From: a virus
Virus record (IMG/VR): IMGVR_UViG_3300030430_004661
Span: 10,512-74,511 of that record
Direction: 5' to 3' (one strand)
Length of the DNA: 64,000 nucleotides
Position 1 is the stretch's first letter. Every line of letters starts with the position of its first letter. This document shows, one piece after another, positions 1 through 64,000 of this stretch. Under the pieces are notes generated by a model, which was not told the DNA's origin, did not search any database, and saw nothing but the letters and a program-made list of their open reading frames with translations. The translations under genes and the position numbers were made by a program.

Positions 1-183
1 AATGCCGACAGAAAAGAAGGCTACGTCTCAGTGTGGGGCTGCAACCACAATATAGCAAAAATAGCAAATAGATGTAGAAAAGATATCATAAGAATTGATG
101 AAAATTGTGATGGAGTATCTCTTTATATTAAGAGGAAAGCATTTCGAGGTGTTGTATATGCTTTTCGCAATACAAAGGACTAA
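1..183 (+). CDS. Partial hypothetical protein (5' end outside window)
   Basis: Frame 1 open from base 1 (NADRKEGYVSVWGC...FRNTKD) to TAA at 181-183, just before the next ATG at 187. Confidence 0.6.
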   Translation, partial: NADRKEGYVSVWGCNHNIAKIANRCRKDIIRIDENCDGVSLYIKRKAFRGVVYAFRNTKD

Positions 184-186
184 AAA

Positions 187-597
187 ATGAAAGATGACAA
201 CAAACCAGTATCGTCAGACGATATGATAATGAAGCTAGCAAGTATTATAAAAAACGGACTAGCATTTGATGAAAAAATCACAGACCAACAAAAAGACACT
301 TACAGGGCTGATCTAGTTGCATTTATAGCAGAAACGCCTTATTATGCGGCTTTTTATGATCATGATACCATGACAATAATGGTTGAGACTAGTTACTTTG
401 ATCCCCTCCTTTGTGTAGATATCACAAATGATGGGATCTATTTTCTTCCACTCACAGAAAAGGGATATTACAGAGCATTTATAAAAGTAGTAGAGTTTAT
501 CATGCTACAGAAAAAGAAATTTAATGACGTACAAGAAGAACAACAGCAGGAGAAAGAAGTTGAGCCCAAGCAGATCCCAAACTTCGACTTCTTATAG
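187..597 (+). CDS. Hypothetical protein
   Basis: 136-aa ORF in a tightly packed + strand array; no recognisable motif. Confidence 0.75.
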   Translation: MKDDNKPVSSDDMIMKLASIIKNGLAFDEKITDQQKDTYRADLVAFIAETPYYAAFYDHDTMTIMVETSYFDPLLCVDITNDGIYFLPLTEKGYYRAFIKVVEFIMLQKKKFNDVQEEQQQEKEVEPKQIPNFDFL

Positions 598-604
598 AAA
601 AGCT

Positions 605-934
605 ATGAAAGTATTTTACTTAAATCGCCTTGAAGATGAATCCGGTATATCAGGTACCGGTCGTGTAGCTCAGGGTTTTATATTTGACAACGGCAAGGTT
701 GCTCTGACATGGCTTTCAGAACACCCGTCAGTCACAATTTATGATAATATTGGTGAGGTTAGAGCAATCCACTCTCATGATGGTAAAACCGAGATTGAAA
801 TGGTACCAGACTATAAGAGAGCATTTAACGAATTAAAATCGTTCATGGATAACTTTTCACTAAAAGAGGCTTTTTCTTCAAAAGTCCCAGTGGATTCACC
901 AGCAGCAAAAATGTTAGACAACAAGGAGAACTAA
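605..934 (+). CDS. Phage hypothetical protein
   Basis: ATG at 605 follows the upstream stop; MKVFYLNRLEDESGISGTGRVAQGFIFDNGKVAL..W resembles a common small phage protein family. Confidence 0.75.
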   Translation: MKVFYLNRLEDESGISGTGRVAQGFIFDNGKVALTWLSEHPSVTIYDNIGEVRAIHSHDGKTEIEMVPDYKRAFNELKSFMDNFSLKEAFSSKVPVDSPAAKMLDNKEN

Positions 935-1182
935 TGGACAGCATATCAGACAACCTAATGGAGCTCTCAAAGCTTCTACAAGACAGTGATCCAGAAACTC
1001 AAGTAATGTTTGCGCAAATATTTGAACTTTCTAGAAAAATGGCCGAAAAAGGAATAACGGTACAACACCTACAAATGTTAGTTATTGTCGGCCATCAAGT
1101 ATCACAAAATCCTGAACTAAAGCAAATGTATCAATATCTTTTCAACATGACGAAATTTAATCCAAACGATACATTTCATTAA
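934..1182 (+). CDS. Hypothetical protein
   Basis: 82 aa, AAGGAG Shine-Dalgarno, TAATG stop/start overlap. Confidence 0.75.
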   Translation: MDSISDNLMELSKLLQDSDPETQVMFAQIFELSRKMAEKGITVQHLQMLVIVGHQVSQNPELKQMYQYLFNMTKFNPNDTFH

Positions 1183-1200
1183 CATATTAGGACTAATCTG

Positions 1201-1236
1201 CCTCGTTTCTCTATTTATAGTGAACGAGGTTTTTTT
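1201..1236 (+). terminator. Hairpin plus U-tract (intrinsic terminator-like) overlapping a CTATTTAT motif and the RBS of the next gene
   Basis: CCTCGTT (1201-1207) pairs with AACGAGG (1223-1229), followed by seven T (1230-1236). Confidence 0.6.
1211..1218 (+). promoter_or_regulatory. CTATTTAT motif, candidate phage late promoter
   Basis: Same octamer found in four intergenic gaps upstream of late-type genes. Confidence 0.55.
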
Positions 1237-1239
1237 ATT

Positions 1240-4200
1240 ATGAATAGAAGATTGATCGGGGCTAGTGTATTGAAGCACCCCATTGTCAAGAGGCTGTTAG
1301 AGTCTCGCATGTTTACCACCAGCGAAGTTATAAGGATAGTTGCTGAAGAGCTTTCTGCCGAAGAGGTAAACGCTTTTTTAAATGCAGCAAAAGAAGATCC
1401 CAAAAAAGGTGCCACAAAAGCCTACAGAGATTTAGCAAAAAAATATCATCCTGATAGAAATAAAGACGACCCAGAAGCAGAGGTTGCATTTAAACAAGCA
1501 ACTAATTTGAACAACATTATTAGCGGTAAAGACCCTAGCATGCTAAAAGATGAATTGACTGTAAAAGCACTTAAAGCCGCTGGATACTCTGATCAACAAA
1601 TCCAGTCTTTTCAAGGATCTCAAAAAATAGATTTACAAGCAGAGCCGGGTAAAGAAACAGAAGATAAGCCCGCAGCAGGACAAGAAGACATTGATGCAAC
1701 AAAAGAAGAAGTCATATCTGCTAAAAAATTCCAAGAACAGTTAAAATCTGTCTACGATGCTTTCGAAGCAGTATTAAAAAAGTACGCCGACAATGCTGAG
1801 GGACTTTATTCAATAGAGGCTGTTAAGGAGTTGGTTCCTGTTTTAAAAGAAAACATGTTGACCGAGCAAGATGAAGATATTGAAAAGCTCATCACGGATG
1901 ACGCAACAGAATCTATCAAGAGAATAGCAAAAGCACTGAACGATCTGAAAGCAGAAATAAATAAAGAAGTCCAAGAGATCATGAAAGCCACACAGGAAGA
2001 AACTGCTGTTGCCGTAACAGAAGAGAGAGGCTCTGGTGCTTTTTTGAAACCAAAAGAATTTAAAGATTGGTATAAGAAAAACATAAAAGATAAGTTTCCC
2101 GGAGCCAACCTAGGTAAAATATTGCAAGTTCTTAAGAAAGAACTAGCAGATGTTGGAATAGGGTACGGAACACTTTTAAAAGAGTACTTAGATAAAAATG
2201 ATTTAATGAAAGCATTAGTAGATGCTGGTGCTATACCTGATAACCAAATAGCGCCACAGTTGACTGGTCAAATTGTAATTTTCTTAAAATCTATGGCTCA
2301 AAAACACAAATGGCCAGATCCTAAAAAACCAGAAGAAGCAACTCCTGAACCTGCCCCTCTAACCGTTCAACAAAAGTCTTTTCCACTTGCTGTCCTCATG
2401 AAAGGTGAGTTGACAACGCAAGAGCATGGGCAACTTGTTAAGGCCACAAAAATATACGGAGATCTATACAAAAGAATACAGCGTTGGGTTAAAATTTATG
2501 GTTTGCTTGCTAGGTTTATTAGTAGTAGTACAAAGAAATTAACAGGACAAGAAGATCCTCCACAGCAAAAATTAATCGCTCAGGTGCAACAACTACAGTT
2601 GCCTAAATTACCAGACCCTCCACCTCCTGATCCCGATCCTGATCCAACTCCAGAGCCCGATCCTCAGCCCGAAGAAGACGAAGAAGAAGAGGAAGACGAA
2701 GGTATATTTATTCCTGTGCAAGAGTTCAATAAACTGTTTGATGCCTTGGAGCCAAACTATGAAATGTTTGAAAATAGATTTCTTAAGACACCATTCCTAG
2801 GAACAGCTGCAAAAATCTTTAACGGCCTGTATGACGGGCTAAAACAGTTTGACAATGCTGCTCAACAAGCAGGGCAAGCAAACCTAACGACAGCAGATAT
2901 TGCTGATGAACAATCACCAGCAACAGATAGACAACAAGCACCAGCAAAAAGAGATGACCTTTATGAACAAGACACTGGTCTTGGAGAAAATATTAGACCG
3001 CAACTTATGGAAATATTAAAAGAGTTGAGGCCTCAAGTTAAAGAAGTTGTTGATCTAATCGATAGATATTTTGAAACTGTCAAATCACAACCAACAGGTG
3101 AGGATGATGAAAGATCTACAACCATTGGTGGTGGGGTTATAGAAGAAAAAATAACCACAATAATGGATTCAATACAGAATAATTTAGGTGAACTTAACGA
3201 GCTTCTATCAAGACTCGGTGCTAAAAAAGGTGATTTCTATTCTTTGAAAGAACAAGAAGAGGAAGCAGGAGCACCAGATACACCAGAGTCATTTACCGAT
3301 AAAGGCAAGGGTAAGAGAAAACGTAGAAACAAAGTTCCAAGGGCTGAGCGAATAAAAATGGTCAGAAATGTTTATAGGCAAGTTGTTTCTAACTTAGTTG
3401 AGTTTATCACCGCTGTTGAAGGTCTAAGAGGCGTAGACTCAGTGGACTACACAAAGCAAATGAGGCCTTTAATTGAGAACTCCCTAGACGAACTTGATAC
3501 CATAAGAAACTTTTTTCCGACAATGGCTCCTTTTGGCAAGGCTAAGAACGCCAAAGAAAAAAGAGAAGTAAGAAAACAAGCAAAAAATCTTGGTCGAAAA
3601 CTTAATGATATCGTTGACCGTCTCAATAGAATGGTCAGACAGAAAGATCCTGATAGAAAAGAAAAACAACAGTCTCGCGGAGGAGTGCCCCAACAAGGCG
3701 ATCAGACAGTTCCAGATCAAAAAGTTGACAATTTACAAGAGCAACAAAACTTTGATAAAAGCACCTTGAAAGAATTAATTGAGTTGACATTAACATCTTC
3801 TAAGATGATTCAAGATGCATTCGGAGCAGACTCAAAGATAGGAAAGGTCGTCGCTCAAAAGAGAGAAATCAAAGATACAGATGCTGCCCCTACGGCTGCT
3901 GGTGAAAAGGCAATTAAAGCTGGAAAAGCCACAACACCAGAGGATCCTGTGGCCGGTGAAGAAGATGAATCCAAAGCAGCGTTCAACGAAGTTGATAGTC
4001 CTCAAGAGGCCTTAACAGCATACAGAGATTTAAAATCAGTTATAAAAACCAGAATGGGAATTATAAAAGATCTTGCTCCTAACAGCTCGTGGAAAAATGA
4101 TCCAATGTATACATACATATTTTATGTTTTTCTCAAAAATGATTTTGAAAGTGTGGTCAAAGAACAGGATGAACCTAAGATAGGGTCACCAACTGGGCCC

Positions 4201-4587
4201 GGACTTGATAAATTAGGCTTAACAGTTGACAAGGTTAAGTTTTTGAAAAACGTTGTGAAAGCAAGGGCACTAAAGAAAGACGATGATGGAAACCCAGATA
4301 ATCCTGATCTATACTTTTTCTACACCGGAGTAGCAAAAATAATATCAGACCCCAAAAGAAGAAGAATATTCATGGAGAAAGTGATAGAACCTTTAGACGA
4401 TAGAACAAAGAAACAACAAAGAAAATTCAACCTCAATGCACAAGACTTGAGAACATTTATTGTGAAAGCGGTAGAGATGAGAGATGCTGCGGAAAGAGAT
4501 CCAACTGCTGGAACTGCCAATGAAAACTTAGAAAGAAAAATTATTAACAAACTCAAACCAATTATTGAAAGGATGTTACATGGCTAA
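1240..4587 (+). CDS. Large J-domain (DnaJ-like) protein, possibly a virion-packaged internal protein
   Basis: KAYRDLAKKYHPDRNKDDPEAEVAFKQ has the HPD J-domain signature; remainder is helical and acidic with a Pro/Asp linker and repeated [LV]xEQ motifs. Confidence 0.75.
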   Translation: MNRRLIGASVLKHPIVKRLLESRMFTTSEVIRIVAEELSAEEVNAFLNAAKEDPKKGATKAYRDLAKKYHPDRNKDDPEAEVAFKQATNLNNIISGKDPSMLKDELTVKALKAAGYSDQQIQSFQGSQKIDLQAEPGKETEDKPAAGQEDIDATKEEVISAKKFQEQLKSVYDAFEAVLKKYADNAEGLYSIEAVKELVPVLKENMLTEQDEDIEKLITDDATESIKRIAKALNDLKAEINKEVQEIMKATQEETAVAVTEERGSGAFLKPKEFKDWYKKNIKDKFPGANLGKILQVLKKELADVGIGYGTLLKEYLDKNDLMKALVDAGAIPDNQIAPQLTGQIVIFLKSMAQKHKWPDPKKPEEATPEPAPLTVQQKSFPLAVLMKGELTTQEHGQLVKATKIYGDLYKRIQRWVKIYGLLARFISSSTKKLTGQEDPPQQKLIAQVQQLQLPKLPDPPPPDPDPDPTPEPDPQPEEDEEEEEDEGIFIPVQEFNKLFDALEPNYEMFENRFLKTPFLGTAAKIFNGLYDGLKQFDNAAQQAGQANLTTADIADEQSPATDRQQAPAKRDDLYEQDTGLGENIRPQLMEILKELRPQVKEVVDLIDRYFETVKSQPTGEDDERSTTIGGGVIEEKITTIMDSIQNNLGELNELLSRLGAKKGDFYSLKEQEEEAGAPDTPESFTDKGKGKRKRRNKVPRAERIKMVRNVYRQVVSNLVEFITAVEGLRGVDSVDYTKQMRPLIENSLDELDTIRNFFPTMAPFGKAKNAKEKREVRKQAKNLGRKLNDIVDRLNRMVRQKDPDRKEKQQSRGGVPQQGDQTVPDQKVDNLQEQQNFDKSTLKELIELTLTSSKMIQDAFGADSKIGKVVAQKREIKDTDAAPTAAGEKAIKAGKATTPEDPVAGEEDESKAAFNEVDSPQEALTAYRDLKSVIKTRMGIIKDLAPNSSWKNDPMYTYIFYVFLKNDFESVVKEQDEPKIGSPTGPGLDKLGLTVDKVKFLKNVVKARALKKDDDGNPDNPDLYFFYTGVAKIISDPKRRRIFMEKVIEPLDDRTKKQQRKFNLNAQDLRTFIVKAVEMRDAAERDPTAGTANENLERKIINKLKPIIERMLHG

Positions 4588-5911
4588 AAAAAATTACGTG
4601 ATCGATACGTCGGTCTTTTTATCTGATTCTCGTTGTATATACAAGTTCGGAAATGCAGACTTATTCATTGCCTATAAAGTTCTAGAAGAAATTGATAAAC
4701 ACAAGAAGCGACAGGACTCTGTTGGTTTTCATGCACGTCAAACAATCAAGATCTTAGATGAACTTCGTGCAAAAGGGTCTCTTGCAACTGGCGTAAGACT
4801 TGAAAAAGGTAAGGGAGTGTTCAAAGTTGAAGAAGGACAGATAACTCTACCAGACGGACTTTCTATGAAAGTACCAGATCATCAAATATTGGCAACTGCT
4901 CTATACGTCAAAGAGTCCAATCCTAGACGAAAGACAATTGTTGTGTCGCGTGACATAAACATGAGAGTTATAGCTGATGCAATTGGCATTGAAGCAGAGG
5001 AATACCAAACAGTCAAAGCAGTTGAAAGCACTGACAAGATCTATACAGGCTATCAAGAGATTGTTGTTGACGACGAACTGGTTGAACAATTTTACAACGA
5101 CGAAGAAATACGACTCGACGAAGAGTTGTTAAAAACACAAAAAGTCAAGCTCTATGCAAACCAGTTTGTTATGTTAATTTCTTCCTCTAATCCGAAGAAA
5201 ACTGCACTTGCAAGGTACATAGATATGGTACACCCCCTTGACAAGATTAGAGATCGAAAACATGAGACATCTTGGGGAATTTTACCAAGAAACAAGGAAC
5301 AAACGTTTGCGTTTGATCTGTTGTTTGACGACACAATTCCATTTGTCTCTTTGATTGGTCGAGCAGGCTCTGGAAAAACTCTCATGGCAATCGCTGCTGG
5401 GATGGAGCAAACACTAGGAATGCATGGTAATAAGTACAGAAAGCTCGTAGTGTCAAGACCCGTACAACCCATGGGAAAAGATATTGGCTTCTTACCCGGT
5501 GACCTAAAAGAAAAAATGATGCCATGGTTGGCACCGATCCAAGATAACCTTGAAATGATAATAGGACAGGATAAAGTCGTATTTAAGCAGTTTTTAGAAC
5601 AAGGAAAGATCGAGATAGAGGCCCTTACCTATATTCGTGGTAGATCGATTAACAACGCCTTTATGATCATTGACGAGGCACAAAACCTCACAGCACATGA
5701 AGTTAAAACAATCATCACTAGAGTTGGTGAAAACACAAAGGTTGTTCTAACCGGCGACATTGAACAGATAGACAATATCTATACAAATGAAACCTCAAAC
5801 GGGCTCACTTATGCCGTTGAAAAGTTCAAAGAACACGACCTCGCCGGACATGTTACCTTTATGAAAGGTGAAAGGTCGCGAATCGCTACCTTGGCATCAA
5901 AGATCCTCTAA
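4580..5911 (+). CDS. phoH: PIN domain-PhoH ATPase fusion (PhoH2/YlaK type)
   Basis: N-terminal PIN (YVIDTSVFL, EEID, DHQIL, SRDINMR); Walker A GRAGSGKT; GFLPGDLKEKM, YIRGRS, IIDEAQN, GDIEQID. Confidence 0.93.
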   Translation: MAKKNYVIDTSVFLSDSRCIYKFGNADLFIAYKVLEEIDKHKKRQDSVGFHARQTIKILDELRAKGSLATGVRLEKGKGVFKVEEGQITLPDGLSMKVPDHQILATALYVKESNPRRKTIVVSRDINMRVIADAIGIEAEEYQTVKAVESTDKIYTGYQEIVVDDELVEQFYNDEEIRLDEELLKTQKVKLYANQFVMLISSSNPKKTALARYIDMVHPLDKIRDRKHETSWGILPRNKEQTFAFDLLFDDTIPFVSLIGRAGSGKTLMAIAAGMEQTLGMHGNKYRKLVVSRPVQPMGKDIGFLPGDLKEKMMPWLAPIQDNLEMIIGQDKVVFKQFLEQGKIEIEALTYIRGRSINNAFMIIDEAQNLTAHEVKTIITRVGENTKVVLTGDIEQIDNIYTNETSNGLTYAVEKFKEHDLAGHVTFMKGERSRIATLASKIL

Positions 5912-5936
5912 ATGAAATTTTAGAATATATTTATAC

Positions 5937-5965
5937 TTGACAACCGATTGGTTGTGTGTTATATT
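5937..5965 (+). promoter_or_regulatory. Sigma70-type promoter with extended -10
   Basis: TTGACA-17bp-TATATT with TGn; GGAG RBS before ATG 5989. Confidence 0.8.
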
Positions 5966-5988
5966 ACTAATATAACGCTGGAGACATT

Positions 5989-6660
5989 ATGAAGTGGATT
6001 TCAAATTCAATTAACGAATCACAAATCTTAAAGGATCATTACACATTGCATAGTATAGATATAATAGTAAAAGATACATTACCTGACAACGTCGATATAG
6101 ACTTTGTCATAAAATATATCACTACCAGAATACCAAAGTTTTTGATAACTGGGGTTGATATTATATATGTTGGACAATTTGATCATCTTATTGAGAAGGG
6201 TGTGAACGCCTTGTATGAGGACGGAGCAGTATATATAACAAATGATCAAGATGACGAAATGGATATGATTGATGATATAGTGCATGAGCTAGCACATGCT
6301 GTCGAGGTCAATTATTTTGATGTTATCTATGGTGATGGCACTTTAGAAGCAGAATTTTTAAGAAAGCGTAATCAATTACATGACATATTGAAATTAAGCA
6401 ATTTAAAGCCACCTCCGCAACTTTTAATTAATGTGTCGTTTGATCAAGTTATCGATGATTATCTGTACAAAGAAGTTGGGTACACAGCCCTTTGGAATTA
6501 CGTTGTAGGAATATTTCCTTCACCTTACGCAGCGACAAGCTTAAGAGAATATTTTGCTCGTGGCTTTGAAGAATTTTTTATTGGAAACAGAAAAAAGTTG
6601 ACATATTTTAATAGTGTGTTATATTCTAAGTTACAAGATCTTGTAGAATTGGAGGAATAA
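5989..6660 (+). CDS. Putative zinc metallopeptidase-like protein
   Basis: HELAH (HExxH) plus downstream YAATSLREYFARGFE, a third-ligand-type motif of zincin/gluzincin-like folds. Confidence 0.6.
   Translation: MKWISNSINESQILKDHYTLHSIDIIVKDTLPDNVDIDFVIKYITTRIPKFLITGVDIIYVGQFDHLIEKGVNALYEDGAVYITNDQDDEMDMIDDIVHELAHAVEVNYFDVIYGDGTLEAEFLRKRNQLHDILKLSNLKPPPQLLINVSFDQVIDDYLYKEVGYTALWNYVVGIFPSPYAATSLREYFARGFEEFFIGNRKKLTYFNSVLYSKLQDLVELEE
6598..6625 (+). promoter_or_regulatory. Sigma70-type promoter inside the upstream CDS
   Basis: TTGACA-16bp-TATATT with the same GTGTTATA context as the other promoters; GGAGG RBS before 6660. Confidence 0.6.
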
Positions 6661-7436
6661 TGCATATATCTTTTTCAGAACTTAAAATGTGGGCAGAGTG
6701 TCCATGGAAGCACCGGCTTGTCTATATTGATAAAATAAAGAAGTTTGTCGGAAATGAATTTACAGCCTTTGGATCAGCGCTTCACACTCTTTGTGAGCAT
6801 GCGATTGTTGATAAGATCCAAGACGATGAGTATGATGAATTTTTCGAACACAGCTTTGAAAAAGAAATCGCAAAACTACTCGTACGAGGAGCTGAGTTTG
6901 ATCAAAAACTCGTTGATGACATGCTCGATCAAGCAAAAATCCTGTCACCACAAATCATACCAGAGGTTGTAAAACACTTTGATAATTATGAAGTAGTCTC
7001 CGTAGAAGAAATGTTATACGAAGAGATTAAAGACTTTCAGACAGATCATAAGTTCAAAGGCTATATAGACCTAGTTCTCAAAACACCAGACGGTAAATAT
7101 CACATTATTGATTGGAAAACATGCTCTTGGGGTTGGGATGCTAAAAAGAAGTCTGACAAGCTCATAACATACCAATTGACACTGTATAAAAAGTTTTTCT
7201 GTCAAAAACATGATATAGATCCATCGCTTGTTGAAACTCATTTTGCACTACTAAAAAGAACTGCCAAGAAAAATAACGTTGAGATATTTCGTGTGACATC
7301 AGGACCTAGAAAAACAACAAATGCAGTTGATTTATTAACAAGAGCAGTTAAATCAATAAAAAGTGGCCTTAAAATAAAAAATAGAAACTCTTGCACATTC
7401 TGTGAATTTAAGAACACAACTGACTGTCCAAGATAA
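6660..7436 (+). CDS. PD-(D/E)XK (Cas4/RecB-like) exonuclease with probable Fe-S cluster
   Basis: ISFSEL..WAECP, FGSALH, GYIDLV...IIDWKT, YQLTLY, C-terminal CTFC(x7)C. Confidence 0.88.
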   Translation: MHISFSELKMWAECPWKHRLVYIDKIKKFVGNEFTAFGSALHTLCEHAIVDKIQDDEYDEFFEHSFEKEIAKLLVRGAEFDQKLVDDMLDQAKILSPQIIPEVVKHFDNYEVVSVEEMLYEEIKDFQTDHKFKGYIDLVLKTPDGKYHIIDWKTCSWGWDAKKKSDKLITYQLTLYKKFFCQKHDIDPSLVETHFALLKRTAKKNNVEIFRVTSGPRKTTNAVDLLTRAVKSIKSGLKIKNRNSCTFCEFKNTTDCPR

Positions 7437-7460
7437 AATTAATTTTTTTTATTTTTTTTC

Positions 7461-7489
7461 TTGACAAAGTAATTTAATCGTGTTATAAT
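7461..7489 (+). promoter_or_regulatory. Consensus sigma70 promoter upstream of the glycosylation locus
   Basis: TTGACA-17bp-TATAAT with TGn and an AT-rich upstream tract. Confidence 0.88.
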
Positions 7490-7513
7490 ATATTAAACAA
7501 CACGAGGTACGAC

Positions 7514-8773
7514 TTGTCAAAGAAAAAAATATTAACACTATCTGATCATCCTCTCTCGCCGTCCGGTGTCGGAACCCAAACAAGATATATTTGTGAGGCT
7601 CTTCTTGATACCGGGCGGTATTCTATTATTAGTTTGGGAGGCGCGATCAAACATAAGGATTACAGACCAGTTCAGCTAGAACAATATGGTGATGACTGGA
7701 GGATAATCCCTATAGATGGATACGGCACTCAAGAAATGATCCGATCTATTTTAAAAACCGAAAAACCAGATGTCATTTGGTTCATGACCGATCCACGATT
7801 CTGGGGCTGGCTATGGGAGATTGAAAATGAAATTAGGCCACTTTGCCCAATGGTGTATTACCATGTATGGGACAACTACCCTTATCCTTTTTACAACAGG
7901 AATGCTTATTTGTCTAACGACCACATTGTCACTATTTCTAAAGTTACTGACGATATAGTAAGAAATGTAGCACCAGAAGTAAAATGTACATATTTACCAC
8001 ATGCAGTAGATTTAAACTTCTTTAAACCGATGACCGATGAAGAAATTAAATCAATTAGAGATACAACGTTACCAGAACAAGATCGTGATAAAGTAATTTT
8101 CTTCTGGAACAATAGAAATGCACGTCGAAAACAATCTGGTACGCTCATATGGTGGTTCAAAGAGTGGTTAGATAAAAAAGATTTGCACGACAAAGCACAG
8201 CTCATAATGCACACTGAACCTAAAGACCCTCATGGACAGGACCTAGAGCACATAATTAATCATCTTGGGTTGGACCAACGCCAAGTCCTCCTATCAACTC
8301 AGAAAGTACCACCTGAGCATCTAGCATCAATGTATAATTTTGTTGATTGTACAATTAATGTTTCAGATGCTGAGGGATTTGGTTTGGCCACTCTTGAATC
8401 GCTATCCTGCGGCACGCCTATTATCGCCACGATGACAGGAGGTCTTCAGGAGCAAATCACAAACGGTTCTGATTGGTACGGCGTTGGTCTCTTCCCTACT
8501 TCAAAATCAGTCATTGGATCTCAAGATGTTCCGTATATCTATGAAGATAGAATAGATAAAGCGCAGTTTCATTCTGCACTGACCAAGATCTATTCCATGG
8601 GTCATGCAGCCCGAAGAGAAATGGGATTGCAAGGTAGAGATCATGTGATGAAAAACTACAATTTTATCGACTTCAAATCTAAGTGGATCGATCTTATGGA
8701 CAGCGTGCTAGAAAGTGGATCTCATGAAACACGAACAGGATATAACGGAATCAGATTTAAGGAGGTCGCATGA
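7514..8773 (+). CDS. Glycosyltransferase, GT-B/GT4 family
   Basis: SGVGTQ N-terminal motif, NRNARRK, EGFGLATLESLSCGTPII (EX7E); TTG start with GAGG RBS. Confidence 0.9.
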   Translation: MSKKKILTLSDHPLSPSGVGTQTRYICEALLDTGRYSIISLGGAIKHKDYRPVQLEQYGDDWRIIPIDGYGTQEMIRSILKTEKPDVIWFMTDPRFWGWLWEIENEIRPLCPMVYYHVWDNYPYPFYNRNAYLSNDHIVTISKVTDDIVRNVAPEVKCTYLPHAVDLNFFKPMTDEEIKSIRDTTLPEQDRDKVIFFWNNRNARRKQSGTLIWWFKEWLDKKDLHDKAQLIMHTEPKDPHGQDLEHIINHLGLDQRQVLLSTQKVPPEHLASMYNFVDCTINVSDAEGFGLATLESLSCGTPIIATMTGGLQEQITNGSDWYGVGLFPTSKSVIGSQDVPYIYEDRIDKAQFHSALTKIYSMGHAARREMGLQGRDHVMKNYNFIDFKSKWIDLMDSVLESGSHETRTGYNGIRFKEVA

Positions 8774-9990
8774 AAACCAACATATTTGTAAAAGGCCCTG
8801 TATTGTCACAAAGTGGCTATGGCGAACAAGCTCGCTTTGCATTACGTGCATTGCGAAGCAGAGAAGATCTATTTGATATATACATACTACCTATCAACTG
8901 GGGAAAAACAGGCTGGATATGGGAAAATAGTGAATTTAGATCTTGGATGGATGAAAGAATAGCAAAAACACAAATTGCAATAAATAACAAATCTCTAAAA
9001 GCAGACGTATCGTTACAAATAACTATACCAAATGAATTTGAAAAAATATGCCCGGTAAACATTGGGTATACCGCTGGTATAGAAGCAACCAAATGCTCAC
9101 CGCAATGGTTACCTAAAGGTAACGAGATGGACAAAATTATTGTTGTTTCTAGCCATGCTAAAAACAGTTATAAAAATACAGTAGCAGAGGCAATAAACAA
9201 TGACACTGGTGAAAAGTTTGAGTACAAGCTGAACACAGATATTAAAGTTGTTGGAGAATGCACACCAAGACACGAACCAGAAGCAATCGAAGGTTTTGAG
9301 TTGGATTATGACAAGAATTTTCTGATGGTATCCCAGCTCGGACCACGAAAAAACCTTGAAAACTCAATATGTTGGTTTGTAGAAGAGTTTATCGATAAAA
9401 AAGTCGGATTGGTATTGAAGACTAATTTCAAGAACAATTCAATATCAGACTTTAGCACGATCTCAAATCACCTCTCTACTTTACTAGAGAAATATAAAGA
9501 TAGAAAATGTAAGGTCTACTTGCTTCACGGAGATCTCAAACCATCACAGATGACTTGGCTATACCAGCATAAAAATATTAACGCTCTTATTAATGCATCT
9601 CACGGTGAAGGTTTTGGCTTGCCATTGTTTGAAGCAGCAAGAGAAGGTATGCCCGTTGTTACGCTTGGCTGGTCTGGACAGTTAGACTTTTTACACCATG
9701 ATGGCGATGACTATTTCCAATCAGTTGATTACACCTTACAGCCAATCCAACCACAAGCAGTGTGGCCGGGAGTTTTAGAAAAAGAGGCTATGTGGGCATT
9801 TGCCGATCAAGGCAGCTACAAGATGACCTTAAGAAAAACACTTAGAGACTATAGAAAAGTTAAACAAAAAGCACAGAAGTTAAAGACTATCATTGATCAA
9901 AAATTTAGCGAAGAAAAACTATACGCTGATTTCATAGATGCCTTACAGATTGCACAACCTGAAGAAGAAACACAGGTGGTCATACTGTAA
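8770..9990 (+). CDS. Glycosyltransferase, GT-B/GT4 family
   Basis: SGYGEQAR, PRKN, HGEGFGLPLFEAA. Confidence 0.9.
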   Translation: MKTNIFVKGPVLSQSGYGEQARFALRALRSREDLFDIYILPINWGKTGWIWENSEFRSWMDERIAKTQIAINNKSLKADVSLQITIPNEFEKICPVNIGYTAGIEATKCSPQWLPKGNEMDKIIVVSSHAKNSYKNTVAEAINNDTGEKFEYKLNTDIKVVGECTPRHEPEAIEGFELDYDKNFLMVSQLGPRKNLENSICWFVEEFIDKKVGLVLKTNFKNNSISDFSTISNHLSTLLEKYKDRKCKVYLLHGDLKPSQMTWLYQHKNINALINASHGEGFGLPLFEAAREGMPVVTLGWSGQLDFLHHDGDDYFQSVDYTLQPIQPQAVWPGVLEKEAMWAFADQGSYKMTLRKTLRDYRKVKQKAQKLKTIIDQKFSEEKLYADFIDALQIAQPEEETQVVIL

Positions 9991-11960
9991 TGAAAGTTAT
10001 TTTTTCTAGTCAATTCAGAGACAGTAGTGGTTATGCATCCGCAGCAAGATCTTATCTAAAGTCAATAGACACAGTTATAGAAAACTATGATTATGACTTT
10101 AAGATACTATCAATTTCTGTGGAAGACCACAGTGCTGTTTCTGATTACTATGAACAATTAATTTCAAAGTACGAGATAGATTTAGATTCAATTGATGAGT
10201 ATATCAAAGAAGATTATCTACTCATATGGCACCAACCAGCAGGAATGGTGATGTATGGAGACTCTAACAAAAGTAATGATCCTGAATGGATAGCGTTCAA
10301 AAAGCTGTTGGATAACTCAACCAAGAATGTGAACATGACAGTTTGGGAGTCTGATAAGGTTCCAGATATGTGGTCTGCAATACACAAGAAGTATAAAACA
10401 ACCTCAGTCATAGTCCCTTGTCAACAAAACAAAGACATTTTTGAAACATCAGGTATCTCCGCTCACCTGCTACCTCACGTGATTGAAGATCCAATGAAAA
10501 ATCCCAAAGAGATAAATGGGTTTCCTATAAATCTAGACGACATGTTTACTGTGTTTTCTATGTCACAGTGGATTAATCGAAAGGGTTATGATGCTTTAGT
10601 AAAGGCATTCTCTATGGAGTTTGACAACGTTCCAGACGCTATCATGATAATAAAAACTTACGTGACAGCAATGAACACAAAGCAGTTTCCGTTCAACAAG
10701 CAAGCAGAACATGTGCAAAGTGAGATCGTCGCAGTCAAGAGGACAGTTTTAAAACACGGTCGACCATCTAATGCTAAGATAGCAGCGATCTGCAATGTTC
10801 TTCCATATGAAAACATATCGTGGCTATATTCAAAGTCTGATGTCTTTGCGTTAGCGACAAGAGGTGAGGGCTTCGGTTTGACCATATCGGAAGCTATCAT
10901 GCATGAGAAACCTGTTGTGGTGTCATCTGCTGGCGGACATTTGGATTATATAAATCCAGATGACGCCTTTTTGTTTAATGGCTACAAACATCCATACATA
11001 GGGGATCCAACTTATGATTACGATATGAATTGGTTTGAGCCCGACATACTTGATATAAGAAAAAAATTAAGAACATGTTATAATCTATGGAAGTCGAATA
11101 GAGAAAAACTTGCTCAAATGGGCAAAAATCTGAAGCAACATATCTTGTCTAATGGATACGACTATGAATCAATTGGAAACAAGTTTTTTTCCATAATATC
11201 AAAAGAAATCAACTATAGAAGCGATAATTTGAAAGATATGATAAGGTCTTTTTCATCTGATAGAAAAAAGTTAGACCTTTTGAAAGACAAATACAAAGAT
11301 CAAGACTGTTACATCTTAACATGTGGCCCATCTCTTAGCAACTATTCTGAGGAGTTTTTAAACGAAGCACTTTCAGATAAACTAGTGTTCGCAGTTAAGC
11401 AAGCATACAATCAGGCACCAGATATTGTTGATTTTCACTTTTTTAACTCAAACAACTTTGAAGTATATAACTATAAGGAAGATAGGCCCATAGTGTTTGC
11501 AAGCTCGGCTGAGAGTGAGATAGCCATGATCTATCACATTTGGTCCAACAACCAAGAGTATGACATTTTTAATTTCATACCAGATGATAGAGACATGTCC
11601 AAGTCGATTTGCAAAAGTTTGAACTTTGAAAAGCATACATATGAAAACACAATCGAAAGACCATGGGGGCCCGGTATTATGACTGAAATGGTGTTCTACT
11701 TAGCGGTACACATGGGCGTAAAGAACATATACACCATAGGTTGGGACTTAGAAAAGCCCGGATCCACAAAGTCAAACCATTTTTACAAGGATAGATCAGT
11801 AATAAGACCTGCTGATGATATGCCTAAAGATGAAATAAATAATAACATAAACATGTCGAAGCACTTAAACGAGTGGTTAAAAACAAAAGGAATTAATTTA
11901 TATGTAGCAAATGAAGGGTCTTATGTACACAATTCAATACCTAGGAGAATATTAAAATGA
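9990..11960 (+). CDS. Bifunctional GT4 plus sialyltransferase-like (Maf/DUF115/GT42-type) protein
   Basis: SGYASAAR, RKGYD, RGEGFGLTISEA in the first ~405 aa; C-terminal YILTCGPSL...VFAVKQ...AVHMGVKNIYTIGWD. Confidence 0.8.
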   Translation: MKVIFSSQFRDSSGYASAARSYLKSIDTVIENYDYDFKILSISVEDHSAVSDYYEQLISKYEIDLDSIDEYIKEDYLLIWHQPAGMVMYGDSNKSNDPEWIAFKKLLDNSTKNVNMTVWESDKVPDMWSAIHKKYKTTSVIVPCQQNKDIFETSGISAHLLPHVIEDPMKNPKEINGFPINLDDMFTVFSMSQWINRKGYDALVKAFSMEFDNVPDAIMIIKTYVTAMNTKQFPFNKQAEHVQSEIVAVKRTVLKHGRPSNAKIAAICNVLPYENISWLYSKSDVFALATRGEGFGLTISEAIMHEKPVVVSSAGGHLDYINPDDAFLFNGYKHPYIGDPTYDYDMNWFEPDILDIRKKLRTCYNLWKSNREKLAQMGKNLKQHILSNGYDYESIGNKFFSIISKEINYRSDNLKDMIRSFSSDRKKLDLLKDKYKDQDCYILTCGPSLSNYSEEFLNEALSDKLVFAVKQAYNQAPDIVDFHFFNSNNFEVYNYKEDRPIVFASSAESEIAMIYHIWSNNQEYDIFNFIPDDRDMSKSICKSLNFEKHTYENTIERPWGPGIMTEMVFYLAVHMGVKNIYTIGWDLEKPGSTKSNHFYKDRSVIRPADDMPKDEINNNINMSKHLNEWLKTKGINLYVANEGSYVHNSIPRRILK

Positions 11961-12781
11961 AAACATACGTTATAGCGGAAATAGGAATAAACCATAATGG
12001 TTCGTTAGACATCGCCAAGAAGCTGATTGATGTAGCGGCTGTCTCAGGATGTGATGCAGTAAAGTTCCAGAAAAGAAATCCCGATGTCTGTGTACCTGAG
12101 CACCAAAAATCAGTCATGCGTGAAACTCCGTGGGGTACCATGACCTACTTGGACTATAAATATAAGATGGAGTTCGGCAAAGAAGAGTATGATGAGATCG
12201 ATAGATACTGTAAACAGAAGGGTATCGAATGGTCTGCTTCCCCATGGGATCTCGACAGCTTGAAGTTTTTGATGAATTATGATTTACCATGGCTTAAAAT
12301 ACCATCTGCCATGATAACCAACGAGGAATTAATGACTGCGTGTGCTGCAACTGGTAAAAAAGTTATCTTTTCCACTGGTATGTCAACTTATGACGAGATA
12401 GACCAAGCAGTAGAATGGCTCAATGGCTCTGATACTTTAATGCTTCACTGTAATTCTAGTTACCCGGCGCCGTTAGAAGATTTAAATCTAAAATGCATAC
12501 AGACTCTCAAGAAAAGATATGGCTGTGAAGTAGGCTATAGTGGTCATGAGTTTAGGCTTGGCACATCTGTAGCAGCAATATATTTAGGTGCAACTTGTAT
12601 CGAGAGACATATAACTTTAGATAGAACAATGTGGGGTTCTGACCACCTATCTTCAGTCGAACCTCAAGGGTTGATCAAGATGGTGAGGGGTATTAGAGAG
12701 CTGGAAGTAGCACTTGGAGACGGTGTGAAAAGGGTTACAAGCGGCGAGCTTGCACCAAGAAAGAAACTTAGAGGTTACTAG
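11957..12781 (+). CDS. neuB: Nonulosonic acid synthase, NeuB family, lacking the C-terminal SAF domain
   Basis: IAEIGINHNG, AVKFQKR, LKIPS, STGMS, HCNSSYP, GYSGHE, ERHITL, GSDH. Confidence 0.95.
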   Translation: MKTYVIAEIGINHNGSLDIAKKLIDVAAVSGCDAVKFQKRNPDVCVPEHQKSVMRETPWGTMTYLDYKYKMEFGKEEYDEIDRYCKQKGIEWSASPWDLDSLKFLMNYDLPWLKIPSAMITNEELMTACAATGKKVIFSTGMSTYDEIDQAVEWLNGSDTLMLHCNSSYPAPLEDLNLKCIQTLKKRYGCEVGYSGHEFRLGTSVAAIYLGATCIERHITLDRTMWGSDHLSSVEPQGLIKMVRGIRELEVALGDGVKRVTSGELAPRKKLRGY

Positions 12782-13620
12782 TGTTCCAAGAACAATGGAT
12801 CTGCCCAGAGAGACTGGGTGGATCAAAAGCAATAGATATGTATAATCTATATTTGAACAATAGAAGAGACCAGCTTCCATATGCTGATCTAAAGTATTCT
12901 CATGTTGTTGACAAAGTTCACGAAGAAGGATATGCGATAGTTCAATCCTGTGTCGATGTAGATCTCATAAATGAGATATTGACGAACACGGAAAGCATTT
13001 TCTTAGACCCAAGACTTTTAAAAACAAATAATGAAAAATATAAAACTGTTAGGCACCCATTTATTGACTGCCCACAAATATTGAATCTTGCCCTATCAGA
13101 GACAATTTTCAATGTTGTTAGTCAATTTTATGGGTGCGTTCCAGCTTTAACGGGCGGAAAAATACACCGATCCTACGCCTTCACAGGACAAAAAACAGGT
13201 ACACATTTATATCATATAGATAAAAACAGTCTATGGTTTATAAAAGCTTTTATCTACTTGAATGATGTAGGTATAGATGGCGGGCCATTTACATATGTTA
13301 AGGGAAGCCACAAAGATAGATTTGCTGGTTGGAGAGACAATTATAGATATAGTGACGAACAAATCACAACTTATTACGGTAAAGATCGCATAAAGCACCT
13401 AACTGCTTCAGTTGGCGATGTAATATTTGCAAACACTGTAGGGATGCATAAGGCACTTACTATGGATAAAGGACACAGAACAATGGTGACTTTGAATTTT
13501 TGTGTTCACCCAGAAGACTGGTCACCAGAGTCTAAGTTTATGTTTATGCACAAAAATGATTACGAAAGGATCAGTGCTAACAAAACAAGGCTTTTTGATT
13601 ATATAAGGAAAACATCATGA
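12781..13620 (+). CDS. PhyH-like Fe(II)/2-oxoglutarate dioxygenase
   Basis: EEGYAIV, HID (HxD), IYLNDV...GGPFTYVKGSH, GDVIF...MHK...R. Confidence 0.8.
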   Translation: MFQEQWICPERLGGSKAIDMYNLYLNNRRDQLPYADLKYSHVVDKVHEEGYAIVQSCVDVDLINEILTNTESIFLDPRLLKTNNEKYKTVRHPFIDCPQILNLALSETIFNVVSQFYGCVPALTGGKIHRSYAFTGQKTGTHLYHIDKNSLWFIKAFIYLNDVGIDGGPFTYVKGSHKDRFAGWRDNYRYSDEQITTYYGKDRIKHLTASVGDVIFANTVGMHKALTMDKGHRTMVTLNFCVHPEDWSPESKFMFMHKNDYERISANKTRLFDYIRKTS

Positions 13621-14414
13621 ACAAATATAGAAAAAACATAGATCACGGTGGGTGGTTTAGTTTTAACGCAACGCAAGAAGAATGGAAGTCAAACTACGCT
13701 GAAAAAATGTTAGATTACTTTTTTACCTCGTCGATTATAGAGAGGAGCTTTGGCGGATACACAATAACAGATGAACTCTTGATTACAAATAACCTAAACT
13801 TTTCTGGTGTCAAAGAGAGGAGTGTTCTTGTCATAGGAGCAGGTCCATCTTCATCCTTGTTAACGCAAGAGTTACTTGATTCCTATGACTATGTTTTTAC
13901 ATGCAATCACTTTTTTAAAAACGATTTTTTGAATGGCACCAAAGTCAACCTAGTCTTGATTGGCGACGAAGTCAGTCTGAGATCACCACACTTTCTAAAA
14001 TATATCGAGAAACACTCTCCAATTATAGGATTTGAACACTCCGCCAGAAGAACCATGCTTGAAGTCTTAGATTTTAAAAGATCTTATCCTAGAAGCTTTA
14101 TTTATCTGACTAGGTACTTTTCAAGGTTGGGATATGTTGCTAGAGCATGTGTTCTTGCAAGGTGTATGGGTGCCTCAAAAGTTGATTTTGTGGGTATGGA
14201 TGGTTTCAAGAAGAGGGTCCATCTTTTTCAAAAAGGCAAAAAACCACCATCCTTTAACGATCCAGACAAGTTTAGAAAACAAGCAAAAATATTTTATGAA
14301 TATATGTTGAATGATTTACGTATAACTAAGGATAATTTTAATAACCTTGGAGAAAATCACGAATCCAGCATATACACCGGAATCATGAATGAGGTAAAAA
14401 ATGAAACAAATTGA
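13617..14414 (+). CDS. Sialyltransferase-like protein (CstII/GT42- or Maf-like)
   Basis: VLVIGAGPSS...VFTCNHFF...ARCMGASKVDFVGMDG matches the GxGPS / CN.F / G..I.L.G.D pattern; flanked by neuB and neuA. Confidence 0.7.
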   Translation: MNKYRKNIDHGGWFSFNATQEEWKSNYAEKMLDYFFTSSIIERSFGGYTITDELLITNNLNFSGVKERSVLVIGAGPSSSLLTQELLDSYDYVFTCNHFFKNDFLNGTKVNLVLIGDEVSLRSPHFLKYIEKHSPIIGFEHSARRTMLEVLDFKRSYPRSFIYLTRYFSRLGYVARACVLARCMGASKVDFVGMDGFKKRVHLFQKGKKPPSFNDPDKFRKQAKIFYEYMLNDLRITKDNFNNLGENHESSIYTGIMNEVKNETN

Positions 14415-15075
14415 AGAGATAGCGGTAATAATACAAGCGAGACTTAACTCACAAAGAATACCTAAAAAAATGATCAAGCCATTTTCAGGGACAACTTTAA
14501 CAGATATATTTCTAGAGAAAGTTAAAAAATGTAGAAGTTTTCCAATGTCTAATTTTTATTTGTCTGTCTACGAAGATGAGTTAGTTGATATTGGGATCAA
14601 ACACGATGTCAACATATTCAAAAGGTCAAAGAAATCCGCCTTTTCGGAAGGTACCCCGATGACTCTTATGTATGAGTGGCACAACAAACTACCTTTTAAA
14701 TACTGTGTTCTAATAAATGCCTGTGTTCCTTTTTTAAAGCCTGAGACTATAGATGATTTCATTAGGCTATACTGTCTGTCAGACCATGATGGCATGTTTG
14801 CAGTTATGGAAAAGAAGAATTATTTTTGGAACCAAAACGCAGATCTTCTAACACCATTAACCGAAGATGTTATGAACACAAAAACAGTTCAGAAAACTTA
14901 CGAAGCAGCACATTGCCTTTATGCTGGTAAGATGAGTAGCATAAAAGACGGTGTGTGGATGGGTGACTTCATGAAAAATGAAGTAAAACTTTTCCCAATT
15001 CAGGAACGTGAGGCATTTGATATCGATCACCCATGGCAGTTTGATCTGTGTGAAAAACTATGGGAGTCTAAATGA
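14401..15075 (+). CDS. neuA: CMP-nonulosonic acid synthetase (acylneuraminate cytidylyltransferase)
   Basis: IIQARLNSQRIPKKMIKPF, NACVPF, FDIDHPWQF. Confidence 0.88.
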   Translation: MKQIEEIAVIIQARLNSQRIPKKMIKPFSGTTLTDIFLEKVKKCRSFPMSNFYLSVYEDELVDIGIKHDVNIFKRSKKSAFSEGTPMTLMYEWHNKLPFKYCVLINACVPFLKPETIDDFIRLYCLSDHDGMFAVMEKKNYFWNQNADLLTPLTEDVMNTKTVQKTYEAAHCLYAGKMSSIKDGVWMGDFMKNEVKLFPIQEREAFDIDHPWQFDLCEKLWESK

Positions 15076-15839
15076 TATTTTATTCTGAGCATTACGAAAA
15101 ATGTAAACATGATCAACCTAGCCTGTACGACTATGTGTTTGAGATGAACCCTTTTATCCTTGATAAAGGAGACGTTAGAACATTGGCAAACACAGTTGAT
15201 GGCATGATATCATATAACAATGGGTGTCTAGAAGACCAATGGTCGATAAAACTTGAAAACATATCGTTTATACCACAGCTGGAGTCAATATGCAAACAAT
15301 TAGCAATGCAGATAGAAAGTAGGTACTTTGGATCTTACTGTAAATTTGAGTTTATACATTGCTATAGAAACAAAACAACAGCCACAAAAGAGTCTTCATG
15401 GAAATGGCACTATGATGATTGTCCTAGAGAATTTATGAAAGTTGGACTTTACCTGAATGATGTTAATACCGACAACGGATGTATGCAAATTTTAAACTCT
15501 ATGGACGGACCCAAGGAAGTTAAGTCCTTCAGAACACACCCAAACGCAGTAAAAGGTGATCCTCCACCAGTTTATCCAAAATCAAGAATACCGGATGCAG
15601 AGATAAGCAGACTTTTATCGAATGGGTATAGAGAACACAACGTCGTAGGTAAATCAGGAACAAACTTTCTTTTCACACCAAACATAATACACAGAGCAAC
15701 GATTCCAAAAGAAGGTGTCACCCCAAGAGATGTCATAATATTTTTTGTAAGACCGAGTCTGAAGAAGATAACAAACTATACTAGTGTAGCAAAATATTTT
15801 AGATCTGGTAAAAACGTGAAGAGGTATGAATTAGATTGA
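15072..15839 (+). CDS. PhyH-like Fe(II)/2-oxoglutarate dioxygenase
   Basis: WHYD (HxD), LYLNDVNTDNGC, IIHRA...RD. Confidence 0.75.
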   Translation: MIFYSEHYEKCKHDQPSLYDYVFEMNPFILDKGDVRTLANTVDGMISYNNGCLEDQWSIKLENISFIPQLESICKQLAMQIESRYFGSYCKFEFIHCYRNKTTATKESSWKWHYDDCPREFMKVGLYLNDVNTDNGCMQILNSMDGPKEVKSFRTHPNAVKGDPPPVYPKSRIPDAEISRLLSNGYREHNVVGKSGTNFLFTPNIIHRATIPKEGVTPRDVIIFFVRPSLKKITNYTSVAKYFRSGKNVKRYELD

Positions 15840-16696
15840 TGTTTAGAAGTAGAAAAATAAATAAAAATCAATGGATCGACACCAAAACAAACACTGTTTT
15901 TGAAACTGGTTTGATTAAAGGTAGGCACGGTAAGAAATCAAGTTTTCTGGACACCCCAGATAGTTTTCTTGGTGGACACTATGGAGAGTCGTATTACTTA
16001 GATTTCTACGACAGGATTCAACACGATGTGGATGATTACACAACCAGCAACGAGGTTATCTATAAACGCCATGATAATAAACTAGCGGGTAAGAAGGTTC
16101 TGATTGTTGGTGGCGGACCTTCGTCTAATGACCTCAAATGGCAACAACACTACGACTACGTGATTACTAGTAATAATTATTACAAAAAGTTTCCTGATAA
16201 TAAACCATACATAATAAACTTTACACCTTACATGGATCTAAGCGATTCAAAGTTGCTGTCTTTTTTAGATTCTGGAGATTTTTATATTGGCTTTGAAGCG
16301 GATGCTTTTTTAAAAAACCATGAGATCTCTATGATCCATACGTTTTGGCCAAAGTATAGAGATAGAATAATTCTGTTCCACACCAGATATTCATCAGCAA
16401 TTGGTGTCTCAACCCGTCAAGCAGTCTTTGCGATATTGATGGGAGCTGATGAAGTTCACCTATGTGGCATGGACCTATTCAAAGACAAGGACAGTGTTAG
16501 ACACTCCTTTGAGGATAACAAGGGTCTTCCACGATGGCGTCTCGCAGGGGGAGAAACCCTTCAACAACAATTAGTAGTTTCTTTTTGGGAATACGTTAAG
16601 CAGATCGGCGCTACAAACGACTGTAGAGTTATCAACCTAGCGAGACACTTCGATTACAATTGCCTAGGTCAACCATCAATAGGAGAACTATCATGA
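15836..16696 (+). CDS. Sialyltransferase-like protein (CstII/GT42- or Maf-like), paralog of 13617..14414
   Basis: VLIVGGGPSS...VITSNNYY...TRYSS.IG...AILMGADEVHLCGMD. Confidence 0.7.
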   Translation: MMFRSRKINKNQWIDTKTNTVFETGLIKGRHGKKSSFLDTPDSFLGGHYGESYYLDFYDRIQHDVDDYTTSNEVIYKRHDNKLAGKKVLIVGGGPSSNDLKWQQHYDYVITSNNYYKKFPDNKPYIINFTPYMDLSDSKLLSFLDSGDFYIGFEADAFLKNHEISMIHTFWPKYRDRIILFHTRYSSAIGVSTRQAVFAILMGADEVHLCGMDLFKDKDSVRHSFEDNKGLPRWRLAGGETLQQQLVVSFWEYVKQIGATNDCRVINLARHFDYNCLGQPSIGELS

Positions 16697-17487
16697 AGAT
16701 AGCACTGTGTTACTCAGGTCAAATTGGTGCTTTTCATAAAGCATTACGCAGCCAAAGAGCTTCGTTTCTGACTAACGACATGGATATCTACGTTTACACT
16801 TCAGACGTAGTGTCACAGAAAAACAATACTATAGTTAACTTGCCGACTTCATCGGACGTACACGAATATCTGATAGCCGGAAAAGGTTGGAGAAAAAACA
16901 CCAACACTTATGGTATAGTGTATAAGATCCCATCAGATTACATCGTGAAATCACTAAAACCAATAGAAAGACAAATAGTTCACATGAAAGTCCAAAAAGA
17001 GGATCTATATGAAACACTGAATGATTGGGACATGTCAAAATGGAAATGGCTAAGAAAAAGACAGCTCTGGAAAATGCACCAGTGCAATGAGATGGTAAAC
17101 AACAGTGGTAATGACTATGACATAGTGGTTAGATCGAGATTTGAGTTTGGTCCAAATGTAAAGATAGATATACAGAAAATTGTATCAAGCACCGATAACT
17201 TGGATAATAAAATTTTTATGTTTGGTGGTTGGAACTGTGTTCCTCCAATGGTTTTTATGGATGAATTTATTTGTGATGGGTTTGCCTTTGGAAAACCTGA
17301 AGTTATGAATAAGTTCACATCTCTCTATTTAAATGAAGATCCATACCCGTATGATCCGAAATATAAAGAGTGTTGGGAAAAGTTTGGTGATAACGTTGAA
17401 TATCAATTAAAAACTCACCTTGATAAACACAACATTGAGATTGTGTATATTGGTAATAAAAGAAACATGTATCATTTATGGAGATAA
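16693..17487 (+). CDS. Putative glycosyltransferase-like protein
   Basis: MKIALCYSGQ...YDIVVRSRFE...DGFAFG pattern typical of viral glycan-locus proteins; AGGAG RBS and ATGA overlap. Confidence 0.55.
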   Translation: MKIALCYSGQIGAFHKALRSQRASFLTNDMDIYVYTSDVVSQKNNTIVNLPTSSDVHEYLIAGKGWRKNTNTYGIVYKIPSDYIVKSLKPIERQIVHMKVQKEDLYETLNDWDMSKWKWLRKRQLWKMHQCNEMVNNSGNDYDIVVRSRFEFGPNVKIDIQKIVSSTDNLDNKIFMFGGWNCVPPMVFMDEFICDGFAFGKPEVMNKFTSLYLNEDPYPYDPKYKECWEKFGDNVEYQLKTHLDKHNIEIVYIGNKRNMYHLWR

Positions 17488-17488
17488 A

Positions 17489-18115
17489 GTGAAAAAAGTA
17501 TTTATTGACTGTGGTAGTTACGACGGCTGTAGCGTGAGAAAATTCTCTGATCTGTACGACAAAAAAGCAGATTATCAGTATCACTGTTTTGAGGGCAATC
17601 CGCTATTGGCCAACTATCACCCTGTGAACGAAAGGTGTGTGTTTCACAACACCATAGTACTAGATACCGAAGATGAGGTTACATTTTATGTACATTCCAC
17701 TACAGGAGGGAGCACAATCAGTCAACAGAAAAACCAGAGGTATAAAAACAAAGATGAATCAAAGTATGGCGATACGGAGGAGATAGTTCTAAGACCAATA
17801 AGACTATCAAGCTATATAAGCGACAACTTTAGCCCTGATGATAATATAATTTTAAAAATGGATATTGAAGGTGCTGAATATTGCGTCCTTAGAGACCTTA
17901 TCAAATGCGACGTATTGTGGTACATTGATAAGATCTATATCGAATGGCACATAAATGATAGAACAGAAGAGCCTCAACCCGAAGAGTTTATATCAGAGTT
18001 CGTTGAAATATGTGATGAAAACGATATATGTTTGGATACTTCTTGGGACTCGATGCATGAGCCGTACATGAAAGAAGAAAGAAATTCTGAATACAAAAAA
18101 AAGAGGAAAAAATGA
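17489..18115 (+). CDS. FkbM-family SAM-dependent methyltransferase
   Basis: VFIDCGSYDG, CFEGNP, ILKMDIEGAEY, IEWH; GTG start after GGAG. Confidence 0.88.
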   Translation: MKKVFIDCGSYDGCSVRKFSDLYDKKADYQYHCFEGNPLLANYHPVNERCVFHNTIVLDTEDEVTFYVHSTTGGSTISQQKNQRYKNKDESKYGDTEEIVLRPIRLSSYISDNFSPDDNIILKMDIEGAEYCVLRDLIKCDVLWYIDKIYIEWHINDRTEEPQPEEFISEFVEICDENDICLDTSWDSMHEPYMKEERNSEYKKKRKK

Positions 18116-18420
18116 TAATTTATGTAGACATAGATGAAACAATATGTGTTTCACCACCAAACCGAGATTATTCACAAGCAGTTCCAATAGCAAACCACAT
18201 CAGTAAAATCAATCAACTTTATGATTCTGGTAACACGATTGTATATTGGACTGCTAGAGGCACTGGATCTGGTATTGACTGGAGAGAAGTGACAGAAAGA
18301 CAGTTTGAAACTTGGGGGGTAAAGTATCATGATCTTAAGTTTGGCAAACCAATATATGACTTGTTTGTTGATGATAAAAATATAAATTGTGAGAGGTTTT
18401 TTCATAATGAAAATATATGA
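18112..18420 (+). CDS. Small capless HAD-family phosphatase
   Basis: YVDIDETIC (DxD), WTARG, KP..DLFVDDK. Confidence 0.85.
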   Translation: MIIYVDIDETICVSPPNRDYSQAVPIANHISKINQLYDSGNTIVYWTARGTGSGIDWREVTERQFETWGVKYHDLKFGKPIYDLFVDDKNINCERFFHNENI

Positions 18421-19147
18421 TAAAATAAACCAAGAACGTAAAGATATAATAAACAAAACAAAGCATACGATTAGCGATGTTCCTAGGGCGCAAAAAGAAG
18501 TAGCTGAGTTGCTTCCTGATCTTTTTGAGAAGAAAAGGTTTTATAAAATGCATCCTAGGCCAAATGATCACCCACAATCCAGAGAGTATCAGTACTATGA
18601 ATATTGTATTAGTGCTGTTGAGATTGATGGCTTGTGGTTAGAATTTGGTGTCTACAAAGGTGCTAGTAGTAAGTATATTAGCAAGATAAAGAACGAATTG
18701 CACCCCGAATCAGATAAGGGATTTCATGGGTTTGATTCATTTGAAGGTTTACCAGAAGATTGGACTGGAAATGGATCTCCAAAGGGTAAGTTTAAAACAA
18801 AAGTTCCTTCCGTTCCCGGAGTGACCTTTCACAAAGGATGGTTTAGTGACACCATACCAAAATTTTTAACATCATACAAAGGTCAATGTGCATTTATACA
18901 CATCGATTGTGACATATATTCATCAACAGTGGATATTCTAGAAAACTTGTCACCAAGAATAGTACCCGGAACTGTTATTCTTTTTGATGAGCTTACTGGA
19001 TATGACGCTTGGAAAGATCATGAATATAAAGCGTTTATTGAATTTGTTGAAAAATATGATGTTGAATATGAATGGCTAGCATATGTGGCAAATGCAGGCC
19101 AAGCAGCATGTAAAATAACTAAAATAGGAGTACATAATGAATTATAA
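18407..19147 (+). CDS. TylF/MycF-like sugar O-methyltransferase
   Basis: LEFGVYKG, GFDSFEGLP, KGWFSDT, IHIDCDIYSST, ILFDE. Confidence 0.85.
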   Translation: MKIYDKINQERKDIINKTKHTISDVPRAQKEVAELLPDLFEKKRFYKMHPRPNDHPQSREYQYYEYCISAVEIDGLWLEFGVYKGASSKYISKIKNELHPESDKGFHGFDSFEGLPEDWTGNGSPKGKFKTKVPSVPGVTFHKGWFSDTIPKFLTSYKGQCAFIHIDCDIYSSTVDILENLSPRIVPGTVILFDELTGYDAWKDHEYKAFIEFVEKYDVEYEWLAYVANAGQAACKITKIGVHNEL

Positions 19148-19346
19148 ATTTTCAGACCAAGCCATTGGCGCATTGATGATGGCGCTACAAAAATCATTAC
19201 TAGAGCAAACCGACATAGTTCCGGTGATCAAAAACTTTGATGTTCAGATAGATGATACAAATCATTTGATAGTGGTTAACCCACCACCAGTAAAGGCACC
19301 TAAAATAGAAGCAAAGCCTAAAATACTTTTACCGGATGAAGATTAA
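19137..19346 (+). CDS. Hypothetical protein
   Basis: 69 aa with AGGAG RBS, coupled to neighbours. Confidence 0.7.
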   Translation: MNYKFSDQAIGALMMALQKSLLEQTDIVPVIKNFDVQIDDTNHLIVVNPPPVKAPKIEAKPKILLPDED

Positions 19347-19597
19347 TGCCTAGATACTTTTATGAATGCTCAAAGTGTGGATCACAATTTAAAACTGTGC
19401 ATGGCATGAATGAAACACAAGATCATTGTGAGGTCTGTTTTTCTGATGCTGGAACACTTCGAAGAATTCCACAGCTTACCACCACCCTCAAGCCTCTATC
19501 TAAAGAGGCACAGAGAGTTCGGGATGCTATTGAGGATAATAAAAATATTCTAAAAGAAATGGATAAAGAAGCGAGGAATACAAGTTATGACGATTAG
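19346..19597 (+). CDS. FmdB-like zinc-ribbon protein
   Basis: MPRYFYECSKCG..F...HCEVC. Confidence 0.8.
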   Translation: MPRYFYECSKCGSQFKTVHGMNETQDHCEVCFSDAGTLRRIPQLTTTLKPLSKEAQRVRDAIEDNKNILKEMDKEARNTSYDD

Positions 19598-19982
19598 CAC
19601 TGGATTAAGTTTAGCCCTAGGAATATCTATAATATTAAACATTTTTACTGTTTGGTACATTAGAGCACTATTGGGTCGTTTTAATTGGATTAGTCAAAAT
19701 ATTAACGATCTTGTGCAAATAATTGGTGTATTTAGGGCACATTTGCAAGACGTGCGAAAGTTAGAACAGTTCTATGGAGATCAAGAAATAAAAAATCTTG
19801 CTCTGCATACAGCTTCGCTTATGGATGTGTTACAGGATTATGAAGACGTAGTCTTTATAACAGAACCAATAGAATTTGTAGAGGATGAATCAGATACTCA
19901 ACAACAGGAAGAACAAAATGCCGAGGAAGAAGTCCAAGAAAAACATGTACTTTACGCAGGTACACGAAAACGCAATAATTGA
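19587..19982 (+). CDS. Membrane-anchored hypothetical protein
   Basis: N-terminal hydrophobic helix LSLALGISIILNIFTVWYI followed by a helical acidic region. Confidence 0.7.
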   Translation: MTISTGLSLALGISIILNIFTVWYIRALLGRFNWISQNINDLVQIIGVFRAHLQDVRKLEQFYGDQEIKNLALHTASLMDVLQDYEDVVFITEPIEFVEDESDTQQQEEQNAEEEVQEKHVLYAGTRKRNN

Positions 19983-20607
19983 ATATTGTCAACCAAGCAC
20001 AACTTATAACAGAAGGTGCGAGCTTTACGAACACCTGATTCAACCAGCCTTCAACGAGATGGTTGACAAGATAGTATTTACGTATCGCTTTACATCTTTA
20101 CCAAATATTGATGAATTAAGGCAAGACTGTAAGGTCTGGCTTACAACCATATTGGCCAAGTATGATCCTAATCGAGGTTCAAAGGCCTTTTCGTATTTTA
20201 GTGTCATAACAAAAAACTGGTTTATACATCAGGTTAAAAAGACCGCAAAAAGAGCTAGTCGAGAGGTTGAATACGAAAAAGTAGGTAAGGAACTCAACAG
20301 CGCACAGAATATATCAAATGACCCTGTCATGGAAAATATATTACAAAAAGAGTTTTGGATATCATTTTACGATGAGCTTGGATCGTGGGACTCATCAAAG
20401 ATGTCAGAAAATGAACTTTTAGTTTACAACGCAATACGTGAGTTGTTTGCCTCTGTGGACGATCTTGATATGCTAAATAAGAAGGCTGTGTATCTGTATA
20501 TGAGAGAGATTACTGGACTCAATACAAAACAAATAGTATCACAGCTTAACAAGATGAGAAAGAGGTACAGAAGTTTTAAACGCAACTGGGACAATGGTAA
20601 AATTTAA
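19918..20607 (+). CDS. Phage RNA polymerase sigma factor (gp55-like, probably late)
   Basis: Region-2-like KYDPNRGSKAFSYFSVITKNWF; located just upstream of the structural module. Confidence 0.75.
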   Translation: MPRKKSKKNMYFTQVHENAIIEYCQPSTTYNRRCELYEHLIQPAFNEMVDKIVFTYRFTSLPNIDELRQDCKVWLTTILAKYDPNRGSKAFSYFSVITKNWFIHQVKKTAKRASREVEYEKVGKELNSAQNISNDPVMENILQKEFWISFYDELGSWDSSKMSENELLVYNAIRELFASVDDLDMLNKKAVYLYMREITGLNTKQIVSQLNKMRKRYRSFKRNWDNGKI

Positions 20608-20613
20608 ATTTGT

Positions 20614-20621
20614 CTATTTAT
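20614..20621 (+). promoter_or_regulatory. CTATTTAT motif, candidate late promoter
   Basis: In the 17-bp gap between the sigma gene and the first gene of the structural block. Confidence 0.5.
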
Positions 20622-20624
20622 GGT

Positions 20625-20918
20625 ATGAGTAAAAAATTAGATAAATTCATAGAGGAAGCGATTGATAACATTCGTAAAGATAGGGAGGTCACCAAAGATC
20701 TGCTTAATGATGCCATTGGGTATCTGTCAAAAGACGAATCTAGACATCGAGACATAGGCATAACATTGGCCAAGTATGTGGAAACACTACAGAGATCCAA
20801 TGAGCAGCTTGTTAAGATTACTTCTCTTGTGGCCAAACAAGAATCAAAGTCAGACGGTCTTACACAAGAAGACATGGAACAAATTTATTCCGCTATAAAG
20901 GATGATCCAGATGAGTAG
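20625..20918 (+). CDS. Hypothetical helical protein
   Basis: ATG at 20625; coiled-coil character. Confidence 0.7.
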   Translation: MSKKLDKFIEEAIDNIRKDREVTKDLLNDAIGYLSKDESRHRDIGITLAKYVETLQRSNEQLVKITSLVAKQESKSDGLTQEDMEQIYSAIKDDPDE

Positions 20919-22197
20919 GATAAAATCAATATTCAATGTGTTTTCTAATGAAAACGAGATGGTTGGTGGCAATTCACAGTCTCGTTGGAGTAGAACGCTA
21001 GACAATATTCAACAAATGACAGAAGAGTTTTTTAGTAGAACAGAGCCTGAAAGAATATACGCTACTATTGTAGACGCACCCGGAAGCACCGGTGAAGCGA
21101 TAAATGCTGAGGGTGGTCCGAAGCAATACCAAGCAGCAAGAATAAGAATAGAAGGAAGCACTGATTTTATGATTCCCGATCCAGCAGATTTAGCAGAAAG
21201 AGGGTTTACTAACGGGGAGATACTCAACAGTATCACCATGCATCCCATGGCATACTCTGTTGGTGAGGTTGGAGGAGACGACCAACAAGCACCACCTCCG
21301 GTGCAGGGTGATGTTGTTGAGGTTTTCAGAGAAGGTAATGGCTGGAGGTTTGGTAAGAAACTTAGAGATAATCTAAGAATAAAAAATCTCCCTATTGACA
21401 GAAGTACCGCGAATCTCAGCGCCGTGCCAACAGGACCGGCGCAAAGTTCATTTGACTCCGCAACTCCTACTTTGTCTGGAGACTTACCCGGCATTAACTT
21501 TGAAGCAGCAGAGGCTATTGAGCTAGCAAACCCTGAAATAGTCATACAAGATCTACAAAATCTATTTACACAAAAAGGCTATGTTTGGGATCCTGAGTTT
21601 AACCTAGTCGGCGTAAGAAGCTTCCCACAGACAAATAATAAGTTTACCGACTACATGATTGTGTCATTCGTTCAAAATGGAGTTAGTCGAGTATACAGGA
21701 TGATCATGACGACAGTTCCCGGCTACGATAGAGGTCAGACAATATTCTATGGTACACAAGGCAGAGCAGTAATGAAAGAAGGACAATATATTGACGCTTA
21801 TGGAGTCGGACTACATGCAAGCAAATACACAGCACTTGTGAACAGAGATGGAAAAAGATACCCAGACTTCTTTAGAGACGTTAATGGTGATGGTATACTG
21901 GACATAAGTTCTCCACCGTCAGTTTTGAATGAAAATAAACTAGTTGGACTAAACATACACTCAACGAGACTTAACAGCTCTCCGTATTCAAACGTTTATA
22001 ATTGGTCAGAGGGTTGCCAAGTTATACAATGGTGGCAAAATTTTAAGCACATGATGGCCGTTGTTAATGCTCTTGGTAGAAAACTATATGATTATACATT
22101 GATCAATAGTAATGATATAAATATTGCATCTTACCCATTTAAAAATGCGTCAAGCAACGGCAGGATTACTAACGCTCCTGAATATGAGAATTTATAA
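20911..22197 (+). CDS. Baseplate-associated protein with a C-terminal YkuD-like (L,D-transpeptidase fold) cell-wall enzyme
   Basis: N-terminal OB-like PPVQGDVVEV; C-terminal GLNIH(x13)SEGCQV His/Cys motif; upstream of spike and gp25. Confidence 0.6.
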   Translation: MSRIKSIFNVFSNENEMVGGNSQSRWSRTLDNIQQMTEEFFSRTEPERIYATIVDAPGSTGEAINAEGGPKQYQAARIRIEGSTDFMIPDPADLAERGFTNGEILNSITMHPMAYSVGEVGGDDQQAPPPVQGDVVEVFREGNGWRFGKKLRDNLRIKNLPIDRSTANLSAVPTGPAQSSFDSATPTLSGDLPGINFEAAEAIELANPEIVIQDLQNLFTQKGYVWDPEFNLVGVRSFPQTNNKFTDYMIVSFVQNGVSRVYRMIMTTVPGYDRGQTIFYGTQGRAVMKEGQYIDAYGVGLHASKYTALVNRDGKRYPDFFRDVNGDGILDISSPPSVLNENKLVGLNIHSTRLNSSPYSNVYNWSEGCQVIQWWQNFKHMMAVVNALGRKLYDYTLINSNDINIASYPFKNASSNGRITNAPEYENL

Positions 22198-23126
22198 TGA
22201 GATATAAACAGATAAATTATTTAAACAAAACACCAGAGGATGTTAAGTCTCTAATTGAACTTGGAACTTACACAAATGGTCTTTATAACACTATCAAAGA
22301 AGATGAGCTCAATCCTACTTACGAGATAGCAGAAAATGAAATAGTATATTCAAATAAGAACTCGCATATAATACTGGGTAAGGATAGGTTTGGTGATTAT
22401 AAGACTGGCTTTGGAGGACTAGGATACGCAGCATCAAACGCTGTAGATATTGTAGTTGGTTTGGCTTCCTCTTATATGCCACTAGATAAGAAACTAGGAC
22501 CAACTGATGAGATAGGAAAAAACTTTTTTACCGATGCCGCAAGAGTTTACATAAGCCAGAGGTGTGACATAGATAAATACTTCGCCATAGAAGAGGGCAC
22601 ACAGTATTCAGATTTTGGAAATGAAGGTGTTTCTGGCGCTGCGATCAAAGCAGATTGTGTGGCAGTTATTGGCAGAAGAAATGTCAAAATCAAGGCCGGC
22701 CCTTCAAGACTGAATATTGGTAAAGAAAAGGACTCACAAGGTCAAAAGATTACGGATTCTAGAATAGAGTTGATTGGTGGAAACAAAGACCTAGAACCCC
22801 TAGTTCTTGGGTTTAAACTTGTCAAGTTACTAAAAGAAATGCAAGAAGAAATACAATACCTTAGAGGAGAGGTCACAAATTTACATTATAAAAATGCAAA
22901 ATTAAACACCAAATTGGCCTTACACATTCATGGTGACCCCTTTACCGTGGTAACCCTGCCCTCCCCTGATTTAGCAGTTAGTGCGATAATAGAAATACCT
23001 CAAAATATCCAAAATGTGGTTAAGGGAATAGTCGATAAATATATTGACAAAGTTAGAGAACTCAATTCTACACAAATTCCCAATGACGCCGATTATATAT
23101 TAAGCAGAAACGTATTTACAACGTAG
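22197..23126 (+). CDS. Baseplate central spike-like protein
   Basis: Beta-rich body, EPLVLG..L, HIH (HxH) tip motif; baseplate context. Confidence 0.6.
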   Translation: MRYKQINYLNKTPEDVKSLIELGTYTNGLYNTIKEDELNPTYEIAENEIVYSNKNSHIILGKDRFGDYKTGFGGLGYAASNAVDIVVGLASSYMPLDKKLGPTDEIGKNFFTDAARVYISQRCDIDKYFAIEEGTQYSDFGNEGVSGAAIKADCVAVIGRRNVKIKAGPSRLNIGKEKDSQGQKITDSRIELIGGNKDLEPLVLGFKLVKLLKEMQEEIQYLRGEVTNLHYKNAKLNTKLALHIHGDPFTVVTLPSPDLAVSAIIEIPQNIQNVVKGIVDKYIDKVRELNSTQIPNDADYILSRNVFTT

Positions 23127-23135
23127 GAAAATAAC

Positions 23136-26100
23136 ATGTCTGAATTTAAAGATTTACAGGTCGATATATGTGAAATAGATGAAGCATTAGCACCCAAAGA
23201 CGACAGACCGGAGTGTCCGGACATTGTCATAGAGATACCTAGACCCGAAATAGACTTACCCTCTTTCGATCCAGATATTGACTTTTCTGATATCACAAGG
23301 CTGGATTTCAGCTTTGGCGATCTAAAAAAGTTGAGGAAACTCAAGCTGCTATTTAAAAAATTTTCACAATTGCAAGTTATACTTAAATCTAGTAGTGGTA
23401 TATCATTTATACAAGACGTACCAGATCCCGGCTTTGAAACAGGAAGAAGAAAATTTTACTTAAAAAAGTTTGAACTGTTAATTGATAAGTTTGAAATATT
23501 GATTGAAGATTTTTTTGATCGTGAAGGTATAGATTTCGATCCAGATATAATTGAAAAAATTAGCTTCGAGTTTGATAAATTCGACCCACTCAATCCTTTT
23601 AAGGTTGAAAGGTTTACCATCCTAGACAGGGCTGGAAAGTTCTTTGATGTGCCAAAGATTGATTTTGATCCAGTTCTGCAAGACCCCACGCTTATGAAAT
23701 ACTTTATCGATATAGATTCTATATTTGATAGGCTGACTGTAGATACGTCTTGGATCGATATCATGCTAGAGATAACATACCCAAGGATACAGATTGATTA
23801 TGGATCTTTTGATGACCTAGACATAGACTTTGGAGACTTAGACTTTAGCCTGAAGTTTAGAGATCTTGCATTAGGTAGCTTTAAGTTTCCTGATATAATG
23901 ATGTATTCCTTGGAAATACCAAAAATAAAATCAATAGATTTCAATAAAACAAAGTACAGCTTGCTAAGGCAAGGTTTGTCTGTGTTGCCACCTGACCTAG
24001 ATTTCTCACAGTTACCAGACATTAACCTGAAACAAATAGAAAACATATTTGATGAATTCAATATTCCAAAGTTAGATCGTGGAGCACTTATGGAACTCTA
24101 CAATAGGTTTGGACCAATTGACAAATTTAAGGCTCCAAAAGTTCTTAAGCCATTTGGTGATTTTGACTTCGAAAGATCTCAGCTTTTGGACTTTCTAACA
24201 CCTTGTAAATGGAAAGAGGTTCTTGAGGAGACACTAAAGAGTAAACTATCTGATAAAACTCTGGAACAAGCAACCAGAATAATAATAAGAACAGCCCTGC
24301 TTTCAGCGTCTCCTCTCGTGCTACGTAAAATATACGGTGAGTTAGCACAGGACGTAACACAAGAAATCGAACAGGAAATCAGATCAGAACTTCAAATAGA
24401 TTCATTTGCTTACCCATGGGATGTAATACAGGAAGTTGAATTAGAAAGATCTATTCTAGATAGGCAAAAGATATTGGACCAACTTGAAGAAAGTTTAGAT
24501 GAAGAAATAGACGCACAAGTCAAACGCTTGATGGTTGAAAAGATAATAGAAAAATCAAACATAGACAAGCTTTCTGAGTTTTTCGATATGATTCCCGGTG
24601 CCGACATATACAAGCTAGCAGTGTTATCGGACGAAGTCCCGTTTACACCCAATATAAATGCAGGGATAGAAAAGATTGTCGGTGTTGGGGGAGTTGGCTT
24701 ATGTGATGATGGAAGGTTTATAAAAAAGGGCCTACCACAACTTCCAAAAATGAAAGAGCTTAGTTTCAAATTTTTGCTGGATGTGTTAATTAAAGAATTT
24801 AAAAAGCTACTTATCAAACTTCTGATAAACGTTTTACTATCTATAGTTATAAAGTTTATAGACAAAGCAGTTTCATCATTTCCGCCACTACCAGATTTGC
24901 CACAGCTCCCAGACGTCCCAGACATATCAGACATCCCACCTATAAGTAATTTTCCTGATTTGCCAAATCTGCCGCCATCAGGGAGATTAGATCCTTCTAA
25001 TTTAATGAGAGACTTGAATGATGTTAATTTTGGTACAGCATTATCAGATGTGTTCTTTGGACCACCAGAATTGGGAGACACCGCAGCAGGAAAATTTTTA
25101 GAGATAAGTGGTGTTCCAGCCAGATCTAGAGATAGATTGATAAAAGCAATATCCAACACCTTAACAGCAAAAGAATTAAAAGCCGCCATGGCAGCGAGTC
25201 CGGAAAACCAAAATGGTGCTGCAATTGCTGCTGTCTATACTGCCATTAGAGGCACTGGATTTGAAGTTCCCGGTGTTCTTTCAAGCCCTGAAGATGTTCA
25301 AGCAATGTTTGCAAATATAAATTCATATCTAACACCAGATCAAAAAGCCAGAATATTAAACAGTATTACACCTGAAGACGACATGCCCATTAACAAATCA
25401 ATATGTCTTACAAAAGAAGAAAGGTGCATGTGGAATGATCAAAGGCTTGATGCATTTAAAGATCTTGGTTTTAATGATGACGAGGCAAACGATTTCTTAG
25501 ATAGACTTAATGATAAGTCTGATCAAGACCTTGCAGATGTGGTTGATGCCTTATTTAACGCTCCTGATAATATTTTAGGTGACGCTCTGGACGCAGCACT
25601 AGACAACGCAGTATCTGGTAAAAATGATATTGGTGAACCTCAAAGGCTACAGAAAGCAGATGATTATGACGAAGACAACCTAGGAGACTTGGATGACAAA
25701 GATATCTGTTTCGACGTATTTTTTGAACTGACAGGTCAAACTGGTAACAATAGTATAACAATACCAACTGATATGAAAAACTTATTTAAAAATATGAACA
25801 GGGATGTCTTTAGAATGTTAAATTTTGCCTTCTCAAATGATCTCATAGGTAGACGAAATTCATTTTTTGAAAACGTGTTAGCAGACAGGAGAGGCACAAA
25901 GCTTACAGCCGGCTTATTTGACCATGAAACTAGGGTACGTCTTAGATATCCATTCCCAAATGCCGCTGATACCGAGGAACAACACGCAGAAAAATTCGAT
26001 GGTGCTGGTAAGATCCTAAAAAGAGTTATGGAGAAAACCCGGATTATGGACAAAGGTGAAGAAGACCCCGCCCAAGGCGACCCTAGTAACCTCTTTCCCT

Positions 26101-29100
26101 TGACGGTTGGAATACACATGAAAAATCAATTGCATGCGACTTTGAGTGACCTTGGGCAAGACAATTTTGAGCTTAGAACCGAAATGAATCCCAAAGGTAA
26201 GGCAAAAAAAGCCGACTTCAGATTAGAATTTAGAGACAAAGTGTTTGATGAAGACCCTCCAAGAGATTTTGAATTTGGTAACGACATATTGTATAGAGAT
26301 TTTACGTACCCAAACCAGACATTTACTAAAGATGGACTATATGAACTAGCAAAAATAGATAAATTGCCGCAAGGTGGAAACTTCAAGGATGTTAAGGTTC
26401 AAGCTAGTTATGGATTAGAAAAATTTTCTGACATCATAGAAGAGATAGACGTAGAAGAGTCAGAGCTTGTGCAACCATACATTGTGCATTTATTTAAAAA
26501 CTTTTTTGCGGGAAACTTAGATTCTCTTGGCGTTTCTAATATTTCTATTGACCAAGCAGCACAACAATACGAAAGTATGTCGAGAAATATTTTTTCAGAT
26601 GTTATAAACGCAATATTTCCTAACGACGGTACTTTTCCAAGAAAAGGTTTTGTCTTTGGATATGTCGACGACAGGATTAAATATGAAAATTTACTATATG
26701 TAGGTCCAAACGCAACAAGTAATAAAAACACTTGGAAGTATGAAGAAGATGAAGAGGATAAAATATTAGGCAAAGCAGCCGTTGCACATGATAGGGTCAA
26801 GTTCCTAGATCCTGCTATTCATGGTGGATCTTATGTTAGACCAAAAATTTATATTGAACCAACTCAACACGTGGGTTGGATGGGCTTTATGCAGACACTA
26901 ATGCCAGAACCAGACGGTCATGAGCCAAAAAGTGAAGATTTCTTGTTTGTTAGCGATATTTCCAAACGCATAAGCGATAAACAGCTTAGTCCGAACGTTG
27001 ATGACAGACTCAGACTAGATCCAGAATACAGGGTTGAAGGGGCGTTTAACAAAGTATTGACTCCGTCATCTTCTGCTTATTTAGAAGGTATAGTAAGAAT
27101 GACAGTACGCGCATATTGTATGGAATTTATGCTCAGATGTTATCCAGTTATACAAAACCTAAAGCTTGATTTTGATAGTAACTTTGACGATGGCATTTTA
27201 TCGTTTATAGCTGCTAAAATGGAACAAGGTATGAGAGAACAGGATGGGTTCGGAAGAATTAAGGAAGACAAGTATTGGTTATTGTTTTGTGAACAAGCAG
27301 TACAACAAGCATATGGTTTAGTTGAAGATGAAATTCTAGAACCAGATGCTGAACTAATAGAGCTGTTACAGGAGGGCATAGATACGACTAATGGTTTTAT
27401 GATACCTAATGACGAAGATAGAAAGCTTTTGCTATTGGTTGAGAGCTGGGATAAAAGTAGTTTTTTAAACAGAGTTGCTCGTGCTTTTTTTAGAGACGGC
27501 TTACAGGTTTCTGATAGACAAGAACGTAGAATTGTTCACATATTAAATGCTTTGTTGTATTACTCAAAAGGCGAATATTATGAAGACTATATTGGAAACA
27601 AACAAGATAGGACATTTTCATACAGACCCATGATTACAAAATATATGACCGTTAAGTTTTTGAGAAAAGCCGTACGAGAATATGATGTAAGAAATAGGAT
27701 GGCACTCTGTAGAAAAGTTTTAAAATATTATATCAAAAAAGAATTACAATTTTACGCAGATAAATTTAATGAAAACATGCCATTCCCATCTAGGATAGAT
27801 AATCTGCAAGAAGAACTTTTGGGAGATATGTTTATTAGCAAGACGCCTCTAGATGTGATTCCTCGCGAACCCCTCGCCAATCCGCCTTTAGATGGATTAA
27901 ATATAACCGAAGGACAGTATTCTTCTTTGCTTGCCAATGGCTCTTTTTACATAGAAAAATATGCTATCCTTGTAACAAACAACCAGACAACACCGGACTA
28001 CTTTAAACCATTTGATGGCATCAATCGAATAGATGAGTTGCAAGATGTAGTTAATTCATACACCGGAGATAAAAATGTTTATGTGTCTGATGTATTTGGC
28101 ACTGCGAGTGTGCTTGGATCAGGACGCCGCCGCAACAATAACGAAGAAGAAGAAACAGGCAAACCAACTCCAAAGAGCCAAAAAGAAAAGCGTGACGAGC
28201 GCAAACAAAAGCGTAAAGAACGCAGAGAAGAGCGAGCAGAAGATCGCGAGAGACGTAGAGAAGAACAAGCAAATGGCTATGCAGGATCTATAGGGATCAG
28301 AATGGGCCTAAGAGTAATGTACTGTCCACAACCCGAAGTGGAGCCACTGCTTGAGTCAATCAATTTCGACCCAGAAACGGGTGAATCTGGCGGATCTGGA
28401 CTTCCTCTTTTCCCAAGCGGTGGTGAATCTGGAACGTTTGTTATGGGAAACTTGAGTAACATACAAAATCCCTCTGAGATGGCTTTGAGTGCCGACGGAC
28501 CAATCCAGCAATTATGGGGCGGATTATCCGGAGGTTATTTTATTGTCGATGGTGTTGAGAAATATTATAATTCTATGGGCGACTCTTTTCCTATCTTTTC
28601 ATATGAAAGAGACATAAAGGATGTAAAATTGAAAGATCTAAGATTAGACTTAGAGGATTTAGATTGTTATGTGGACGAGTTGATAAAGTCTAGAAAATTT
28701 AATTTTTTCTTCGGATCAGTATTACCAGTTAGAAGAGCAGCAAGTATGGTTGCTATCTACTGTTACGATGGATTTGTCCAGTCAGTTGGTCTAGGAGACG
28801 ACGAGAGAGAAGAAGGTGAAGAGGGATCAAGAGGAAGATGGCGACAGAAATTGTTGAAAAGAACCAAGAGAAACCTGTACCATATGTTTGTGTCTAATTT
28901 AAAATCTATGTCGAATAGAAAAGATAAATTTGATGATGGTAATCGATCACAAAAAAGATTTAGAAGAAAAAGATTTCCTAGGCAACTTCAAAATATTGAC
29001 AAAGGTGTTAAGTGGTGGCAGCTTAGAAAGAAAGTTGGAAGACCGTTTGATAAAAATGGAAACCCGAAGATAGATATTGTAAATATGTTGTTTGGAGATT

Positions 29101-29102
29101 GA
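23136..29102 (+). CDS. Large putative virion protein (1988 aa)
   Basis: Lies between spike and gp25; low-complexity Asp/Phe/Pro N-terminus; no catalytic motif seen. Confidence 0.6.
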   Translation: MSEFKDLQVDICEIDEALAPKDDRPECPDIVIEIPRPEIDLPSFDPDIDFSDITRLDFSFGDLKKLRKLKLLFKKFSQLQVILKSSSGISFIQDVPDPGFETGRRKFYLKKFELLIDKFEILIEDFFDREGIDFDPDIIEKISFEFDKFDPLNPFKVERFTILDRAGKFFDVPKIDFDPVLQDPTLMKYFIDIDSIFDRLTVDTSWIDIMLEITYPRIQIDYGSFDDLDIDFGDLDFSLKFRDLALGSFKFPDIMMYSLEIPKIKSIDFNKTKYSLLRQGLSVLPPDLDFSQLPDINLKQIENIFDEFNIPKLDRGALMELYNRFGPIDKFKAPKVLKPFGDFDFERSQLLDFLTPCKWKEVLEETLKSKLSDKTLEQATRIIIRTALLSASPLVLRKIYGELAQDVTQEIEQEIRSELQIDSFAYPWDVIQEVELERSILDRQKILDQLEESLDEEIDAQVKRLMVEKIIEKSNIDKLSEFFDMIPGADIYKLAVLSDEVPFTPNINAGIEKIVGVGGVGLCDDGRFIKKGLPQLPKMKELSFKFLLDVLIKEFKKLLIKLLINVLLSIVIKFIDKAVSSFPPLPDLPQLPDVPDISDIPPISNFPDLPNLPPSGRLDPSNLMRDLNDVNFGTALSDVFFGPPELGDTAAGKFLEISGVPARSRDRLIKAISNTLTAKELKAAMAASPENQNGAAIAAVYTAIRGTGFEVPGVLSSPEDVQAMFANINSYLTPDQKARILNSITPEDDMPINKSICLTKEERCMWNDQRLDAFKDLGFNDDEANDFLDRLNDKSDQDLADVVDALFNAPDNILGDALDAALDNAVSGKNDIGEPQRLQKADDYDEDNLGDLDDKDICFDVFFELTGQTGNNSITIPTDMKNLFKNMNRDVFRMLNFAFSNDLIGRRNSFFENVLADRRGTKLTAGLFDHETRVRLRYPFPNAADTEEQHAEKFDGAGKILKRVMEKTRIMDKGEEDPAQGDPSNLFPLTVGIHMKNQLHATLSDLGQDNFELRTEMNPKGKAKKADFRLEFRDKVFDEDPPRDFEFGNDILYRDFTYPNQTFTKDGLYELAKIDKLPQGGNFKDVKVQASYGLEKFSDIIEEIDVEESELVQPYIVHLFKNFFAGNLDSLGVSNISIDQAAQQYESMSRNIFSDVINAIFPNDGTFPRKGFVFGYVDDRIKYENLLYVGPNATSNKNTWKYEEDEEDKILGKAAVAHDRVKFLDPAIHGGSYVRPKIYIEPTQHVGWMGFMQTLMPEPDGHEPKSEDFLFVSDISKRISDKQLSPNVDDRLRLDPEYRVEGAFNKVLTPSSSAYLEGIVRMTVRAYCMEFMLRCYPVIQNLKLDFDSNFDDGILSFIAAKMEQGMREQDGFGRIKEDKYWLLFCEQAVQQAYGLVEDEILEPDAELIELLQEGIDTTNGFMIPNDEDRKLLLLVESWDKSSFLNRVARAFFRDGLQVSDRQERRIVHILNALLYYSKGEYYEDYIGNKQDRTFSYRPMITKYMTVKFLRKAVREYDVRNRMALCRKVLKYYIKKELQFYADKFNENMPFPSRIDNLQEELLGDMFISKTPLDVIPREPLANPPLDGLNITEGQYSSLLANGSFYIEKYAILVTNNQTTPDYFKPFDGINRIDELQDVVNSYTGDKNVYVSDVFGTASVLGSGRRRNNNEEEETGKPTPKSQKEKRDERKQKRKERREERAEDRERRREEQANGYAGSIGIRMGLRVMYCPQPEVEPLLESINFDPETGESGGSGLPLFPSGGESGTFVMGNLSNIQNPSEMALSADGPIQQLWGGLSGGYFIVDGVEKYYNSMGDSFPIFSYERDIKDVKLKDLRLDLEDLDCYVDELIKSRKFNFFFGSVLPVRRAASMVAIYCYDGFVQSVGLGDDEREEGEEGSRGRWRQKLLKRTKRNLYHMFVSNLKSMSNRKDKFDDGNRSQKRFRRKRFPRQLQNIDKGVKWWQLRKKVGRPFDKNGNPKIDIVNMLFGD

Positions 29103-29104
29103 AC

Positions 29105-29485
29105 ATGGAAAAAACTGTAACTGTAAAATGGCCGTTTAAGCAAGACGAAAATGGAGGGTTTGATAGCATTCCAGAAAGAGATTTTGTTGATGCTATAAAG
29201 TTTTCTATAAAAAATATATTACTAACAAACCCCGGTGAAAAAATATCAGATCCCCAGTTTGGAATTGGCTTACGACGATATTTGTTCTCCTTAAGTACCG
29301 AAGATCTTTCTTCTTTACAGGGAGAGATCACGTTTCAAATAAGAAAATATTTGCCATACTTGACCAAATTCAACGTGTCATTAGACCTTACGCAAGTTGA
29401 TTACAACAGATTTGCAGTAAGGGTTTCGTTTGAGGTTGGGCCAAAAGAAATCAAAGATTTTCTAGATGTTGTGGTTAGTGTTTAA
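29105..29485 (+). CDS. Baseplate wedge protein, gp25/GPW family
   Basis: IKNILLTNPGEKISDPQFGIGLRRYLF...KYLPY. Confidence 0.9.
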   Translation: MEKTVTVKWPFKQDENGGFDSIPERDFVDAIKFSIKNILLTNPGEKISDPQFGIGLRRYLFSLSTEDLSSLQGEITFQIRKYLPYLTKFNVSLDLTQVDYNRFAVRVSFEVGPKEIKDFLDVVVSV

Positions 29486-29501
29486 CAAAAATTCACAAAA
29501 A

Positions 29502-29509
29502 CTATTTAT
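29502..29509 (+). promoter_or_regulatory. CTATTTAT motif in a hairpin loop, candidate late promoter
   Basis: CACAAAA-actattta-TTTTGTG (29494-29515) upstream of the gp6-like gene. Confidence 0.55.
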
Positions 29510-29530
29510 TTTGTGCTTGAGGAACTTTTA

Positions 29531-31330
29531 ATGCCAAAAAGAAAAAATATAAAGATAAATTACACGAATAGAGATTTTGATTCTATCAAAACAGATCTGG
29601 TTGAATATGCCAAGAGGTATTATCCAGACGTATACCAAGACTTTACAGATGCGTCATTTGGATCAATGGTGTTTGACTTGGTTTCTTATGTTGGCGACAA
29701 CATATCTTTTTACTTAGATTACCAAGTTAATGAGTCATTTTTAGAAACCGCAATAGAACCAGCAAACGTCCGGAAACATTCTAAAAGTCTAGGTTATACT
29801 TACTATGGTAGCCCTGTATCTTTTGGTGTAGCGTCGTTTTACATAATGGTTCCGGCAAACGCTGATGGTTTGGCCCCAGACACAACATATATACCGACTT
29901 TAAAAAAGAACTCGACGTTTAAGTCTTCAAATGGTGTGAGCTTTGTTTTACTTGAAGATGTTGACTTCTCAGATTCCAAAAACGATGTGGTTGAGGCAAA
30001 GTACAATTCTACAACAGGCGGTCCAACTTATTATGCGATTCGAGCACATGGTCAAGTTTCATCTGGAAAGCTTCAAATGGTTGAGGTTGACTTATCTAAT
30101 TCGTCATTTAAAAAGTTTAGAAGAGTTAGAATAGGTAATTCTGATATATCAGAGATAATAAAAGTTGTCGATGATAGCGGAAATGAATATTTTCAAGTTG
30201 ACTATCTTAGTCAAGAAACAGTGTTGATGGATACAACTAATCCAAATGCAAGAGCAGACGGTGTTAGAAGCATCATGAAGCCTTTCGTAACTGCTCGACG
30301 ATTTGTGCTAGAGCAAGATCCAAGCGGAACATACTTACAGTTTGGTTTTGGATCTGAGAGTGATGATGACTCTGGATTAGCAGACCCGTCCCAAGTGGCA
30401 ATAAACCTACACGCAAGAGATTACATCAGCGATAAATCTATCGACCCCAACAAGCTCTTGGGCACTGATAAGCTAGGAGTATCTCCAACCGGTGTTATCC
30501 TAAAGGCAATATACAGAGTCAACGACTCAAGTAACGTAAACGTCGGTGCTAGAAAGCTTGACAAAGTTAACAATGCAACTCTGACGTTTAATGACCCAGA
30601 TGTTTTGAATAGTAATATCAAATCAATTGTTGTCGGCTCCCTAGAGGTAACAAATGAAGATCCAATCGTAGGTCAAGTTGTCGATCAAAATGCTGAGGAA
30701 ATAAAAATATTTGCAAAAAATACATACGCTGCTCAAAACCGAGCAGTGACTAAACAAGACTTTGAGGCCATAGCATACAATATGCCAACCAAATTTGGAC
30801 AAATAAAAAGAGTTAACGTTATTAATGACCCGATGTCAACAAACAGAAAGCTTGCAATGTATGTACTAGGATCAGATAATGATGGTAATCTTGTTAGATC
30901 AAACGACAGAGTGAAACAGAATCTTAAAACTTGGTTGTCTAGATACAAGGGTATAAACGATCACATTGAGATCTTTGATGGAAAGGTGGTAAACTTTGGA
31001 ATTGACTTTGAAATAGCAGTTGACAGAAGGTTTAGCAACGATAACATCCTAAATGAATCAATAAACAACTTAAAGAAGTTCTATAATAACAAGCTCTACA
31101 TGGGCGAGCCAGTATACATAACCGACATTTACAATGTTCTAGCAAAAACTAAGGGCGTAATAGATATTAAAAAAGTTGATGTATTTAATAAATATGGTGG
31201 ATCATATTCCACAATTCCACTAGACTTTGAGAAAATACGATCAAAAGATGGAACTTACTACAAAACACCTAAGAATGTGGTGATGGAGCTAAAATTCCCA
31301 GAAAGAGATATAAAAGGAATCGCTAAATGA
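29531..31330 (+). CDS. Baseplate wedge subunit, T4 gp6 / baseplate J-like
   Basis: YTNRDFDSIK, YVGDNISFYLDYQVNESFL, LQFG.G, AQNRAVTKQDFE. Confidence 0.9.
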   Translation: MPKRKNIKINYTNRDFDSIKTDLVEYAKRYYPDVYQDFTDASFGSMVFDLVSYVGDNISFYLDYQVNESFLETAIEPANVRKHSKSLGYTYYGSPVSFGVASFYIMVPANADGLAPDTTYIPTLKKNSTFKSSNGVSFVLLEDVDFSDSKNDVVEAKYNSTTGGPTYYAIRAHGQVSSGKLQMVEVDLSNSSFKKFRRVRIGNSDISEIIKVVDDSGNEYFQVDYLSQETVLMDTTNPNARADGVRSIMKPFVTARRFVLEQDPSGTYLQFGFGSESDDDSGLADPSQVAINLHARDYISDKSIDPNKLLGTDKLGVSPTGVILKAIYRVNDSSNVNVGARKLDKVNNATLTFNDPDVLNSNIKSIVVGSLEVTNEDPIVGQVVDQNAEEIKIFAKNTYAAQNRAVTKQDFEAIAYNMPTKFGQIKRVNVINDPMSTNRKLAMYVLGSDNDGNLVRSNDRVKQNLKTWLSRYKGINDHIEIFDGKVVNFGIDFEIAVDRRFSNDNILNESINNLKKFYNNKLYMGEPVYITDIYNVLAKTKGVIDIKKVDVFNKYGGSYSTIPLDFEKIRSKDGTYYKTPKNVVMELKFPERDIKGIAK

Positions 31331-32763
31331 CAATAAAAAGATACTTCGCAGAAGCGGACAATACAATTACAAACGCATTTCAAGAAAACTTGACACTGCG
31401 AGGTACTGGCTCAAATATGGGAGCAGCAGATATATTAGAGGTTTTTTCAATATATGGTCAAGCAACTACGTCCTCCGCAGAGCTTTCAAGAGTGTTATTA
31501 CAGTTCAATGTGGATGATATTTCAACAGACAGAACTAATGGAAAAATTCCTGCGTCCGGCAAGGTCAGCTTTTTCTTAAAGATGTATAACGCCGAACATA
31601 CAAGAACCACACCAAGAGATTTTAGGCTAACAGTTTCGGCTGTGTCACAATCTTGGCAAGAGGGTTCCGGTCTAGACATGGAAAACTACACAGATAAGAC
31701 TTTTAGTATCACTGGATCTAACTGGGTCAAAAGATCGGGCTCAGCTGCTTGGGAGTCGGCTGGTGGTGACTATCATGCATCCCCAACTTTCGAAGCCAAA
31801 TTTCAGAACGGTCGTGAAGATATGGAGTTAAATGTTACATCCTTGGTTGAGGAGTGGATAGCAGGAACTAAAAGCAACTATGGCTTTGGTGTAAAACTTA
31901 CAGATGCATCAGAGGCTATGCAAAAGTCTTTTTATACAAAAAAATTCTTTTCTCGAACAAGCGAGTTCTTTTACAAAAGACCGGTTCTAGAGGCTAGGTT
32001 CAATAATGCGATAAAAGACGACAGAGGATATTTTTATGCATCCTCGTCCTTAGCACCCCCAGATGACAATATAAACACAATATACCTATACAACGTAATA
32101 AGAGGCAGACTTAGGAATATTCCTGCCGTTGGCGATGGTGCAGTGTATGTGGATCTTTATGATGCGACTGGGTCATCACATGAGGCTAGAAGCTTGTGTA
32201 TAAATACGCCTGCAACTGGCGGTATACATTCAACAGGGATTTACTCTGCGTCAGTTTGCATAAGTACCACTGCTTCAATTTTGCATGATGTTTGGCACAA
32301 CGGCGCAGGAACACAATACCACACTGGCACAATATACATAAAAACATTTGAAGCGGAAGATTACAATCCAAACACAAAATATGTTTTGTCAATTAGCAAC
32401 ATAAAAGAGTACTATCAAACATCAGAAGTTGCTAGATTTAGACTCTATACAAGACCAAAAAATTGGTCACCTACGATATATACTGTCGCCTCAAGTGTAC
32501 CAGAGACAACAATCATACCATCTGGCGCATTCGAGATTAAAAGAATAACCGACGGTTTAAAAGTTATACCATTTGGAACTGGTTCAGATCTACATACAGG
32601 ATTATCTTATGACGTTAGTGGAAACTATTTTGATCTAGATCTATCGATGCTAGAGGGTGGGTATTCGTATGGCATAAAATTTGCATTTTATGATGATATA
32701 AGATCATCGTGGCAATGTCAACCCTATGAGTTTAAATTTAAAGTGAGAGAAGATGAGTATTAA
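31327..32763 (+). CDS. Structural protein with a DNRLRE-like beta-sandwich domain
   Basis: SRVLLQF, SWQEGSG, W..AGGD, LNVTSLVEEW...NYGFGVK, FFSR, P.LE. Confidence 0.6.
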   Translation: MTIKRYFAEADNTITNAFQENLTLRGTGSNMGAADILEVFSIYGQATTSSAELSRVLLQFNVDDISTDRTNGKIPASGKVSFFLKMYNAEHTRTTPRDFRLTVSAVSQSWQEGSGLDMENYTDKTFSITGSNWVKRSGSAAWESAGGDYHASPTFEAKFQNGREDMELNVTSLVEEWIAGTKSNYGFGVKLTDASEAMQKSFYTKKFFSRTSEFFYKRPVLEARFNNAIKDDRGYFYASSSLAPPDDNINTIYLYNVIRGRLRNIPAVGDGAVYVDLYDATGSSHEARSLCINTPATGGIHSTGIYSASVCISTTASILHDVWHNGAGTQYHTGTIYIKTFEAEDYNPNTKYVLSISNIKEYYQTSEVARFRLYTRPKNWSPTIYTVASSVPETTIIPSGAFEIKRITDGLKVIPFGTGSDLHTGLSYDVSGNYFDLDLSMLEGGYSYGIKFAFYDDIRSSWQCQPYEFKFKVREDEY

Positions 32764-35700
32764 AAGACCAGCAATTTTTAAATCAGCCAATTCGGCTTCT
32801 GTGAAGATAGAGTCACCTAACTTAATAACAAGAAAAATGCAAGAAAGGGAGACGTTCGTACCCCCAATAGATTTTTCAAGCGCCTCTAACTTTGTAAGAT
32901 TTGGATCAGCCAAAGAATATTATGCTGAAAGTATAAAACGAATATACACAAACTACCCATACGATGGATCTGCTAAAGAGAAGCTCGTATTTGAACTATC
33001 ATCTTCATTTCTGGACAGATACGTCCTAAATCAGTTGTATCCAAAATCAAAAGGATCGGCTCGATTTGGCTACGATTCGCACGTTGTAATTAATAGAGGA
33101 TTCCAAGAGGCGACAACAGATTTCACACAATCACTTTCAAACTTATTTAGAAATAAAAATGTTCCACATGATACTTCGAAAAGAAGAAAGCAAACTTTCT
33201 TTTTTAATTTCGATGATGGTTTTACTTTTGAATGGTGGATGCGAAAAGGTGGATGGACTAATGCATCGGAGACACTTTTTGAGGCTTCATCATCTCAAGG
33301 TTTTCTAAAAATTATGTTGTCTGGATCAGATGATGGCACAGGACCAGTAAGATTTTACGCTTCATCTTCTACTGAGATACCATTAACATCTTTGGCATCG
33401 TCCACGATCACCACAGCATCGGTAGGTGATGGGACATTCCACCACTATGCGCTCACTCTTTTCAGATCAGCATCTTCAATAGTAAGTAATTTTTACATTG
33501 ATGGTGTATCAAATAACAGAATCACAAACCACACTGACATAACCAATATAACAGACATGATTACTGGCTTCTTGGGTTCCGGATCATACGGTTTGCTTTC
33601 TGCGTCTGTTGATGACTTTAGGTTTTGGAACAAAAAGCAAAGTTCTGAGAAGATATATTACTATTACAAAACAGGTGTTGACGGTGGCGCTAGTACAGAC
33701 GACTACAGAAAAGAACTGGGTGTGTACTACAAGTTCAACGAGGGTATAACGAACACCGCATCAGTAGATAGAATAGTTCTTGACTATTCCGGTCGAATTG
33801 CTAATGGATATTGGAACAATTATGTCGCCGCTAACAGATCTACTGAATCTGGTGTCCCGAACGAGGTTGGCGATTTCATAGTCAGATCTAACCACCCAGA
33901 GGTGGTCGGTTTAAACACCAGACTTGAAACAAGCGGATCACAATATGACTCAAGTAACTCTATGTCTCTGTACGATTTAGTACCAGCATGGATTAGAGAG
34001 GACGACGAGGCCAGCAACTCTGAATTGAAAAAGCTAGTTCAAATAATAGGGTCTTACTTTGATACGTTATTTTCGCAGATTGAATCAATTGTAGATCTTA
34101 AATCTAAAAGATACTTTCAAACGACAGACAAGCCGCTACCATTCTCCAGACAACTCCTTGAAAACCAAGGAATCGTAGCACCAGAGATTCTCATAAATAA
34201 GACTGTTTTAAACTTCTTCTCCGAACGAGATGAAAACGGAGTTATATACGAAAGAGATCTAGAGGAACTAAAAAACCTAATATACAACAATATATACGCT
34301 AACATTGACTTCATTCTAAAATCAAAAGGAACGTACAAGTCATACAGGAATCTTATAAGGTGTTTTGGTGTAGATGACGAACTTGTTAAGCTAAACTTAT
34401 ACGTTGATAATGCCACACAATACTTGCTGGACAAAAATTCACATACATCTGAAAAAACAAAACACATAAACTTTAACAACCCAGATAGGTTTGGAGCAAG
34501 TGTATACCAGCAAAATACCATTTCTGGCTCAATGGGAGCCCAATTAGAGAAGAATTTGGCCATAACTGCTGAAGTTGAGGTAATGGTACCTAAGAAACCT
34601 GAGCAGACTGATTCTTTCTTTTTTAACACTCCATTTTACACATCTTCTGTATTTGGTCTAGACTCGGTAGATCGAGATGGTGTACAATACAGCTCATCGG
34701 CTTTCTATGATAACTTTCAAGTTTATCTGGTTACAAGCCCACTAGACCCAAATCGTGCCAAGTGGATGCTCAAGCAAATAAGGCACTCTGACTCAACTAC
34801 TGTTTCCCTTCTGACAACAGACATGTACGCAGATATCTATAACAATCAAAGGTGGAACATCGCAGTAAAAGTATACCCACTAGGATATCCGTTTGCTGGA
34901 TCTTTCTCTACGTCTGACGATCCCGACTATACAGTTGAGTTTTACGGTGTTTCACACAATATGGACGAGGTATTGCACGAGTTCAAGCTCACCTCTTCGA
35001 TATCAGGTGAAAATGCAAGATCACTACTATCTTCCAACAAAAAGTTGTATGTTGGTGCGAGACGTAGTAACTGGACAGGATCTGTGCTGCAAAAGAGCGA
35101 CGTAAAGATTGCCGCTGCATCACTGTATTTTGACAAGCTTGATGATGCTTCTATAAAGGCCCATAACAAAGATCCATCCAATTATGGTCACAATAAAGTA
35201 TTTGGAAACCCTACGGTATTTGCCACTGACATAACAGACAGACACATACCAGCACAACACAGCTTGGCACTGCATTGGGACTTTCAAGCAGTAACTTCAT
35301 CCGACTCAGCAGGTACATTCACAGTTGAAGACTATTCTAGTGGATCTTCTGTCGGCAGGTACAACTGGCTTGAGAACATTATCAACGCCAAGCATCAAGG
35401 AGCAGGGGTTGGTTTTCCCGTGTCATCAACAAAAGTAATCTCCAATGAATTTATATTCGCTAGTAAGAAGAACCTACCAGAAATATCTTTTGACTCTGAT
35501 ACCACAAAGATCATGACAGATAAGGATATCTATCTTTTTGAAGATGAGGATATCAATGACAATATTTTTATTTTTGAAAAAAGCATGTATCAAGCAATTT
35601 CTCAAAAGATGTTGGACATGTTTACCAGTATTCATGAGTATTCTAATCTGTTCGCTAAACCCATAGATCGATACAAAAAGGACTACAAAAAGCTAGCCCA

Positions 35701-38700
35701 TATCCGAAGGTTGTTCTTTGAAAGAGTTAGTGGCTCGATGGATCTGGATAGATTTACAAATTACTTCAAGTGGATTGACGCATCGATATACAAGTTCATA
35801 GAACAATTGCACCCCGGAAACGCTAAGTTTCTCGCTGGCATAAACGACACTGTAGAGTCTCACATATTAGAGAGACCAAAATATCAACATCTTCTTCCAA
35901 CCCTGACAAAAAGAGACGAGTTACCAGAGGGTATTGTAAAAGGCACAAATGAGCTTCGCTATAACTGGAGAGTTGGACACGCTCCTTTACTACCGGCTGC
36001 TACAGGAACCGTAACTTTAAATAACGTTGGGATTGGTAATTTTTACAACACTGTGATAAGACTTACTGATACCGCCGGTGTATTGAAAAGATATATTTTA
36101 AAGAACACTGCAACCTCCGACACAGGAACCCTTGAGGATCTTGATCCGGGCTCAGGCACTGTTAGTCATATCGTGGTAGGAATACAAGGTTTGACATATC
36201 AAACAGCCGTCAATCAGTTAATTGCAGCCATTGAGTCACAAAACGGTCATCGAGGCAGCATAATTGCAACGAGTCCTAGTGCCGGTGTGCTAGAGCTAAA
36301 ACAAGAAACTGGAGGAGAATCAGGAAACGTTGACATTGTGGCACAAGTAACCTATGTCGATGGATCTACGACTTGGGCAGCTTACGGTATAGGTACAGTG
36401 TCAGGGTTCTCCGGTGGTGAAGACAAGAATAACACAAATTGCCTATGGCAAAAAGAAAGAAAAGAACTGGGATCTGACAGGCATAAGCTTAGATCCGCAA
36501 TAATAACGCACACAACTGGAACCGTGCCATCATTTGGCGACAACAACAGAGATATCTACGGAGGGTCGTCATATGCCTTGAAAAGATTCTCGAAGCCATA
36601 CAACTTTGAAGGCACTGAGCAGGTTACAATACACGGTGGAACAAACTATGCAAGAGGCAAAGATAGAGATTTTATCAAACCTTTGATATACATTCATGGC
36701 CCCAAATCAAACATCGGTGTTCCCTTAAACGTTGTGGTTCTAGGTGTTGGTGAAGGTAAGGGCATAGTGGGTGTGGACTCCTGTCAAGACGATAGAAACC
36801 ACCCACTTAATAAACCAAAATACGGCACGACTGCTATTGTCGGCAGATTCTCTGATTTAGATGGCAGCTCGCCAATTAGCAGTTCTAACCTCGCAACGGT
36901 CACTACATCAAACTTTGTTTATAACATAAAGGGTGACAAAGTATTTCCATTCAACTTGGTATCGGGATCTGAGAGCACTGGATACAATGAGACTGTTTTT
37001 AACAATTATGAAGACAACGCCATAATTACTAACCTGCATTCAGATACTACCGATGCTACAAACGAGATTCCCATGCAAGGGCCTTTTACAGAGCAGTGGG
37101 TTGGTGGTAGACAATCTAGACATGTCGGACTAAACAGACACAACAGCACATTCTCATCTCTTAATAAAATAGATGGCCCAACCAATCGAGCAGAGGAATG
37201 GCGCTTACTTTTTGGCGAACATCCGGATGAATCTATCAAAGACGGAGCGCTTGGATTTACAGGGCCAGACTATGGCGGACCATACCCAGATGAAACTAGG
37301 CCTTTTGCTATTCACTACCGTGATGGTCGTGCAAAGCGTCCTTTGAATGTTGCTAACATACAATATGGAACTGGATCAAAAAATATAGGAAACTATCAAA
37401 ACTCATATGAGATAGTAAACACTGTTGGTAGAAAAGAGAACAACTCTCTATTCAAGTTCTTGGGAAGCACTACGTCATTCTTGCCGGGTGATATATTGAG
37501 CATCTTGCCACAAACAACAAATCCACTAAATCTTTTAAGGGTTAATTACAACAGTAGGCAAGGTAATGTTTTTGGAACAGGTGAGTCTGGTAGAATCAAC
37601 GCAGTAAGAGACTTTGCTTTAGCAGACAATCTAGCGTTCAAGTCTGGGTCTTTTGCGTCTGGATCTTTTGTCGTTACAGGTGCTGCACAGTTTAGAACGA
37701 ACTACACTGGATCGTTTACAATTCAGCCCATTCCAAAAGCAGGAACCCATTCAACTGTAACTTTTACTGCTACTGGATCGACCATTATTGAAAGACCTTA
37801 CTCAGCTTCGTTTACAATGGGCACAGTGCCAAGAACAGGAAAGTCTGCTTATTTTGACTACAACCTTAGTGGTCACGCTTCTACATGGGATGCAAACACT
37901 GTCGCTCTAGAAAACTTCACAGTATCAGCATCGTCTGACACCGGCTCTGAAATATTTAGAGTATTTCTAGACAAAGACGGAAACAACCCCAACACTGGAG
38001 ATAGAGATCTAGTAGTACCCGGATTTAGAAGAGCAGTTGAGGCAACAGGTCAGCTCATTGCACTGGCTACCGCTGATCCATTTACTGGGCTAAATGACAA
38101 TGATTTTACGGTTTCGTTCTGGTTTAACAATAAGATGGCAGATATCAACTCATCCAATATGATACAGTTTGCCGACAGCGGAAGTATGATTCATGCAATT
38201 TATCCAGATGATGATATTCGAGTAACCATAAGAAGTAGTGCAACTTTTAAAAATGTTGATTTTGATGCCAACACAGCAACTGCAAAGAGTGGATCGTGGC
38301 ACCACTATGTTGTTACCATGCCGATTACTGCTGGCTCTAGTTCTGTACCTTTTATGTACGTTGACGGAGTTTTTCTAACAGCGTCTCAAGGAGCACAGAC
38401 TTTGGGTGGCTCTAGTCGAAACGTTGATAAAATGATTCTAAAAATAGATGATGGTGCTGCTTTTCAAGACATAATTTTGTACAATAGAATACTAACTAGT
38501 GAAGAAGCAGTGTCCGTATATAATGGCGGTTCAAATTTTGATCCATCCACAGCAGCATTTTCCAGCAACGTTGTAAGTTGGTTTAAACTTGGAGAAGAGA
38601 GAGATTGGTATGAATTAGGTTACCAACTAAGTGGAACACTAGATGATATTGGAGGAAACGACGATAGATTCTTCAGTTCAAGCTTTGGAACAGATGCAAA

Positions 38701-41700
38701 CAAACTACTTGTAGGACATGCGGAAGATCAAAACTTTAGGTTTACAAAGGGTGTTGGGTATAGGGATTCGGATGATATTTGTAGGTTCATTACTTCATCT
38801 TTTAACTCAAAGTTCGGAAACTGGACATCTTATTATGTGTCGGGATCTAGACATCTAGTTAATAATGGAAGTTTTCAAATAAATTTTCAATCTAAACAAA
38901 AAAGAAAATATGTTTTTACCGCTGTTGATAACTCGACGAACGCTGGTCTTCTAACAGCCGCAGGAACAAGGGGCTACAACGCTGTCACAGGATCAACATT
39001 AGAGAACAGCAGCTCGATAACGATTGACAATATTCAACACACTCTTTATCACAACTCTGCTTCTGTTGGTGAGTCAACTGCACTCACAACATATACCAGA
39101 AGACCTGCTATATACTTTGAACCCGATACGCAATATTACCTATCCTCGTCAGACTACAGAGGTCCAGACTATAAAAACAACGCTATAACCATGACCGCAT
39201 GGGCCCGAAGACTTCCTAACGATAGCGATCAAAAATTCGTCTTTTCTCTCAAATCCAGTGGGGGATCGGCTATTGCTAATCTTCGGTACAGCAACGACGA
39301 TTTTATTTTGTTCACATTATCAGAGAACAGTGGTTCTGGAAATCTTACAGACACCTCCAATGTAAACAACGTATTTTCTTCCCCAGCCGTTGCTGTGGGT
39401 GACTTTTTTCACTTTGGGCTTGTTTTATATACAGACCATGAGACAACACCACAATTTTATATTAACGGAGAAGAAAAATCAGTAACCAATTGGGAGGCTC
39501 TTGGAGGTGGATTATCTCCAATAAATGAATTACACATTGGAACGTCATTTGACGGAACGTCGCCTTTTGAATCCTCTTTATCTGACCTCTGTATATGGAA
39601 CACTGCGCTTACACAAGATGCTGTTCGTGAAGCGTATAACTCAGGATCGTGGTGCGATCTCAGAAGTCATGTATCTGCATCTAGCATATGGGACTGGTGG
39701 ACATTAGACGGAACTAATTCTGGTAGTTATGTAGCGCCGGGAACAAGCAGATTCAAACCAGAGATCGGTAGAAATATGTTGGACGTCGGAGGTCAAAGTA
39801 CAGGAAATGGACTCTTGGTTCAAGATGGTATATTTGAACTTAGAGAACAGGATAACTTCAGGCAGCATGTTAGGGACGTAATAGAAGCTAGCACTGGATT
39901 TACAACTGGTCAAACAGGATCAACCAACATAACAACTGTGAATATAAACAAAATGTCCAAAACAGTTCCACCAAACATATCGGAGACAGGAAACACCTTT
40001 GCGATAACCAGTCAAATGGCTGCTGGCGCAACTGCAACTCGAAGACTTGCGGGTGCTGTTGATAATGAATTCATACAAATAAACAGTGTTAGATTTCAGG
40101 TTGATTCTGACGGAGCCAACTCAGGCGACTCTTATGCTGAAGTTGGGGGAATATATTATGTCTACTCAAATTACACTACTGCTAGTGTCAATACTGGTTA
40201 CTGGAATAATTTAACTGGTGCAATACAAGCGGGCTTGCCCGGATATACCGCAAGTTATCTTGTCACCGCCGAGTCTGCTAGTTTCTTTGTAAGAAACAAA
40301 GATGCTGGTGCAAATTCTGTCAGTATCTCAGAAAGTGGCACTGGTGATTCAACCTTTAGCAATGGCAGTACTCATGTTGGCCAAGCAGCAGTTGCCTCTG
40401 ATCTAAAAGGCGGAGATAGGCTTACAATAAATGCGGTCAACTTTGACATAGCACACACAACATCAGGCAGCCAAGGTGTTGTTAATTCAACCGAGATCAA
40501 TACCGCCACGTCATTTCGTAAGGCTTTATTCTGGCAACCAACAACCAACGGTGGTGTTTGGGCTAACAATCAAGCTTACACAAATCCAGATGGATCAAAG
40601 CTTACAATTTCATTTTGGGCAAACTTTGGTAATGTTGATGGAAATAGCAAATTTGTTTTGAATTTTTTAAACGCCGCTGCTGAGGCTACAATTACCATAA
40701 ACACAACAACTACGAGATTGGCTATAGTTGTCAGCGACAACAGCAATGAAAACTCATTTGCTTGGAATACTGCGCTCGCTGCTAATATATGGAAACATTA
40801 TACAATAGTTATTGATAAGAACTTATCAAATAATTTAGTCCTATATATAGATGGGGTCCTCACAGCACCGGACTTGGCAGAGCAAAATACCACAGGAACT
40901 TTGAGAAATATAGAGCAAGTATTTATTGGTGATAAAAGCGGCACTAGCGCACTTTTTGAAATGCAAGGAGCCTTGCAAGATTTTGTAATATGGAACACGG
41001 ATCTAACAAATGAAGACGCCAGAGTTTTATATAACTCAGGATCTTGGTTTGACATCCATCAACATGCTAGTGCCTCGTTAATATGGGACTGGTGGTTGTT
41101 CGGGCAAGAATCAAATATTGGACAAACGTCCGGATCAGCGCTAAGCAGTGGTACTGCTGTTACCTCTATATCACCAACTGTGGGAAGGCACCCTCTAGCA
41201 TTTAACTCAAACGCAGATGTTTTCGTGACTGACGGTATATCGTATGTTCTTAAAGACAACAATACTTTCTGGAGCGACATAGCACAAACAATAAGCCTAA
41301 GCTCATCATATAGCAATGTTAGTTCATCATTCTCAAGCACAGCAACACTTACAGTTATTACATCTTCACACTCCGGCACTCTTGATCTAAATAATTCTAT
41401 ATCAGAGACTGGAACAACTTTCGGTGTTACAAATGCTGGTACAGGAAACGGAGCAAACATTGCCGAAGGTCGTGTTCTTGGGGCATTTGATGCTAAGTCC
41501 ATAACCATTGGGTCAATAACATTCACCACAGATGAAGACGCTAGCACCTCTGGGGAAAACTTTACAAAGGTAGGATCAACTTATCATATCAATACAAGTG
41601 GTTCTAACAACGCCATGTTCTGGAACAGAATTAGTGGCGCAATAAAAGCAGAGTTTGGTGACTATAACACAACGTACACAGACTTGGCCAACGGCACTGC

Positions 41701-43186
41701 TTTGTTTGAGATAACAGCATCAGTCACTGGATCGAAAGAAATAAGAAACATTAGTGCTGCTGATGGTGTGACGTGGTTAGCAACTTCTTTTCACGGTATA
41801 ACTGGTGGTACTCCTGTTGAATTTGAGTCCGGCATACTAAATGTCATGGAAAGACTAACATCTAGCACAAGGCAGAAAGCTGTAATATCTTCAAGATTCT
41901 CTGCACCCGGAGGTCCTGAAGTACAAACTTACGGATACCTAGACGCCTACGCTCAAGAATACTCTGTGTATAACTCTATGAATTACAGGAATTTTAGCGT
42001 GAGAGGCTCCGGCAGTGGTGAAACTGGTACGATAAGAGTCAACTCTCATGCTCAAAGGCGAGAAGGTTTGAGGTCGCTCCTATCTAGACATTGTGGAAGA
42101 TTTGGTCTCGATTCTTCCCACGGCGGAGCAGATCAAACAGACTATGTATCATCAGCATCTGTTGGTGGAGGATACGAAGCATCTTTCCACAAAGTGCATA
42201 GAAACACCCTCACCAGAGCAGTGATTGACAAAGCACTTCGAATGCCTTCAACATCAGATTCGATAACAGGAGTTATCACAGGAGATGTACAATCAACTTA
42301 TCCAAGTTCTGGCAACTTATCTGTTTCATTTTGGGCCAAGTTAGATGAAGACAATTCAGTCGACTCCAACAAGTTTATTGTTGAAGCCGATGACAATTCA
42401 AATAACAACGTTTTTATAATAGATTTTTTTGAAGGTTTTTTAAGAGTGAAGTACTTTCAAGGCGCCGGAGGAGGCTCTACGGATAATATATACAGATTCG
42501 ACATTAGTAATGAAACTTCTTGGACTCACTATGTTATCACAATAAACATAGACCAAGCACAAACAGCACCCACAGGTTTTGTAAACAAAGCACCAGTTAC
42601 ATTTACAAAGCAACAGGGTGATCGCACAGGTAACATAGGCACCGTCGCTGGTCGCTTGGCATTGATGGGGAACGATGCGGTTTCAACCTTCTCCGAATTA
42701 CAAGGATCTCTTCAACATTTTGCCTTTTATAATAAAGAATTGTCTCAAGCAGAAGTTAACGAGATCTATAATTCTAAATACTTAGTGAACACTTCTTTAG
42801 TGGGGAGCATAATCGACTATTGGCAGTTAGGAAACGAAAGTGAGTTTGATAGCTTTAACGAAGGGAGCGCTGTTACCAATGGATTAGGATTTGAAGCAAC
42901 CATAGGATCCACCTCCTTAGCGATTGATGAGAATATATTTATAAGTAAAGGTGTTGGACCTCATCATGTGGATAAGAAGAATAACTTCTACGTTCAATCA
43001 ATCTTGCCTCAATCTGACTACAATTATAGTTGGGTAACTTCTTCTTTGGGAAGTATTTACTCTGTTAGAAGTGGAGTTCAAAAAGTGTATGGATATTGGC
43101 CTAGAAATGGAATTTTATCTTCCTCTGTAGGTTTTGATTCTGCTATCACTTTTCCCACAGCCAGTACTGATATAAAAGGGAGTTAA
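32753..43186 (+). CDS. Giant baseplate/tail-appendage protein with multiple LamG (concanavalin A-like) domains (3477 aa)
   Basis: At least five LamG-like modules (FTxxxW, WHHY, YIDG, D..IWN..L..EV..YN). Confidence 0.8.
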   Translation: MSIKRPAIFKSANSASVKIESPNLITRKMQERETFVPPIDFSSASNFVRFGSAKEYYAESIKRIYTNYPYDGSAKEKLVFELSSSFLDRYVLNQLYPKSKGSARFGYDSHVVINRGFQEATTDFTQSLSNLFRNKNVPHDTSKRRKQTFFFNFDDGFTFEWWMRKGGWTNASETLFEASSSQGFLKIMLSGSDDGTGPVRFYASSSTEIPLTSLASSTITTASVGDGTFHHYALTLFRSASSIVSNFYIDGVSNNRITNHTDITNITDMITGFLGSGSYGLLSASVDDFRFWNKKQSSEKIYYYYKTGVDGGASTDDYRKELGVYYKFNEGITNTASVDRIVLDYSGRIANGYWNNYVAANRSTESGVPNEVGDFIVRSNHPEVVGLNTRLETSGSQYDSSNSMSLYDLVPAWIREDDEASNSELKKLVQIIGSYFDTLFSQIESIVDLKSKRYFQTTDKPLPFSRQLLENQGIVAPEILINKTVLNFFSERDENGVIYERDLEELKNLIYNNIYANIDFILKSKGTYKSYRNLIRCFGVDDELVKLNLYVDNATQYLLDKNSHTSEKTKHINFNNPDRFGASVYQQNTISGSMGAQLEKNLAITAEVEVMVPKKPEQTDSFFFNTPFYTSSVFGLDSVDRDGVQYSSSAFYDNFQVYLVTSPLDPNRAKWMLKQIRHSDSTTVSLLTTDMYADIYNNQRWNIAVKVYPLGYPFAGSFSTSDDPDYTVEFYGVSHNMDEVLHEFKLTSSISGENARSLLSSNKKLYVGARRSNWTGSVLQKSDVKIAAASLYFDKLDDASIKAHNKDPSNYGHNKVFGNPTVFATDITDRHIPAQHSLALHWDFQAVTSSDSAGTFTVEDYSSGSSVGRYNWLENIINAKHQGAGVGFPVSSTKVISNEFIFASKKNLPEISFDSDTTKIMTDKDIYLFEDEDINDNIFIFEKSMYQAISQKMLDMFTSIHEYSNLFAKPIDRYKKDYKKLAHIRRLFFERVSGSMDLDRFTNYFKWIDASIYKFIEQLHPGNAKFLAGINDTVESHILERPKYQHLLPTLTKRDELPEGIVKGTNELRYNWRVGHAPLLPAATGTVTLNNVGIGNFYNTVIRLTDTAGVLKRYILKNTATSDTGTLEDLDPGSGTVSHIVVGIQGLTYQTAVNQLIAAIESQNGHRGSIIATSPSAGVLELKQETGGESGNVDIVAQVTYVDGSTTWAAYGIGTVSGFSGGEDKNNTNCLWQKERKELGSDRHKLRSAIITHTTGTVPSFGDNNRDIYGGSSYALKRFSKPYNFEGTEQVTIHGGTNYARGKDRDFIKPLIYIHGPKSNIGVPLNVVVLGVGEGKGIVGVDSCQDDRNHPLNKPKYGTTAIVGRFSDLDGSSPISSSNLATVTTSNFVYNIKGDKVFPFNLVSGSESTGYNETVFNNYEDNAIITNLHSDTTDATNEIPMQGPFTEQWVGGRQSRHVGLNRHNSTFSSLNKIDGPTNRAEEWRLLFGEHPDESIKDGALGFTGPDYGGPYPDETRPFAIHYRDGRAKRPLNVANIQYGTGSKNIGNYQNSYEIVNTVGRKENNSLFKFLGSTTSFLPGDILSILPQTTNPLNLLRVNYNSRQGNVFGTGESGRINAVRDFALADNLAFKSGSFASGSFVVTGAAQFRTNYTGSFTIQPIPKAGTHSTVTFTATGSTIIERPYSASFTMGTVPRTGKSAYFDYNLSGHASTWDANTVALENFTVSASSDTGSEIFRVFLDKDGNNPNTGDRDLVVPGFRRAVEATGQLIALATADPFTGLNDNDFTVSFWFNNKMADINSSNMIQFADSGSMIHAIYPDDDIRVTIRSSATFKNVDFDANTATAKSGSWHHYVVTMPITAGSSSVPFMYVDGVFLTASQGAQTLGGSSRNVDKMILKIDDGAAFQDIILYNRILTSEEAVSVYNGGSNFDPSTAAFSSNVVSWFKLGEERDWYELGYQLSGTLDDIGGNDDRFFSSSFGTDANKLLVGHAEDQNFRFTKGVGYRDSDDICRFITSSFNSKFGNWTSYYVSGSRHLVNNGSFQINFQSKQKRKYVFTAVDNSTNAGLLTAAGTRGYNAVTGSTLENSSSITIDNIQHTLYHNSASVGESTALTTYTRRPAIYFEPDTQYYLSSSDYRGPDYKNNAITMTAWARRLPNDSDQKFVFSLKSSGGSAIANLRYSNDDFILFTLSENSGSGNLTDTSNVNNVFSSPAVAVGDFFHFGLVLYTDHETTPQFYINGEEKSVTNWEALGGGLSPINELHIGTSFDGTSPFESSLSDLCIWNTALTQDAVREAYNSGSWCDLRSHVSASSIWDWWTLDGTNSGSYVAPGTSRFKPEIGRNMLDVGGQSTGNGLLVQDGIFELREQDNFRQHVRDVIEASTGFTTGQTGSTNITTVNINKMSKTVPPNISETGNTFAITSQMAAGATATRRLAGAVDNEFIQINSVRFQVDSDGANSGDSYAEVGGIYYVYSNYTTASVNTGYWNNLTGAIQAGLPGYTASYLVTAESASFFVRNKDAGANSVSISESGTGDSTFSNGSTHVGQAAVASDLKGGDRLTINAVNFDIAHTTSGSQGVVNSTEINTATSFRKALFWQPTTNGGVWANNQAYTNPDGSKLTISFWANFGNVDGNSKFVLNFLNAAAEATITINTTTTRLAIVVSDNSNENSFAWNTALAANIWKHYTIVIDKNLSNNLVLYIDGVLTAPDLAEQNTTGTLRNIEQVFIGDKSGTSALFEMQGALQDFVIWNTDLTNEDARVLYNSGSWFDIHQHASASLIWDWWLFGQESNIGQTSGSALSSGTAVTSISPTVGRHPLAFNSNADVFVTDGISYVLKDNNTFWSDIAQTISLSSSYSNVSSSFSSTATLTVITSSHSGTLDLNNSISETGTTFGVTNAGTGNGANIAEGRVLGAFDAKSITIGSITFTTDEDASTSGENFTKVGSTYHINTSGSNNAMFWNRISGAIKAEFGDYNTTYTDLANGTALFEITASVTGSKEIRNISAADGVTWLATSFHGITGGTPVEFESGILNVMERLTSSTRQKAVISSRFSAPGGPEVQTYGYLDAYAQEYSVYNSMNYRNFSVRGSGSGETGTIRVNSHAQRREGLRSLLSRHCGRFGLDSSHGGADQTDYVSSASVGGGYEASFHKVHRNTLTRAVIDKALRMPSTSDSITGVITGDVQSTYPSSGNLSVSFWAKLDEDNSVDSNKFIVEADDNSNNNVFIIDFFEGFLRVKYFQGAGGGSTDNIYRFDISNETSWTHYVITINIDQAQTAPTGFVNKAPVTFTKQQGDRTGNIGTVAGRLALMGNDAVSTFSELQGSLQHFAFYNKELSQAEVNEIYNSKYLVNTSLVGSIIDYWQLGNESEFDSFNEGSAVTNGLGFEATIGSTSLAIDENIFISKGVGPHHVDKKNNFYVQSILPQSDYNYSWVTSSLGSIYSVRSGVQKVYGYWPRNGILSSSVGFDSAITFPTASTDIKGS
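39635..41095 (+). repeat. Diverged 66-bp direct repeat at the ends of two LamG modules (39635-39700 and 41030-41095)
   Basis: Both begin TATAACTCAGGATC and end ATATGGGACTGGTGG; encode YNSGSW.D...H.SAS.IWDWW. Confidence 0.75.
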
Positions 43187-43187
43187 A

Positions 43188-46100
43188 ATGGCGACAACAA
43201 TTAATTTAGATTTTGTAGGGTTAAATACACTAGTTAATGAACCTATAACGTCATCTACAAATACGATTGGGCATGCCCTAGGTACAACATCATCCGCATA
43301 TGTCAACACTATTACCATAGGTGATAATGATAGCATCTCTATAGCACATGATGATTACCTAGTCGCTCTAAATATTCATCGTAATGGGCCATACGGAACT
43401 CCTATATTTAAACAATTAAGAGCCGCCAACAATCCGTTGACCAGATACCACAATAGAAACAATATTTTTTCTTATGTTACAGATCAGGGAAGAATTAGAC
43501 AATCATTTAGGAACAACAGAGTTACTAACTCCTTTAGAGAGAGAAGATCAAAGCTTAGGCAAATTGTAGAAACACCTGTTTATGAAAATAAACCAATAAC
43601 CATTGTTGGCTCTGTAACTGAAATAGATCCTAGGACTGGTAAGGAAATCAAACAGCGTGTTGAGATAAAAGCGTCATTTAATAATGAGACACAATACTTT
43701 GGGAATCGCAAAACTAACAGAGAGCTTGAAGCAGACTTCGAGATCGATGAAGGTTACGAACAATTGACAGACTTATATCTAGACGGCGGTTTGGATGCAG
43801 ACGACTCCCCAATCGACGAGGTAGAATTAGTAAAATACGAAACCACGATCTATCCTAGACAAGAAGTAGTGGGAAGAACCAATAGAAGACCGAATTTTAT
43901 TTATAAACCGTGGCACAGTGACAGACAACAACGACAAGATGGACCATTTATAGACACAGGTTTTGGATATTTTATACCATCACAATCATTGTGGCCACTA
44001 GATATTGGTCCGGATGAAAGTGGATTACCTGTTTTAATGCACAGACCTGCACTGCAAGACTCTGCCTCTATTGGGAAAGATCCGGCTGATCATGTAGGAT
44101 TCCAGAAGGTTTCCTCGGAAGGAGACACAACAGTGTTCGATCATTATCCGGGTATCTTAAATTTTTCACCGGATTTTGGAAACGATAAGATATATGATGG
44201 CATAGTCTCTCCTAGGTATGCGTTTTTTCAAACCAATAATTCTACTTCCTCATCATTCAATCCATATGGAATACCTTATGAGGGCAACTTTCCATTGGTT
44301 ACCGTAAAGTCAAACATGATCTCCACTGAAAACTATGAAGGTGCAGCCTTCTTAGCAACAACCTCACCTTTTTTAGGCACCACTGATTCTGTGGTGCTGG
44401 GCGGATCACAAAAATGGGAAGCTCCTAAATTTTCTGGTAGGACTCCTTTTTACGATTCATATGAAGAATATTGTGAATTAATATCAAAACTCGGCAACAC
44501 TTACACGGTTGTCCCAGAATTTATCATGTCTGATTTTGTCGAGGAGTTTTCTAACAAAGGAAAACTAAGCGCTGAGTTGTTGTCAAAAGCACTGTTGTCG
44601 ATCACTGGAGGCATAGAATCGTCAGACACAAGTGCTGAAAGAGGATTTTATAAGATTTATTCGACAACTGATTTTTTGAAAAACTTTGACATTATTCAGG
44701 AAGATCATGATGATTTTATAAATCCGTTTAAACTTACTTTAAAATGCAAGTCCATATTAAAATTTCTACCGTACGAAGGGTTTTACCCAGTCGAGAGAAC
44801 AGTAGAGTTGTCAAAAAAGTTCTTTAAACATTATTCTAAAAATCTTATTTATGAAAACTCTAGAAACACAGATAATCCTCACACGTCTTCTGCTGGCCAC
44901 TTTCAAGCACAGATGAATGCTCTATTTGCACCGGGAGTGCTTTTTAATACAATTAAAAGCGGAATGGCATGTGACTATCCTATAAATACTGATTTCAAAT
45001 CTGCGTTTGACTTTAAAGTTGAAAATGGTGCCAATCCGACAAAGTATGCTAACTATGTTAGTCATAGCACCAGCTTTGCTAGCAAAAATAGAAAAGCCAG
45101 AATAAAATTGTCAAATTCAGACAGACTTTTGTATACACCGGACTTTCAGCCATTTGTTAGATCAACAGCATCTGGTAATTCGCAACCAATTAAGATTTTT
45201 GCTGACTCTAGACTTAGACAATTGAGTTTTGCTGGTAACAGCTCTGAGGATGAATATCTAAGCTTAAACGATGGCACGGTTACTATAAATTTTAACGAAA
45301 GAGTGCCTTTTGAAGCAATAATAACTCCGGGTGAGTTTTTGAGAAATAAAAAAATATCATGCATAGATTCTGACAGTGCCATTAAGCGCGGATCTTCAAT
45401 AATGACGGCTAGAGATAACAAAGATTACATAAAATTTGCATCTAACTTTTTAGCAGAGGTTGGAGACTTTTTTCTAGAAAATAAAAATTACACCACTTTA
45501 GCATCCTTACCACAGGAAGACCCTAACTTCGGAAATGCAAAAGCAGGTAGAAGATATATGATGCGTTTAAAAGTTTACAGGTCAATGAGTGGAAGCAAAC
45601 CCCTGCAAACATCCAGCTTGGGTGAATACTCTGTCCCACAAGATAGCGGAGATATTAGAGAGACATTTACAATGTACAGTAATCCAAAAAACTTTGGTGA
45701 GTTAAAGATACTAGATAGCCCATTAGGCAACGATACTGAGCCCCAGTCTGAGTCAGACACCTTATACAACAACTTTACAGATGATTATGAAAGCTTTTTG
45801 TCGGATAATGAAAGAGTGGGTGTGCCATTTGATAATTTATACGAAATAAATCAATGGAGGTCTTTTGTAAAAAACGATCTTGCTTTTTCATATAAACCGG
45901 GAAGGTATTGTTTTAACTCCGGTTCAGGAGCGGAAAACTTTCTATTTTTCTCAGGGTCCTATTGTTCAGTTGGTAATGATATCACTCAAGGTGAAAATTT
46001 TCCATACACTCCTCCATATTACCATGGGGAAGCATGGGCAGACTTTACATTTTTAGCAACAGAATCCAAGAAATATACCCTTGCAGAAATTCTAAACGAC

Positions 46101-48083
46101 ACGTCGATTGAGTTTTATAGGTATTATTGTGAAGACGTCCCACTAAATGCCGAGTCCGTGGGTCAAATAAAAACCAGCAGGGTTTTTGATACATCAAAGC
46201 TGTCTTCGATGACTAAGATATCTTTTATGTTCCCTAGACAATACGCTGCGATTGGAACAGGCATCGGGCCTTTTGCCAGTAGTTCGAATGTTGCTACTAC
46301 TTATAAACAGACCATAGTTTTTGCGTCCGCTTCTTTGTTTGCTGGGACACCAAACAACAATGAAATCTATATAAATTATCAAACTTCTGGTGATTTGCCT
46401 CTATTGCATGCAACGCTTTTAGCAAAAGCCATCAATGGAACAGCTGATGGTGATATCAAATTCGGAACTATGTCAGGTAGTGTTTCAGGGATTCATTATT
46501 TTACTGCTAATGTTGATGAGGTACATACTGAAAATCAAGACGTTAACGACTCACAGGTAAAGTATGTGTCTTTAACAGGTAGCAGTGCTCTTGGTGGCTA
46601 TGGTAATCGTAATATTGAAACTTTACCCACTATAACTTGTGATAGGGACAATGTGGTATATAGAACCGTAACCGACACAGATGCTTATGATGAAGACAGT
46701 GACAGAATGAATGTAAGAACTGGACTTGTTTATAAGAAAAATTTAATTAAAAACTATAGAATGATTAATGAACAAGCGATGCAATTGGCATCAAGTGTTA
46801 ATTTGTTGTCTAGGGGAGTCCTCACAGATGATGACTTACTAACTCAAAACGGTATAGTCACCTCTTCACCCGTAGACGTAGACACAGATACACAAAACTC
46901 TTCTAGGTGGATAATACAGTCTAAATTTGAAACACCAATGTTAAATTTCAATCACATGAGGTTTGATCAAGTTCACCAGCAACTTATTTATTCAGCATCT
47001 GCTACAACTATTGGAATGTGGCACCAGTACGGCTTATTACCACAAAGTTCCTCTGAGGGAGTGTTTATGCAACTAGAAGCAGTACCAGAAAATTGGATTC
47101 AAAATGTTATGGGCGGTGAGCAGAATGCAACAGGTTCTTTACTAGATCTTTGCGGCTTCAATAGAAACCCAATAAGAATGGGAGAAGTTGCAGACTCTAA
47201 AATAGTTAAAGAGGCGATTGTTGCCGTTCCGTTTTTACCAAGAGGCGGACAGAGAAAGTTTTTTAATTTAGATCCAAAAGACGTTAGAAATGCTCAAGAT
47301 CCAGCAAGACAAAACCTTGTCGGCGAATCTGTCTTAAATCAAATTAATTTAATGAAAGATTTCGTATTTCCACCCTCAATGGATTTTATCACGAACAACT
47401 CTGTCGACCCTTTTGCAATGTATATATTTCCTTTTGAGCACGAATTTACCAAACAAGATCTCTCTTACATTTGGCAAGGACTATCACCAGATCTGGGTAT
47501 CAGCCATAAGACATCTGAGTCAACGATATCACATGAGTTATTGTTTCATGAATTGTTGGGTAGAGGCGCCATATTAAAGCCCGGAAACAACACTGAAAAA
47601 GAGCTTGTAAAAAATGCTAGATTTAAAAAAATAAATAGTAGAATTAGATGGATGGTATTTAAAGTCAAACAAAGGGCAAATACCAATTATTTTGATAAAG
47701 TGTTTGCATCAAATGAAGCATCAAGACGCAAGGCAAGAAGACAAAAAAGAAAAATGAGGAGATTGAACAGACTACTGGAAACAGATCCCATTCAATATAA
47801 TTGGCCTTATGATTTCTTTTCGCTTGTGGAGCTAGTTAAGATTGATGCCGAGATTGATTTTGCCAATCCGGATGACGACCTAACACAGGACAACAGAACA
47901 GTGATCAGACCGAGAGAAAAAGTTCCACGACCACCCGGACCAACAAAAGAAGAGAGACTGGCGAGAGCAGTGCTTGGAGAGCCTCAAGAAGAAGAGCCGG
48001 CGATTATTTCAGAAAGCGTTAAAAAATCCAATCCAAAAGGCGGTAAAACAAAGAGAAAGGAAACTCTTAGGAGGAAGAAGTAG
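43188..48083 (+). CDS. Large putative virion structural protein (1631 aa)
   Basis: Structural module context; rich in SGS/SAS motifs; basic C-terminus. Confidence 0.65.
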   Translation: MATTINLDFVGLNTLVNEPITSSTNTIGHALGTTSSAYVNTITIGDNDSISIAHDDYLVALNIHRNGPYGTPIFKQLRAANNPLTRYHNRNNIFSYVTDQGRIRQSFRNNRVTNSFRERRSKLRQIVETPVYENKPITIVGSVTEIDPRTGKEIKQRVEIKASFNNETQYFGNRKTNRELEADFEIDEGYEQLTDLYLDGGLDADDSPIDEVELVKYETTIYPRQEVVGRTNRRPNFIYKPWHSDRQQRQDGPFIDTGFGYFIPSQSLWPLDIGPDESGLPVLMHRPALQDSASIGKDPADHVGFQKVSSEGDTTVFDHYPGILNFSPDFGNDKIYDGIVSPRYAFFQTNNSTSSSFNPYGIPYEGNFPLVTVKSNMISTENYEGAAFLATTSPFLGTTDSVVLGGSQKWEAPKFSGRTPFYDSYEEYCELISKLGNTYTVVPEFIMSDFVEEFSNKGKLSAELLSKALLSITGGIESSDTSAERGFYKIYSTTDFLKNFDIIQEDHDDFINPFKLTLKCKSILKFLPYEGFYPVERTVELSKKFFKHYSKNLIYENSRNTDNPHTSSAGHFQAQMNALFAPGVLFNTIKSGMACDYPINTDFKSAFDFKVENGANPTKYANYVSHSTSFASKNRKARIKLSNSDRLLYTPDFQPFVRSTASGNSQPIKIFADSRLRQLSFAGNSSEDEYLSLNDGTVTINFNERVPFEAIITPGEFLRNKKISCIDSDSAIKRGSSIMTARDNKDYIKFASNFLAEVGDFFLENKNYTTLASLPQEDPNFGNAKAGRRYMMRLKVYRSMSGSKPLQTSSLGEYSVPQDSGDIRETFTMYSNPKNFGELKILDSPLGNDTEPQSESDTLYNNFTDDYESFLSDNERVGVPFDNLYEINQWRSFVKNDLAFSYKPGRYCFNSGSGAENFLFFSGSYCSVGNDITQGENFPYTPPYYHGEAWADFTFLATESKKYTLAEILNDTSIEFYRYYCEDVPLNAESVGQIKTSRVFDTSKLSSMTKISFMFPRQYAAIGTGIGPFASSSNVATTYKQTIVFASASLFAGTPNNNEIYINYQTSGDLPLLHATLLAKAINGTADGDIKFGTMSGSVSGIHYFTANVDEVHTENQDVNDSQVKYVSLTGSSALGGYGNRNIETLPTITCDRDNVVYRTVTDTDAYDEDSDRMNVRTGLVYKKNLIKNYRMINEQAMQLASSVNLLSRGVLTDDDLLTQNGIVTSSPVDVDTDTQNSSRWIIQSKFETPMLNFNHMRFDQVHQQLIYSASATTIGMWHQYGLLPQSSSEGVFMQLEAVPENWIQNVMGGEQNATGSLLDLCGFNRNPIRMGEVADSKIVKEAIVAVPFLPRGGQRKFFNLDPKDVRNAQDPARQNLVGESVLNQINLMKDFVFPPSMDFITNNSVDPFAMYIFPFEHEFTKQDLSYIWQGLSPDLGISHKTSESTISHELLFHELLGRGAILKPGNNTEKELVKNARFKKINSRIRWMVFKVKQRANTNYFDKVFASNEASRRKARRQKRKMRRLNRLLETDPIQYNWPYDFFSLVELVKIDAEIDFANPDDDLTQDNRTVIRPREKVPRPPGPTKEERLARAVLGEPQEEEPAIISESVKKSNPKGGKTKRKETLRRKK

Positions 48084-49045
48084 TGTCATTTTTCAACAAT
48101 AAAGAAGATGTGTTACACATAGAACTCACACCACTCGGAAGACAAAAGCTTTCTGAGGGTAGACTCATGCCGGCATATTATTCTTTTTTGGATGAGGATG
48201 TGCTTTACGATCTTGGTGCCGCTAACTCTAGTGAATTAAATCATCAAGTGAAAGATAGAATTCTAATTGAAACTCCGTACCTAAAGCCACAAACAAACTT
48301 CACAGACCTTGAGGCCAAGATTGTTGAAAAAACACCAGACCTTACTAGTGACACGATTAAGTATAACTTAAACACTATGGGTACATCAAAAAACGTTGAT
48401 GACTTCGCTCCAACATGGGAGATTGTATTTCTCAAAAACGAAATAGTCGATTCGGCTAGAAACCTATCGTCAAGCTATGGGTTTCACCAAGTCCCGCAAA
48501 TAGATTTAGAGATAGAGTATACAATATCAGCAGGCAATATCAACATTGATATAACAGACTTAGGAACGTTTGGTAGTCCCAACTTAGCACCAGACGAAGT
48601 CTTTCCAGATGGCACATATTTAAAGATCGAAGAAGAAGAAATTCTTGCTAGGATCTTAGAAAGAAATGGTTTTCTTCATGGAAAGTCTATACAAGTTGAA
48701 GCGTTTAAGTTTGACAACCCAACATCAGAAAGGTTGATACCACTTACGTTTTTAAAAAGACAAGAGCTTATACAAGGAGATATTTTGGTAGATCAAGAAG
48801 AGATCGAGCTCAACCCAGAAAGAACACCACAGAATGTGGAGTACTATTTTGATTTTCGAGTAGACAAGGAAATACCAATACTAGAAATATGCAAGGGCAT
48901 TGGTAAACTAAATAGCCAGAACCCGATATCAGATTTTGAAATAGTGTGTCCAGATATTAGAAAACGCAACCCGACAGATATTTATGGTAGTAACATTACA
49001 GATCAAGATATAGAAGACTGTACAACGAAAGAGGAGTGTGACTAA
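48083..49045 (+). CDS. Putative structural protein
   Basis: N-terminus (IELTPLGRQKLSEG...F.DEDVLY) resembles that of 54174..55127. Confidence 0.6.
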   Translation: MSFFNNKEDVLHIELTPLGRQKLSEGRLMPAYYSFLDEDVLYDLGAANSSELNHQVKDRILIETPYLKPQTNFTDLEAKIVEKTPDLTSDTIKYNLNTMGTSKNVDDFAPTWEIVFLKNEIVDSARNLSSSYGFHQVPQIDLEIEYTISAGNINIDITDLGTFGSPNLAPDEVFPDGTYLKIEEEEILARILERNGFLHGKSIQVEAFKFDNPTSERLIPLTFLKRQELIQGDILVDQEEIELNPERTPQNVEYYFDFRVDKEIPILEICKGIGKLNSQNPISDFEIVCPDIRKRNPTDIYGSNITDQDIEDCTTKEECD

Positions 49046-52000
49046 TGAGCATACCAGAAGTGGGCTTAGAAAATCTTCCGAACTGCTATATCAACGGCGT
49101 AGAAATATACAAGGGCGGTAGAAAAAAAAATAAGTATGTTATATCGGTCTCTGTAAAAGATGTGAAGCAATTTGGTTCATGGACTTGGTATGATGAAAAA
49201 CAATTGTATAATAATATGCAAATGATTGTGGTTCTCTCGCACAATGAAAGTTTTAATTCCGACGTAGAATCCGGGTCAGTTGTGCTTACTAGAGACCTAA
49301 TGAACAACTATAAAGAAAATTTAGACTATAAAGTTGTGAACGTGAAGAAAAAGTGGGATTTAGAAAAAATACCCAAAGAAGAAACAGAAAACGGAGTAAT
49401 CCACACTTTTCCTTTTACTTTTAAAATGTTTAGTAGAAAAGATGCACAAAATTTAAGAGTATATGCTGCGTTGTTTATAAACAGATCAAAGTTTTCTGCT
49501 AGCAACGCTGTAGACCTATATTCTAAATCCTTAGCATATGGAGGACCAGTAGCCTCTGATCGTATAAAACAAAACGGCAAATTGAGAAGACGCGCCAATA
49601 TACTTACAAAACCAGACGGATCTATTCACATAGGACCATATCACCTCCATAGAAGAAAACGTATGGAGGGGTCTTTTCATACACCAGCGCCACATAAAAA
49701 CTTAAATCGTAAGAAAGTACAAAATCCAAAGATAAAAGACTATACGGACAGGAAATTTCCACGCCCTACTATGGACACTATTGACAAAGGACAGATGTTT
49801 TTCAAGACTTATGCCTGCAAAAATGATAGATCACTTTCTATGTTTTTCGGTTTTGACACAAGAGCAATTTTGTTAAATAGAAGTAAGATGGCACAAAAAA
49901 TTGCAAACTTTAATCCAATTTTTGTCAATGATCTTTTGTCTAGAATTAAAATAGAAAAAATGACAGTGATGAAAACAAAAGTTATGAAAGCTAGGGGTTT
50001 TTCTAAACTAGGGGTGCCCAAGTTTAATAGAAGAAGAAGCCTACACAGAAAATTAGTTTCAAGGTCTAGAGATAGGTTCCCTTCGGTTTTTGAGGCAGAT
50101 GACAACATAAAAGAAGTTTTCTTGTCCCCAAACCCAGCACATAGACAGTTTAAACTAACAGAGCAGTACCATGCAAACTCACAGTATCCAAAAGGCGATT
50201 ATACATACTCATTGCAGCTAACTTTTACTGATCCATCTTATGATTTTGTAAATGCGATGATAGAAGAGATAAAAGAAGCAAATGCAAGATTCAAGACTTA
50301 CTTATTTAGGCTTGATCGGCCATCAAGTGTTTTAAGTGACGACAACACCCTATCAGAAATGTTTAAAAGTCGGGAGATGTCTTTGAAGCCTAGGGTTGAA
50401 GATTTGGATTGGTTTGTTGCACTAAAGATGTACGTAAAATATTATTCAATTATTTTAAATTTGTCTACCCAAGAGGAAAACGATCTTCTCAGAAAGACGT
50501 CATTTATGGTTCACCCTTTATTCGCAACTAGAAGAAGCATACTGTTTTTTAGTAAAAAATTTAGAAAAATGTATTTTTATATAAGAAAGTTTTTTAACTT
50601 CTCTGTGAAGACAAATAGCGATGTAGGTACACAAGGCGTTGGCTCCTCAGCATCGGAAAAAAACAAAATACAAATTAGAAAAACTTTAAAGCGAAATCTA
50701 AACTTTGAAACTGAAGTGGCGTTTATAAGTTATATTCATTCAAAAAACGGTATGATTAGAAAAGCAAAACTAAAGCAAATTGCACAAAGAAACCGAAGCA
50801 AATTTTTTCGGAGAAAACCAAACTTTTCAAATACTCAAATATCTAGAATCAACACTAGTGCTGACAACGGTATTTTGGCAGCATTTAATAATATTAGTAA
50901 TTCAAAAGTTAGCTTTTTATCCCCAGTATCAGTATCAGAAAAAGATAGAAATGATGAAATAAAACTAGGCAGTCTAAATTCTTCATTTAGACAAAGAAAA
51001 GAAATATCAGAAATGATGGAAAGAGTAAGAAACAAAGAAATTAAAAAAGACAGTCCAACAAAACCTAGTAATAAAAGAAAAAAAAACAAGTTAGTAATAA
51101 AGTCGGCAAGAGAACGAGAATTTTACACTGAAAACAAACGAGATGCTTTTAAAGATACAGATAAAAACTTGGGAAAAAACAACCAGTTTCAAACAGAGGA
51201 TCCCGATTTTAGAGAATCTCAATCACAGAGAAGATCAAAATCTGTTAAGTCTTCCAAATTTAAAAAAAATAAGAGAAAAAACAACAAATACGTTGCAGCG
51301 TCAAATCCTGACACAGCAAAACTATTAACTGCCGCCAACAATAACAAATCTAAAGCACATAATTTACCACTGTCAATGAGGGCGTTATTTGGATCCGAAT
51401 CAAGATCGGTAGTTTCAAATGTAAAATCAATTGGCTCCAATCCTGACATATCTGCCGATCATGAAACGTCAGACGTTGTTGATTTAGTTTTCAATACACC
51501 GGCTAGAGTTGAGTATCTTAGTGGATATAGGACAAACTCTAAGGGAATATTGAATGTTAAGGCTCCCATTTTTAAGCTGCTAACAGACTCAGAGCTGGAT
51601 AATTTACAGACCCCGTTCATGTGTAGAATGAGCTTTTACGAGTTAAAGGGAATTACTGAAGAAAAAGAAGGTTTTGAAATCGCAAATAAATACTTTATTG
51701 TTAATAGCAATACAGACGTGAGTGCAAAAAACCAAATTCAAGTAAGCACGGAATTTATCACAGATCAGCAAGTCTTAAAAATGTTTGAAGGATTACAAGC
51801 TACAAAAATAGAATACTTAAGCTCAAACTTTGTACGCCAAGCTCGTGAGCGCCTCGGTCCAATCGACGCTCAGAACATCCCAGTTCAGAAAAGAAAAGCT
51901 ATTCCGGCGCCTAGGCCAAAGAGATCCAAGCTTCCAGAAAACGAAAGGCCAGAAAGAAACATCAGTCCAGCACCGAAGCCCCGAAGGAGCCCTAGAAGAC

Positions 52001-52239
52001 CACAGGCTGGTGCATCTGGTACAACAGAAACAAGTGAATCTAACACCGCAGTAGAGACACAAAGTGAATCTAGGCAACGCCCGAACCGTAGACGTCAGCG
52101 GTCTAGGCAGCGTGCAAACCGTAGACGTGAGCAATCTACCACAAGGACAAGATCAGAGAGATCATCGCGGTCAAGATCTAACTCAAGAAGATCATCGCGA
52201 TCTAGAACGAGAGGAAGATCTGGTGGAGGAGGATACTAA
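49045..52239 (+). CDS. Large basic protein with Arg/Ser-rich tail ending GGGGY
   Basis: 1064 aa, K/R-rich; tail RSERSSRSRSNSRRSSRSRTRGRSGGGGY. Confidence 0.65.
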   Translation: MSIPEVGLENLPNCYINGVEIYKGGRKKNKYVISVSVKDVKQFGSWTWYDEKQLYNNMQMIVVLSHNESFNSDVESGSVVLTRDLMNNYKENLDYKVVNVKKKWDLEKIPKEETENGVIHTFPFTFKMFSRKDAQNLRVYAALFINRSKFSASNAVDLYSKSLAYGGPVASDRIKQNGKLRRRANILTKPDGSIHIGPYHLHRRKRMEGSFHTPAPHKNLNRKKVQNPKIKDYTDRKFPRPTMDTIDKGQMFFKTYACKNDRSLSMFFGFDTRAILLNRSKMAQKIANFNPIFVNDLLSRIKIEKMTVMKTKVMKARGFSKLGVPKFNRRRSLHRKLVSRSRDRFPSVFEADDNIKEVFLSPNPAHRQFKLTEQYHANSQYPKGDYTYSLQLTFTDPSYDFVNAMIEEIKEANARFKTYLFRLDRPSSVLSDDNTLSEMFKSREMSLKPRVEDLDWFVALKMYVKYYSIILNLSTQEENDLLRKTSFMVHPLFATRRSILFFSKKFRKMYFYIRKFFNFSVKTNSDVGTQGVGSSASEKNKIQIRKTLKRNLNFETEVAFISYIHSKNGMIRKAKLKQIAQRNRSKFFRRKPNFSNTQISRINTSADNGILAAFNNISNSKVSFLSPVSVSEKDRNDEIKLGSLNSSFRQRKEISEMMERVRNKEIKKDSPTKPSNKRKKNKLVIKSAREREFYTENKRDAFKDTDKNLGKNNQFQTEDPDFRESQSQRRSKSVKSSKFKKNKRKNNKYVAASNPDTAKLLTAANNNKSKAHNLPLSMRALFGSESRSVVSNVKSIGSNPDISADHETSDVVDLVFNTPARVEYLSGYRTNSKGILNVKAPIFKLLTDSELDNLQTPFMCRMSFYELKGITEEKEGFEIANKYFIVNSNTDVSAKNQIQVSTEFITDQQVLKMFEGLQATKIEYLSSNFVRQARERLGPIDAQNIPVQKRKAIPAPRPKRSKLPENERPERNISPAPKPRRSPRRPQAGASGTTETSESNTAVETQSESRQRPNRRRQRSRQRANRRREQSTTRTRSERSSRSRSNSRRSSRSRTRGRSGGGGY
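52069..52206 (+). repeat. Short imperfect tandem duplications encoding the R/S-rich tail
   Basis: AACCGTAGACGT at 52084 and 52117 (33-bp period); AGATCATCGCG at 52159 and 52189 (30-bp period). Confidence 0.7.
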
Positions 52240-54137
52240 TGGCACTAGTACAAAAAAAGAAAATAACAGACTCTACTACACGTAGGAGGTTTTCAAAAAA
52301 ATATAAATCAAGAATTACTTTTCTTACTTCTGCTGAGAAGAGTATTGGTTTTATACGAGAGAAGGTGGTAAAACAATCGGCTGACTGGAGGGGTACAACA
52401 GTGGGAACTCGACTTGCTGGGTTAGACCACACAGTATCATATAATGAACCAGCGATCATAACGCAAGTAGAAATGAAAGACACTTCAGCCGGTGTGTCTT
52501 ACTATTTTGTTGAGCCGACTTTTAACTTTCTCTCGTTAGAGTGGGAAGATTTTTTTGCTGAGAGACGTGAAACCTCTGCGCCATGTATATATTCAGAGAC
52601 CGACTTCACACCAGAGCTCAAGGCATTTCCGAAAAGAAGGATTAACCGACAAACATCTGTGAACTTTAATTTACTCTTGAAAGATAATCACACAGCGGCT
52701 AATCAAGTTCGCCATGAGAACGTTATGTTTGTGAAAAATTACAATTATAAATCAGATAACTACAAAAAGAAAGATTACCCGTATTACATAAACATTGCTT
52801 TGGCCAACAGAACCAATACAACATTTAGAGACAAACTCGTGGAATTAAACTTATTTAACTTACTATTGGAGGATTATATACAAAGCGAAAAACAAACCAG
52901 ACGCTTTGGAGATCTTGATCTATCCATATTCAACCTTGAAACATGGGTGGGCAACAGCGACTTTTCAATCGGAGCAGATAACTTGGTTGTTCTGGGCGAT
53001 GCTAGGATGCAAGATAGTACGTTCACAAGAGGCTTAAAGAAGCTAGAGTTTTTGGGTTTCTTAAGAAAAAAGATGAAGGAAAAACAAAGAACTTTAAAAG
53101 AGATCCTCACAGGTCAACCCTGCTACACAGAAGTTTTATTTTACAGAGTTGATAAATTTGATGAACAAGATGTTTTCATACAAAGTTTTTGGATTCCCGC
53201 CGAAGATACTTTCAATCTCATGGACACACAAGTCAAGTACGGTGTTAAGTATAAGTATCAGTGCTCATCATACAATGTAGTGGTCGGCGCAAACTACAGA
53301 TATGAAGTCAAAAGAAACACCGTTGATGCCACAATAGAACACTCGGTTCAGCTTGTAGAGATACCAATGTTTCGCGATGAATGCAGAATAGTTCAACCTC
53401 CTCAGCCTATGCCAGAGATTATGTTTCACAACAACAAGTATAGCAGAAGCGAAATCAAGATGTCTTTGCAACTAAATCCAAACACTTACATAGCAGATTT
53501 TATACCACTGGAACCGTTTGAAGAGGATCAAAATGATCTGATAGCCGAATACAACAAGCTGAAAAGAAAAAACTACTTCCACTATGAAACTGAGCATGCG
53601 TTTTTTGAAGTATTTAAGATGGAATCTATACCACGAACTTATGATGAGGTAGATAATTTTAAATTAGCAGACCTTAGAAACCCATCACCATCGATATCTG
53701 CTACGCTTTTTGATAGAATATTGATGGATAAGCCATATTATTATGTTGCAAGATCAATAAACTCTCACGGTCTTTTGTCCAATCCAACACCTATTTATGA
53801 GGTAAGATTAACAGAAGACGCAGATGAAACGTTTTTGCATGTGGATGTTGTTGGGTTTATACAAAAGAAGCAAGAAGTACAGAACACAGTAGACTTTAGT
53901 AAATTCATACAATTGATACCGGCATCTGACCATACCATCTTTAATTCTAATCAAGAGTCTGTCATAAATGCAAACTCACTATATGGAAAGATAGATAAGA
54001 TAACACTGGGAATTGCCCAGAATCCAATCTGGGGAGAGAAGTTTAAGTTCAGATTTACATCGAACGATACTGGTAAGAAAATTGATTTTAATGTGACGGT
54101 AAAATTAACTAAGAAGAAAACACTTGAAGATTTTTAA
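52239..54137 (+). CDS. Putative structural protein
   Basis: DTQVKYGVKYKY and YYYVARSIN..G..SNP resemble FN3-like strands; structural module context. Confidence 0.55.
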   Translation: MALVQKKKITDSTTRRRFSKKYKSRITFLTSAEKSIGFIREKVVKQSADWRGTTVGTRLAGLDHTVSYNEPAIITQVEMKDTSAGVSYYFVEPTFNFLSLEWEDFFAERRETSAPCIYSETDFTPELKAFPKRRINRQTSVNFNLLLKDNHTAANQVRHENVMFVKNYNYKSDNYKKKDYPYYINIALANRTNTTFRDKLVELNLFNLLLEDYIQSEKQTRRFGDLDLSIFNLETWVGNSDFSIGADNLVVLGDARMQDSTFTRGLKKLEFLGFLRKKMKEKQRTLKEILTGQPCYTEVLFYRVDKFDEQDVFIQSFWIPAEDTFNLMDTQVKYGVKYKYQCSSYNVVVGANYRYEVKRNTVDATIEHSVQLVEIPMFRDECRIVQPPQPMPEIMFHNNKYSRSEIKMSLQLNPNTYIADFIPLEPFEEDQNDLIAEYNKLKRKNYFHYETEHAFFEVFKMESIPRTYDEVDNFKLADLRNPSPSISATLFDRILMDKPYYYVARSINSHGLLSNPTPIYEVRLTEDADETFLHVDVVGFIQKKQEVQNTVDFSKFIQLIPASDHTIFNSNQESVINANSLYGKIDKITLGIAQNPIWGEKFKFRFTSNDTGKKIDFNVTVKLTKKKTLEDF

Positions 54138-54144
54138 ACAAAAT

Positions 54145-54152
54145 CTATTTAT
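54145..54152 (+). promoter_or_regulatory. CTATTTAT motif in a hairpin loop, candidate late promoter
   Basis: CAAAAT-ctattt-ATTTTG (54139-54156); AGGAG RBS before ATG 54174. Confidence 0.55.
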
Positions 54153-54173
54153 TTTGATTAATAGGAGACATAT

Positions 54174-55127
54174 ATGGGATTTCTAGATAACAGCGGTGAC
54201 ATCATACTAGATGTTGTGCTTACAGACCATGGCAGAAAAGAGCTTTCAAAAGGTGACGGTTCTTTCAAAATTAGCAAGTTTGCTTTAGGAGACGATGAGA
54301 TTGACTACTCTTTGTACAATACATTGCATCCTAGTGGATCATCCTTTTACGATCTAGAGATCTTACAGACTCCAGTCTTAGAAGCATTCACTGACAATGC
54401 AGCGTCCATGAAGACAAAACTCGTTACATATGAAAACCTAGAGCTGTTGTTTCTACCAGTCTTAGAGCTGAACGAATTGACAGGAATAAACAAAAGATAT
54501 GACGGTCTTGACTCATTTATTGTAGCAGTGGATAGACAAACAGAAGATGACGATGAATCCACAACAACTAAAGGAATCGGACTCACATCCACTGGTGCTG
54601 AAAGACAAGGCGTCATATTTGGAGAGTCTTTAGATCGTGGGGCTTCAATTGTAGTCGATCAAGGACTAGACACCACACAGATCTCTGCTAAACAGAGAAT
54701 CGATCCAGACCTACGAGAAACCGAATACAGTATTCAGATTGATAATAGACTTGGATCAATCGTTGATGAAGGTGGTAACCAACTAGAGCTTAGTTATATT
54801 GATGATGATGATATTGCTTACTACGTTATATCTGAAGCGGAAGGTACAGCAGTAACAAATATCTCAAACTTAAGCAAGGCTAACGAAAGCCCAATAGCAG
54901 GACCAAGAGGATCTAGATTAAGATTTAGGATCAAATCTTCACTAGACCTCAACACAAGCAATTTTCTTTTCACAAGATTAGGTGGTACTACAACACTGTC
55001 CAACAGGACACCCGGTGGAGCAGGTACCACCACAGTTTATTATATCGACTCTATGGTAAGAGTCTCCGGTATGAATACAGGATATTCACTAGATATCCCT
55101 ATTCGTCTCGTTAAATTTAAATCATAA
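54174..55127 (+). CDS. Virion structural (baseplate/tail-associated) protein
   Basis: ILDVVLTDHGRKELSKG..FKISKFALGDDEIDY resembles the LT..G...I..FALGD start of tail-collar/baseplate-type proteins. Confidence 0.6.
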   Translation: MGFLDNSGDIILDVVLTDHGRKELSKGDGSFKISKFALGDDEIDYSLYNTLHPSGSSFYDLEILQTPVLEAFTDNAASMKTKLVTYENLELLFLPVLELNELTGINKRYDGLDSFIVAVDRQTEDDDESTTTKGIGLTSTGAERQGVIFGESLDRGASIVVDQGLDTTQISAKQRIDPDLRETEYSIQIDNRLGSIVDEGGNQLELSYIDDDDIAYYVISEAEGTAVTNISNLSKANESPIAGPRGSRLRFRIKSSLDLNTSNFLFTRLGGTTTLSNRTPGGAGTTTVYYIDSMVRVSGMNTGYSLDIPIRLVKFKS

Positions 55128-55141
55128 AATAGGAAGTAATT

Positions 55142-56209
55142 ATGGCTGAAGCAGGCGCATTTAAAATTTTAAGTGAAGACGATATCGTCTCAACAAGAAC
55201 TCTACTACACGAGGCAATCCCAATCACAGGAACTATCGTAAGTGGAACATATCAGGATAGAAACATTAAAAATCCTTCTCATGGTATGTTTCAATCTGTA
55301 TATGATTATCCTTTTCTGAGTTCATCTTCGAATCACATCTTTGATATTACTGTGGGTGTCAGCACTCATTCAGGAAAATATAACGCTACAAACAATCAAG
55401 CATCTAAGAAAAAGAACGTGTACAATCAAATGGCACAAATTCTTGTTGGCTATGATATAACAGGATCTGTATTAAGGTTTGATGAAGATGGTGATCTGAC
55501 TGGCGGGACTAAGATCGATAACGCCATTTTCATCCCCTTTTCCAGATTGCTAGTGAAAGATGAGATCAAGAAAGGCACATTTAGTATGACACTTGGTATG
55601 AATGCAGGACACGCTGATCCGTTTGGAACAGGAAATAATTTGACAATTACAGATGCATCTGGATCTAACAATTACTTTGTAAACTCACCTGCTGGTGAAT
55701 ATGGGATCTTATATGCTCAAGGTTTGCCGGCATCAAAAGGCTACAAAAAATGTGGCTTACTTTATTATCAAGCAGGCATTGCAGTCTTAACTGCTTCACT
55801 CTTTAGTCAAGACGCAGGAAATGGTTTCTTATCTGCATCGGCTATTATGAGCAACGAAGGTTCTGATACAATTGATAAACAGCTGACAGGGTCAACTATT
55901 CAAACAATTGCAAACAGCCTGAGACACCGTATTGGGAACGTTCAGTTCAATAACACAACCGAGCTAAACTCAACAATTTATTTCTGTCGTGCTAATCACA
56001 ACGAGTTTAATTACTCAACAAACCCAACATACTTGACCGGATCTAAGATTCGAGTTAAGACAAACTCAACAGATGAGCCCGTATCTTATATTACGAGTAT
56101 TGGCTTGTACAATGATAGAAATGAACTTATGGCAGTTGCAAAATTGTCAGAACCTCTTAAGAAAACACCGAGCACAGAATTTACACTTCGATGCCGACTT
56201 GATTACTGA
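55142..56209 (+). CDS. Virion structural (baseplate/tail-associated) protein
   Basis: C-terminal EFNYSTNPTY...YITSIGLYND..ELMAVAKLSEPLKK...RLDY. Confidence 0.65.
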   Translation: MAEAGAFKILSEDDIVSTRTLLHEAIPITGTIVSGTYQDRNIKNPSHGMFQSVYDYPFLSSSSNHIFDITVGVSTHSGKYNATNNQASKKKNVYNQMAQILVGYDITGSVLRFDEDGDLTGGTKIDNAIFIPFSRLLVKDEIKKGTFSMTLGMNAGHADPFGTGNNLTITDASGSNNYFVNSPAGEYGILYAQGLPASKGYKKCGLLYYQAGIAVLTASLFSQDAGNGFLSASAIMSNEGSDTIDKQLTGSTIQTIANSLRHRIGNVQFNNTTELNSTIYFCRANHNEFNYSTNPTYLTGSKIRVKTNSTDEPVSYITSIGLYNDRNELMAVAKLSEPLKKTPSTEFTLRCRLDY

Positions 56210-56217
56210 TATGACTT

Positions 56218-57372
56218 ATGGCCTTATTCAAATTCCATCCAGACGACATCTTCATAAACACTCTTGAAGCCTATCCAGAGTTTTCTTTCTACATTCATAG
56301 CGGTACAGTATTCATCGACAGCATGCCCCACAGAGAGGGAACTAATGCTGACGTTGGTAATGGGTTTGTTTCTCTATATGAGCTTAACAACGATAAGCCA
56401 GCAGCACAAAGAATACAGCCAACAATGATCAAAGATGCGTCTAGAGAGACGATACGAAGTATCTCGCAGCAAGACTTTGCCCTAAAGTATAACTACGATG
56501 GAGAGACTATCACTGGATCGTATGACCTATCTGCCTCTATTGCGAGAGACTACTTTGGACTAAACTCATCCGCTCGAACGAGACTCAATGCACTTAGGAA
56601 CTCCTTAGACCATTACAAGTTTATATCGCCCCAATATGCTTTTACTTCTAAACATGGAGACAAATCAATTCAAGAGGCATCTGTCATCTCTATCTCGTCA
56701 ATATTTTATGGCGAGAAGATTAAAAGAGGATCTGTGTTACTGGAGTACTTTATCTCAGGATCTCTTATAGGACGCTTACAAGATGTAGGATACAACGGTG
56801 AACTTATACAAACGGCACCTGTTGGCTCAACAGGATCTGGTTCCTGTGCAGGAGTTATCTTATATAAAGAAGGTGCAATCGTTTTAACAGGATCGTGGAC
56901 ACTAGGTGACAACTCTATAGATTATGTCGCATCCACGAGCACCACAAACAAATGGACACAGTTTGGAGACGGGTTACACAAAAATATAACACAGAACGCG
57001 ACTGCCTTATCTGCATCGTATTTCATTTCTTATCAAGGTGTTACACACACTAATACCATGATGATGATGGCACATGCAAAGTATGCTGAACTAAACCACT
57101 CAAACAACCCTACGTATAAAGATTACAGTCATCCTAACTTTGGAATATCAGTGACTTCTTCCAATTCATACATCGAGCTAAAGGTCCCACCAAAAAATAT
57201 TGTAGATACAGAACTAACAGATGTCATACCAGACTTTCAAAAAGAGACTTACATATCTAAAGTTGCAATCTACGATGACGATAAAAATCTAATTGGTATC
57301 GCTAAAGTTGCAACACCTGTAAGAAAAACTGAAGATCGTCAATATATTTTTAAATTAAAGCTTGACATATAG
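56218..57372 (+). CDS. Virion structural protein, paralog of 55142..56209
   Basis: Shared IK.G, ELNHSNNPTY...YISKVAIYDD..NLIGIAKVATPVRK...KLDI. Confidence 0.65.
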   Translation: MALFKFHPDDIFINTLEAYPEFSFYIHSGTVFIDSMPHREGTNADVGNGFVSLYELNNDKPAAQRIQPTMIKDASRETIRSISQQDFALKYNYDGETITGSYDLSASIARDYFGLNSSARTRLNALRNSLDHYKFISPQYAFTSKHGDKSIQEASVISISSIFYGEKIKRGSVLLEYFISGSLIGRLQDVGYNGELIQTAPVGSTGSGSCAGVILYKEGAIVLTGSWTLGDNSIDYVASTSTTNKWTQFGDGLHKNITQNATALSASYFISYQGVTHTNTMMMMAHAKYAELNHSNNPTYKDYSHPNFGISVTSSNSYIELKVPPKNIVDTELTDVIPDFQKETYISKVAIYDDDKNLIGIAKVATPVRKTEDRQYIFKLKLDI

Positions 57373-57390
57373 ATCCAAACGTGTTATAAT
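57362..57390 (+). promoter_or_regulatory. Consensus sigma70 promoter, probably giving a near-leaderless transcript
   Basis: TTGACA-17bp-TATAAT with TGn; ATG only 8 nt after the -10 box and no SD. Confidence 0.85.
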
Positions 57391-57398
57391 ATAGTATT

Positions 57399-57923
57399 AT
57401 GATTTTAGGATTAGACATTAGCACAAGTAGGATAGGCTACTCAATCATCGATCACGATGAAAATCTTATCAACTATGGGGAAATAAAATTAAACCCAAAG
57501 GAATCTCTAGAGACAAGAGCAGATCTTTTCTTTAGTATTTTAACACAATTGGAGCAAGACCATGATATTAAACACGTATTCATCGAACAGCCATTCATGG
57601 CATTCTCAGGAGGAAAGACCACGGCTGTCACCATGGCAAAGTTGCAACGCTTTAATGGTATGTGCAGCTACTGCGTCCGTTTGTTATTTGGTTTTCCTGC
57701 GACACTCATACAGGCTAATAAAGCAAGAGGACTCGTTGGGCTTAAGATCAAGCGTGGGGAAAAGACGAAGCTCAAGGTTATTGAGTGGGTTGAAGCGAAA
57801 TATCCAGAAAATTTTATAGTAGAGTATACGAGACACGGCAATCCAAAACCCGGAACAGATGATAAAGCCGATGCGATTGTGATTGCAAATGCCGGTTTAA
57901 AATTAAATCAAGAAAATACTTGA
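57399..57923 (+). CDS. ruvC: RuvC-like Holliday junction resolvase
   Basis: MILGLDISTSRIGY, VFIEQP, DKADAIVIA. Confidence 0.85.
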   Translation: MILGLDISTSRIGYSIIDHDENLINYGEIKLNPKESLETRADLFFSILTQLEQDHDIKHVFIEQPFMAFSGGKTTAVTMAKLQRFNGMCSYCVRLLFGFPATLIQANKARGLVGLKIKRGEKTKLKVIEWVEAKYPENFIVEYTRHGNPKPGTDDKADAIVIANAGLKLNQENT

Positions 57924-57947
57924 CAAATATTCACACCATGTTATAGT
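57920..57947 (+). promoter_or_regulatory. Sigma70-type promoter
   Basis: TTGACA-16bp-TATAGT with TGn; GGAGG RBS before ATG 57966. Confidence 0.7.
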
Positions 57948-57965
57948 ATAGCTATCGGAGGAAAC

Positions 57966-58904
57966 ATGGAAGAGAAACGTAAGATCGTTTCCGACATACT
58001 TGGATCGTATGTTCGGAAGGGAAATGAACACCTATACTCTTGTCCTTACTGCAAGCATCACAAAAAGAAGATGTCTGTTAATTTTGCACAAGGTGTATTC
58101 AAGTGTTGGGTTTGCGACACAAGAGGTAAGAACATTTACCGAATAGTTCGCAAGTTCGGAAACTACAACCAGAGACAAAGGTGGCTACAACTTGTCGGTC
58201 GCTTAGACCTATCAGAGTTTGATAATATCTTTGAAGGATTAAAAGATCAAGAACCAGAGCAAGTAGTTGAATTACCTAAAGAAATGGTGTCACTATGTAA
58301 TAAGCATTTACCTGTGTCATCAAAACGAGCTCTTGCATATCTGAGAACTCGCGGGATTTCTAGACGAGAGATACTCATGTGGAAGATTGGGTATTGCCCA
58401 ACCGGAAAATACGGAGGTAGAATAATCATACCATCGTTCAATGTCAATGGTCAGCCAAACTATTTTATTGCTCGTTCTTACGTCGGCCATCAACGAAAGT
58501 ATCTAAACCCACCAGCTTCTAGAGACATTATATTCAACGAACTGATGATCGACTGGGACGAACCAGTCGTTCTTGTCGAAGGAGCGTTTGATGCCATAGT
58601 AGCAGGAACTCAAGCAGTTCCAATACTTGGATCAACACTGAGACCTAATTCAAAATTATTTCAAGCCATAGCGCTTAACGACACACCGGTTTATATGGGT
58701 TTAGATGAAGATGCTGAAAAAAAAGCTGGACAAATGATTAGAAACATGTTACAATATGATATGGAGGTTTACAAGATCGACACTTCATCCGTAGAAGACA
58801 TAGGTTCGATGTCTCCGGAGCAGTTCTCTTGGGCCTATCAAAATGCTGAGGCTATAGACTCAGACTATTACTTTTTTCAAAAAATGATGCAAAATATAAT
58901 ATAG
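57966..58904 (+). CDS. dnaG: DNA primase (zinc finger plus TOPRIM)
   Basis: CPYC...CWVC, RIIIP, YFIAR, KYLNP, VLVEGAFDA, LDEDA. Confidence 0.92.
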   Translation: MEEKRKIVSDILGSYVRKGNEHLYSCPYCKHHKKKMSVNFAQGVFKCWVCDTRGKNIYRIVRKFGNYNQRQRWLQLVGRLDLSEFDNIFEGLKDQEPEQVVELPKEMVSLCNKHLPVSSKRALAYLRTRGISRREILMWKIGYCPTGKYGGRIIIPSFNVNGQPNYFIARSYVGHQRKYLNPPASRDIIFNELMIDWDEPVVLVEGAFDAIVAGTQAVPILGSTLRPNSKLFQAIALNDTPVYMGLDEDAEKKAGQMIRNMLQYDMEVYKIDTSSVEDIGSMSPEQFSWAYQNAEAIDSDYYFFQKMMQNII

Positions 58905-58912
58905 GAGGATTT

Positions 58913-61900
58913 ATGACTTATAAAATTGCACACATAGCGGATACTCACATTAGAAACTTGAAGTATCATGACGAATACAAAGTTGTATTCAAGAAGATGT
59001 ACGACAAGCTACGCCAACAAGGTGTCGATGCTATCGTTCATTGTGGTGACCTTGCTCACACAAAAACACAACTGTCTCCTGAGTATTTTGCTCTTGCGAC
59101 AGAGTTTCTTTACAATCTTGCCGAGATTGCTCCAACTTATATTATATTGGGTAATCACGACGGAAACCTTAAGAACTCAACCAGAGAGGATGCGGTGTCA
59201 CCGATTGTTAGTGCCCTGAAGCACCCGCAACTGCATCTTCTAAAGAACTCAGGTGAATATGACTTTGGGTCTGGGGTGACATTTAACGTAAAATCAATCT
59301 TTGATCGTGACAACTGGATTGAGCCCACTAATGCTTCAAAGATCAACATTGGCTTGTATCATGGAGCAGTTATGGGATCAAGAACCGGCAGTGGTTGGGC
59401 GATGGAGTTTGGAGATGATGATATCTCTATCTTTTCTAATTGTGACTATGCTATGCTTGGTGACATACACAAGCCTCAGATCCTCGATGAGGAAGGTCGA
59501 GTCCAGTACGCAGGGTCAACGGTACAACAAAACTTTGGCGAGTCAGGGCGAAAAGGCTACAAGCTGTGGACAATAAAAGACAAAGATAACTTCAATGTTG
59601 AGCATGTTGGTATACTATCACCAAGGCCATTTATAACTATAACCCTAACACAAGGTGGTGGTTTACCGGATGGTGCTTACATTCCTCGTGGCTGTAGACT
59701 AAGATTAATTGCAACTTCTAGTTTACCTTCCAACAAGATAAGAATAGTTACAGAGTATTGCAAAACAAAGTATAATCCGTACTCTGTGTCGTTTGTAAAC
59801 AAATCTGAAGACTCTGTTATGGAATCTCTGCAAGGCTCTAGCAAAATAGAGAACATGAGAGATCTAGCGGTCCAAGAAAAATGGATCAAAGAATATCTCA
59901 AAGATTTTAATTTAGAAACAGAGGTTATGGATGAGATCATGGAGCTGAATACAAAGTTCAATATGGAGGCAGAGAGGAATGAACAAGTTAGTAGAAATGT
60001 TATTTGGAATGTTAAGGAAATGCGCTTTGACAATTTATTTAACTATGGGGGAGATAATTCTGTGGATTTTTCAAAAGTGTCTGGCATTGTTGGAATATTT
60101 GGTAAAAATTACAGCGGCAAGTCTTCTATTATTGACTCTTTACTTTTTGGTCTTTACAATACCACGTCTAAAGGTGAAAGGAAGAACGTTCATATCATCA
60201 ATCAAAACAAAGAGTCAGCATCTATCAAATTGGTTTTCAATGCAGCAGGTCAAGAGTATAAAATATCTCGCAACCTTAACAAGGTTAATAAAACCATTAG
60301 AGGAAAGAAAACCATTGATGCAAAAGGTGATCTTGACTTCTCCAACATCACAATCAATGAATCCTGCAACGGAGACTCCAAAACAGATACAGATGCCAAT
60401 ATCCGCAAGGTCATAGGTACCATTGATGATTTCATGATTACATCGATGGCGTCACAGCTAGATTCGTTGTCGTTTATCAAAGAGGGGTCAACCAAGCGCA
60501 AGGAGATCCTTGCAAAGTTCTTGGACCTCGACCTGTTTGATAAGAAGTTCAAATTAGCGAAGGCTGCTTGTTCTGATATTTCGGCAGTCATTAAAAAGAT
60601 GAAAGCAAAGAATTATTCCGGCCAACTTGTTGCAAAACAAGAAGAACTAGAAGAAATCAAAGAAGATATCGAGAGACAGCAAGATCTTTGTGTCAGATTT
60701 ACCTCTAGGTATGATGAGTTAATGATCGACCTAAATGCAATAGAAGAAGAATTAAATTCTAGACCAACTGAAATAATTGACGTAAAAGCAGTAAAAGATC
60801 TTATAGTTTTAAAGAATAAAGACATAAAGCAAGCACAAGGTGACATAACCGCACTAAAACAAGTTATAGAGAAAAATACTGAAATTATAGCAGAAATCGA
60901 TAGCTTTCTTAGTGCCCTGTCTCAAGATCGATTAGAGACGTTGGAAAGTAAGTGGAGCATCTGGTCGTCAGAAAAGTCTGACTTGTTGTCAAAATTAAAT
61001 TTGAAAGAAAGTAAACATAAAAATGCTTCTAAAAAAATACACATGCTCGAAGGCCATGAGTACGATCCAGACTGCAAGTACTGCTGTGAAAACAAGTTTG
61101 TCAAAGACGCAAACAAAGCAGTAAAGGAGTTGCCGATCATACAGGCTGATATCGATGGCTTGCGCACTGAGTTGGAAGACTTGGATTACAAGATAGATAA
61201 CGTAGGTATTGAAAGTATCAAAAAAGATTTACAAAAGATAAAAGATCTAAGAATAAAAAAGAATCGTATGTTTTCTGAGATTGAGCAATCAAAAGTAAAG
61301 ATAGAAAGCGCCTCCACTAAGATTGAATTACTCAAGAACGAGATACAGTCCAATGAGGCAAAGGTTCAAGAGTATGAAGATAATCGTCATGTTATTGAAA
61401 ACTTATCTGTATTGCTTGGTGAACAAAAAGCTGTTAAAACCAAAGCACAAGAGTACAAAGCAAAGATGGATCGGTGTAACGAAAAGATTCAAGGTTACTT
61501 GATAGAGCAGGGTTCTGTGCAGCAGTTTATTAAAACTATCGAAGAACAGAAAAAGGAACAGGACGATCTGGAGAAAGAGTGGATTGCCTATGACTTGTTC
61601 ATGAGATGTATGCACCCTAATGGTATTGCGTACGAAGTTATTAAACAAAAGCTTCCAATCATTAACGAGGAGATTCAAAAGTGTTTAACAAACATTGTTG
61701 ACTTTGAAGTATTGTTTGAAAATAGCGGTAAGAATCTGAATATTTTGATCAAACACCCCCAGTATGAGCCTAGACCTTTGTCAATGGGATCGGGTGCTGA
61801 GAAAACTATTGCTGCTATGGCTATACGCCTTGCGCTCATTTCTATAACTAATTTACCTAAATCAACACTATTTATACTTGACGAACCTGCAACTGCTTTG

Positions 61901-62059
61901 GATCAAGAACACATGGAAGGTTTCATCCGTCTATTAGAAATGATCAAGACTAAATTTAAAACGGTTTTAATTATTTCGCATCTTGATTCTCTCAAAGACT
62001 GTGTTGATATGACAATTGATATAGACAAGGTTGGAGGTTACGCTAAAGTAAAGGTGTAA
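58913..62059 (+). CDS. Fused Mre11/SbcD nuclease-Rad50/SbcC ATPase (gp47-gp46 fusion)
   Basis: ADTH, CGD, GNHD, YHG, LGDIH, YAGS phosphoesterase motifs; then GKNYSGKS, CKYC hook, SGAE, FILDEP, ISH in one frame. Confidence 0.93.
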   Translation: MTYKIAHIADTHIRNLKYHDEYKVVFKKMYDKLRQQGVDAIVHCGDLAHTKTQLSPEYFALATEFLYNLAEIAPTYIILGNHDGNLKNSTREDAVSPIVSALKHPQLHLLKNSGEYDFGSGVTFNVKSIFDRDNWIEPTNASKINIGLYHGAVMGSRTGSGWAMEFGDDDISIFSNCDYAMLGDIHKPQILDEEGRVQYAGSTVQQNFGESGRKGYKLWTIKDKDNFNVEHVGILSPRPFITITLTQGGGLPDGAYIPRGCRLRLIATSSLPSNKIRIVTEYCKTKYNPYSVSFVNKSEDSVMESLQGSSKIENMRDLAVQEKWIKEYLKDFNLETEVMDEIMELNTKFNMEAERNEQVSRNVIWNVKEMRFDNLFNYGGDNSVDFSKVSGIVGIFGKNYSGKSSIIDSLLFGLYNTTSKGERKNVHIINQNKESASIKLVFNAAGQEYKISRNLNKVNKTIRGKKTIDAKGDLDFSNITINESCNGDSKTDTDANIRKVIGTIDDFMITSMASQLDSLSFIKEGSTKRKEILAKFLDLDLFDKKFKLAKAACSDISAVIKKMKAKNYSGQLVAKQEELEEIKEDIERQQDLCVRFTSRYDELMIDLNAIEEELNSRPTEIIDVKAVKDLIVLKNKDIKQAQGDITALKQVIEKNTEIIAEIDSFLSALSQDRLETLESKWSIWSSEKSDLLSKLNLKESKHKNASKKIHMLEGHEYDPDCKYCCENKFVKDANKAVKELPIIQADIDGLRTELEDLDYKIDNVGIESIKKDLQKIKDLRIKKNRMFSEIEQSKVKIESASTKIELLKNEIQSNEAKVQEYEDNRHVIENLSVLLGEQKAVKTKAQEYKAKMDRCNEKIQGYLIEQGSVQQFIKTIEEQKKEQDDLEKEWIAYDLFMRCMHPNGIAYEVIKQKLPIINEEIQKCLTNIVDFEVLFENSGKNLNILIKHPQYEPRPLSMGSGAEKTIAAMAIRLALISITNLPKSTLFILDEPATALDQEHMEGFIRLLEMIKTKFKTVLIISHLDSLKDCVDMTIDIDKVGGYAKVKV

Positions 62060-62062
62060 CAA

Positions 62063-62356
62063 ATGGATAAAGAAAAGATACTTGAAACTCTAAATGAAAA
62101 CATAGTAGAGGCAGGCCAAGAGAAGCTTGCGAGTTCGGACTTTCAAAAAGCATTGCACTTAAACAACCCAAGAAAGGGAGTTCTAGATGCGATACAAGAG
62201 AGGCTGATATCTCGTAAGCTTCTTGTTTTTATTTGCGCAACTGCTCTGCTCGCTTCGGCTCAACTTGATCCGGAGACTTGGGGAATGATTGCTATGATAT
62301 ATATCGGCGGACAAACTGCCGTTGACTTTGCAAAGATGTGGCGTCATGGTAGTTAA
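62063..62356 (+). CDS. Holin-like small membrane protein
   Basis: SRKLLVFICATALL...WGMIAMIYIGGQ, two hydrophobic helices. Confidence 0.5.
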   Translation: MDKEKILETLNENIVEAGQEKLASSDFQKALHLNNPRKGVLDAIQERLISRKLLVFICATALLASAQLDPETWGMIAMIYIGGQTAVDFAKMWRHGS

Positions 62357-62681
62357 TTGGTCAAAGGCAAAAGCATGGGTTAAGGCTCACTGGAACTGGT
62401 TGGTTCTTGTGGGCTTGTTCTGTTTGGCCTATGCCCTTGGCAGAAAGAACGCACGTGGTTTGCTTGTTCAGGCCGAGGTAGCCAAAGCACAGTACAAAGC
62501 AGAAGCGGAGGCTATAGAGACAGCAGCCAGAGATAAAAACAAGCGAGATCAAAAGATTGACAACAGAACCGAAGAGATCAAGCGAAAGATTGAGCTTAAG
62601 AAACAACAAGATCTGGAGGATCTTAAGAGAGACATAGATGCAGACAAAGTCTTCAGAGACTTAGGGATAGACAAGAAATGA
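62346..62681 (+). CDS. Membrane-anchored coiled-coil protein (i-spanin-like)
   Basis: N-terminal TM WLVLVGLFCLAYALG followed by a charged coiled coil. Confidence 0.5.
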   Translation: MVVNWSKAKAWVKAHWNWLVLVGLFCLAYALGRKNARGLLVQAEVAKAQYKAEAEAIETAARDKNKRDQKIDNRTEEIKRKIELKKQQDLEDLKRDIDADKVFRDLGIDKK

Positions 62682-63073
62682 TTTTATTACTACTATCATC
62701 ACTGGCTTGGGGATCAAGCCCTGAATATACTTACCTTAATAAAGGAGAGGTCGCACCATTTAACGGACGTCTGATGAGCGATGCGGCAATTGACCTCATA
62801 ACTCAGGAGATTGTAAACGCACCAGAAGAGTGTCGTATTGAGATGCAATATCAACTTGCCATGCTAGAAGCGGACAAGAACGAGGAGATAAGAAAGCTCA
62901 AGAGCGCAATGAAGTTCAATAATCAAATTCACGATGCAAAAATTTCAGAACAACAAAAGCGCATCCAAGAACTTGAAGAGTTGAAAACGCCTCCAAAATG
63001 GAGACTTTGGTTCGGTTTGGGACTAATTACTGGCGTAGGCACGACAATTGCCATAGCAAATGCGGTAAACTAA
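62678..63073 (+). CDS. Exported coiled-coil protein with C-terminal hydrophobic anchor (spanin-like)
   Basis: Signal peptide MILLLLSSLAWG, coiled coil, terminal WFGLGLITGVGTTIAIA. Confidence 0.45.
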   Translation: MILLLLSSLAWGSSPEYTYLNKGEVAPFNGRLMSDAAIDLITQEIVNAPEECRIEMQYQLAMLEADKNEEIRKLKSAMKFNNQIHDAKISEQQKRIQELEELKTPPKWRLWFGLGLITGVGTTIAIANAVN

Positions 63074-63074
63074 T

Positions 63075-63494
63075 ATGTTAGTAAGAATAGTAAAGGGCAT
63101 AAAGAAGCTGGTCTGCCCACCGGCAACTCAAGACCTCGCTCTTAACACAAAGAACCGAGACGCAACAATAAAGAAGTACAACTACGGACCTCTTAACGTT
63201 GACGAACCGGCTGACTATTGGGAGAAGATCGCAAAGTATTGGAAGACCACAGAAGAAGCCGCAAGAAAGTCTCTTTGTGGTAATTGCGTTGCGTTTGATA
63301 TCTCCCCTCGCATGAAAGAGTGTATGCCCGGCGATACGTTTGACGATGACGGAGAGCTTGGTTACTGTTGGATGCACCACTTCAAATGCCATTCAGCCCG
63401 TGCATGTCACACTTGGGCAAAAGGTGGTCCAATCAAGTCAGACAAAGAATCAGCCGAATGGCAAAGAAAAAACTCCGGAGGTATGGGTGAGTAG
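63075..63494 (+). CDS. Cys-rich metal-binding protein (HiPIP-like Cys spacing)
   Basis: CGNC..F...GYC..HHFKC...AC..W. Confidence 0.6.
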   Translation: MLVRIVKGIKKLVCPPATQDLALNTKNRDATIKKYNYGPLNVDEPADYWEKIAKYWKTTEEAARKSLCGNCVAFDISPRMKECMPGDTFDDDGELGYCWMHHFKCHSARACHTWAKGGPIKSDKESAEWQRKNSGGMGE

Positions 63495-63894
63495 CAAAGA
63501 TCCTAATTATATTGTTAAAGTAGAACAAGCAATAGCAAAAAAGTACGGAGAAGAAACCGTACAACACCCAAAAGCCAACTGGACTGATGACAAGGAGCGA
63601 GAATATATTTCTCAATTAAAAGACCTATATAAACAAAGAGATCAATTAGAATCTGAGGAAGTGGAAATTGACGGTGTTTTTATAAATAAAAAACTACTTA
63701 ATAAAGAATCGTCCAGATCTTGTCCGGTTTGTTCAACATACTCCTTTAAGTCTAATGATGATGTTTATATGTCAAAATTTGATTGTTGCGAAAAATGTTA
63801 TATACAATGGGTTGAAGGTCGAGAAGACAGATGGCTAAAAGGATGGAGACCCCAAAATGAAATTAACAAAAGCACAAATTCAAAAGATAATTAA
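63487..63894 (+). CDS. Hypothetical zinc-finger protein
   Basis: GTG start after GGAGG; CPVC...CCEKC. Confidence 0.7.
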   Translation: MSSKDPNYIVKVEQAIAKKYGEETVQHPKANWTDDKEREYISQLKDLYKQRDQLESEEVEIDGVFINKKLLNKESSRSCPVCSTYSFKSNDDVYMSKFDCCEKCYIQWVEGREDRWLKGWRPQNEINKSTNSKDN

Positions 63895-64000
63895 AGAAGA
63901 GCTTGAAGGTTTAGAAGAGCGCAATATAGGCCCCGATGCAGATAAGAATGTAATGGCAGCATTTAAAGCAACTGGTGATCGTGTAGAAGCATTTTTATCA
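63857..64000 (+). CDS. Partial protein beginning MKLTKAQIQKIIKEEL (runs off the window; absent from the ORF track)
   Basis: GGAG RBS, ATG 63857, open frame to the window end: MKLTKAQIQKIIKEELEGLEERNIGP... Confidence 0.75.
   Translation, partial: MKLTKAQIQKIIKEELEGLEERNIGPDADKNVMAAFKATGDRVEAFLS

Follow-up and report, generated by a model that had tools for sequence, protein, structure and literature searches.

The window, the whole 64,000-nt stretch analysed, comes from an abundant, uncultured, marine, T4-like phage represented by a genome fragment (~41% complete). Positions 7461–19147 carry an island of approximately 11.6 kb that forms one tightly coupled operon; this and all other features given coordinates below lie on the + strand. 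Gene ends overlap by 1–14 nt after probable start corrections (ATG 16693, GTG 17489 and ATG 18407). At the head of the operon is a sigma-70-type promoter (7461–7489; TTGACA, 17 nt, TATAAT and a TG extension, with 12/12 matches), which outranks every other site in the region. An earlier note, made from the sequence alone, had described one coupled operon behind a consensus sigma-70 promoter; both elements stand, with the correction that, among relatives, only the nearest (L006) shares the promoter. Expression of the operon depends on this early-type promoter and not on the adjoining late module; next to the operon are DNA-metabolism genes (PhoH and a nuclease). All of the enzymes are soluble, and no membrane segment was found in the operon proteins (highest 19-residue Kyte–Doolittle hydropathy 1.45), as the note had also observed.

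The NeuB encoded here is 68–88% identical to proteins on at least 219 IMG/VR contigs. Island genes recur, with their order kept, on dozens of viral contigs, and island GC content equals that of the rest of the window, so the island is neither a chance assembly nor contamination. For comparison of gene content, 82 loci were used (80 IMG/VR loci and two GenBank phage records).

Enzymes encoded in the operon

Every gene in the inventory of the earlier note was found at its stated position on the + strand, and Pfam and NCBIfam searches agreed with it. The first two encode conserved core glycosyltransferases. GT4#1 (7514–8773), of the GT-B type, matched Pfam Glycos_transf_1 (E 5e-12) and GT4-conflict (37.6 bits), and its profile aligned over the full length of chlorovirus NY-2A B736L (3oy2, E 3e-18). 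This best solved relative is a viral and not a bacterial envelope enzyme, which points to GT4#1 being a virus-type enzyme; its NCBIfam neighbours include glycolipid and LPS/EPS transferases. GT4#2 (8770–9990; GT4-conflict, 27.9 bits) was found in 51/82 loci compared. The third gene (9990–11960) encodes a fusion of a GT4 domain (~residues 1–405; Glycos_transf_1 E 2e-11, B736L E 1e-10) to a probable GT42/Maf-like domain (~residues 426–656; Pfam MptE-like E 3e-6, 27.6 bits, under cut-off). The latter retains CGPS, GxD and His, and with an hhalign match to the Maf-like profile of only E 0.008 it is the weakest-supported of the three such putative domains in the window; in locus L164 the two parts of the fusion are encoded as separate genes. 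What the note had called a further GT-like protein (16693–17487) proved to be a GT-A-fold enzyme of a DUF7796-like family (AF2 pLDDT 84.5). Its fold is GT6-like, Foldseek returning alpha-1,3-GalT, ABO GTA/GTB and BoGT6a (E 2e-6 to 1e-5, TM 0.40–0.45), and a sequence search of the PDB gave no match. Atlas clusters of this protein are mostly viral, approximately 11% of members having DUF7796.

Two free-standing proteins probably transfer nonulosonates. The first (13617–14414; AF2 pLDDT 91.7) was placed by profile match in the GT42/Maf-like PF01973 superfamily, and 12/14 of its homologues matched PF01973; the second (15836–16696) is its paralogue (BLASTP E 2e-17, 28% identity) and has GGGPS, GMD and His motifs in common with it. 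GxGPS, GxD and a His are common to all three GT42/Maf-like domains of the window, and CstI and CstII have aligned counterparts of GxGPS and CN[HQ]F.

Three genes would provide the sugar itself. That at 11957–12781 encodes a NeuB-family nonulosonate synthase of 274 aa (PF03102, E 4e-79), as had been proposed, although it lacks the C-terminal SAF domain: the match to TIGR03569 spans positions 1–273 of 329 (273 bits, cut-off 400), the nearest solved structure (6ncs, E 2e-38) has 290 aa, and 80/83 homologues measured are 272–283 aa long. The NeuA-like CMP-sugar synthetase (14401–15075), a cytidylyltransferase, scored over the PF02348 cut-off (E 8e-11) and matched the PseF and KdsB models weakly. 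Its gene occurs in 73/82 loci, and NeuB, the Maf-like gene and NeuA occur together in 71–82 of 82. A minimal, cap-less HAD phosphatase of 102 aa (18112–18420; DxDxT, T47, K79, D83 and D88 conserved) matched the ‘capsule biosynthesis protein’ 9iqw (E 4e-20) and 1xpj (E 1e-6) in profile searches. Even in phages as distant as cyanophage-like AG-345-L05 and LR756508, its gene is a direct or close neighbour of NeuB. However, HAD homologues also occur in a 92%-complete relative without NeuB, and alongside NeuB in a cluster having aminotransferase and dehydratase genes, so a role on a 9-phosphate is not secure.

Four further enzymes would tailor the product. PhyH-type Fe(II)/2-oxoglutarate dioxygenase 1 (12781–13620; PF05721, 33 bits, over cut-off; H145, D147, H223 and R233 invariant) has as its best solved relative the oxidase/hydroxylase 4xc9/4xcb (E 3e-7). 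Dioxygenase 2 (15072–15839; H113, D115, H207 and R219 invariant) matches PhyH weakly by itself and was recognised as a paralogue of the first (hhalign probability 98.9%, E 1.8e-17); the HxD...H...R residues for iron and 2OG are intact in the two enzymes. An FkbM-family methyltransferase (17420/17489–18115; PF05050 E 1e-11; TIGR01444 50 bits, over cut-off) probably starts at GTG 17489, behind a GGAG ribosome-binding site, and a TylF-type, macrocin O-methyltransferase-like enzyme (18389/18407–19147; PF05711 E 4e-14, PF13578 E 2e-12) probably at ATG 18407.

A fixed slot with swappable cassettes

The island fills a fixed slot in the genome, newly recognised here, which runs from a PD-(D/E)XK nuclease through GT4#1, GT4#2 and a variable cassette to a sigma-like gene; no paper describing such a phage island was found in the literature. 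The nuclease (6660–7436; PF12705, E 1.5e-19) is the conserved left border; IMG/VR relatives and the cultured Flavobacterium phage immuto have it in synteny with GT4#1. On the right (19137–20607) lie a 69-aa ORF, a zinc-ribbon ORF, a one-pass membrane ORF and the sigma-like gene, kept in sigma-anchored loci whichever cassette is present. The last may encode a sigma factor, a weak assignment (phrog_234 E 6e-4, TIGR02937 E 5e-4); since relatives align to it from residue 22, translation probably begins near 19948.

Between these borders, sister phages have a phosphonate or a 6-deoxyhexose pathway, or no cassette at all; with amino-sugar cassettes also found at the site, the variety is as expected for an exposed glycan. 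The minimal island, L132, consists of the two GT4 genes only. Immuto has the nuclease, GT4#1 and GT4#2 (gp180, 30.5% identity) in the same synteny, without the nonulosonate cassette. This arrangement, and that of L132, support an acceptor intrinsic to the phage, as does the retention of GT4#1 in Flavobacterium phage immuto, Rhodothermus phage RM378, Microcystis phage Mel-JY01 and the uncultured 484-kb phage LR756508.

Proposed pathway and acceptor

It is well supported that a nonulosonate, a nine-carbon sugar resembling sialic acid, is made and transferred: the route put forward in the earlier note, in which NeuB and NeuA yield a CMP-nonulosonate, GT42/Maf-like proteins transfer it, and oxygenases and methyltransferases tailor it, is upheld by the NeuB match and by a cytidylyltransferase over cut-off. 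The note's description of the pathway as self-contained holds only if NeuB draws on a metabolite commonly present in the host, for instance mannose-6-phosphate. Neither NeuC (PF02350) nor DegT aminotransferases (PF01041) were found in three relatives with a completeness of at least 94% or in a fourth of 89%; lacking NeuC and a PseC/LegC-type aminotransferase, such phages must obtain the NeuB substrate from the host.

The best overall explanation, which we hold with about even confidence, is a two-layer assembly line of soluble, presumably cytoplasmic enzymes that build a glycan on an acceptor of the phage's own. The identity of the nonulosonate and the order of steps we infer as follows. In the conserved layer, GT4#1 and GT4#2 would add the first hexoses to the acceptor; the second layer would be the cassette in the swappable slot. 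There, the SAF-less NeuB would condense PEP with a host hexose, probably mannose-6-phosphate, to a Kdn-type 9-phosphate, from which the small HAD would take the phosphate before the NeuA-like enzyme forms the CMP-nonulosonate; for this Kdn/9-phosphate-type route the balance is even. Two or three GT42/Maf-like domains would then transfer the nonulosonate, one of them coupled by fusion to a third GT4 so that hexose and nonulosonate steps are linked. The GT-A enzyme may supply a further sugar, the two PhyH dioxygenases may oxidise or hydroxylate sugar residues, and the FkbM and TylF enzymes may O-methylate them.

As acceptor, a virion protein ranks first, with a probability a little short of even, ahead of a host envelope target, DNA being unlikely. 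A 3477-aa structural protein with a 40-residue stretch of 55% Ser/Thr is a candidate. The earlier note had favoured virion proteins on the ground that the locus abuts the late sigma and tail module: the adjacency is real, but the promoter is of the early sigma-70 type. The note's proposal gains indirect support from the conservation of GT4#1 in phages whose hosts span three phyla, and also from what has been published on the DNA of a cultured relative, discussed below. Counting against it are that early-type promoter with its DNA-metabolism neighbours, and the ability of GT4 enzymes without membrane segments of their own to use host lipid-linked acceptors.

Other explanations differ in what the enzymes do or in where the glycan goes. 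Were the GxGPS proteins MptE-like kinases or other non-transferases, a CMP-nonulosonate would still be made, with the GT4 and GT-A enzymes as sole transferases. On this alternative, which the note itself had raised, the evidence is mixed. The Pfam family is indeed named MptE-like, although the window proteins fall under its cut-off, and by structure the 13617–14414 protein is nearest archaeal MptE (VIA Z: MptE 13.2, CstI 11.4, ST3Gal 10.2, Maf 10.0; Foldseek rank 1 Methanocaldococcus HPPK 8sd5, E 8e-5). Sequence profiles, however, favour sialyltransferases by four orders of magnitude (CstI, CstII and, over the full domain, Pasteurella 9c08, E 6e-6 to 5e-5, versus 0.14 for MptE kinase), the motifs shared with CstI and CstII agree, the gene is tied to NeuB and NeuA in 71/82 loci, and pterin genes are absent from the island; a kinase role is thus very improbable. 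More serious, though still unlikely, is remodelling of the host envelope, in which the enzymes would act at the inner membrane face on host lipid-linked intermediates or glycoproteins, and host carrier and exporters would bring the product out, changing the cell surface during infection. This might exclude other phages or stop progeny re-adsorbing. Lipid-linked acceptors are used by GT4 and GT42 enzymes (CstII, for example) that have no membrane segments, and the early promoter, the glycolipid and LPS/EPS transferases among the neighbours of GT4#1, the serotype-like cassette variation and the host-supplied NeuB substrate are all consistent with such a role. Against it, the surface glycans of Bacteroidota, Rhodothermus and cyanobacteria differ, yet phages of all three keep GT4#1, and the best solved relative of GT4#1 is viral. 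The absence of flippase and lipid-carrier transferases reported in the note was borne out across whole genomes, Bac_transf, WecA/MraY-type and Wzx genes being absent from four relatives at least 94% complete; complete relatives lack a priming transferase, flippase or polymerase. With no membrane segments either, this is not a lipid-linked surface pathway of the phage's own.

There is little probability that the acceptor is of another kind or not fixed, whether the product is an acidic hexose–nonulosonate polysaccharide, free or protein-primed, polymerised by the GT4–sialyltransferase-like fusion in the manner of capsule polymerases, or whether host cytoplasmic proteins are glycosylated or host CMP-sugar precursors drained. 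The fusion may suggest a polymerase by analogy, its architecture being, we assume, that of the Neisseria meningitidis W/Y capsule polymerases. Yet it is not universal, as L164 shows; a set of seven transferase domains, with tailoring enzymes besides, is more suggestive of a defined oligosaccharide than of a repeat polymer; and strong purifying selection on NeuB (68–88% identity, 80 loci) argues for a specific product. Similarly improbable is DNA hypermodification, in which the GT4 enzymes would glycosylate a modified base and the cassette extend that glycan with a nonulosonate, shielding the genome from host nucleases. Early-type expression, the adjoining nuclease and PhoH genes and the GT4-conflict match of GT4#1 speak for it. 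However, complete relatives have none of the known enzymes that ready a DNA base for glycosylation: ThyA-family hydroxymethylases/hydroxylases, Tet_JBP (searched without a positive control), C5-methyltransferases and TGT/DpdA were absent from relatives 100%, 100% and 94% complete. RM378 has GT4#1 with no ThyA homologue. DNA of immuto, which shares the nuclease/GT4#1/GT4#2 core, gave only dA, dC, dT and fdPreQ1 by LC-UV-MS, in a study not designed for rare or digestion-resistant glycosylated bases and in a phage lacking the nonulosonate cassette (bioRxiv 10.1101/2023.04.13.536721). Among known systems that favour a DNA target, glycans, Kdo among them, are attached to 5hmC by phage GT-B enzymes resembling BshA/MshA (bioRxiv 10.1101/2023.12.21.572611), and the arabinosylation loci of RB69 and DLP3 pair a GT4-like enzyme with a 1xpj-like HAD (PMC13326640), a structure that the HAD of the island likewise matches.

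A sugar slot beside a conserved glycosyltransferase pair

The main new result is a slot at which sister phages carry differing sugar cassettes between constant borders. In NeuB-anchored loci the left border comprised a PIN–PhoH gene, an uncharacterised gene and a PD-(D/E)XK nuclease gene, followed by two GT4 glycosyltransferase genes, GT4#1 (7514–8773 in the window) and GT4#2 (8770–9990). The right border, seen in sigma-anchored loci with any cassette, comprised a 69-aa ORF, a zinc-ribbon ORF, a one-pass membrane ORF and the sigma-like gene. One locus (L132) spanned the entire slot and was empty from GT4#2 to the right border. The locus closest to the window in its sigma gene (82% identity; L087, from IMGVR_UViG_3300025133_000048) carried a phosphonate cassette in the same slot (L087:5351–9274), encoding a GT2, a 4,6-dehydratase, a PEP mutase–cytidylyltransferase fusion, a split TPP decarboxylase and an iron alcohol dehydrogenase, a gene content that suggests a phage-made phosphonoglycan. 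The cassette of a further locus (L155) comprised a GT2, a UDP-GlcNAc 2-epimerase, a methyltransferase and a 6-deoxyhexose set, and in immuto, a cultured Flavobacterium phage, the nuclease, GT4#1 (32% identity) and GT4#2 (30.5%) genes occur in the same order and precede an amino-sugar cassette. GT4#1 alone was found in Rhodothermus phage RM378, Microcystis phage Mel-JY01 and the 484-kb phage LR756508. The nonulosonate genes of the window are one of several alternative cassettes. Because the GT4 pair and borders are constant while the cassettes differ across sister phages, the system has a deep conserved two-enzyme core with a fast-changing outer layer.

Several observations concern the surroundings of the slot and its core. 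The PIN domain–PhoH-like ATPase fusion to the left of the island (4565–5911; PIN_4 E 7e-29, PhoH E 6e-53) is kept in relatives at 53–73% identity. Between PhoH and the nuclease lies a gene for a conserved 223-aa protein (5989–6660), whose sub-threshold match to the Pfam anthrax lethal factor domain family (E 0.0026, 17.9 bits, cut-off 27.4) is probably due to chance or to a distant metalloprotease-like fold. RM378 p014, a candidate for GT4#2, was not confirmed as such. A ThyA-family gene, which may encode a thymidylate synthase or a hydroxymethylase, lies ~2 kb upstream of the GT4#1 homologue in the uncultured 484-kb phage (W03 (LR756508.1):302656–306691).

The source IMG/VR record (74.5 kb, of which the window is bases 10512–74511) is 41% complete according to CheckV. 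All long ORFs of the window are on the + strand, with baseplate-wedge and giant fibre-like genes downstream of the island. Complete relatives, with genomes of 161–204 kb, encode a gp23-type major capsid protein whose closest cultured counterparts are those of immuto, Mel-JY01 and RM378; the source phage is therefore an uncultured, distant T4-like myovirus. The capsid protein of the complete relatives (G001:C1:120664–122253 and L086:382–2301) is 612–642 aa long, and its Pfam match is split, profile positions 85 and 116 being separated by an insertion of ~180 residues, a possible surface domain common to LR756508.

The lineage is abundant in the ocean. A NeuB 68–88% identical to that of the window was encoded on at least 219 IMG/VR contigs, and a large protein collection held thousands of NeuB matches at E 1e-20 or better; the 120 of these that were listed were 79–90% identical, several coming from Tara samples. 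When the entire locus was compared by megablast with 50,697 phage records, no match emerged, and by tblastn NeuB was ~49% identical in only two phage records, both uncultured, the third match being a Moritella viscosa sequence (29% identity). No tRNA gene, a possible hint of the host, was found in the window. Contamination or chimeric assembly was rejected, since the synteny extends over many contigs and GC content is uniform.

The nonulosonate cassette and its enzymes

Every gene that the earlier note had listed for the island (7461–19147, + strand) was present. Its description of a coupled operon also stood, given that the starts of three genes are moved to 16693, 17489 and 18407: adjacent genes overlap by 1–14 nt. 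The promoter at 7461–7489 matched consensus at 12/12 positions and has a TG extension, and no operon protein contains a stretch hydrophobic enough for a membrane helix, as had been claimed. At other loci this sigma-70 promoter scored like background; it was kept only in the nearest relative and so is no guide to timing across the clade. The T4 late-promoter motif TATAAATA showed no enrichment and no placement before genes. Two more near-consensus sigma-70-type promoters (5937–5965 and 6598–6625, each with 11/12 matches and TG) were situated, respectively, ahead of the gene between PhoH and nuclease and within or before the nuclease gene, suggesting an early-transcribed region upstream of the island.

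NeuB (11957–12781) belongs to its family by full-length match to PF03102 (265.9 bits, cut-off 22.1; profile positions 1–241/241), and scored below cut-off against equivalog TIGR03569 (273 bits, cut-off 400) and TIGR03586 (197 bits, cut-off 340). It ends at position 273/329 of the NeuB model, just past the barrel, so that the SAF (antifreeze-like) domain is absent; 80/83 homologues measured were 272–283 aa long, and the nearest solved structure, 6ncs, is also short (290 aa). Catalytically it appears typical. The NeuA-like protein (14401–15075) has a cytidylyltransferase (CMP-nonulosonate/CMP-Kdo synthetase) domain (PF02348, 42.5 bits, cut-off 22.6), and its scores against the specific PseF and KdsB models were so far under their cut-offs that no particular sugar is fixed by them. 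Neither UDP-GlcNAc 2-epimerase nor DegT-type aminotransferase was found in three relatives at least 94% complete or in a fourth 89% complete. The phage therefore has no route of its own to the standard precursors of Neu5Ac, pseudaminic or legionaminic acid, and must obtain the hexose from its host.

The small HAD protein (18112–18420) retains all four conserved motifs (D6xD8xT10, T47, K79, D83, D88), and its profile places it in the EcbF/BcbF–9iqw–1xpj group (E 4e-20 to 9iqw, 1e-6 to 1xpj). It is a relative of TIGR01689 rather than an equivalog, scoring 22.9 against a cut-off of 162. Two phage records, though very distant, also have HAD together with NeuB; from this proximity and the intact motifs, the synthase may use a phosphorylated substrate such as mannose-6-phosphate, with a Kdn-9-phosphate intermediate. 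We regard this proposal as evenly balanced, because a 92%-complete relative has HAD and no NeuB, which rules out strict coupling of the two; because the HAD and NeuB cluster of the cyanophage-like AG-345-L05 also holds aminotransferase and dehydratase genes; and because arabinose-5-phosphate has been assigned to the same HAD group in RB69-type loci (PMC13326640).

Other arrangements of NeuB were also seen. The record of Marine virus AG-345-L05 (L003:5196–15127; Kyanoviridae, a T4-like cyanophage) has its own NeuB and mini-HAD cluster, with genes for a DegT aminotransferase, an SDR, a cytidylyltransferase, a 4,6-dehydratase-like epimerase, a methyltransferase and GT2/TOD1-like transferases. A 203-kb relative with terminal repeats has two adjacent NeuB-family genes, one strong and one divergent match (G009:C1:52006–54122; E 2e-64 and 5.5e-17), and two divergent NeuB copies likewise occur in L089, another of the loci compared.

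Three sialyltransferase-like domains had been proposed. Two are free-standing paralogues with a GxGPS motif (265 aa, 13617–14414; 286 aa, 15836–16696) and these stood; the third, the C-terminal domain of a 656-aa fusion with a GT4 domain (9990–11960), is a weaker member of the group, with no PDB profile match and only E 0.008 against a Maf-like profile. Whether the GxGPS proteins are kinases, which the earlier note had posed as a challenge to its own reading, received a mixed answer. The AF2 model of the 265-aa protein (pLDDT 91.7) placed the archaeal pterin kinase MptE first (8sd5, VIA Z 13.2), ahead of CstI (11.4), mammalian ST3Gal (10.2) and Maf (5mu5, 10.0), and since all four share one fold (Z 10–13) structure cannot split kinase from transferase. 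The sequence profile favoured sialyltransferases: built from 14 members, it matched CstI, CstII and the Pasteurella sialyltransferase 9c08 at E 6e-6 to 5e-5 in the PDB, the alignment to 9c08 spanning the whole domain, as against E 0.14 for MptE. The GxGPS and CN[QH]F motifs and the GxD[FY] segment align with CstI/CstII (HMMER); in the 14 homologues G76, P77, N97, G193 and D195 do not vary, and H202, a possible counterpart of the catalytic His188, hardly varies. Among Pfam models, CST-I gave 16.7 bits (cut-off 25), with 3/14 homologues matching (best E 1.5e-6), and PF01973 (DUF115/MptE-like) gave 21–27.6 bits for the window proteins (cut-off 34.6), with 12/14 homologues matching (best E 9e-9). 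The GxGPS gene was linked to NeuB and NeuA in 71/82 loci. On the strength of the sialyltransferase profile matches, the shared motifs and this linkage, we read the GxGPS proteins as putative nonulosonate transferases of the GT42/Maf superfamily. They fall outside the Maf family proper, since they are essentially the catalytic domain alone, rather than the ~600-aa Maf-type architecture with flanking domains, and there is no flagellin; indeed, no flagellar genes were found in the island or its flanks.

Of the remaining enzymes, the ‘further GT-like protein’ (264 aa, 16693–17487) proved to have a GT-A fold (pLDDT 84.5, nearest to GT6 transferases); its family is mainly viral, and no sequence match was found for it in the PDB. 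Both PhyH dioxygenases keep their iron and 2-oxoglutarate ligands. PhyH 1 (12781–13620; 33.1 bits against PF05721, cut-off 22) has the HxD...H triad and the 2OG-binding Arg, and PhyH 2 (15072–15839), at 18 bits alone, is its clear paralogue, the triad being invariant in both. The best solved relative of PhyH 1 is the oxidase/hydroxylase 4xc9/4xcb, which we take to represent the HygX/EvdO group, involved in sugar oxidation in orthosomycin antibiotics; such kinship would fit a sugar-tailoring role.

The acceptor

There is precedent for DNA as the acceptor: phage GT-B enzymes place complex glycans, even Kdo, on hydroxymethylcytosine (bioRxiv 10.1101/2023.12.21.572611), and RB69-type loci use similar parts (PMC13326640). 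Here DNA is unlikely, as ThyA-family enzyme, TET/JBP, C5-methylase and DpdA are all absent from complete relatives. No match to PF00303, PF12851 or PF00145 was found in the relatives G001 (100% complete), G002 (100%) or G004 (94%), the PF12851 search being one without a positive control. RM378 is also without ThyA, and LC-UV-MS of immuto DNA detected dA, dC, dT and fdPreQ1 only (bioRxiv 10.1101/2023.04.13.536721). The host envelope is the second most likely target. Host lipid-linked intermediates can serve as substrates for soluble GT4/GT42 enzymes, and an early-type promoter precedes the operon, but the core enzyme is kept in phages of three host phyla, and the claim that flippase and lipid-carrier transferase are missing holds across the genomes of relatives searched: PF02397, PF00953 and PF01943 had no match in six relatives, and the four of these that are at least 94% complete lack both priming transferase and flippase.

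With DNA unlikely and these two points weighing against the envelope, the acceptor would be brought by the phage, of which a virion protein is the simplest case, one to which we give slightly less than even weight. Indirectly, a virion-protein acceptor would fit the likeness of GT4#1 to its best solved relative, the chlorovirus glycosyltransferase B736L (full length, E 3e-18), chloroviruses being known to glycosylate their capsids with their own soluble enzymes. It fits, too, the diversity of cassettes, as expected for an exposed structure, and a Ser/Thr-rich stretch in a 3477-aa structural protein (32753–43186). This protein is 20% Ser/Thr overall, rising to 55% over 40 residues near residue 2850, a candidate O-glycosylation region. 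As further context, baseplate and fibre genes are found downstream of the island. Since immuto, which is cultured, also has the conserved core, the acceptor question is directly testable.

Significance and relation to known systems

Nonulosonic acids are surface sugars of animals and bacteria that govern recognition, charge and interactions with immune systems and phages. The individual parts described here are of known kinds, namely NeuB/NeuA chemistry and GT42/Maf-type transfer, as are giant-virus and mycobacteriophage glycosylation and the variable sugar islands of marine myoviruses. What is new is their combination in a phage, the pairing of a SAF-less NeuB with a mini-HAD, the short single-domain transferases and, in a lineage of great abundance, an architecture of fixed core plus cassette. 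Neither a phage-encoded nonulosonate pathway nor viral synthesis and attachment of a nonulosonate was found described in the literature searched, most subscription journals being outside its scope, and nothing relevant was found there on PDB entry 9IQW, RM378 glycosyltransferases or Mel-JY01.

A virus-made glycan coat with ‘serotypes’ in an abundant marine T4-like lineage is put forward as possible rather than probable. A virion protein would be primed by the conserved GT4 pair, and the swappable slot would then provide nonulosonate, phosphonate, 6-deoxyhexose or amino-sugar decorations; here the product would be the first virus-encoded sialic-acid-like virion glycan, probably Kdn-type, made via the SAF-less NeuB and a 9-phosphate route. 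If true, this would be a phage counterpart of bacterial O-antigen and capsule diversity. Were the glycan on the particle, variable sugar coats could alter adsorption, stickiness to organic matter, grazing and decay of marine phages, making phage ‘serotypes’ an ecological variable, and compact soluble enzymes (SAF-less NeuB, 102-aa phosphatase, 265-aa sialyltransferase-like proteins) would be available for glycoengineering.

Bacterial nonulosonate systems (NeuB/NeuA with Campylobacter CstI/CstII GT42 enzymes, Maf flagellin islands, Tannerella Maf-domain Pse/Leg transferases) share with the island, as predicted from its genes, a NeuB-family synthase, a CMP-activating cytidylyltransferase, PF01973/GT42-fold transferases, methyl and other nonulosonate tailoring, and the cytoplasmic location of every step. 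Unlike them, the island is encoded by a lytic T4-like phage, its NeuB has no SAF domain, its transferases are single-domain proteins of 265–286 aa without Maf flanking domains, and it has no NeuC, PseB/C/H/G or LegB/C/H/G steps, no flagellin and no LOS context. The Kdn-9-phosphate/Neu5Ac-9-phosphate route is used by animals (NANS and NANP) and by Bacteroides thetaiotaomicron (Kdn-9-P synthase and phosphatase). It too combines a NeuB-family synthase, a small HAD phosphatase and a CMP synthetase, and no 2-epimerase is needed if the substrate is mannose-6-phosphate; the phage HAD, however, is in the 9iqw/1xpj/EcbF–BcbF group rather than the KdsC/YrbI group, and a member of its family is present in a relative that lacks NeuB.

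Viruses that glycosylate their own virions include chloroviruses (PBCV-1 A064R, NY-2A B736L), the Megavirinae, with clade-specific sugar clusters, and mycobacteriophages, on capsid and tail. Common to these and the island are soluble viral transferases and methyltransferases in the cytoplasm and sugar sets that vary between related viruses. The island, for which virion glycosylation is a prediction, lies behind an early-type promoter, not in a structural operon; the other systems are not known to use nonulosonates. DNA hypermodification systems (T4 glucosyl-hmC, RB69/DLP3 arabinosyl-5-hydroxycytosine, TET-linked clusters adding Kdo or heptose) resemble the island in their BshA/MshA-like GT-B enzymes, 1xpj-like HAD, cytidylyltransferase, phage-to-phage sugar diversity and early expression (predicted here from the promoter), but the enzyme making a hydroxylated base is absent from complete relatives, and the DNA of immuto, cultured and with the same core, showed no glycosylated nucleoside. 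The LPS/glycan islands of marine T4-like cyanophages belong to a different lineage, the capsid protein here being nearest those of immuto, Mel-JY01 and RM378. AG-345-L05 (Kyanoviridae) has its own NeuB cluster. While the slot and core GT4 pair are fixed here and come without Wzx/Wzy or ABC export genes, the island has in common with these cyanophage islands, and with bacterial O-antigen and capsule loci, a conserved flank with swappable sugar cassettes.

Follow-up and report, generated by a model that had tools for sequence, protein, structure and literature searches.

An uncultured large marine phage and hundreds of its relatives encode three enzymes that most likely form a route from a host sugar phosphate to an activated sialic-acid-like sugar, probably KDN. 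The window, that is, the whole stretch of 64,000 nucleotides that we analyzed (positions 10,512 to 74,511 of the IMG/VR virus record IMGVR_UViG_3300030430_004661), contains an 11.6-kb sugar island of translationally coupled genes, and the genes for a NeuB-family synthase, a CMP-transferase, and a HAD phosphatase lie inside it. We consider it probable that these genes suffice for a 9-phosphate route that ends in a nonulosonic acid activated with CMP, with mannose-6-phosphate (Man-6-P) as the favored starting sugar. Our confidence is good for the 9-phosphate route as such, and we lean slightly toward KDN or a KDN derivative as the sugar. Our analysis shows which domains are present, that their catalytic motifs are intact, where NeuB falls in the tree, and that its linkage with a phosphatase is conserved in phages and cells; we infer the substrates, the order of the steps, and the product of the route. 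A sequence-only reading of the same DNA had proposed a 9-phosphate route, probably to KDN, and this proposal is largely supported by the HAD-linked clade, the tree, the motifs, and the complete relatives described below. Our literature search turned up no publication that describes a KDN route in a phage.

The synthase gene (11957..12781, + strand) translates to 274 amino acid residues. The Pfam family PF03102 (NeuB) spans residues 23-258 and model positions 1-241 with an E-value of 4e-79, and the score of 265.9 bits against a cut-off of 22.1 makes the protein a full-length family member. The SAF domain (PF08666) was unmatched, in agreement with the short, SAF-less NeuB of the sequence-only reading, and the two motifs named there, QKRNPDVCVP and RETPWGTMTYLDY, are both found in the product. 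As the next open reading frame overlaps the NeuB stop codon and encodes a PhyH dioxygenase, no separate SAF piece lies downstream. The relatives of this NeuB are likewise 274-275 residues long. K36, K114, H197, E216, and H218 do not vary among 44 family members, and E8 hardly does; we take these residues to correspond to the metal-binding histidines and the catalytic Glu and Lys of Neisseria meningitidis NeuB. The best NCBIfam match was the N-acetylneuraminate synthase equivalog TIGR03569, and NeuB stayed under its cut-off (272.9 vs 399.65 bits) as well as under that of the PseI equivalog TIGR03586 (196.8 vs 340.25 bits); the part of both models that the phage protein lacks is SAF. The reaction that we favor for the phage NeuB, a predicted nonulosonate-9-phosphate synthase, is the condensation of phosphoenolpyruvate (PEP) with Man-6-P to KDN-9-phosphate (KDN-9-P).

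Among 1.84 billion representative sequences, the best matches were short NeuBs. The top match (P0124, 59% identity) is a natural fusion of CTP_transf_3, HAD, and NeuB domains, and another protein (P0134) is a natural HAD-NeuB fusion, the HAD domain of which matched the KDN-9-P phosphatase of Bacteroides thetaiotaomicron (PDB 3e81) at 1.6e-33. The likeness to short actinobacterial NeuBs named in the sequence-only reading was borne out: the best 80 cellular matches came almost all from Actinomycetota, mainly Streptomyces, Nonomuraea, and Streptosporangium, with 56-62% identity. At 76 of these 80 loci, the genes for a CMP-transferase, a KdsC-type HAD, and NeuB stand in a row, which was confirmed with Pfam for Streptomyces filamentosus. 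These loci and the two fusion proteins join NeuB to a phosphatase, a linkage that we regard as the signature of a 9-phosphate route.

The phage NeuB and the HAD-linked actinobacterial NeuBs share one clade with an SH-aLRT support of 98%, in a tree in which the reference synthases were identified by PGAP name or gene context rather than by biochemical characterization. Three sequences named pseI by PGAP and three NeuBs whose genes have LegB/LegC/NeuC neighbors fell outside this clade, and the branches that part the phage NeuB from pseI and from the Leg-context NeuBs have 98-100% support. Thus, a grouping with PseI or with Leg- or NeuC-context NeuBs, which had been named beforehand as evidence against the route, was not seen. 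The clade is marked by the motifs FQKR, G[YF]SGH, and [MW]xG[ST]D[HQ]. Comparison by eye with a published supplement showed that FQKR, GYSGH, and WGSDH of the phage NeuB match their counterparts in the Kdn-9-P synthetase of Prymnesium (FQKRNP, GFSGH, and WKGTDH); the overall likeness, also estimated by eye, looks only moderate, about one third, and this counts against the proposed route. The Prymnesium enzyme is likewise SAF-less and strictly specific for Man-6-P (PMC6200933). Bacterial NeuB, LegI, and PseI share the PF03102 TIM barrel and its conserved metal and catalytic residues with the phage protein, but a SAF domain follows at their C-terminus, FQT and SDH stand where the phage protein has FQKR and SGH, their substrates are non-phosphorylated sugars, and they accompany NeuC or Pse/Leg tailoring genes; the phage has none of these features.

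The phosphatase gene (18112..18420, + strand) encodes a capless HAD protein of 102 residues, as had been described from the sequence, with all four HAD motifs (D6-x-D8, T47, K79, and D83/D88), none of which varies among 26 homologues. The AlphaFold model (pLDDT 84) is a capless Rossmann core. The protein matched AfhF (PDB 9iqw) at 4.4e-13 by sequence and with a TM-score of 0.75 and 36% identity by fold, and it is a member of the capless AfhF-like phosphatases. AfhF is a Mg-dependent phosphatase that takes the terminal phosphate off arabinose-1,5-bisphosphate. We also considered the phage HAD as a homologue of KdsC or BT1713 and rejected this assignment: no such chain was among the PDB sequence matches with E-values up to 10, and the Foldseek E-values against the KdsC-type structures 4hgr and 4hgo were 0.2-0.25. 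The phage HAD may nevertheless act like BT1713, though it lies outside the KdsC family of that enzyme, and it looks like a non-orthologous replacement of the KdsC-type phosphatase.

In phages, the HAD gene directly adjoins the NeuB or CMP-transferase gene at 22 viral loci or more, and it is kept in all five large relatives. In a Kyanoviridae virus, it lies next to NeuB; in two distant phages with a NeuB only 49% identical, it adjoins NeuB or lies at most 3.3 kb away. At 20 of the 51 viral loci with full flanks, however, it is more than 10 kb from NeuB, which counts against the route. About 390 phage records contain a HAD of the AfhF type, and the majority of them are T4-like coliphages without NeuB; thus, the presence of the HAD alone proves little.

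The third predicted enzyme, a divergent CMP-nonulosonate synthetase (cytidylyltransferase; 14401..15075, + strand), matched CTP_transf_3 (PF02348) with 42.5 bits against a cut-off of 22.6 (8.4e-11), and hhalign aligned its family with actinobacterial NeuA at a probability of 95.7%. Its gene is present at every one of the 51 viral loci with full flanks. The best solved relative (6.5e-8) is PpNeuA (PDB 9t4z), the CMP-Kdn synthetase of Prymnesium parvum, in which Arg196 is the gatekeeper arginine of Kdn-specific CMP-sialate synthetases (PMC12934254). The profile alignment is gapped across this stretch, where the phage family is variable and the window protein has Met/Lys nearby; we see no clear counterpart of the arginine, which counts against the proposed explanation.

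The absence of NeuC, PseB/LegB, and aminotransferase genes, previously stated for the window, is true of the whole 74.5-kb contig, in which Epimerase_2 (NeuC), Polysacc_synt_2 (PseB/LegB), and the DegT aminotransferase family were all unmatched. The contig is incomplete, with about 41% of the genome, and gene absence was therefore checked in complete relatives. In three relatives that are 94-100% complete, we found neither NeuC nor NanE, and likewise no SIS isomerase, sugar-1-phosphate nucleotidyltransferase, ThyA-like hydroxylase, or PMI; NeuC is missing from all five large relatives. Precursor genes elsewhere in the genome, which would have spoken against the proposal, were accordingly not found in the complete relatives. 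A PseB-like SDR and a DegT aminotransferase occurred sporadically, each in a single relative (two relatives in total); like the incompleteness of the contig, this counts against the proposed route. The phage NeuB gene family is present on 219 IMG/VR contigs; grouped at 80-90% identity, its proteins form more than 120 clusters, and the Tara collection has several of these on record.

The other genes of the island, all on the + strand, include candidates for the transfer and tailoring of a sugar. The first gene (7514..8773) encodes a GT4 glycosyltransferase (Glycos_transf_1, 4.9e-12; GT4-conflict, 1.7e-9) and is found upstream of NeuB at 50 of 80 related viral loci; the second (8770..9990), conserved at the same number of loci, encodes a GT4-like glycosyltransferase (GT4-conflict, 1.5e-6; 27.9 bits vs a cut-off of 26). 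In the product of the third (9990..11960), a GT4 domain (Glycos_transf_1 at residues 271-329) is fused to an MptE/Maf-like (DUF115) domain, which matched at residues 426-588 with 27.6 bits (E = 3e-6), under the 34.6-bit cut-off. NeuB is followed by the PhyH-family Fe(II)/2-oxoglutarate dioxygenase (12781..13620; PhyH, 8.8e-8), a candidate tailoring enzyme, and by a Maf/MptE-like (DUF115) protein (13617..14414), a candidate nonulosonate transferase with sub-cut-off matches to MptE-like (1.1e-4) and CST-I (5.5e-3), the homologues of which are present at 70 of 80 viral loci, mostly directly 3' of NeuB. Downstream of the CMP-transferase gene are a second PhyH-like protein with a weak, sub-cut-off match (15072..15839; 3.6e-3; homologues at 28 of 80 loci) and a second Maf/MptE-like protein (15836..16696; MptE-like, 3e-4, sub-cut-off), a paralogue of the first with 28% identity. 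A conserved protein with no assigned function (16660..17487; phrog_13607, 5.5e-13; without a Pfam match) is encoded at 18 of 80 loci. An FkbM-family methyltransferase (17420..18115; Methyltransf_21, 9.6e-12; TIGR01444, 4e-13) precedes the HAD gene, and a TylF-type O-methyltransferase (18389..19147; TylF, 3.8e-14; Methyltransf_24, 1.9e-12) is the last gene of the island. On a plasmid of Azospirillum thermophilum, a short NeuB, a HAD, a TylF methyltransferase, and a PhyH gene are found in one cassette.

In the proposed route, the SAF-less NeuB would condense PEP with a host hexose-6-phosphate to a nonulosonate-9-phosphate; Man-6-P, giving KDN-9-P, is favored, and ManNAc-6-P, giving Neu5Ac-9-P, is the alternative. 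The AfhF-family HAD would then strip the terminal 9-phosphate, and the divergent cytidylyltransferase would produce the CMP-sugar. The Maf-like and GT4 transferases could put the sugar onto a target, with the PhyH dioxygenases and both methyltransferases as its possible tailoring enzymes. A fuller scenario, which we offer only tentatively, is that phages of an abundant marine T4-like lineage convert Man-6-P, PEP, and CTP of the host into a KDN of their own, methylated or hydroxylated, with an AfhF-family phosphatase recruited instead of the cellular KdsC-type enzyme, and that Maf-like transferases use the CMP-sugar to give virion proteins a coat of sialic-acid-like glycan or to alter the host surface with it.

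The CMP-KDN pathways of B. thetaiotaomicron (the synthase BT1714, the phosphatase BT1713, and a CMP-KDN synthetase) and P. parvum (PMC6200933) have the order predicted for the phage, a 6-phosphosugar NeuB-family synthase, then a capless HAD, then a CTP_transf_3 cytidylyltransferase, and likewise need no genes for UDP-GlcNAc-derived precursors. The phage route differs in that it is virus-encoded amid transferase and tailoring genes and has a very divergent cytidylyltransferase (42 bits to Pfam) and an AfhF-family rather than a KdsC/BT1713-type phosphatase. The actinobacterial NeuA(-HAD)-NeuB operons also have a SAF-less NeuB that adjoins a CMP-transferase and a phosphatase and shares the loop and active-site motifs of the phage protein, whereas their phosphatase is KdsC-type and fused to NeuA; a tblastn search of the actinobacterial loci (E = 1e-4) with the Maf, PhyH, and methyltransferase proteins of the phage found no homologue. 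The Streptomyces operon (SCO4880-SCO4881 type) is presumably the source of a Kdn polymer. Streptomyces walls contain a Kdn-containing teichulosonic acid (PMC11481543). The D-arabinose-1,5-bisphosphate 5-phosphatases AfhF (HY126) and RB69 gp51 belong, like the phage HAD, to a small, phage-borne capless HAD family; as part of a nucleotide-sugar pathway, they remove a primary phosphate at the end of the sugar, as predicted here. The partners of AfhF are, however, an arabinose-5-phosphate isomerase and a kinase/uridylyltransferase instead of NeuB and a CMP-transferase, and the predicted substrate of the phage HAD is a nine-carbon keto-acid 9-phosphate.

The same three enzymes might instead use ManNAc-6-P: NeuB would then, like animal NANS, produce Neu5Ac-9-P, from which the HAD and the CMP-transferase would make CMP-Neu5Ac; we consider this unlikely. 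The clade signature does not separate the users of the two phosphosugars, human NANS is reported to take both, a putative ManNAc-6-P epimerase gene lies beside the NeuA-NeuB cluster of Streptomyces coelicolor, and the phage CMP-transferase has Met/Lys and no conserved Arg at the gapped alignment with the Kdn gatekeeper stretch. However, NanE, NeuC, and a kinase were not found in the complete relatives, so that ManNAc-6-P would have to come from the host, e.g., through NanE acting on GlcNAc-6-P, and many marine bacteria may lack such a supply. In addition, Kdn polymers are reported from the organisms with the closest homologues, and among solved structures the CMP-transferase matched a Kdn-specific enzyme best.

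We think it quite improbable that NeuB completes a host pathway by acting on a non-phosphorylated precursor (ManNAc or a 2,4-diacetamido sugar of the Leg/Pse type), with the HAD unrelated. The 41% completeness of the contig, the single occurrences of the DegT aminotransferase and the PseB-like SDR, the top rank of TIGR03569, and a short NeuB gene on the A. thermophilum plasmid, which adjoins LegB/LegC/NeuC genes on the opposite strand, would fit such a role, but the scores under both equivalog cut-offs, the 98-100% support for the separating branches, and the fusion or adjacency of the nearest relatives to phosphatases argue against it, as do the lack of NeuC and the retention of the HAD, often adjoining NeuB, in all five large relatives. 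Very improbable, in our view, is a role of the HAD in an AfhF/GmhB-type pathway, where it would convert a sugar-1,omega-bisphosphate to the sugar-1-phosphate for DNA hypermodification or heptose synthesis and its position in the island would be incidental. AfhF, the sole characterized family member, does use arabinose-1,5-bisphosphate for DNA arabinosylation, and the closest cultured homologue (55% identity), in cyanophage Bellamy, lies beside a class II aldolase, a GHMP kinase, and an NTP-transferase. Against this, the complete relatives lack the SIS isomerase, the sugar-1-phosphate NTP-transferase, and the ThyA-like hydroxylase, NeuB and the CMP-transferase are the only nucleotide-sugar partners present, and the HAD adjoins one or the other at the at least 22 loci mentioned above and in the Kyanoviridae virus.

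If the 9-phosphate route works as predicted, these phages would need only central metabolites of the host to make an activated sialic-acid-like sugar; thus, the trait could spread whether or not the host makes nonulosonates. The AfhF-type HAD, known from DNA arabinosylation, would be a clean case of non-orthologous displacement, standing in the place of the cellular KdsC-type KDN-9-P phosphatase, and the motifs FQKR, GYSGH, and WGSDH together with the loss of SAF may mark NeuB enzymes that use phosphosugars. As the NeuB gene family is common, adsorption, grazing, or defense evasion in the sea could be affected by KDN-type glycans that phage particles or infected cells carry.

The source contig is a 74.5-kb IMG/VR virus sequence rated 41% complete by CheckV, and every large ORF of the window lies on the + strand. 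The sugar island consists of 13 genes (7514-19147, all +), whose successive stop and start codons overlap. Genes 1 and 2 encode GT4 glycosyltransferases, and gene 3 encodes a GT4 enzyme fused with a MptE/Maf-like domain. These are followed by NeuB (gene 4, 11957-12781), a PhyH dioxygenase (gene 5), a Maf-like protein (gene 6), a CTP_transf_3 cytidylyltransferase (gene 7, 14401-15075), a weakly PhyH-like protein (gene 8), a second Maf-like protein (gene 9), a protein with no assigned function (gene 10, phrog_13607), a FkbM methyltransferase (gene 11), a 102-aa HAD protein (gene 12, 18112-18420), and a TylF methyltransferase (gene 13). The island gave no megablast match among 50,697 phage records, and tblastn detected NeuB in only three of them.

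Directly upstream of the island is a PD-(D/E)XK nuclease gene (6660-7436), located after the gene for a PhoH-like ATPase with an N-terminal PIN domain (4565-5911; PhoH 5.9e-53, PIN_4 7.3e-29). The 223-aa protein encoded at 5989-6660 matched the anthrax lethal factor N/C-terminal domain family only below threshold (PF07737, E 0.0026, 17.9 bits against a cut-off of 27.4); it perhaps has a zincin-like fold, and noise is more likely. No sugar genes occur in the 10.5 kb that precede the window (L002, contig 1-10600), where a 666-aa protein weakly matching a protein kinase (1875-3875), a 411-aa NUDIX protein (5804-7039), and an AhpC/TSA-like redoxin are encoded. Virion genes lie 3' of the island. 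Among them, the gene for a T4-type baseplate wedge protein (29513-31330; closest cultured relatives, Flavobacterium phage immuto and Microcystis phage Mel-JY01, ~31% identity) is situated amid three giant ORFs (23136-29102, 1988 aa; 32753-43186, 3477 aa; 43188-48083, 1631 aa). The giant ORFs presumably encode fibre or baseplate proteins and are possible targets of the glycosylation island.

NeuB is indeed the short form described in the sequence-only reading: PF03102 covers residues 23-258 of 274, no SAF domain was found, and the motifs listed there are in the sequence. This length recurs in more than 120 close relatives, so it is the native form and not a truncation. A scan of 1.84 billion representatives likewise retrieved mostly SAF-less proteins of 270-300 aa. 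The top match (P0124) combines cytidylyltransferase, HAD, and NeuB domains in one protein, and P0134 is a HAD-NeuB fusion whose HAD domain gave matches to KdsC phosphatases and to the Bacteroides thetaiotaomicron KDN-9-P phosphatase (3e81, 1.6e-33).

The likeness to short actinobacterial NeuBs, raised in the sequence-only reading, was borne out when 185,579 species genomes were scanned with a 10-sequence NeuB alignment: the best 80 matches were nearly all from Actinomycetota (56-62% identity), and in 76 of these 80 loci NeuB is directly preceded by genes for a cytidylyltransferase and a KdsC-type HAD. Streptomyces filamentosus encodes the cytidylyltransferase and HAD as a single fused gene, and the NeuB that comes next has 297 aa and no SAF domain. 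Teichulosonic acid containing Kdn is reported as the main decoration of Streptomyces walls (PMC11481543), and S. albus and Brevibacterium are listed as Kdn-only producers (PMC12934254).

A maximum-likelihood tree of 117 NeuB sequences was rooted with PGAP-named pseI genes. The references were PGAP-named plasmid genes with diagnostic neighbours, in place of BT1714 (the B. thetaiotaomicron KDN-9-P synthase), the Prymnesium enzyme, human NANS, N. meningitidis NeuB, and C. jejuni NeuB1, PseI, and LegI. With these references, the NeuB genes with LegB, LegC, or NeuC neighbours formed one group, and all phage and actinobacterial sequences formed a separate clade (98% support), so that the phage NeuB stands apart from both pseI and the Leg/Neu-context genes. 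Four SAF-bearing NeuBs fused to a xylose-isomerase-like TIM barrel (AP_endonuc_2; P0192, P0210, P0255, and P0256), two of them also with a CBS domain, formed their own clade (97% support).

The phage/actinobacterial clade has FQKR, GYSGH, and MWGSD[HQ] where Pse/Leg-type enzymes have FQT or IQTYT, G[YL]SDH, and LPGPDH, respectively, and it carries an extended R-x-TPWG-x-MTY loop. Human NANS shows the same pattern (FQK, GYSGHE, and WKGSDH). The Kdn-9-P synthetase of Prymnesium parvum, read by eye from the codon-optimised gene in the supplement of the paper, is also without SAF (~312 aa) and has KFQKRNP, GFSGH, and TWKGTDHAASLEP; Man-6-P was the sole substrate converted by this enzyme (PMC6200933). 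P0230, a 312-aa protein, was checked as a Prymnesium-type enzyme and proved not to be one.

The 102-aa protein was confirmed as a capless HAD: its DxD, T, K, and D/D motifs are invariant in 26 homologues, and a confident model (pLDDT 84) is a bare Rossmann core. Of the viral loci flanked by about 10 kb at each end, all 51 contain the CMP-transferase and 31 the HAD, which directly abuts NeuB or the CMP-transferase in at least 22. The HAD starts 24 bases past NeuB (49% identity) in a Kyanoviridae single-virus genome, and is 3.3 kb from NeuB in a 484-kb huge phage. The phage HAD is not of the type that cells use as KDN-9-P phosphatase. Among solved structures it is closest to AfhF of phage HY126 (9iqw, 36% identity, TM 0.75), which depends on Mg and takes the terminal 5-phosphate off arabinose-1,5-bisphosphate in the route to UDP-arabinose for DNA modification. 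The AfhF-type family (~390 records) is widespread in T4-like phages, mostly without NeuB; the closest cultured-phage homologue (55% identity), in Synechococcus phage Bellamy (L083, 5411-11341), has a class II aldolase on one side and a GHMP kinase, an NTP-transferase, and two epimerase/dehydratases on the other, which is another nucleotide-sugar pathway, as yet uncharacterised. The family therefore acts in general on terminal sugar phosphates, and the partner enzymes determine the substrate.

Because the contig is only a fragment, relatives were examined as well: NeuB has 219 in IMG/VR, among them five large genomes (155-204 kb; two are rated 100% complete, including one with terminal repeats, and a third 94%). 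The complete relatives have no SIS isomerase, sugar-1-P nucleotidyltransferase, or ThyA-like enzyme; therefore, NeuB is the only plausible supplier of substrate for the HAD, and a heptose or arabinose role was dropped. The small HAD is present in all five, and we read it as a predicted non-orthologous replacement of the KdsC-type phosphatase.

A 9-phosphate route is the probable one, and the nature of its sugar depends on the precursor. As previously noted for the window, NeuC, PseB/LegB, and DegT-type aminotransferase genes are absent from the whole (41% complete) contig. In the five large relatives, NeuC was not found and NanE did not exceed the cut-off; a PseB-like SDR and a DegT protein occurred once each, in different genomes. 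Synthesis of Neu5Ac-9-P from ManNAc-6-P is the less likely reading: these searches revealed no phage gene supplying ManNAc-6-P, whereas Man-6-P belongs to central metabolism. Kdn producers are moreover the source of the nearest cellular NeuB homologues, and the best solved match of the phage cytidylyltransferase is the Kdn-specific PpNeuA (CMP-Kdn synthetase of P. parvum, 9t4z). Two observations are neutral or count against KDN: the S. coelicolor NeuA-NeuB cluster has a putative ManNAc-6-P epimerase gene close by, and Arg196, the PpNeuA gatekeeper, did not map reliably onto the phage enzyme in profile-profile alignment. On balance, KDN or a derivative is somewhat favoured.

The Azospirillum thermophilum plasmid NZ_CP029359.1 (L167, 3998-7522) bears consecutive genes for a NeuB of the short form (52% identity), a HAD protein, a TylF O-methyltransferase, and a PhyH dioxygenase, placed back to back with genes for LegB, LegC, and NeuC; a counterpart of the phage tailoring set thus exists in bacteria. 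Candidate transfer enzymes in the island are the three Maf-like and three GT4 proteins. In P0214 (941 aa), a short NeuB is naturally fused to a MptE/Maf-like domain (1.2e-29), which supports a functional link of this NeuB clade with Maf-type transferases. DNA is an unlikely target and was set aside, because a base-hydroxylating enzyme (ThyA/dCMP-hydroxymethylase-like) is absent from the complete relatives.

The literature searched, of incomplete coverage, contained no publication on a phage KDN pathway, which is weak evidence for novelty. The type of pathway is itself known; its setting and its phosphatase would be new.

Follow-up and report, generated by a model that had tools for sequence, protein, structure and literature searches.

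An ordered, conserved Ser/Thr tripeptide in baseplate and fibre proteins across a clade of marine myophages, and its possible relation to a core pair of GT4 glycosyltransferases

In the Maf-dependent O-glycosylation of the flagellins of Campylobacter, Helicobacter and Aeromonas, pseudaminic or legionaminic acid is attached in the cytoplasm to many surface Ser and Thr residues, which lie preferentially in a hydrophobic environment and conform to no strict sequon. The capsid protein of chloroviruses is glycosylated at non-canonical sites by soluble enzymes that the virus itself encodes. In the GtfA/GtfB (Gtf1/Gtf2) system, the products of adjacent glycosyltransferase genes jointly prime Ser in Ser/Ala/Thr-rich contexts with O-GlcNAc in the cytoplasm, with an N-terminal DUF1975 domain that mediates partner and acceptor binding; the targets are serine-rich repeat adhesins and Acm2 of Lactobacillus plantarum, and the chains are extended by variable further glycosyltransferases (PMC5796085). 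Among phages, mycobacteriophages have been shown to carry glycans, which their own glycosyltransferases add to the C-terminal ends of the major capsid and tail-tube subunits (Freeman et al. 2023, Cell Host Microbe, as summarised in PMC12619734).

The locus described here lies in a window of 64,000 nucleotides from an uncultured marine phage known from metagenomes; all the genes discussed are on the + strand and are denoted by their first base. As far as the summary cited above describes the mycobacteriophage system, the two have in common soluble glycosyltransferases of the phage's own near the structural genes, and virion proteins that are proposed to receive a glycan coat in the cytoplasm. 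On the same account they differ in that the mycobacteriophage glycans have been demonstrated at C-termini, whereas the candidate sites here, known from sequence, are internal tripeptides of baseplate and fibre proteins in a clade of marine myophages, and in that the enzymes here consist of two paired GT4 proteins with a hypervariable cassette after them.

The pair comprises a GT4 glycosyltransferase (7514..8773; Glycos_transf_1, E 5e-12), which is the candidate priming enzyme, and a second GT4-like protein (8770..9990; GT4-conflict, E 1.5e-6), the genes overlapping by 4 bases such that the second begins across the stop of the first. Of the three GT4 domains in the window, these first two are conserved in all eight complete relatives and are core genes of the clade. 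Orthologues of the first occur in every related contig spanning the position and in immuto, Mel-JY01, RM378 and LR756508, and a second GT4 match adjoins it in 13 of 15 related contigs and in both outgroups. The catalytic EX7E is retained in both proteins, and neither is evidently a non-catalytic chaperone, as the second GtfA/GtfB subunit is; in the second phage protein, EGFGxxxxE is kept in four of five orthologues, with the second Glu lost only in RM378. Two adjacent GT-B (GT4) genes, conserved as a pair in relatives and outgroups, are reminiscent of GtfA/GtfB. Unlike GtfA/GtfB, however, neither phage protein has DUF1975 among its listed matches in a Pfam scan at E 0.01, and there is no sequence affinity to that system past the GT4 fold; moreover, the putative phage acceptors are folded multidomain virion proteins with no SecA2 export, where those of GtfA/GtfB are long repeat tracts. 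The best solved-structure match of the first enzyme is chlorovirus PBCV NY-2A B736L (PDB 3oy2, E 3e-9), a likeness confined to the GT4 fold, such that acceptor information is not transferable from this virus of eukaryotic algae, whose capsid glycans are N-linked. Neither 7514 nor 8770 carries any feature that marks protein-directed activity, and a host glycolipid or other cytoplasmic acceptor would be possible, which counts against a role in protein glycosylation. A DNA route is unlikely, since the thymidylate-synthase/hydroxymethylase family is absent from the complete relative G001, from Mel-JY01 and from RM378.

Downstream of the pair is a variable candidate glycan-elaboration cassette (9990..19147), recognised by Pfam and NCBIfam matches. 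It contains a GT4 fused to a Maf/GT42-like domain, NeuB, two PhyH dioxygenases, two further Maf/GT42-like proteins, a CMP-sugar cytidylyltransferase, FkbM and TylF methyltransferases and a small phosphatase-like ORF. By Pfam match, the genes for CMP-nonulosonate supply, namely a NeuB/PseI-type synthase and a cytidylyltransferase, appear to be present (NeuB, E 4e-79; CTP_transf_3, E 8e-11), both scoring under the NCBIfam equivalog cut-offs for NeuB and PseI. Nonulosonate synthesis, CMP activation and Maf/MptE-like transfer would together resemble the set of functions in the Maf systems, the three MptE-like matches (Maf, PF01973; 27.6, 22.4 and 21.0 bits) all lying under the Pfam cut-off of 34.6 bits. 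Unlike in those systems, the solved structure nearest to 13617 belongs to a GT42 glycan sialyltransferase acting on lipooligosaccharide (E 0.002), and most relatives with the motif described below have no such cassette: NeuB is found in none of the eight complete relatives and a Maf-like gene in one, all eight having the motif-rich proteins at full density. A Maf-type transferase does not, in other words, travel with the candidate acceptor sites in these genomes, and since the sialic-type cassette is this variable it can only elaborate a glycan.

The motif is the tripeptide [ST][GAS]S. The initial annotation had seen it concentrated in five proteins, those at 31327, 32753, 43188, 55142 and 56218, and the count bears this out: pooled, they hold 109 copies against 36.0 ± 5.7 expected from local shuffles within 20 residues (z 12.8), about three times chance, with an excess in each of the five individually against whole-protein shuffles (z 4.2–10.2). 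The strings it quoted are all in place (ITGSV, LTASL, LSASA, LTGST and LTGSK in 55142; ITGSY, LSASI, ISGSL, LTGSW and LSASY in 56218), the codons vary, and no DNA repeat accounts for the motif. When all 8000 possible tripeptides were scanned without bias, those ranking highest with real counts were SGS (28 against 5.5, 5.1-fold; Poisson p 9e-12, or 7e-8 once multiplied by 8000), TGS (20 against 4.3, 4.7-fold) and SAS (18 against 4.5, 4.0-fold). Eight other proteins of the structural block have no excess of [ST][GAS]S (9 observed, 11 expected), and each of the remaining 38 ORFs falls short of p<0.05 in whole-protein shuffles. The neighbouring genes 48083, 49045, 52239 and 54174 (48083..55127) serve as internal negative controls, with 1 copy against 0.3, 3 against 3.4, 0 against 0.7 and 1 against 1.3, respectively, by whole-protein shuffles; their counterparts in relatives are likewise without excess. 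Within this same gene block, 49045 is Ser-rich and 54174 is S/T/G-rich with a composition matching 55142, and that both are unenriched despite this is weighed against glycosylation.

The block is anchored as a baseplate module by the gp25-like and gp6-like wedge genes (29099..31330), as judged from sequence matches (GPW_gp25, E 9e-10; phrog_219 baseplate wedge; tblastn matches to the baseplate wedge genes of immuto); the two have no motifs and no enrichment. The capsid and tube genes fall outside the 74.5-kb contig. Directly after the gp6-like gene comes a 478-aa protein (31327..32763) with 9 copies against 2.4 expected (z 4.2), in which a Disaggr_repeat match is weak and under the cut-off; its ten homologues in IMG/VR have 9–15 copies, with 13 conserved motif columns. 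It is followed by a giant protein of 3477 aa (32753..43186) with five Laminin_G_3 domains (E 3e-42) and 65 copies against 20.8 (z 10.2), distributed over its full length; its orthologue in G001 has 39 against 12. Short tandem repeats of [ST][GA]S and an aromatic residue occur at its residues 1630–1639, where the previously cited KSGSFASGSF is located, and in the tail spike of immuto. Then comes a 1631-aa protein (43188..48083) with 19 copies against 4.7 (z 6.8), for which partial ORFs at the matching position in relatives are also enriched. Two paralogues complete the set: A, of 355 aa (55142..56209; 8 against 1.6, z 5.4), and B, of 384 aa (56218..57372; 8 against 1.6, z 5.1), which are 24% identical and homologous over their C-terminal halves. 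This pair is the only sequence relation that BLASTP found among 11 proteins of the block, such that the motif is indeed maintained, as first proposed, across proteins of no detectable relation.

The enrichment recurs in the same proteins of more than 80 marine-virome relatives, and in all of the six tabulated relative loci and the complete genome G001 it is the same orthologues that carry the excess. All 81 homologues of paralogue A bear the motif (4–11 copies each), as do all 77 of paralogue B (6–17 copies). Substitutions at the conserved columns remain in class (T for S and the reverse; G, A and S among one another), with Ser retained in 52–81 of the 81 and 52–67 of the 77 sequences, respectively, and the third Ser is retained more often than other serines in both families (0.72 against 0.36, p 0.004; 0.74 against 0.43, p 0.024). 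Since only 2 of about 14 motif columns coincide between the paralogues, and since sporadic copies occur at 1.2–1.6 times expectation (control patterns, 0.4–1.0 times), the position of the motif is, on these alignments, partly free. The bulk of the excess is nevertheless located at conserved columns, beside a conserved hydrophobic residue. This pattern is also expected from a structural role, and was weighed against glycosylation. In G001 the excess is limited to the five baseplate and fibre orthologues and two weaker outliers; the sheath is marginal (7 against 3.6), and a DnaB-like helicase also scores (5 against 0.8), which again speaks against glycosylation.

The order of residues within the motif is strict. 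With T in the third position, [ST][GAS]T is not enriched in the five proteins (31 against 27.6, local 20-residue shuffles); x-G-S is enriched only where x is S or T, N and D in the first position being unenriched; and the middle position takes G, A or S only, the bulky or charged residues K, R, L and Y being depleted. Mirror and neighbour patterns of equal composition are enriched weakly or not at all. A hydrophobic residue stands at –1 in 48% of sites against a background of 31%, in agreement with the earlier observation that one often precedes the motif, and the +1 position behaves likewise. These data support a selected, ordered tripeptide rather than an effect of composition. A hydroxyl residue, a small residue and Ser between hydrophobic flanks looks like an enzyme recognition site, and together with the tandem [ST][GA]S-aromatic stretches it resembles the acceptor sequence of GtfA/GtfB. 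The Bacteroidota-type O-glycosylation motif D[ST][AILVMT], by comparison, is not in excess in the five proteins (19 against 25 expected), and Asp directly precedes [ST][GAS]S in 3 of 109 sites.

Beyond close relatives, the GT4 pair and the motif excess occur together in the distant relatives immuto, Mel-JY01 and RM378, and in INPHARED orthologues of the pair are found only in phages that also have the 55142 family. Genomes with the pair have 7, 6, 10 and 2 enriched ORFs, those without it 1, 1, 1, 0 and 2; T4, S-PM2, Melnitz and BUCT-ZZ01, which are without it, have 0–1 enriched proteins. The link is not strict, since HTVC008M has no GT4 gene yet shows mild excess in two large proteins (24 against 12 and 12 against 6, local shuffles); in BUCT-ZZ01, also without the pair, gp5 has 10 against 2.9. 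Moreover, the pair is present in every relative that spans the position, and no case of natural loss came to light. The association thus rests on one deep clade and amounts to a single evolutionary event, such that the co-occurrence may mark lineage only. The proposal that the adjacent glycosyltransferase locus accompanies the motif accordingly holds for its first two GT4 genes and fails for NeuB and the Maf/sialyltransferase-like genes, which most motif-keeping relatives lack.

The reading we put forward, tentatively and at a little under an even chance, is that hydrophobic-[Ser/Thr]-[Gly/Ala/Ser]-Ser-hydrophobic is a tag by which the outer baseplate and fibre proteins are recognised for O-glycosylation in the cytoplasm. 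The soluble enzymes 7514 and 8770 would place the first sugar, taken from a nucleotide-sugar donor, on the near-invariant third Ser of proteins that are folded or still folding, ahead of assembly, after which the phage-specific downstream cassette would lengthen the chain. In the present phage the GT4–Maf/GT42-like fusion, NeuB, cytidylyltransferase, dioxygenases and methyltransferases would cap it with a modified nonulosonic (sialic-type) acid, the outcome being a variable glycan coat over the host-contacting parts of the virion. The original idea of a modification site written by the adjacent locus thus survives in part: the motif is ordered and selected and the GT4 pair is conserved, but only two of the GT4s of the locus track the motif, and HTVC008M is an exception. 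Extended to the abundant marine and freshwater myophage clade that includes Flavobacterium phage immuto, Microcystis phage Mel-JY01 and RM378 as well as the present phage and its more than 586 IMG/VR relatives, the reading becomes slightly more doubtful: a conserved GT4 pair would direct glycosylation of each phage's own baseplate and fibre proteins through this sequon, and the hypervariable cassette would give each phage a virion-glycan ‘serotype’ of its own.

A rather unlikely but substantial alternative is that the tripeptide is an unmodified structural or assembly element, such as a strand-entry turn or an oligomerisation or chaperone contact, inherited by the fibre proteins of the lineage, with the GT4 pair marking the lineage independently and decorating some other target. 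The concentration of the excess at conserved columns beside a hydrophobic residue would suit it, as would the tandem aromatic repeats, which are typical of fibrous segments, the milder excess in the GT4-less HTVC008M and BUCT-ZZ01, and the lack of phylogenetic independence in the glycosyltransferase association. Against this, the motif recurs among proteins without detectable sequence relation, and the paralogues mostly use different columns; the classic turn formers Asn/Asp-Gly are unenriched, and the third Ser is not replaceable by Thr. Moreover, the baseplate and fibre proteins of T4 have no motif excess, nor has the composition-matched neighbour 54174.

It is improbable that the motif serves another modification (phosphorylation, acylation) or forms a hydroxyl-rich patch that binds host polysaccharide, with the GT4 pair not its writer. 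The data show a selected hydroxyl motif, probably located in loops, and do not specify its chemistry; however, Pfam and NCBIfam scans of the window ORFs other than the short terminal ORFs 187, 524 and 63075 gave no kinase or acyltransferase, a binding patch does not require strict order with a Ser-only third position, and the GT4 pair is the only candidate writer known to be conserved with the motif. Less probable again is that Maf-like, flagellin-type enzymes place nonulosonic acid directly on the motif serines, the sialic-type cassette then being the writer instead of the pair. Three MptE-like domains beside NeuB and a cytidylyltransferase, and the hydrophobic surroundings that Maf sites favour, speak for it; their sub-threshold scores, the full motif density of complete relatives without NeuB (8 of 8) or Maf-like genes (7 of 8), and a closest structure better suited to glycan capping than to protein priming speak against it. 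That Ser/Thr/Gly-rich composition, low-complexity runs or recent internal duplication could account for the excess is refuted: the five proteins are above average in S, T and G, but the excess persists under local shuffles, mirror and neighbour patterns reproduce it weakly or not at all, BLASTP finds no internal or mutual similarity save in the paralogue pair, and 54174, equally rich in these residues, has none.

Two of the LamG copies in 32753 have SGSW and SAS.IWDWW in common, a point that was counted towards duplication. In an AF2 model of paralogue A (pLDDT 70.5), five of the eight motifs are predicted to lie in confident loop or coil segments beside strands.

The tripeptide [ST][GAS]S, a candidate O-glycosylation sequon, was described in the initial annotation as concentrated in the proteins starting at 31327, 32753, 43188, 55142 and 56218, and it is indeed so, every one of the quoted peptides being present in the proteins named. 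Against whole-protein shuffles these five proteins give z values of 4.2 to 10.2, and none of the 38 other ORFs reaches p < 0.05; the latter include the Ser-rich neighbour at 49045, in agreement with the scarcity claimed for it, and the composition-matched neighbour at 54174 likewise has no excess over such shuffles. The excess survives when residues are shuffled only within blocks of 20, a control for local composition (109 copies observed in the five proteins vs 36.0 ± 5.7 expected), and by the same procedure eight other proteins of the block contain 9 copies for 11 expected. Moreover, a scan of all 8000 tripeptides, which is independent of the original choice of pattern, ranks SGS, TGS and SAS at the top among entries with real counts, the Poisson p value for SGS being 9e-12 (7e-8 when corrected for the number of tripeptides). 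No further enriched ORF lies in the 10.5 kb of contig upstream of the window.

The motif depends on residue order and is narrow in sequence. The [ST][GAS]T pattern occurs at expectation (31 vs 27.6), the individual ratios to expectation being 0.6x for SAT, 1.9x for SGT and 5.1x for SGS, and in the middle position of hydroxyl-x-Ser enrichment is limited to G, A and S, while K, R, L and Y are depleted. Asn and Asp are the usual partners of Gly in turns. A generic Gly turn can be rejected in this regard, because the residues enriched ahead of G-S are Ser (28 vs 5.5) and Thr (20 vs 4.3) only, and not Asn (2 vs 3.8) or Asp (4 vs 3.2). A hydrophobic residue does often precede the motif, as had been remarked (48% at −1 vs a background of 31%), the +1 position gives the same figures, and Pro is avoided on either flank. 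The codons also vary as described: position-3 Ser is encoded by all six Ser codons (TCN 87% vs 76% overall), and BLASTP among 11 proteins of the block finds similarity between the two paralogues, 55142 and 56218, only, such that the motif is shared by proteins with no detectable relation in sequence. A DNA-level repeat or codon bias, and recent duplication, are thereby excluded. The Bacteroidota D-S/T-X sequon is not enriched, and is rejected too. The motif is a tripeptide under selection and resembles a recognition site.

Six relative loci were tabulated; in each of them, and in the complete relative genome G001, enrichment falls on the orthologues of these proteins and spares those of the unenriched neighbours, and every homologue of both paralogue families carries 4–17 copies. 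Alignments of 81, 77 and 11 homologues contain 8–13 columns per protein in which the motif is present in 25–100% of sequences; within these columns position 1 is T or S, position 2 is G, A or S, and Ser is kept in 52–81 of 81 and 52–67 of 77 sequences. The third Ser is retained more often than the other serines of the same protein in two alignments (0.72 vs 0.36, p 0.004; 0.74 vs 0.43, p 0.024), the difference in the remaining one (0.70 vs 0.55) not being significant. At non-conserved columns the motif stands at 1.2–1.6x expectation and control patterns at 0.4–1.0x. Of ~14 motif columns only 2 are common to the two paralogues, which are 24% identical and homologous in their C-terminal halves.

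The source is a 74.5-kb contig of an uncultured myophage without near relatives by DNA in INPHARED. At the protein level its relatives are Flavobacterium phage immuto, Microcystis phage Mel-JY01, Rhodothermus phage RM378 and a 484-kb uncultured phage, and more than 586 relatives at ~60% identity are found in IMG/VR, on contigs of up to 200 kb. The IMG/VR records behind loci L026 and L039 are 42- and 47-kb fragments of a ~190-kb phage type which CheckV rates 100% and 99% complete, and completeness figures for the clade therefore need care. All long ORFs of the window lie on the + strand. Its 5′ part encodes a 1115-aa protein bearing one J-domain close to the N-terminus (1240–4587, +), next to it a PIN-PhoH fusion (4565–5911, +), a PD-(D/E)XK nuclease and a 12-kb sugar locus, after which come gp25-like and gp6-like baseplate wedge genes and then a series of very large proteins without assigned names. 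Also encoded are a RuvC-like nuclease, a primase and a 1048-aa fusion (58913–62059, +) of an Mre11-like phosphoesterase (residues 4–211) and a Rad50/SMC ATPase (367–1035), the gene for which recurs in relatives (1047–1069 aa).

The five motif-rich proteins are probably structural, given their location after gp25/gp6, the LamG domains of 32753 and the fibre and spike annotations of immuto, which concern genes slightly downstream within the same block. Profile and PHROGs libraries name none of the five, the gp6-like wedge being the sole named PHROGs match, and the ESM Atlas returns unnamed viral clusters only. In an AF2 model of 55142 (pLDDT 70.5) five of the eight copies are predicted to lie in confident coil beside beta strands, one at a strand–helix junction and two in low-confidence regions; that of 31327 (pLDDT 46) is unusable. 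For the 55142 family Foldseek finds nothing at E ≤ 0.001, and the best VIA-align Z is 4.4, its matches mixing phage tail-tip and baseplate chains with many unrelated ones. There is no convincing solved-fold match for this family.

The sugar locus (7514–19147, +) comprises, from Pfam/NCBIfam matches, two overlapping GT4 genes (starting at 7514 and 8770), a GT4 fused to a Maf/GT42-like domain, NeuB, two PhyH dioxygenases, two further Maf/GT42-like proteins, a cytidylyltransferase and two methyltransferases. The 656-aa protein at 9990–11960 (+) joins a complete GT4 domain (Glycos_transf_1, residues 271–329) to a Maf/MptE-like domain (426–588), an architecture which suggests a two-step enzyme that would add a sugar and then cap it. 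Glycos_transf_1 is found in 14 of 15 long related contigs, including all eight complete genomes, and in 13 of these 14 as two matches ~1.2–1.5 kb apart; among the complete genomes NeuB occurs in none and Maf-like domains in one. Half of 50 further contigs carry an orthologue of the first GT4 gene (57–81% identity), and the remaining 25, judged by their ranges, stop before the pair's position, covering less than ~43 kb ahead of the 55142 homologue, no natural loss of the pair being found among the 50. Since the pair is present in all genomes spanning its position and NeuB and Maf-like genes are rare, the pair is core to the clade and the rest a variable cassette. The proposal that the adjacent GT locus is the writer narrows to its first two GT4 genes, and the Maf/flagellin model fails on co-conservation. 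In INPHARED, clear orthologues of the first GT4 gene are confined to immuto, Mel-JY01, LR756508 and RM378, exactly the phages with the 55142 family, and a second GT4-like gene adjoins it in at least immuto, Mel-JY01 and RM378. In the second GT4 of RM378 (NC_004735.1, 10616–11893; L095:4449–5726) the second Glu of the EX7E signature is lost (GESWDYLLHN), four orthologues keeping it, and this protein may be inactive.

Co-occurrence of motif and pair was examined in a panel of 12 whole genomes, in which every ORF of at least 200 aa was scored, enrichment being defined as 5 or more copies with z ≥ 3. The pair-bearing G001, immuto, Mel-JY01 and RM378 have 7, 6, 10 and 2 enriched ORFs; of genomes without the pair, T4 has one (gp32, a Ser run), S-PM2 one, BUCT-ZZ01 one (gp5), Melnitz-3 none and HTVC008M two. 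The pooled ratio for S/T-rich proteins is 1.9–2.2 with the pair and 1.1–1.35 without it, HTVC008M (1.8) excepted, and in T4 none of 21 tested head, tail, baseplate and fibre proteins shows an excess. The expected association is thus seen, with two qualifications. HTVC008M has no Glycos_transf_1 gene, so some excess can arise without these enzymes, albeit in that phage at a lower level (about 2x) and accompanied by a raised count of [ST][GAS]T; and the four pair-bearing genomes form one deep clade, and therefore count as a single evolutionary association rather than as four. In G001 a DnaB-like replicative helicase (167201–168568; L093:7201–8568) contains 5 copies vs 0.8 expected and is a non-virion outlier that a glycan coat does not predict. 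A distant GT4 gene also lies within the head-morphogenesis module of two cyanobacterial siphophages, S-CBS4 (L096:2878–4020) and Mae-JY09 (L098:2587–3771), between portal or capsid genes and head–tail adaptor genes; motif excess in both is weak after allowing for local composition.

The best available reading, to be held tentatively, is that the motif is glycosylated, the writer being the conserved GT4 pair and the role of the sialic-type cassette being at most to elaborate the glycan. Its main rival, a purely structural or assembly role, appears somewhat less likely: conserved sites do hold most of the excess, as such a role would have it, but how many copies a protein has seems better maintained than where they lie, which speaks against a property inherent in a single fold. 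The pair could instead modify a host glycolipid from the cytoplasmic side, which would leave the motif unexplained. T4-style addition of sugar to hydroxymethylated bases requires a hydroxymethylase of the thymidylate-synthase family; this family is absent from G001, Mel-JY01 and RM378, and DNA glucosylation of that type is accordingly rejected as the conserved job of the pair.

For glycosylation of the motif, the closest system in working logic is GtfA/GtfB, a pair of cytoplasmic glycosyltransferases that jointly modify Ser within Ser/Ala/Thr-rich stretches of serine-rich adhesins and of Lactobacillus Acm2, further variable glycosyltransferases extending the product (PMC5796085). The phage GT4 proteins lack DUF1975, unlike GtfA/GtfB, and both look catalytic from their sequences, the likeness therefore being one of resemblance, not membership; a GtfB-like dead partner is unlikely, as EX7E is kept in both (RM378 no. 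2 excepted). The nearest demonstrated case is that of mycobacteriophage virions, whose capsid and tail-tube subunits carry glycans at their C-termini, with no defined sequon (PMC12619734). Within the literature found, protein glycosylation of phage particles is demonstrated for mycobacteriophages only, and the search returned no earlier report of this motif.

If glycosylation is correct, virion glycosylation would be predictable from sequence across a very abundant aquatic phage group, and the hypervariable sugar islands of these phages, which come without membrane or export genes, would be explained. It would suggest sugar-coated fibre and baseplate surfaces, a coat that would influence how the phages recognise hosts, how they withstand proteases and grazing, and how sticky their particles are in sea water. 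The tag and its enzyme pair would also make a compact tool for glyco-engineering in the cytoplasm. The reading is directly testable in three relatives that have been cultured (immuto, Mel-JY01 and RM378). For a test in a cultured phage, the richest substrate is the annotated tail spike of immuto (MW353176.1, 97614–100775; part in L081:19615–22001), with 60 copies of [ST][GAS]S vs 20 expected, many of them in short tandem units (TASY, SGSF, TGSF) 4–9 residues apart.
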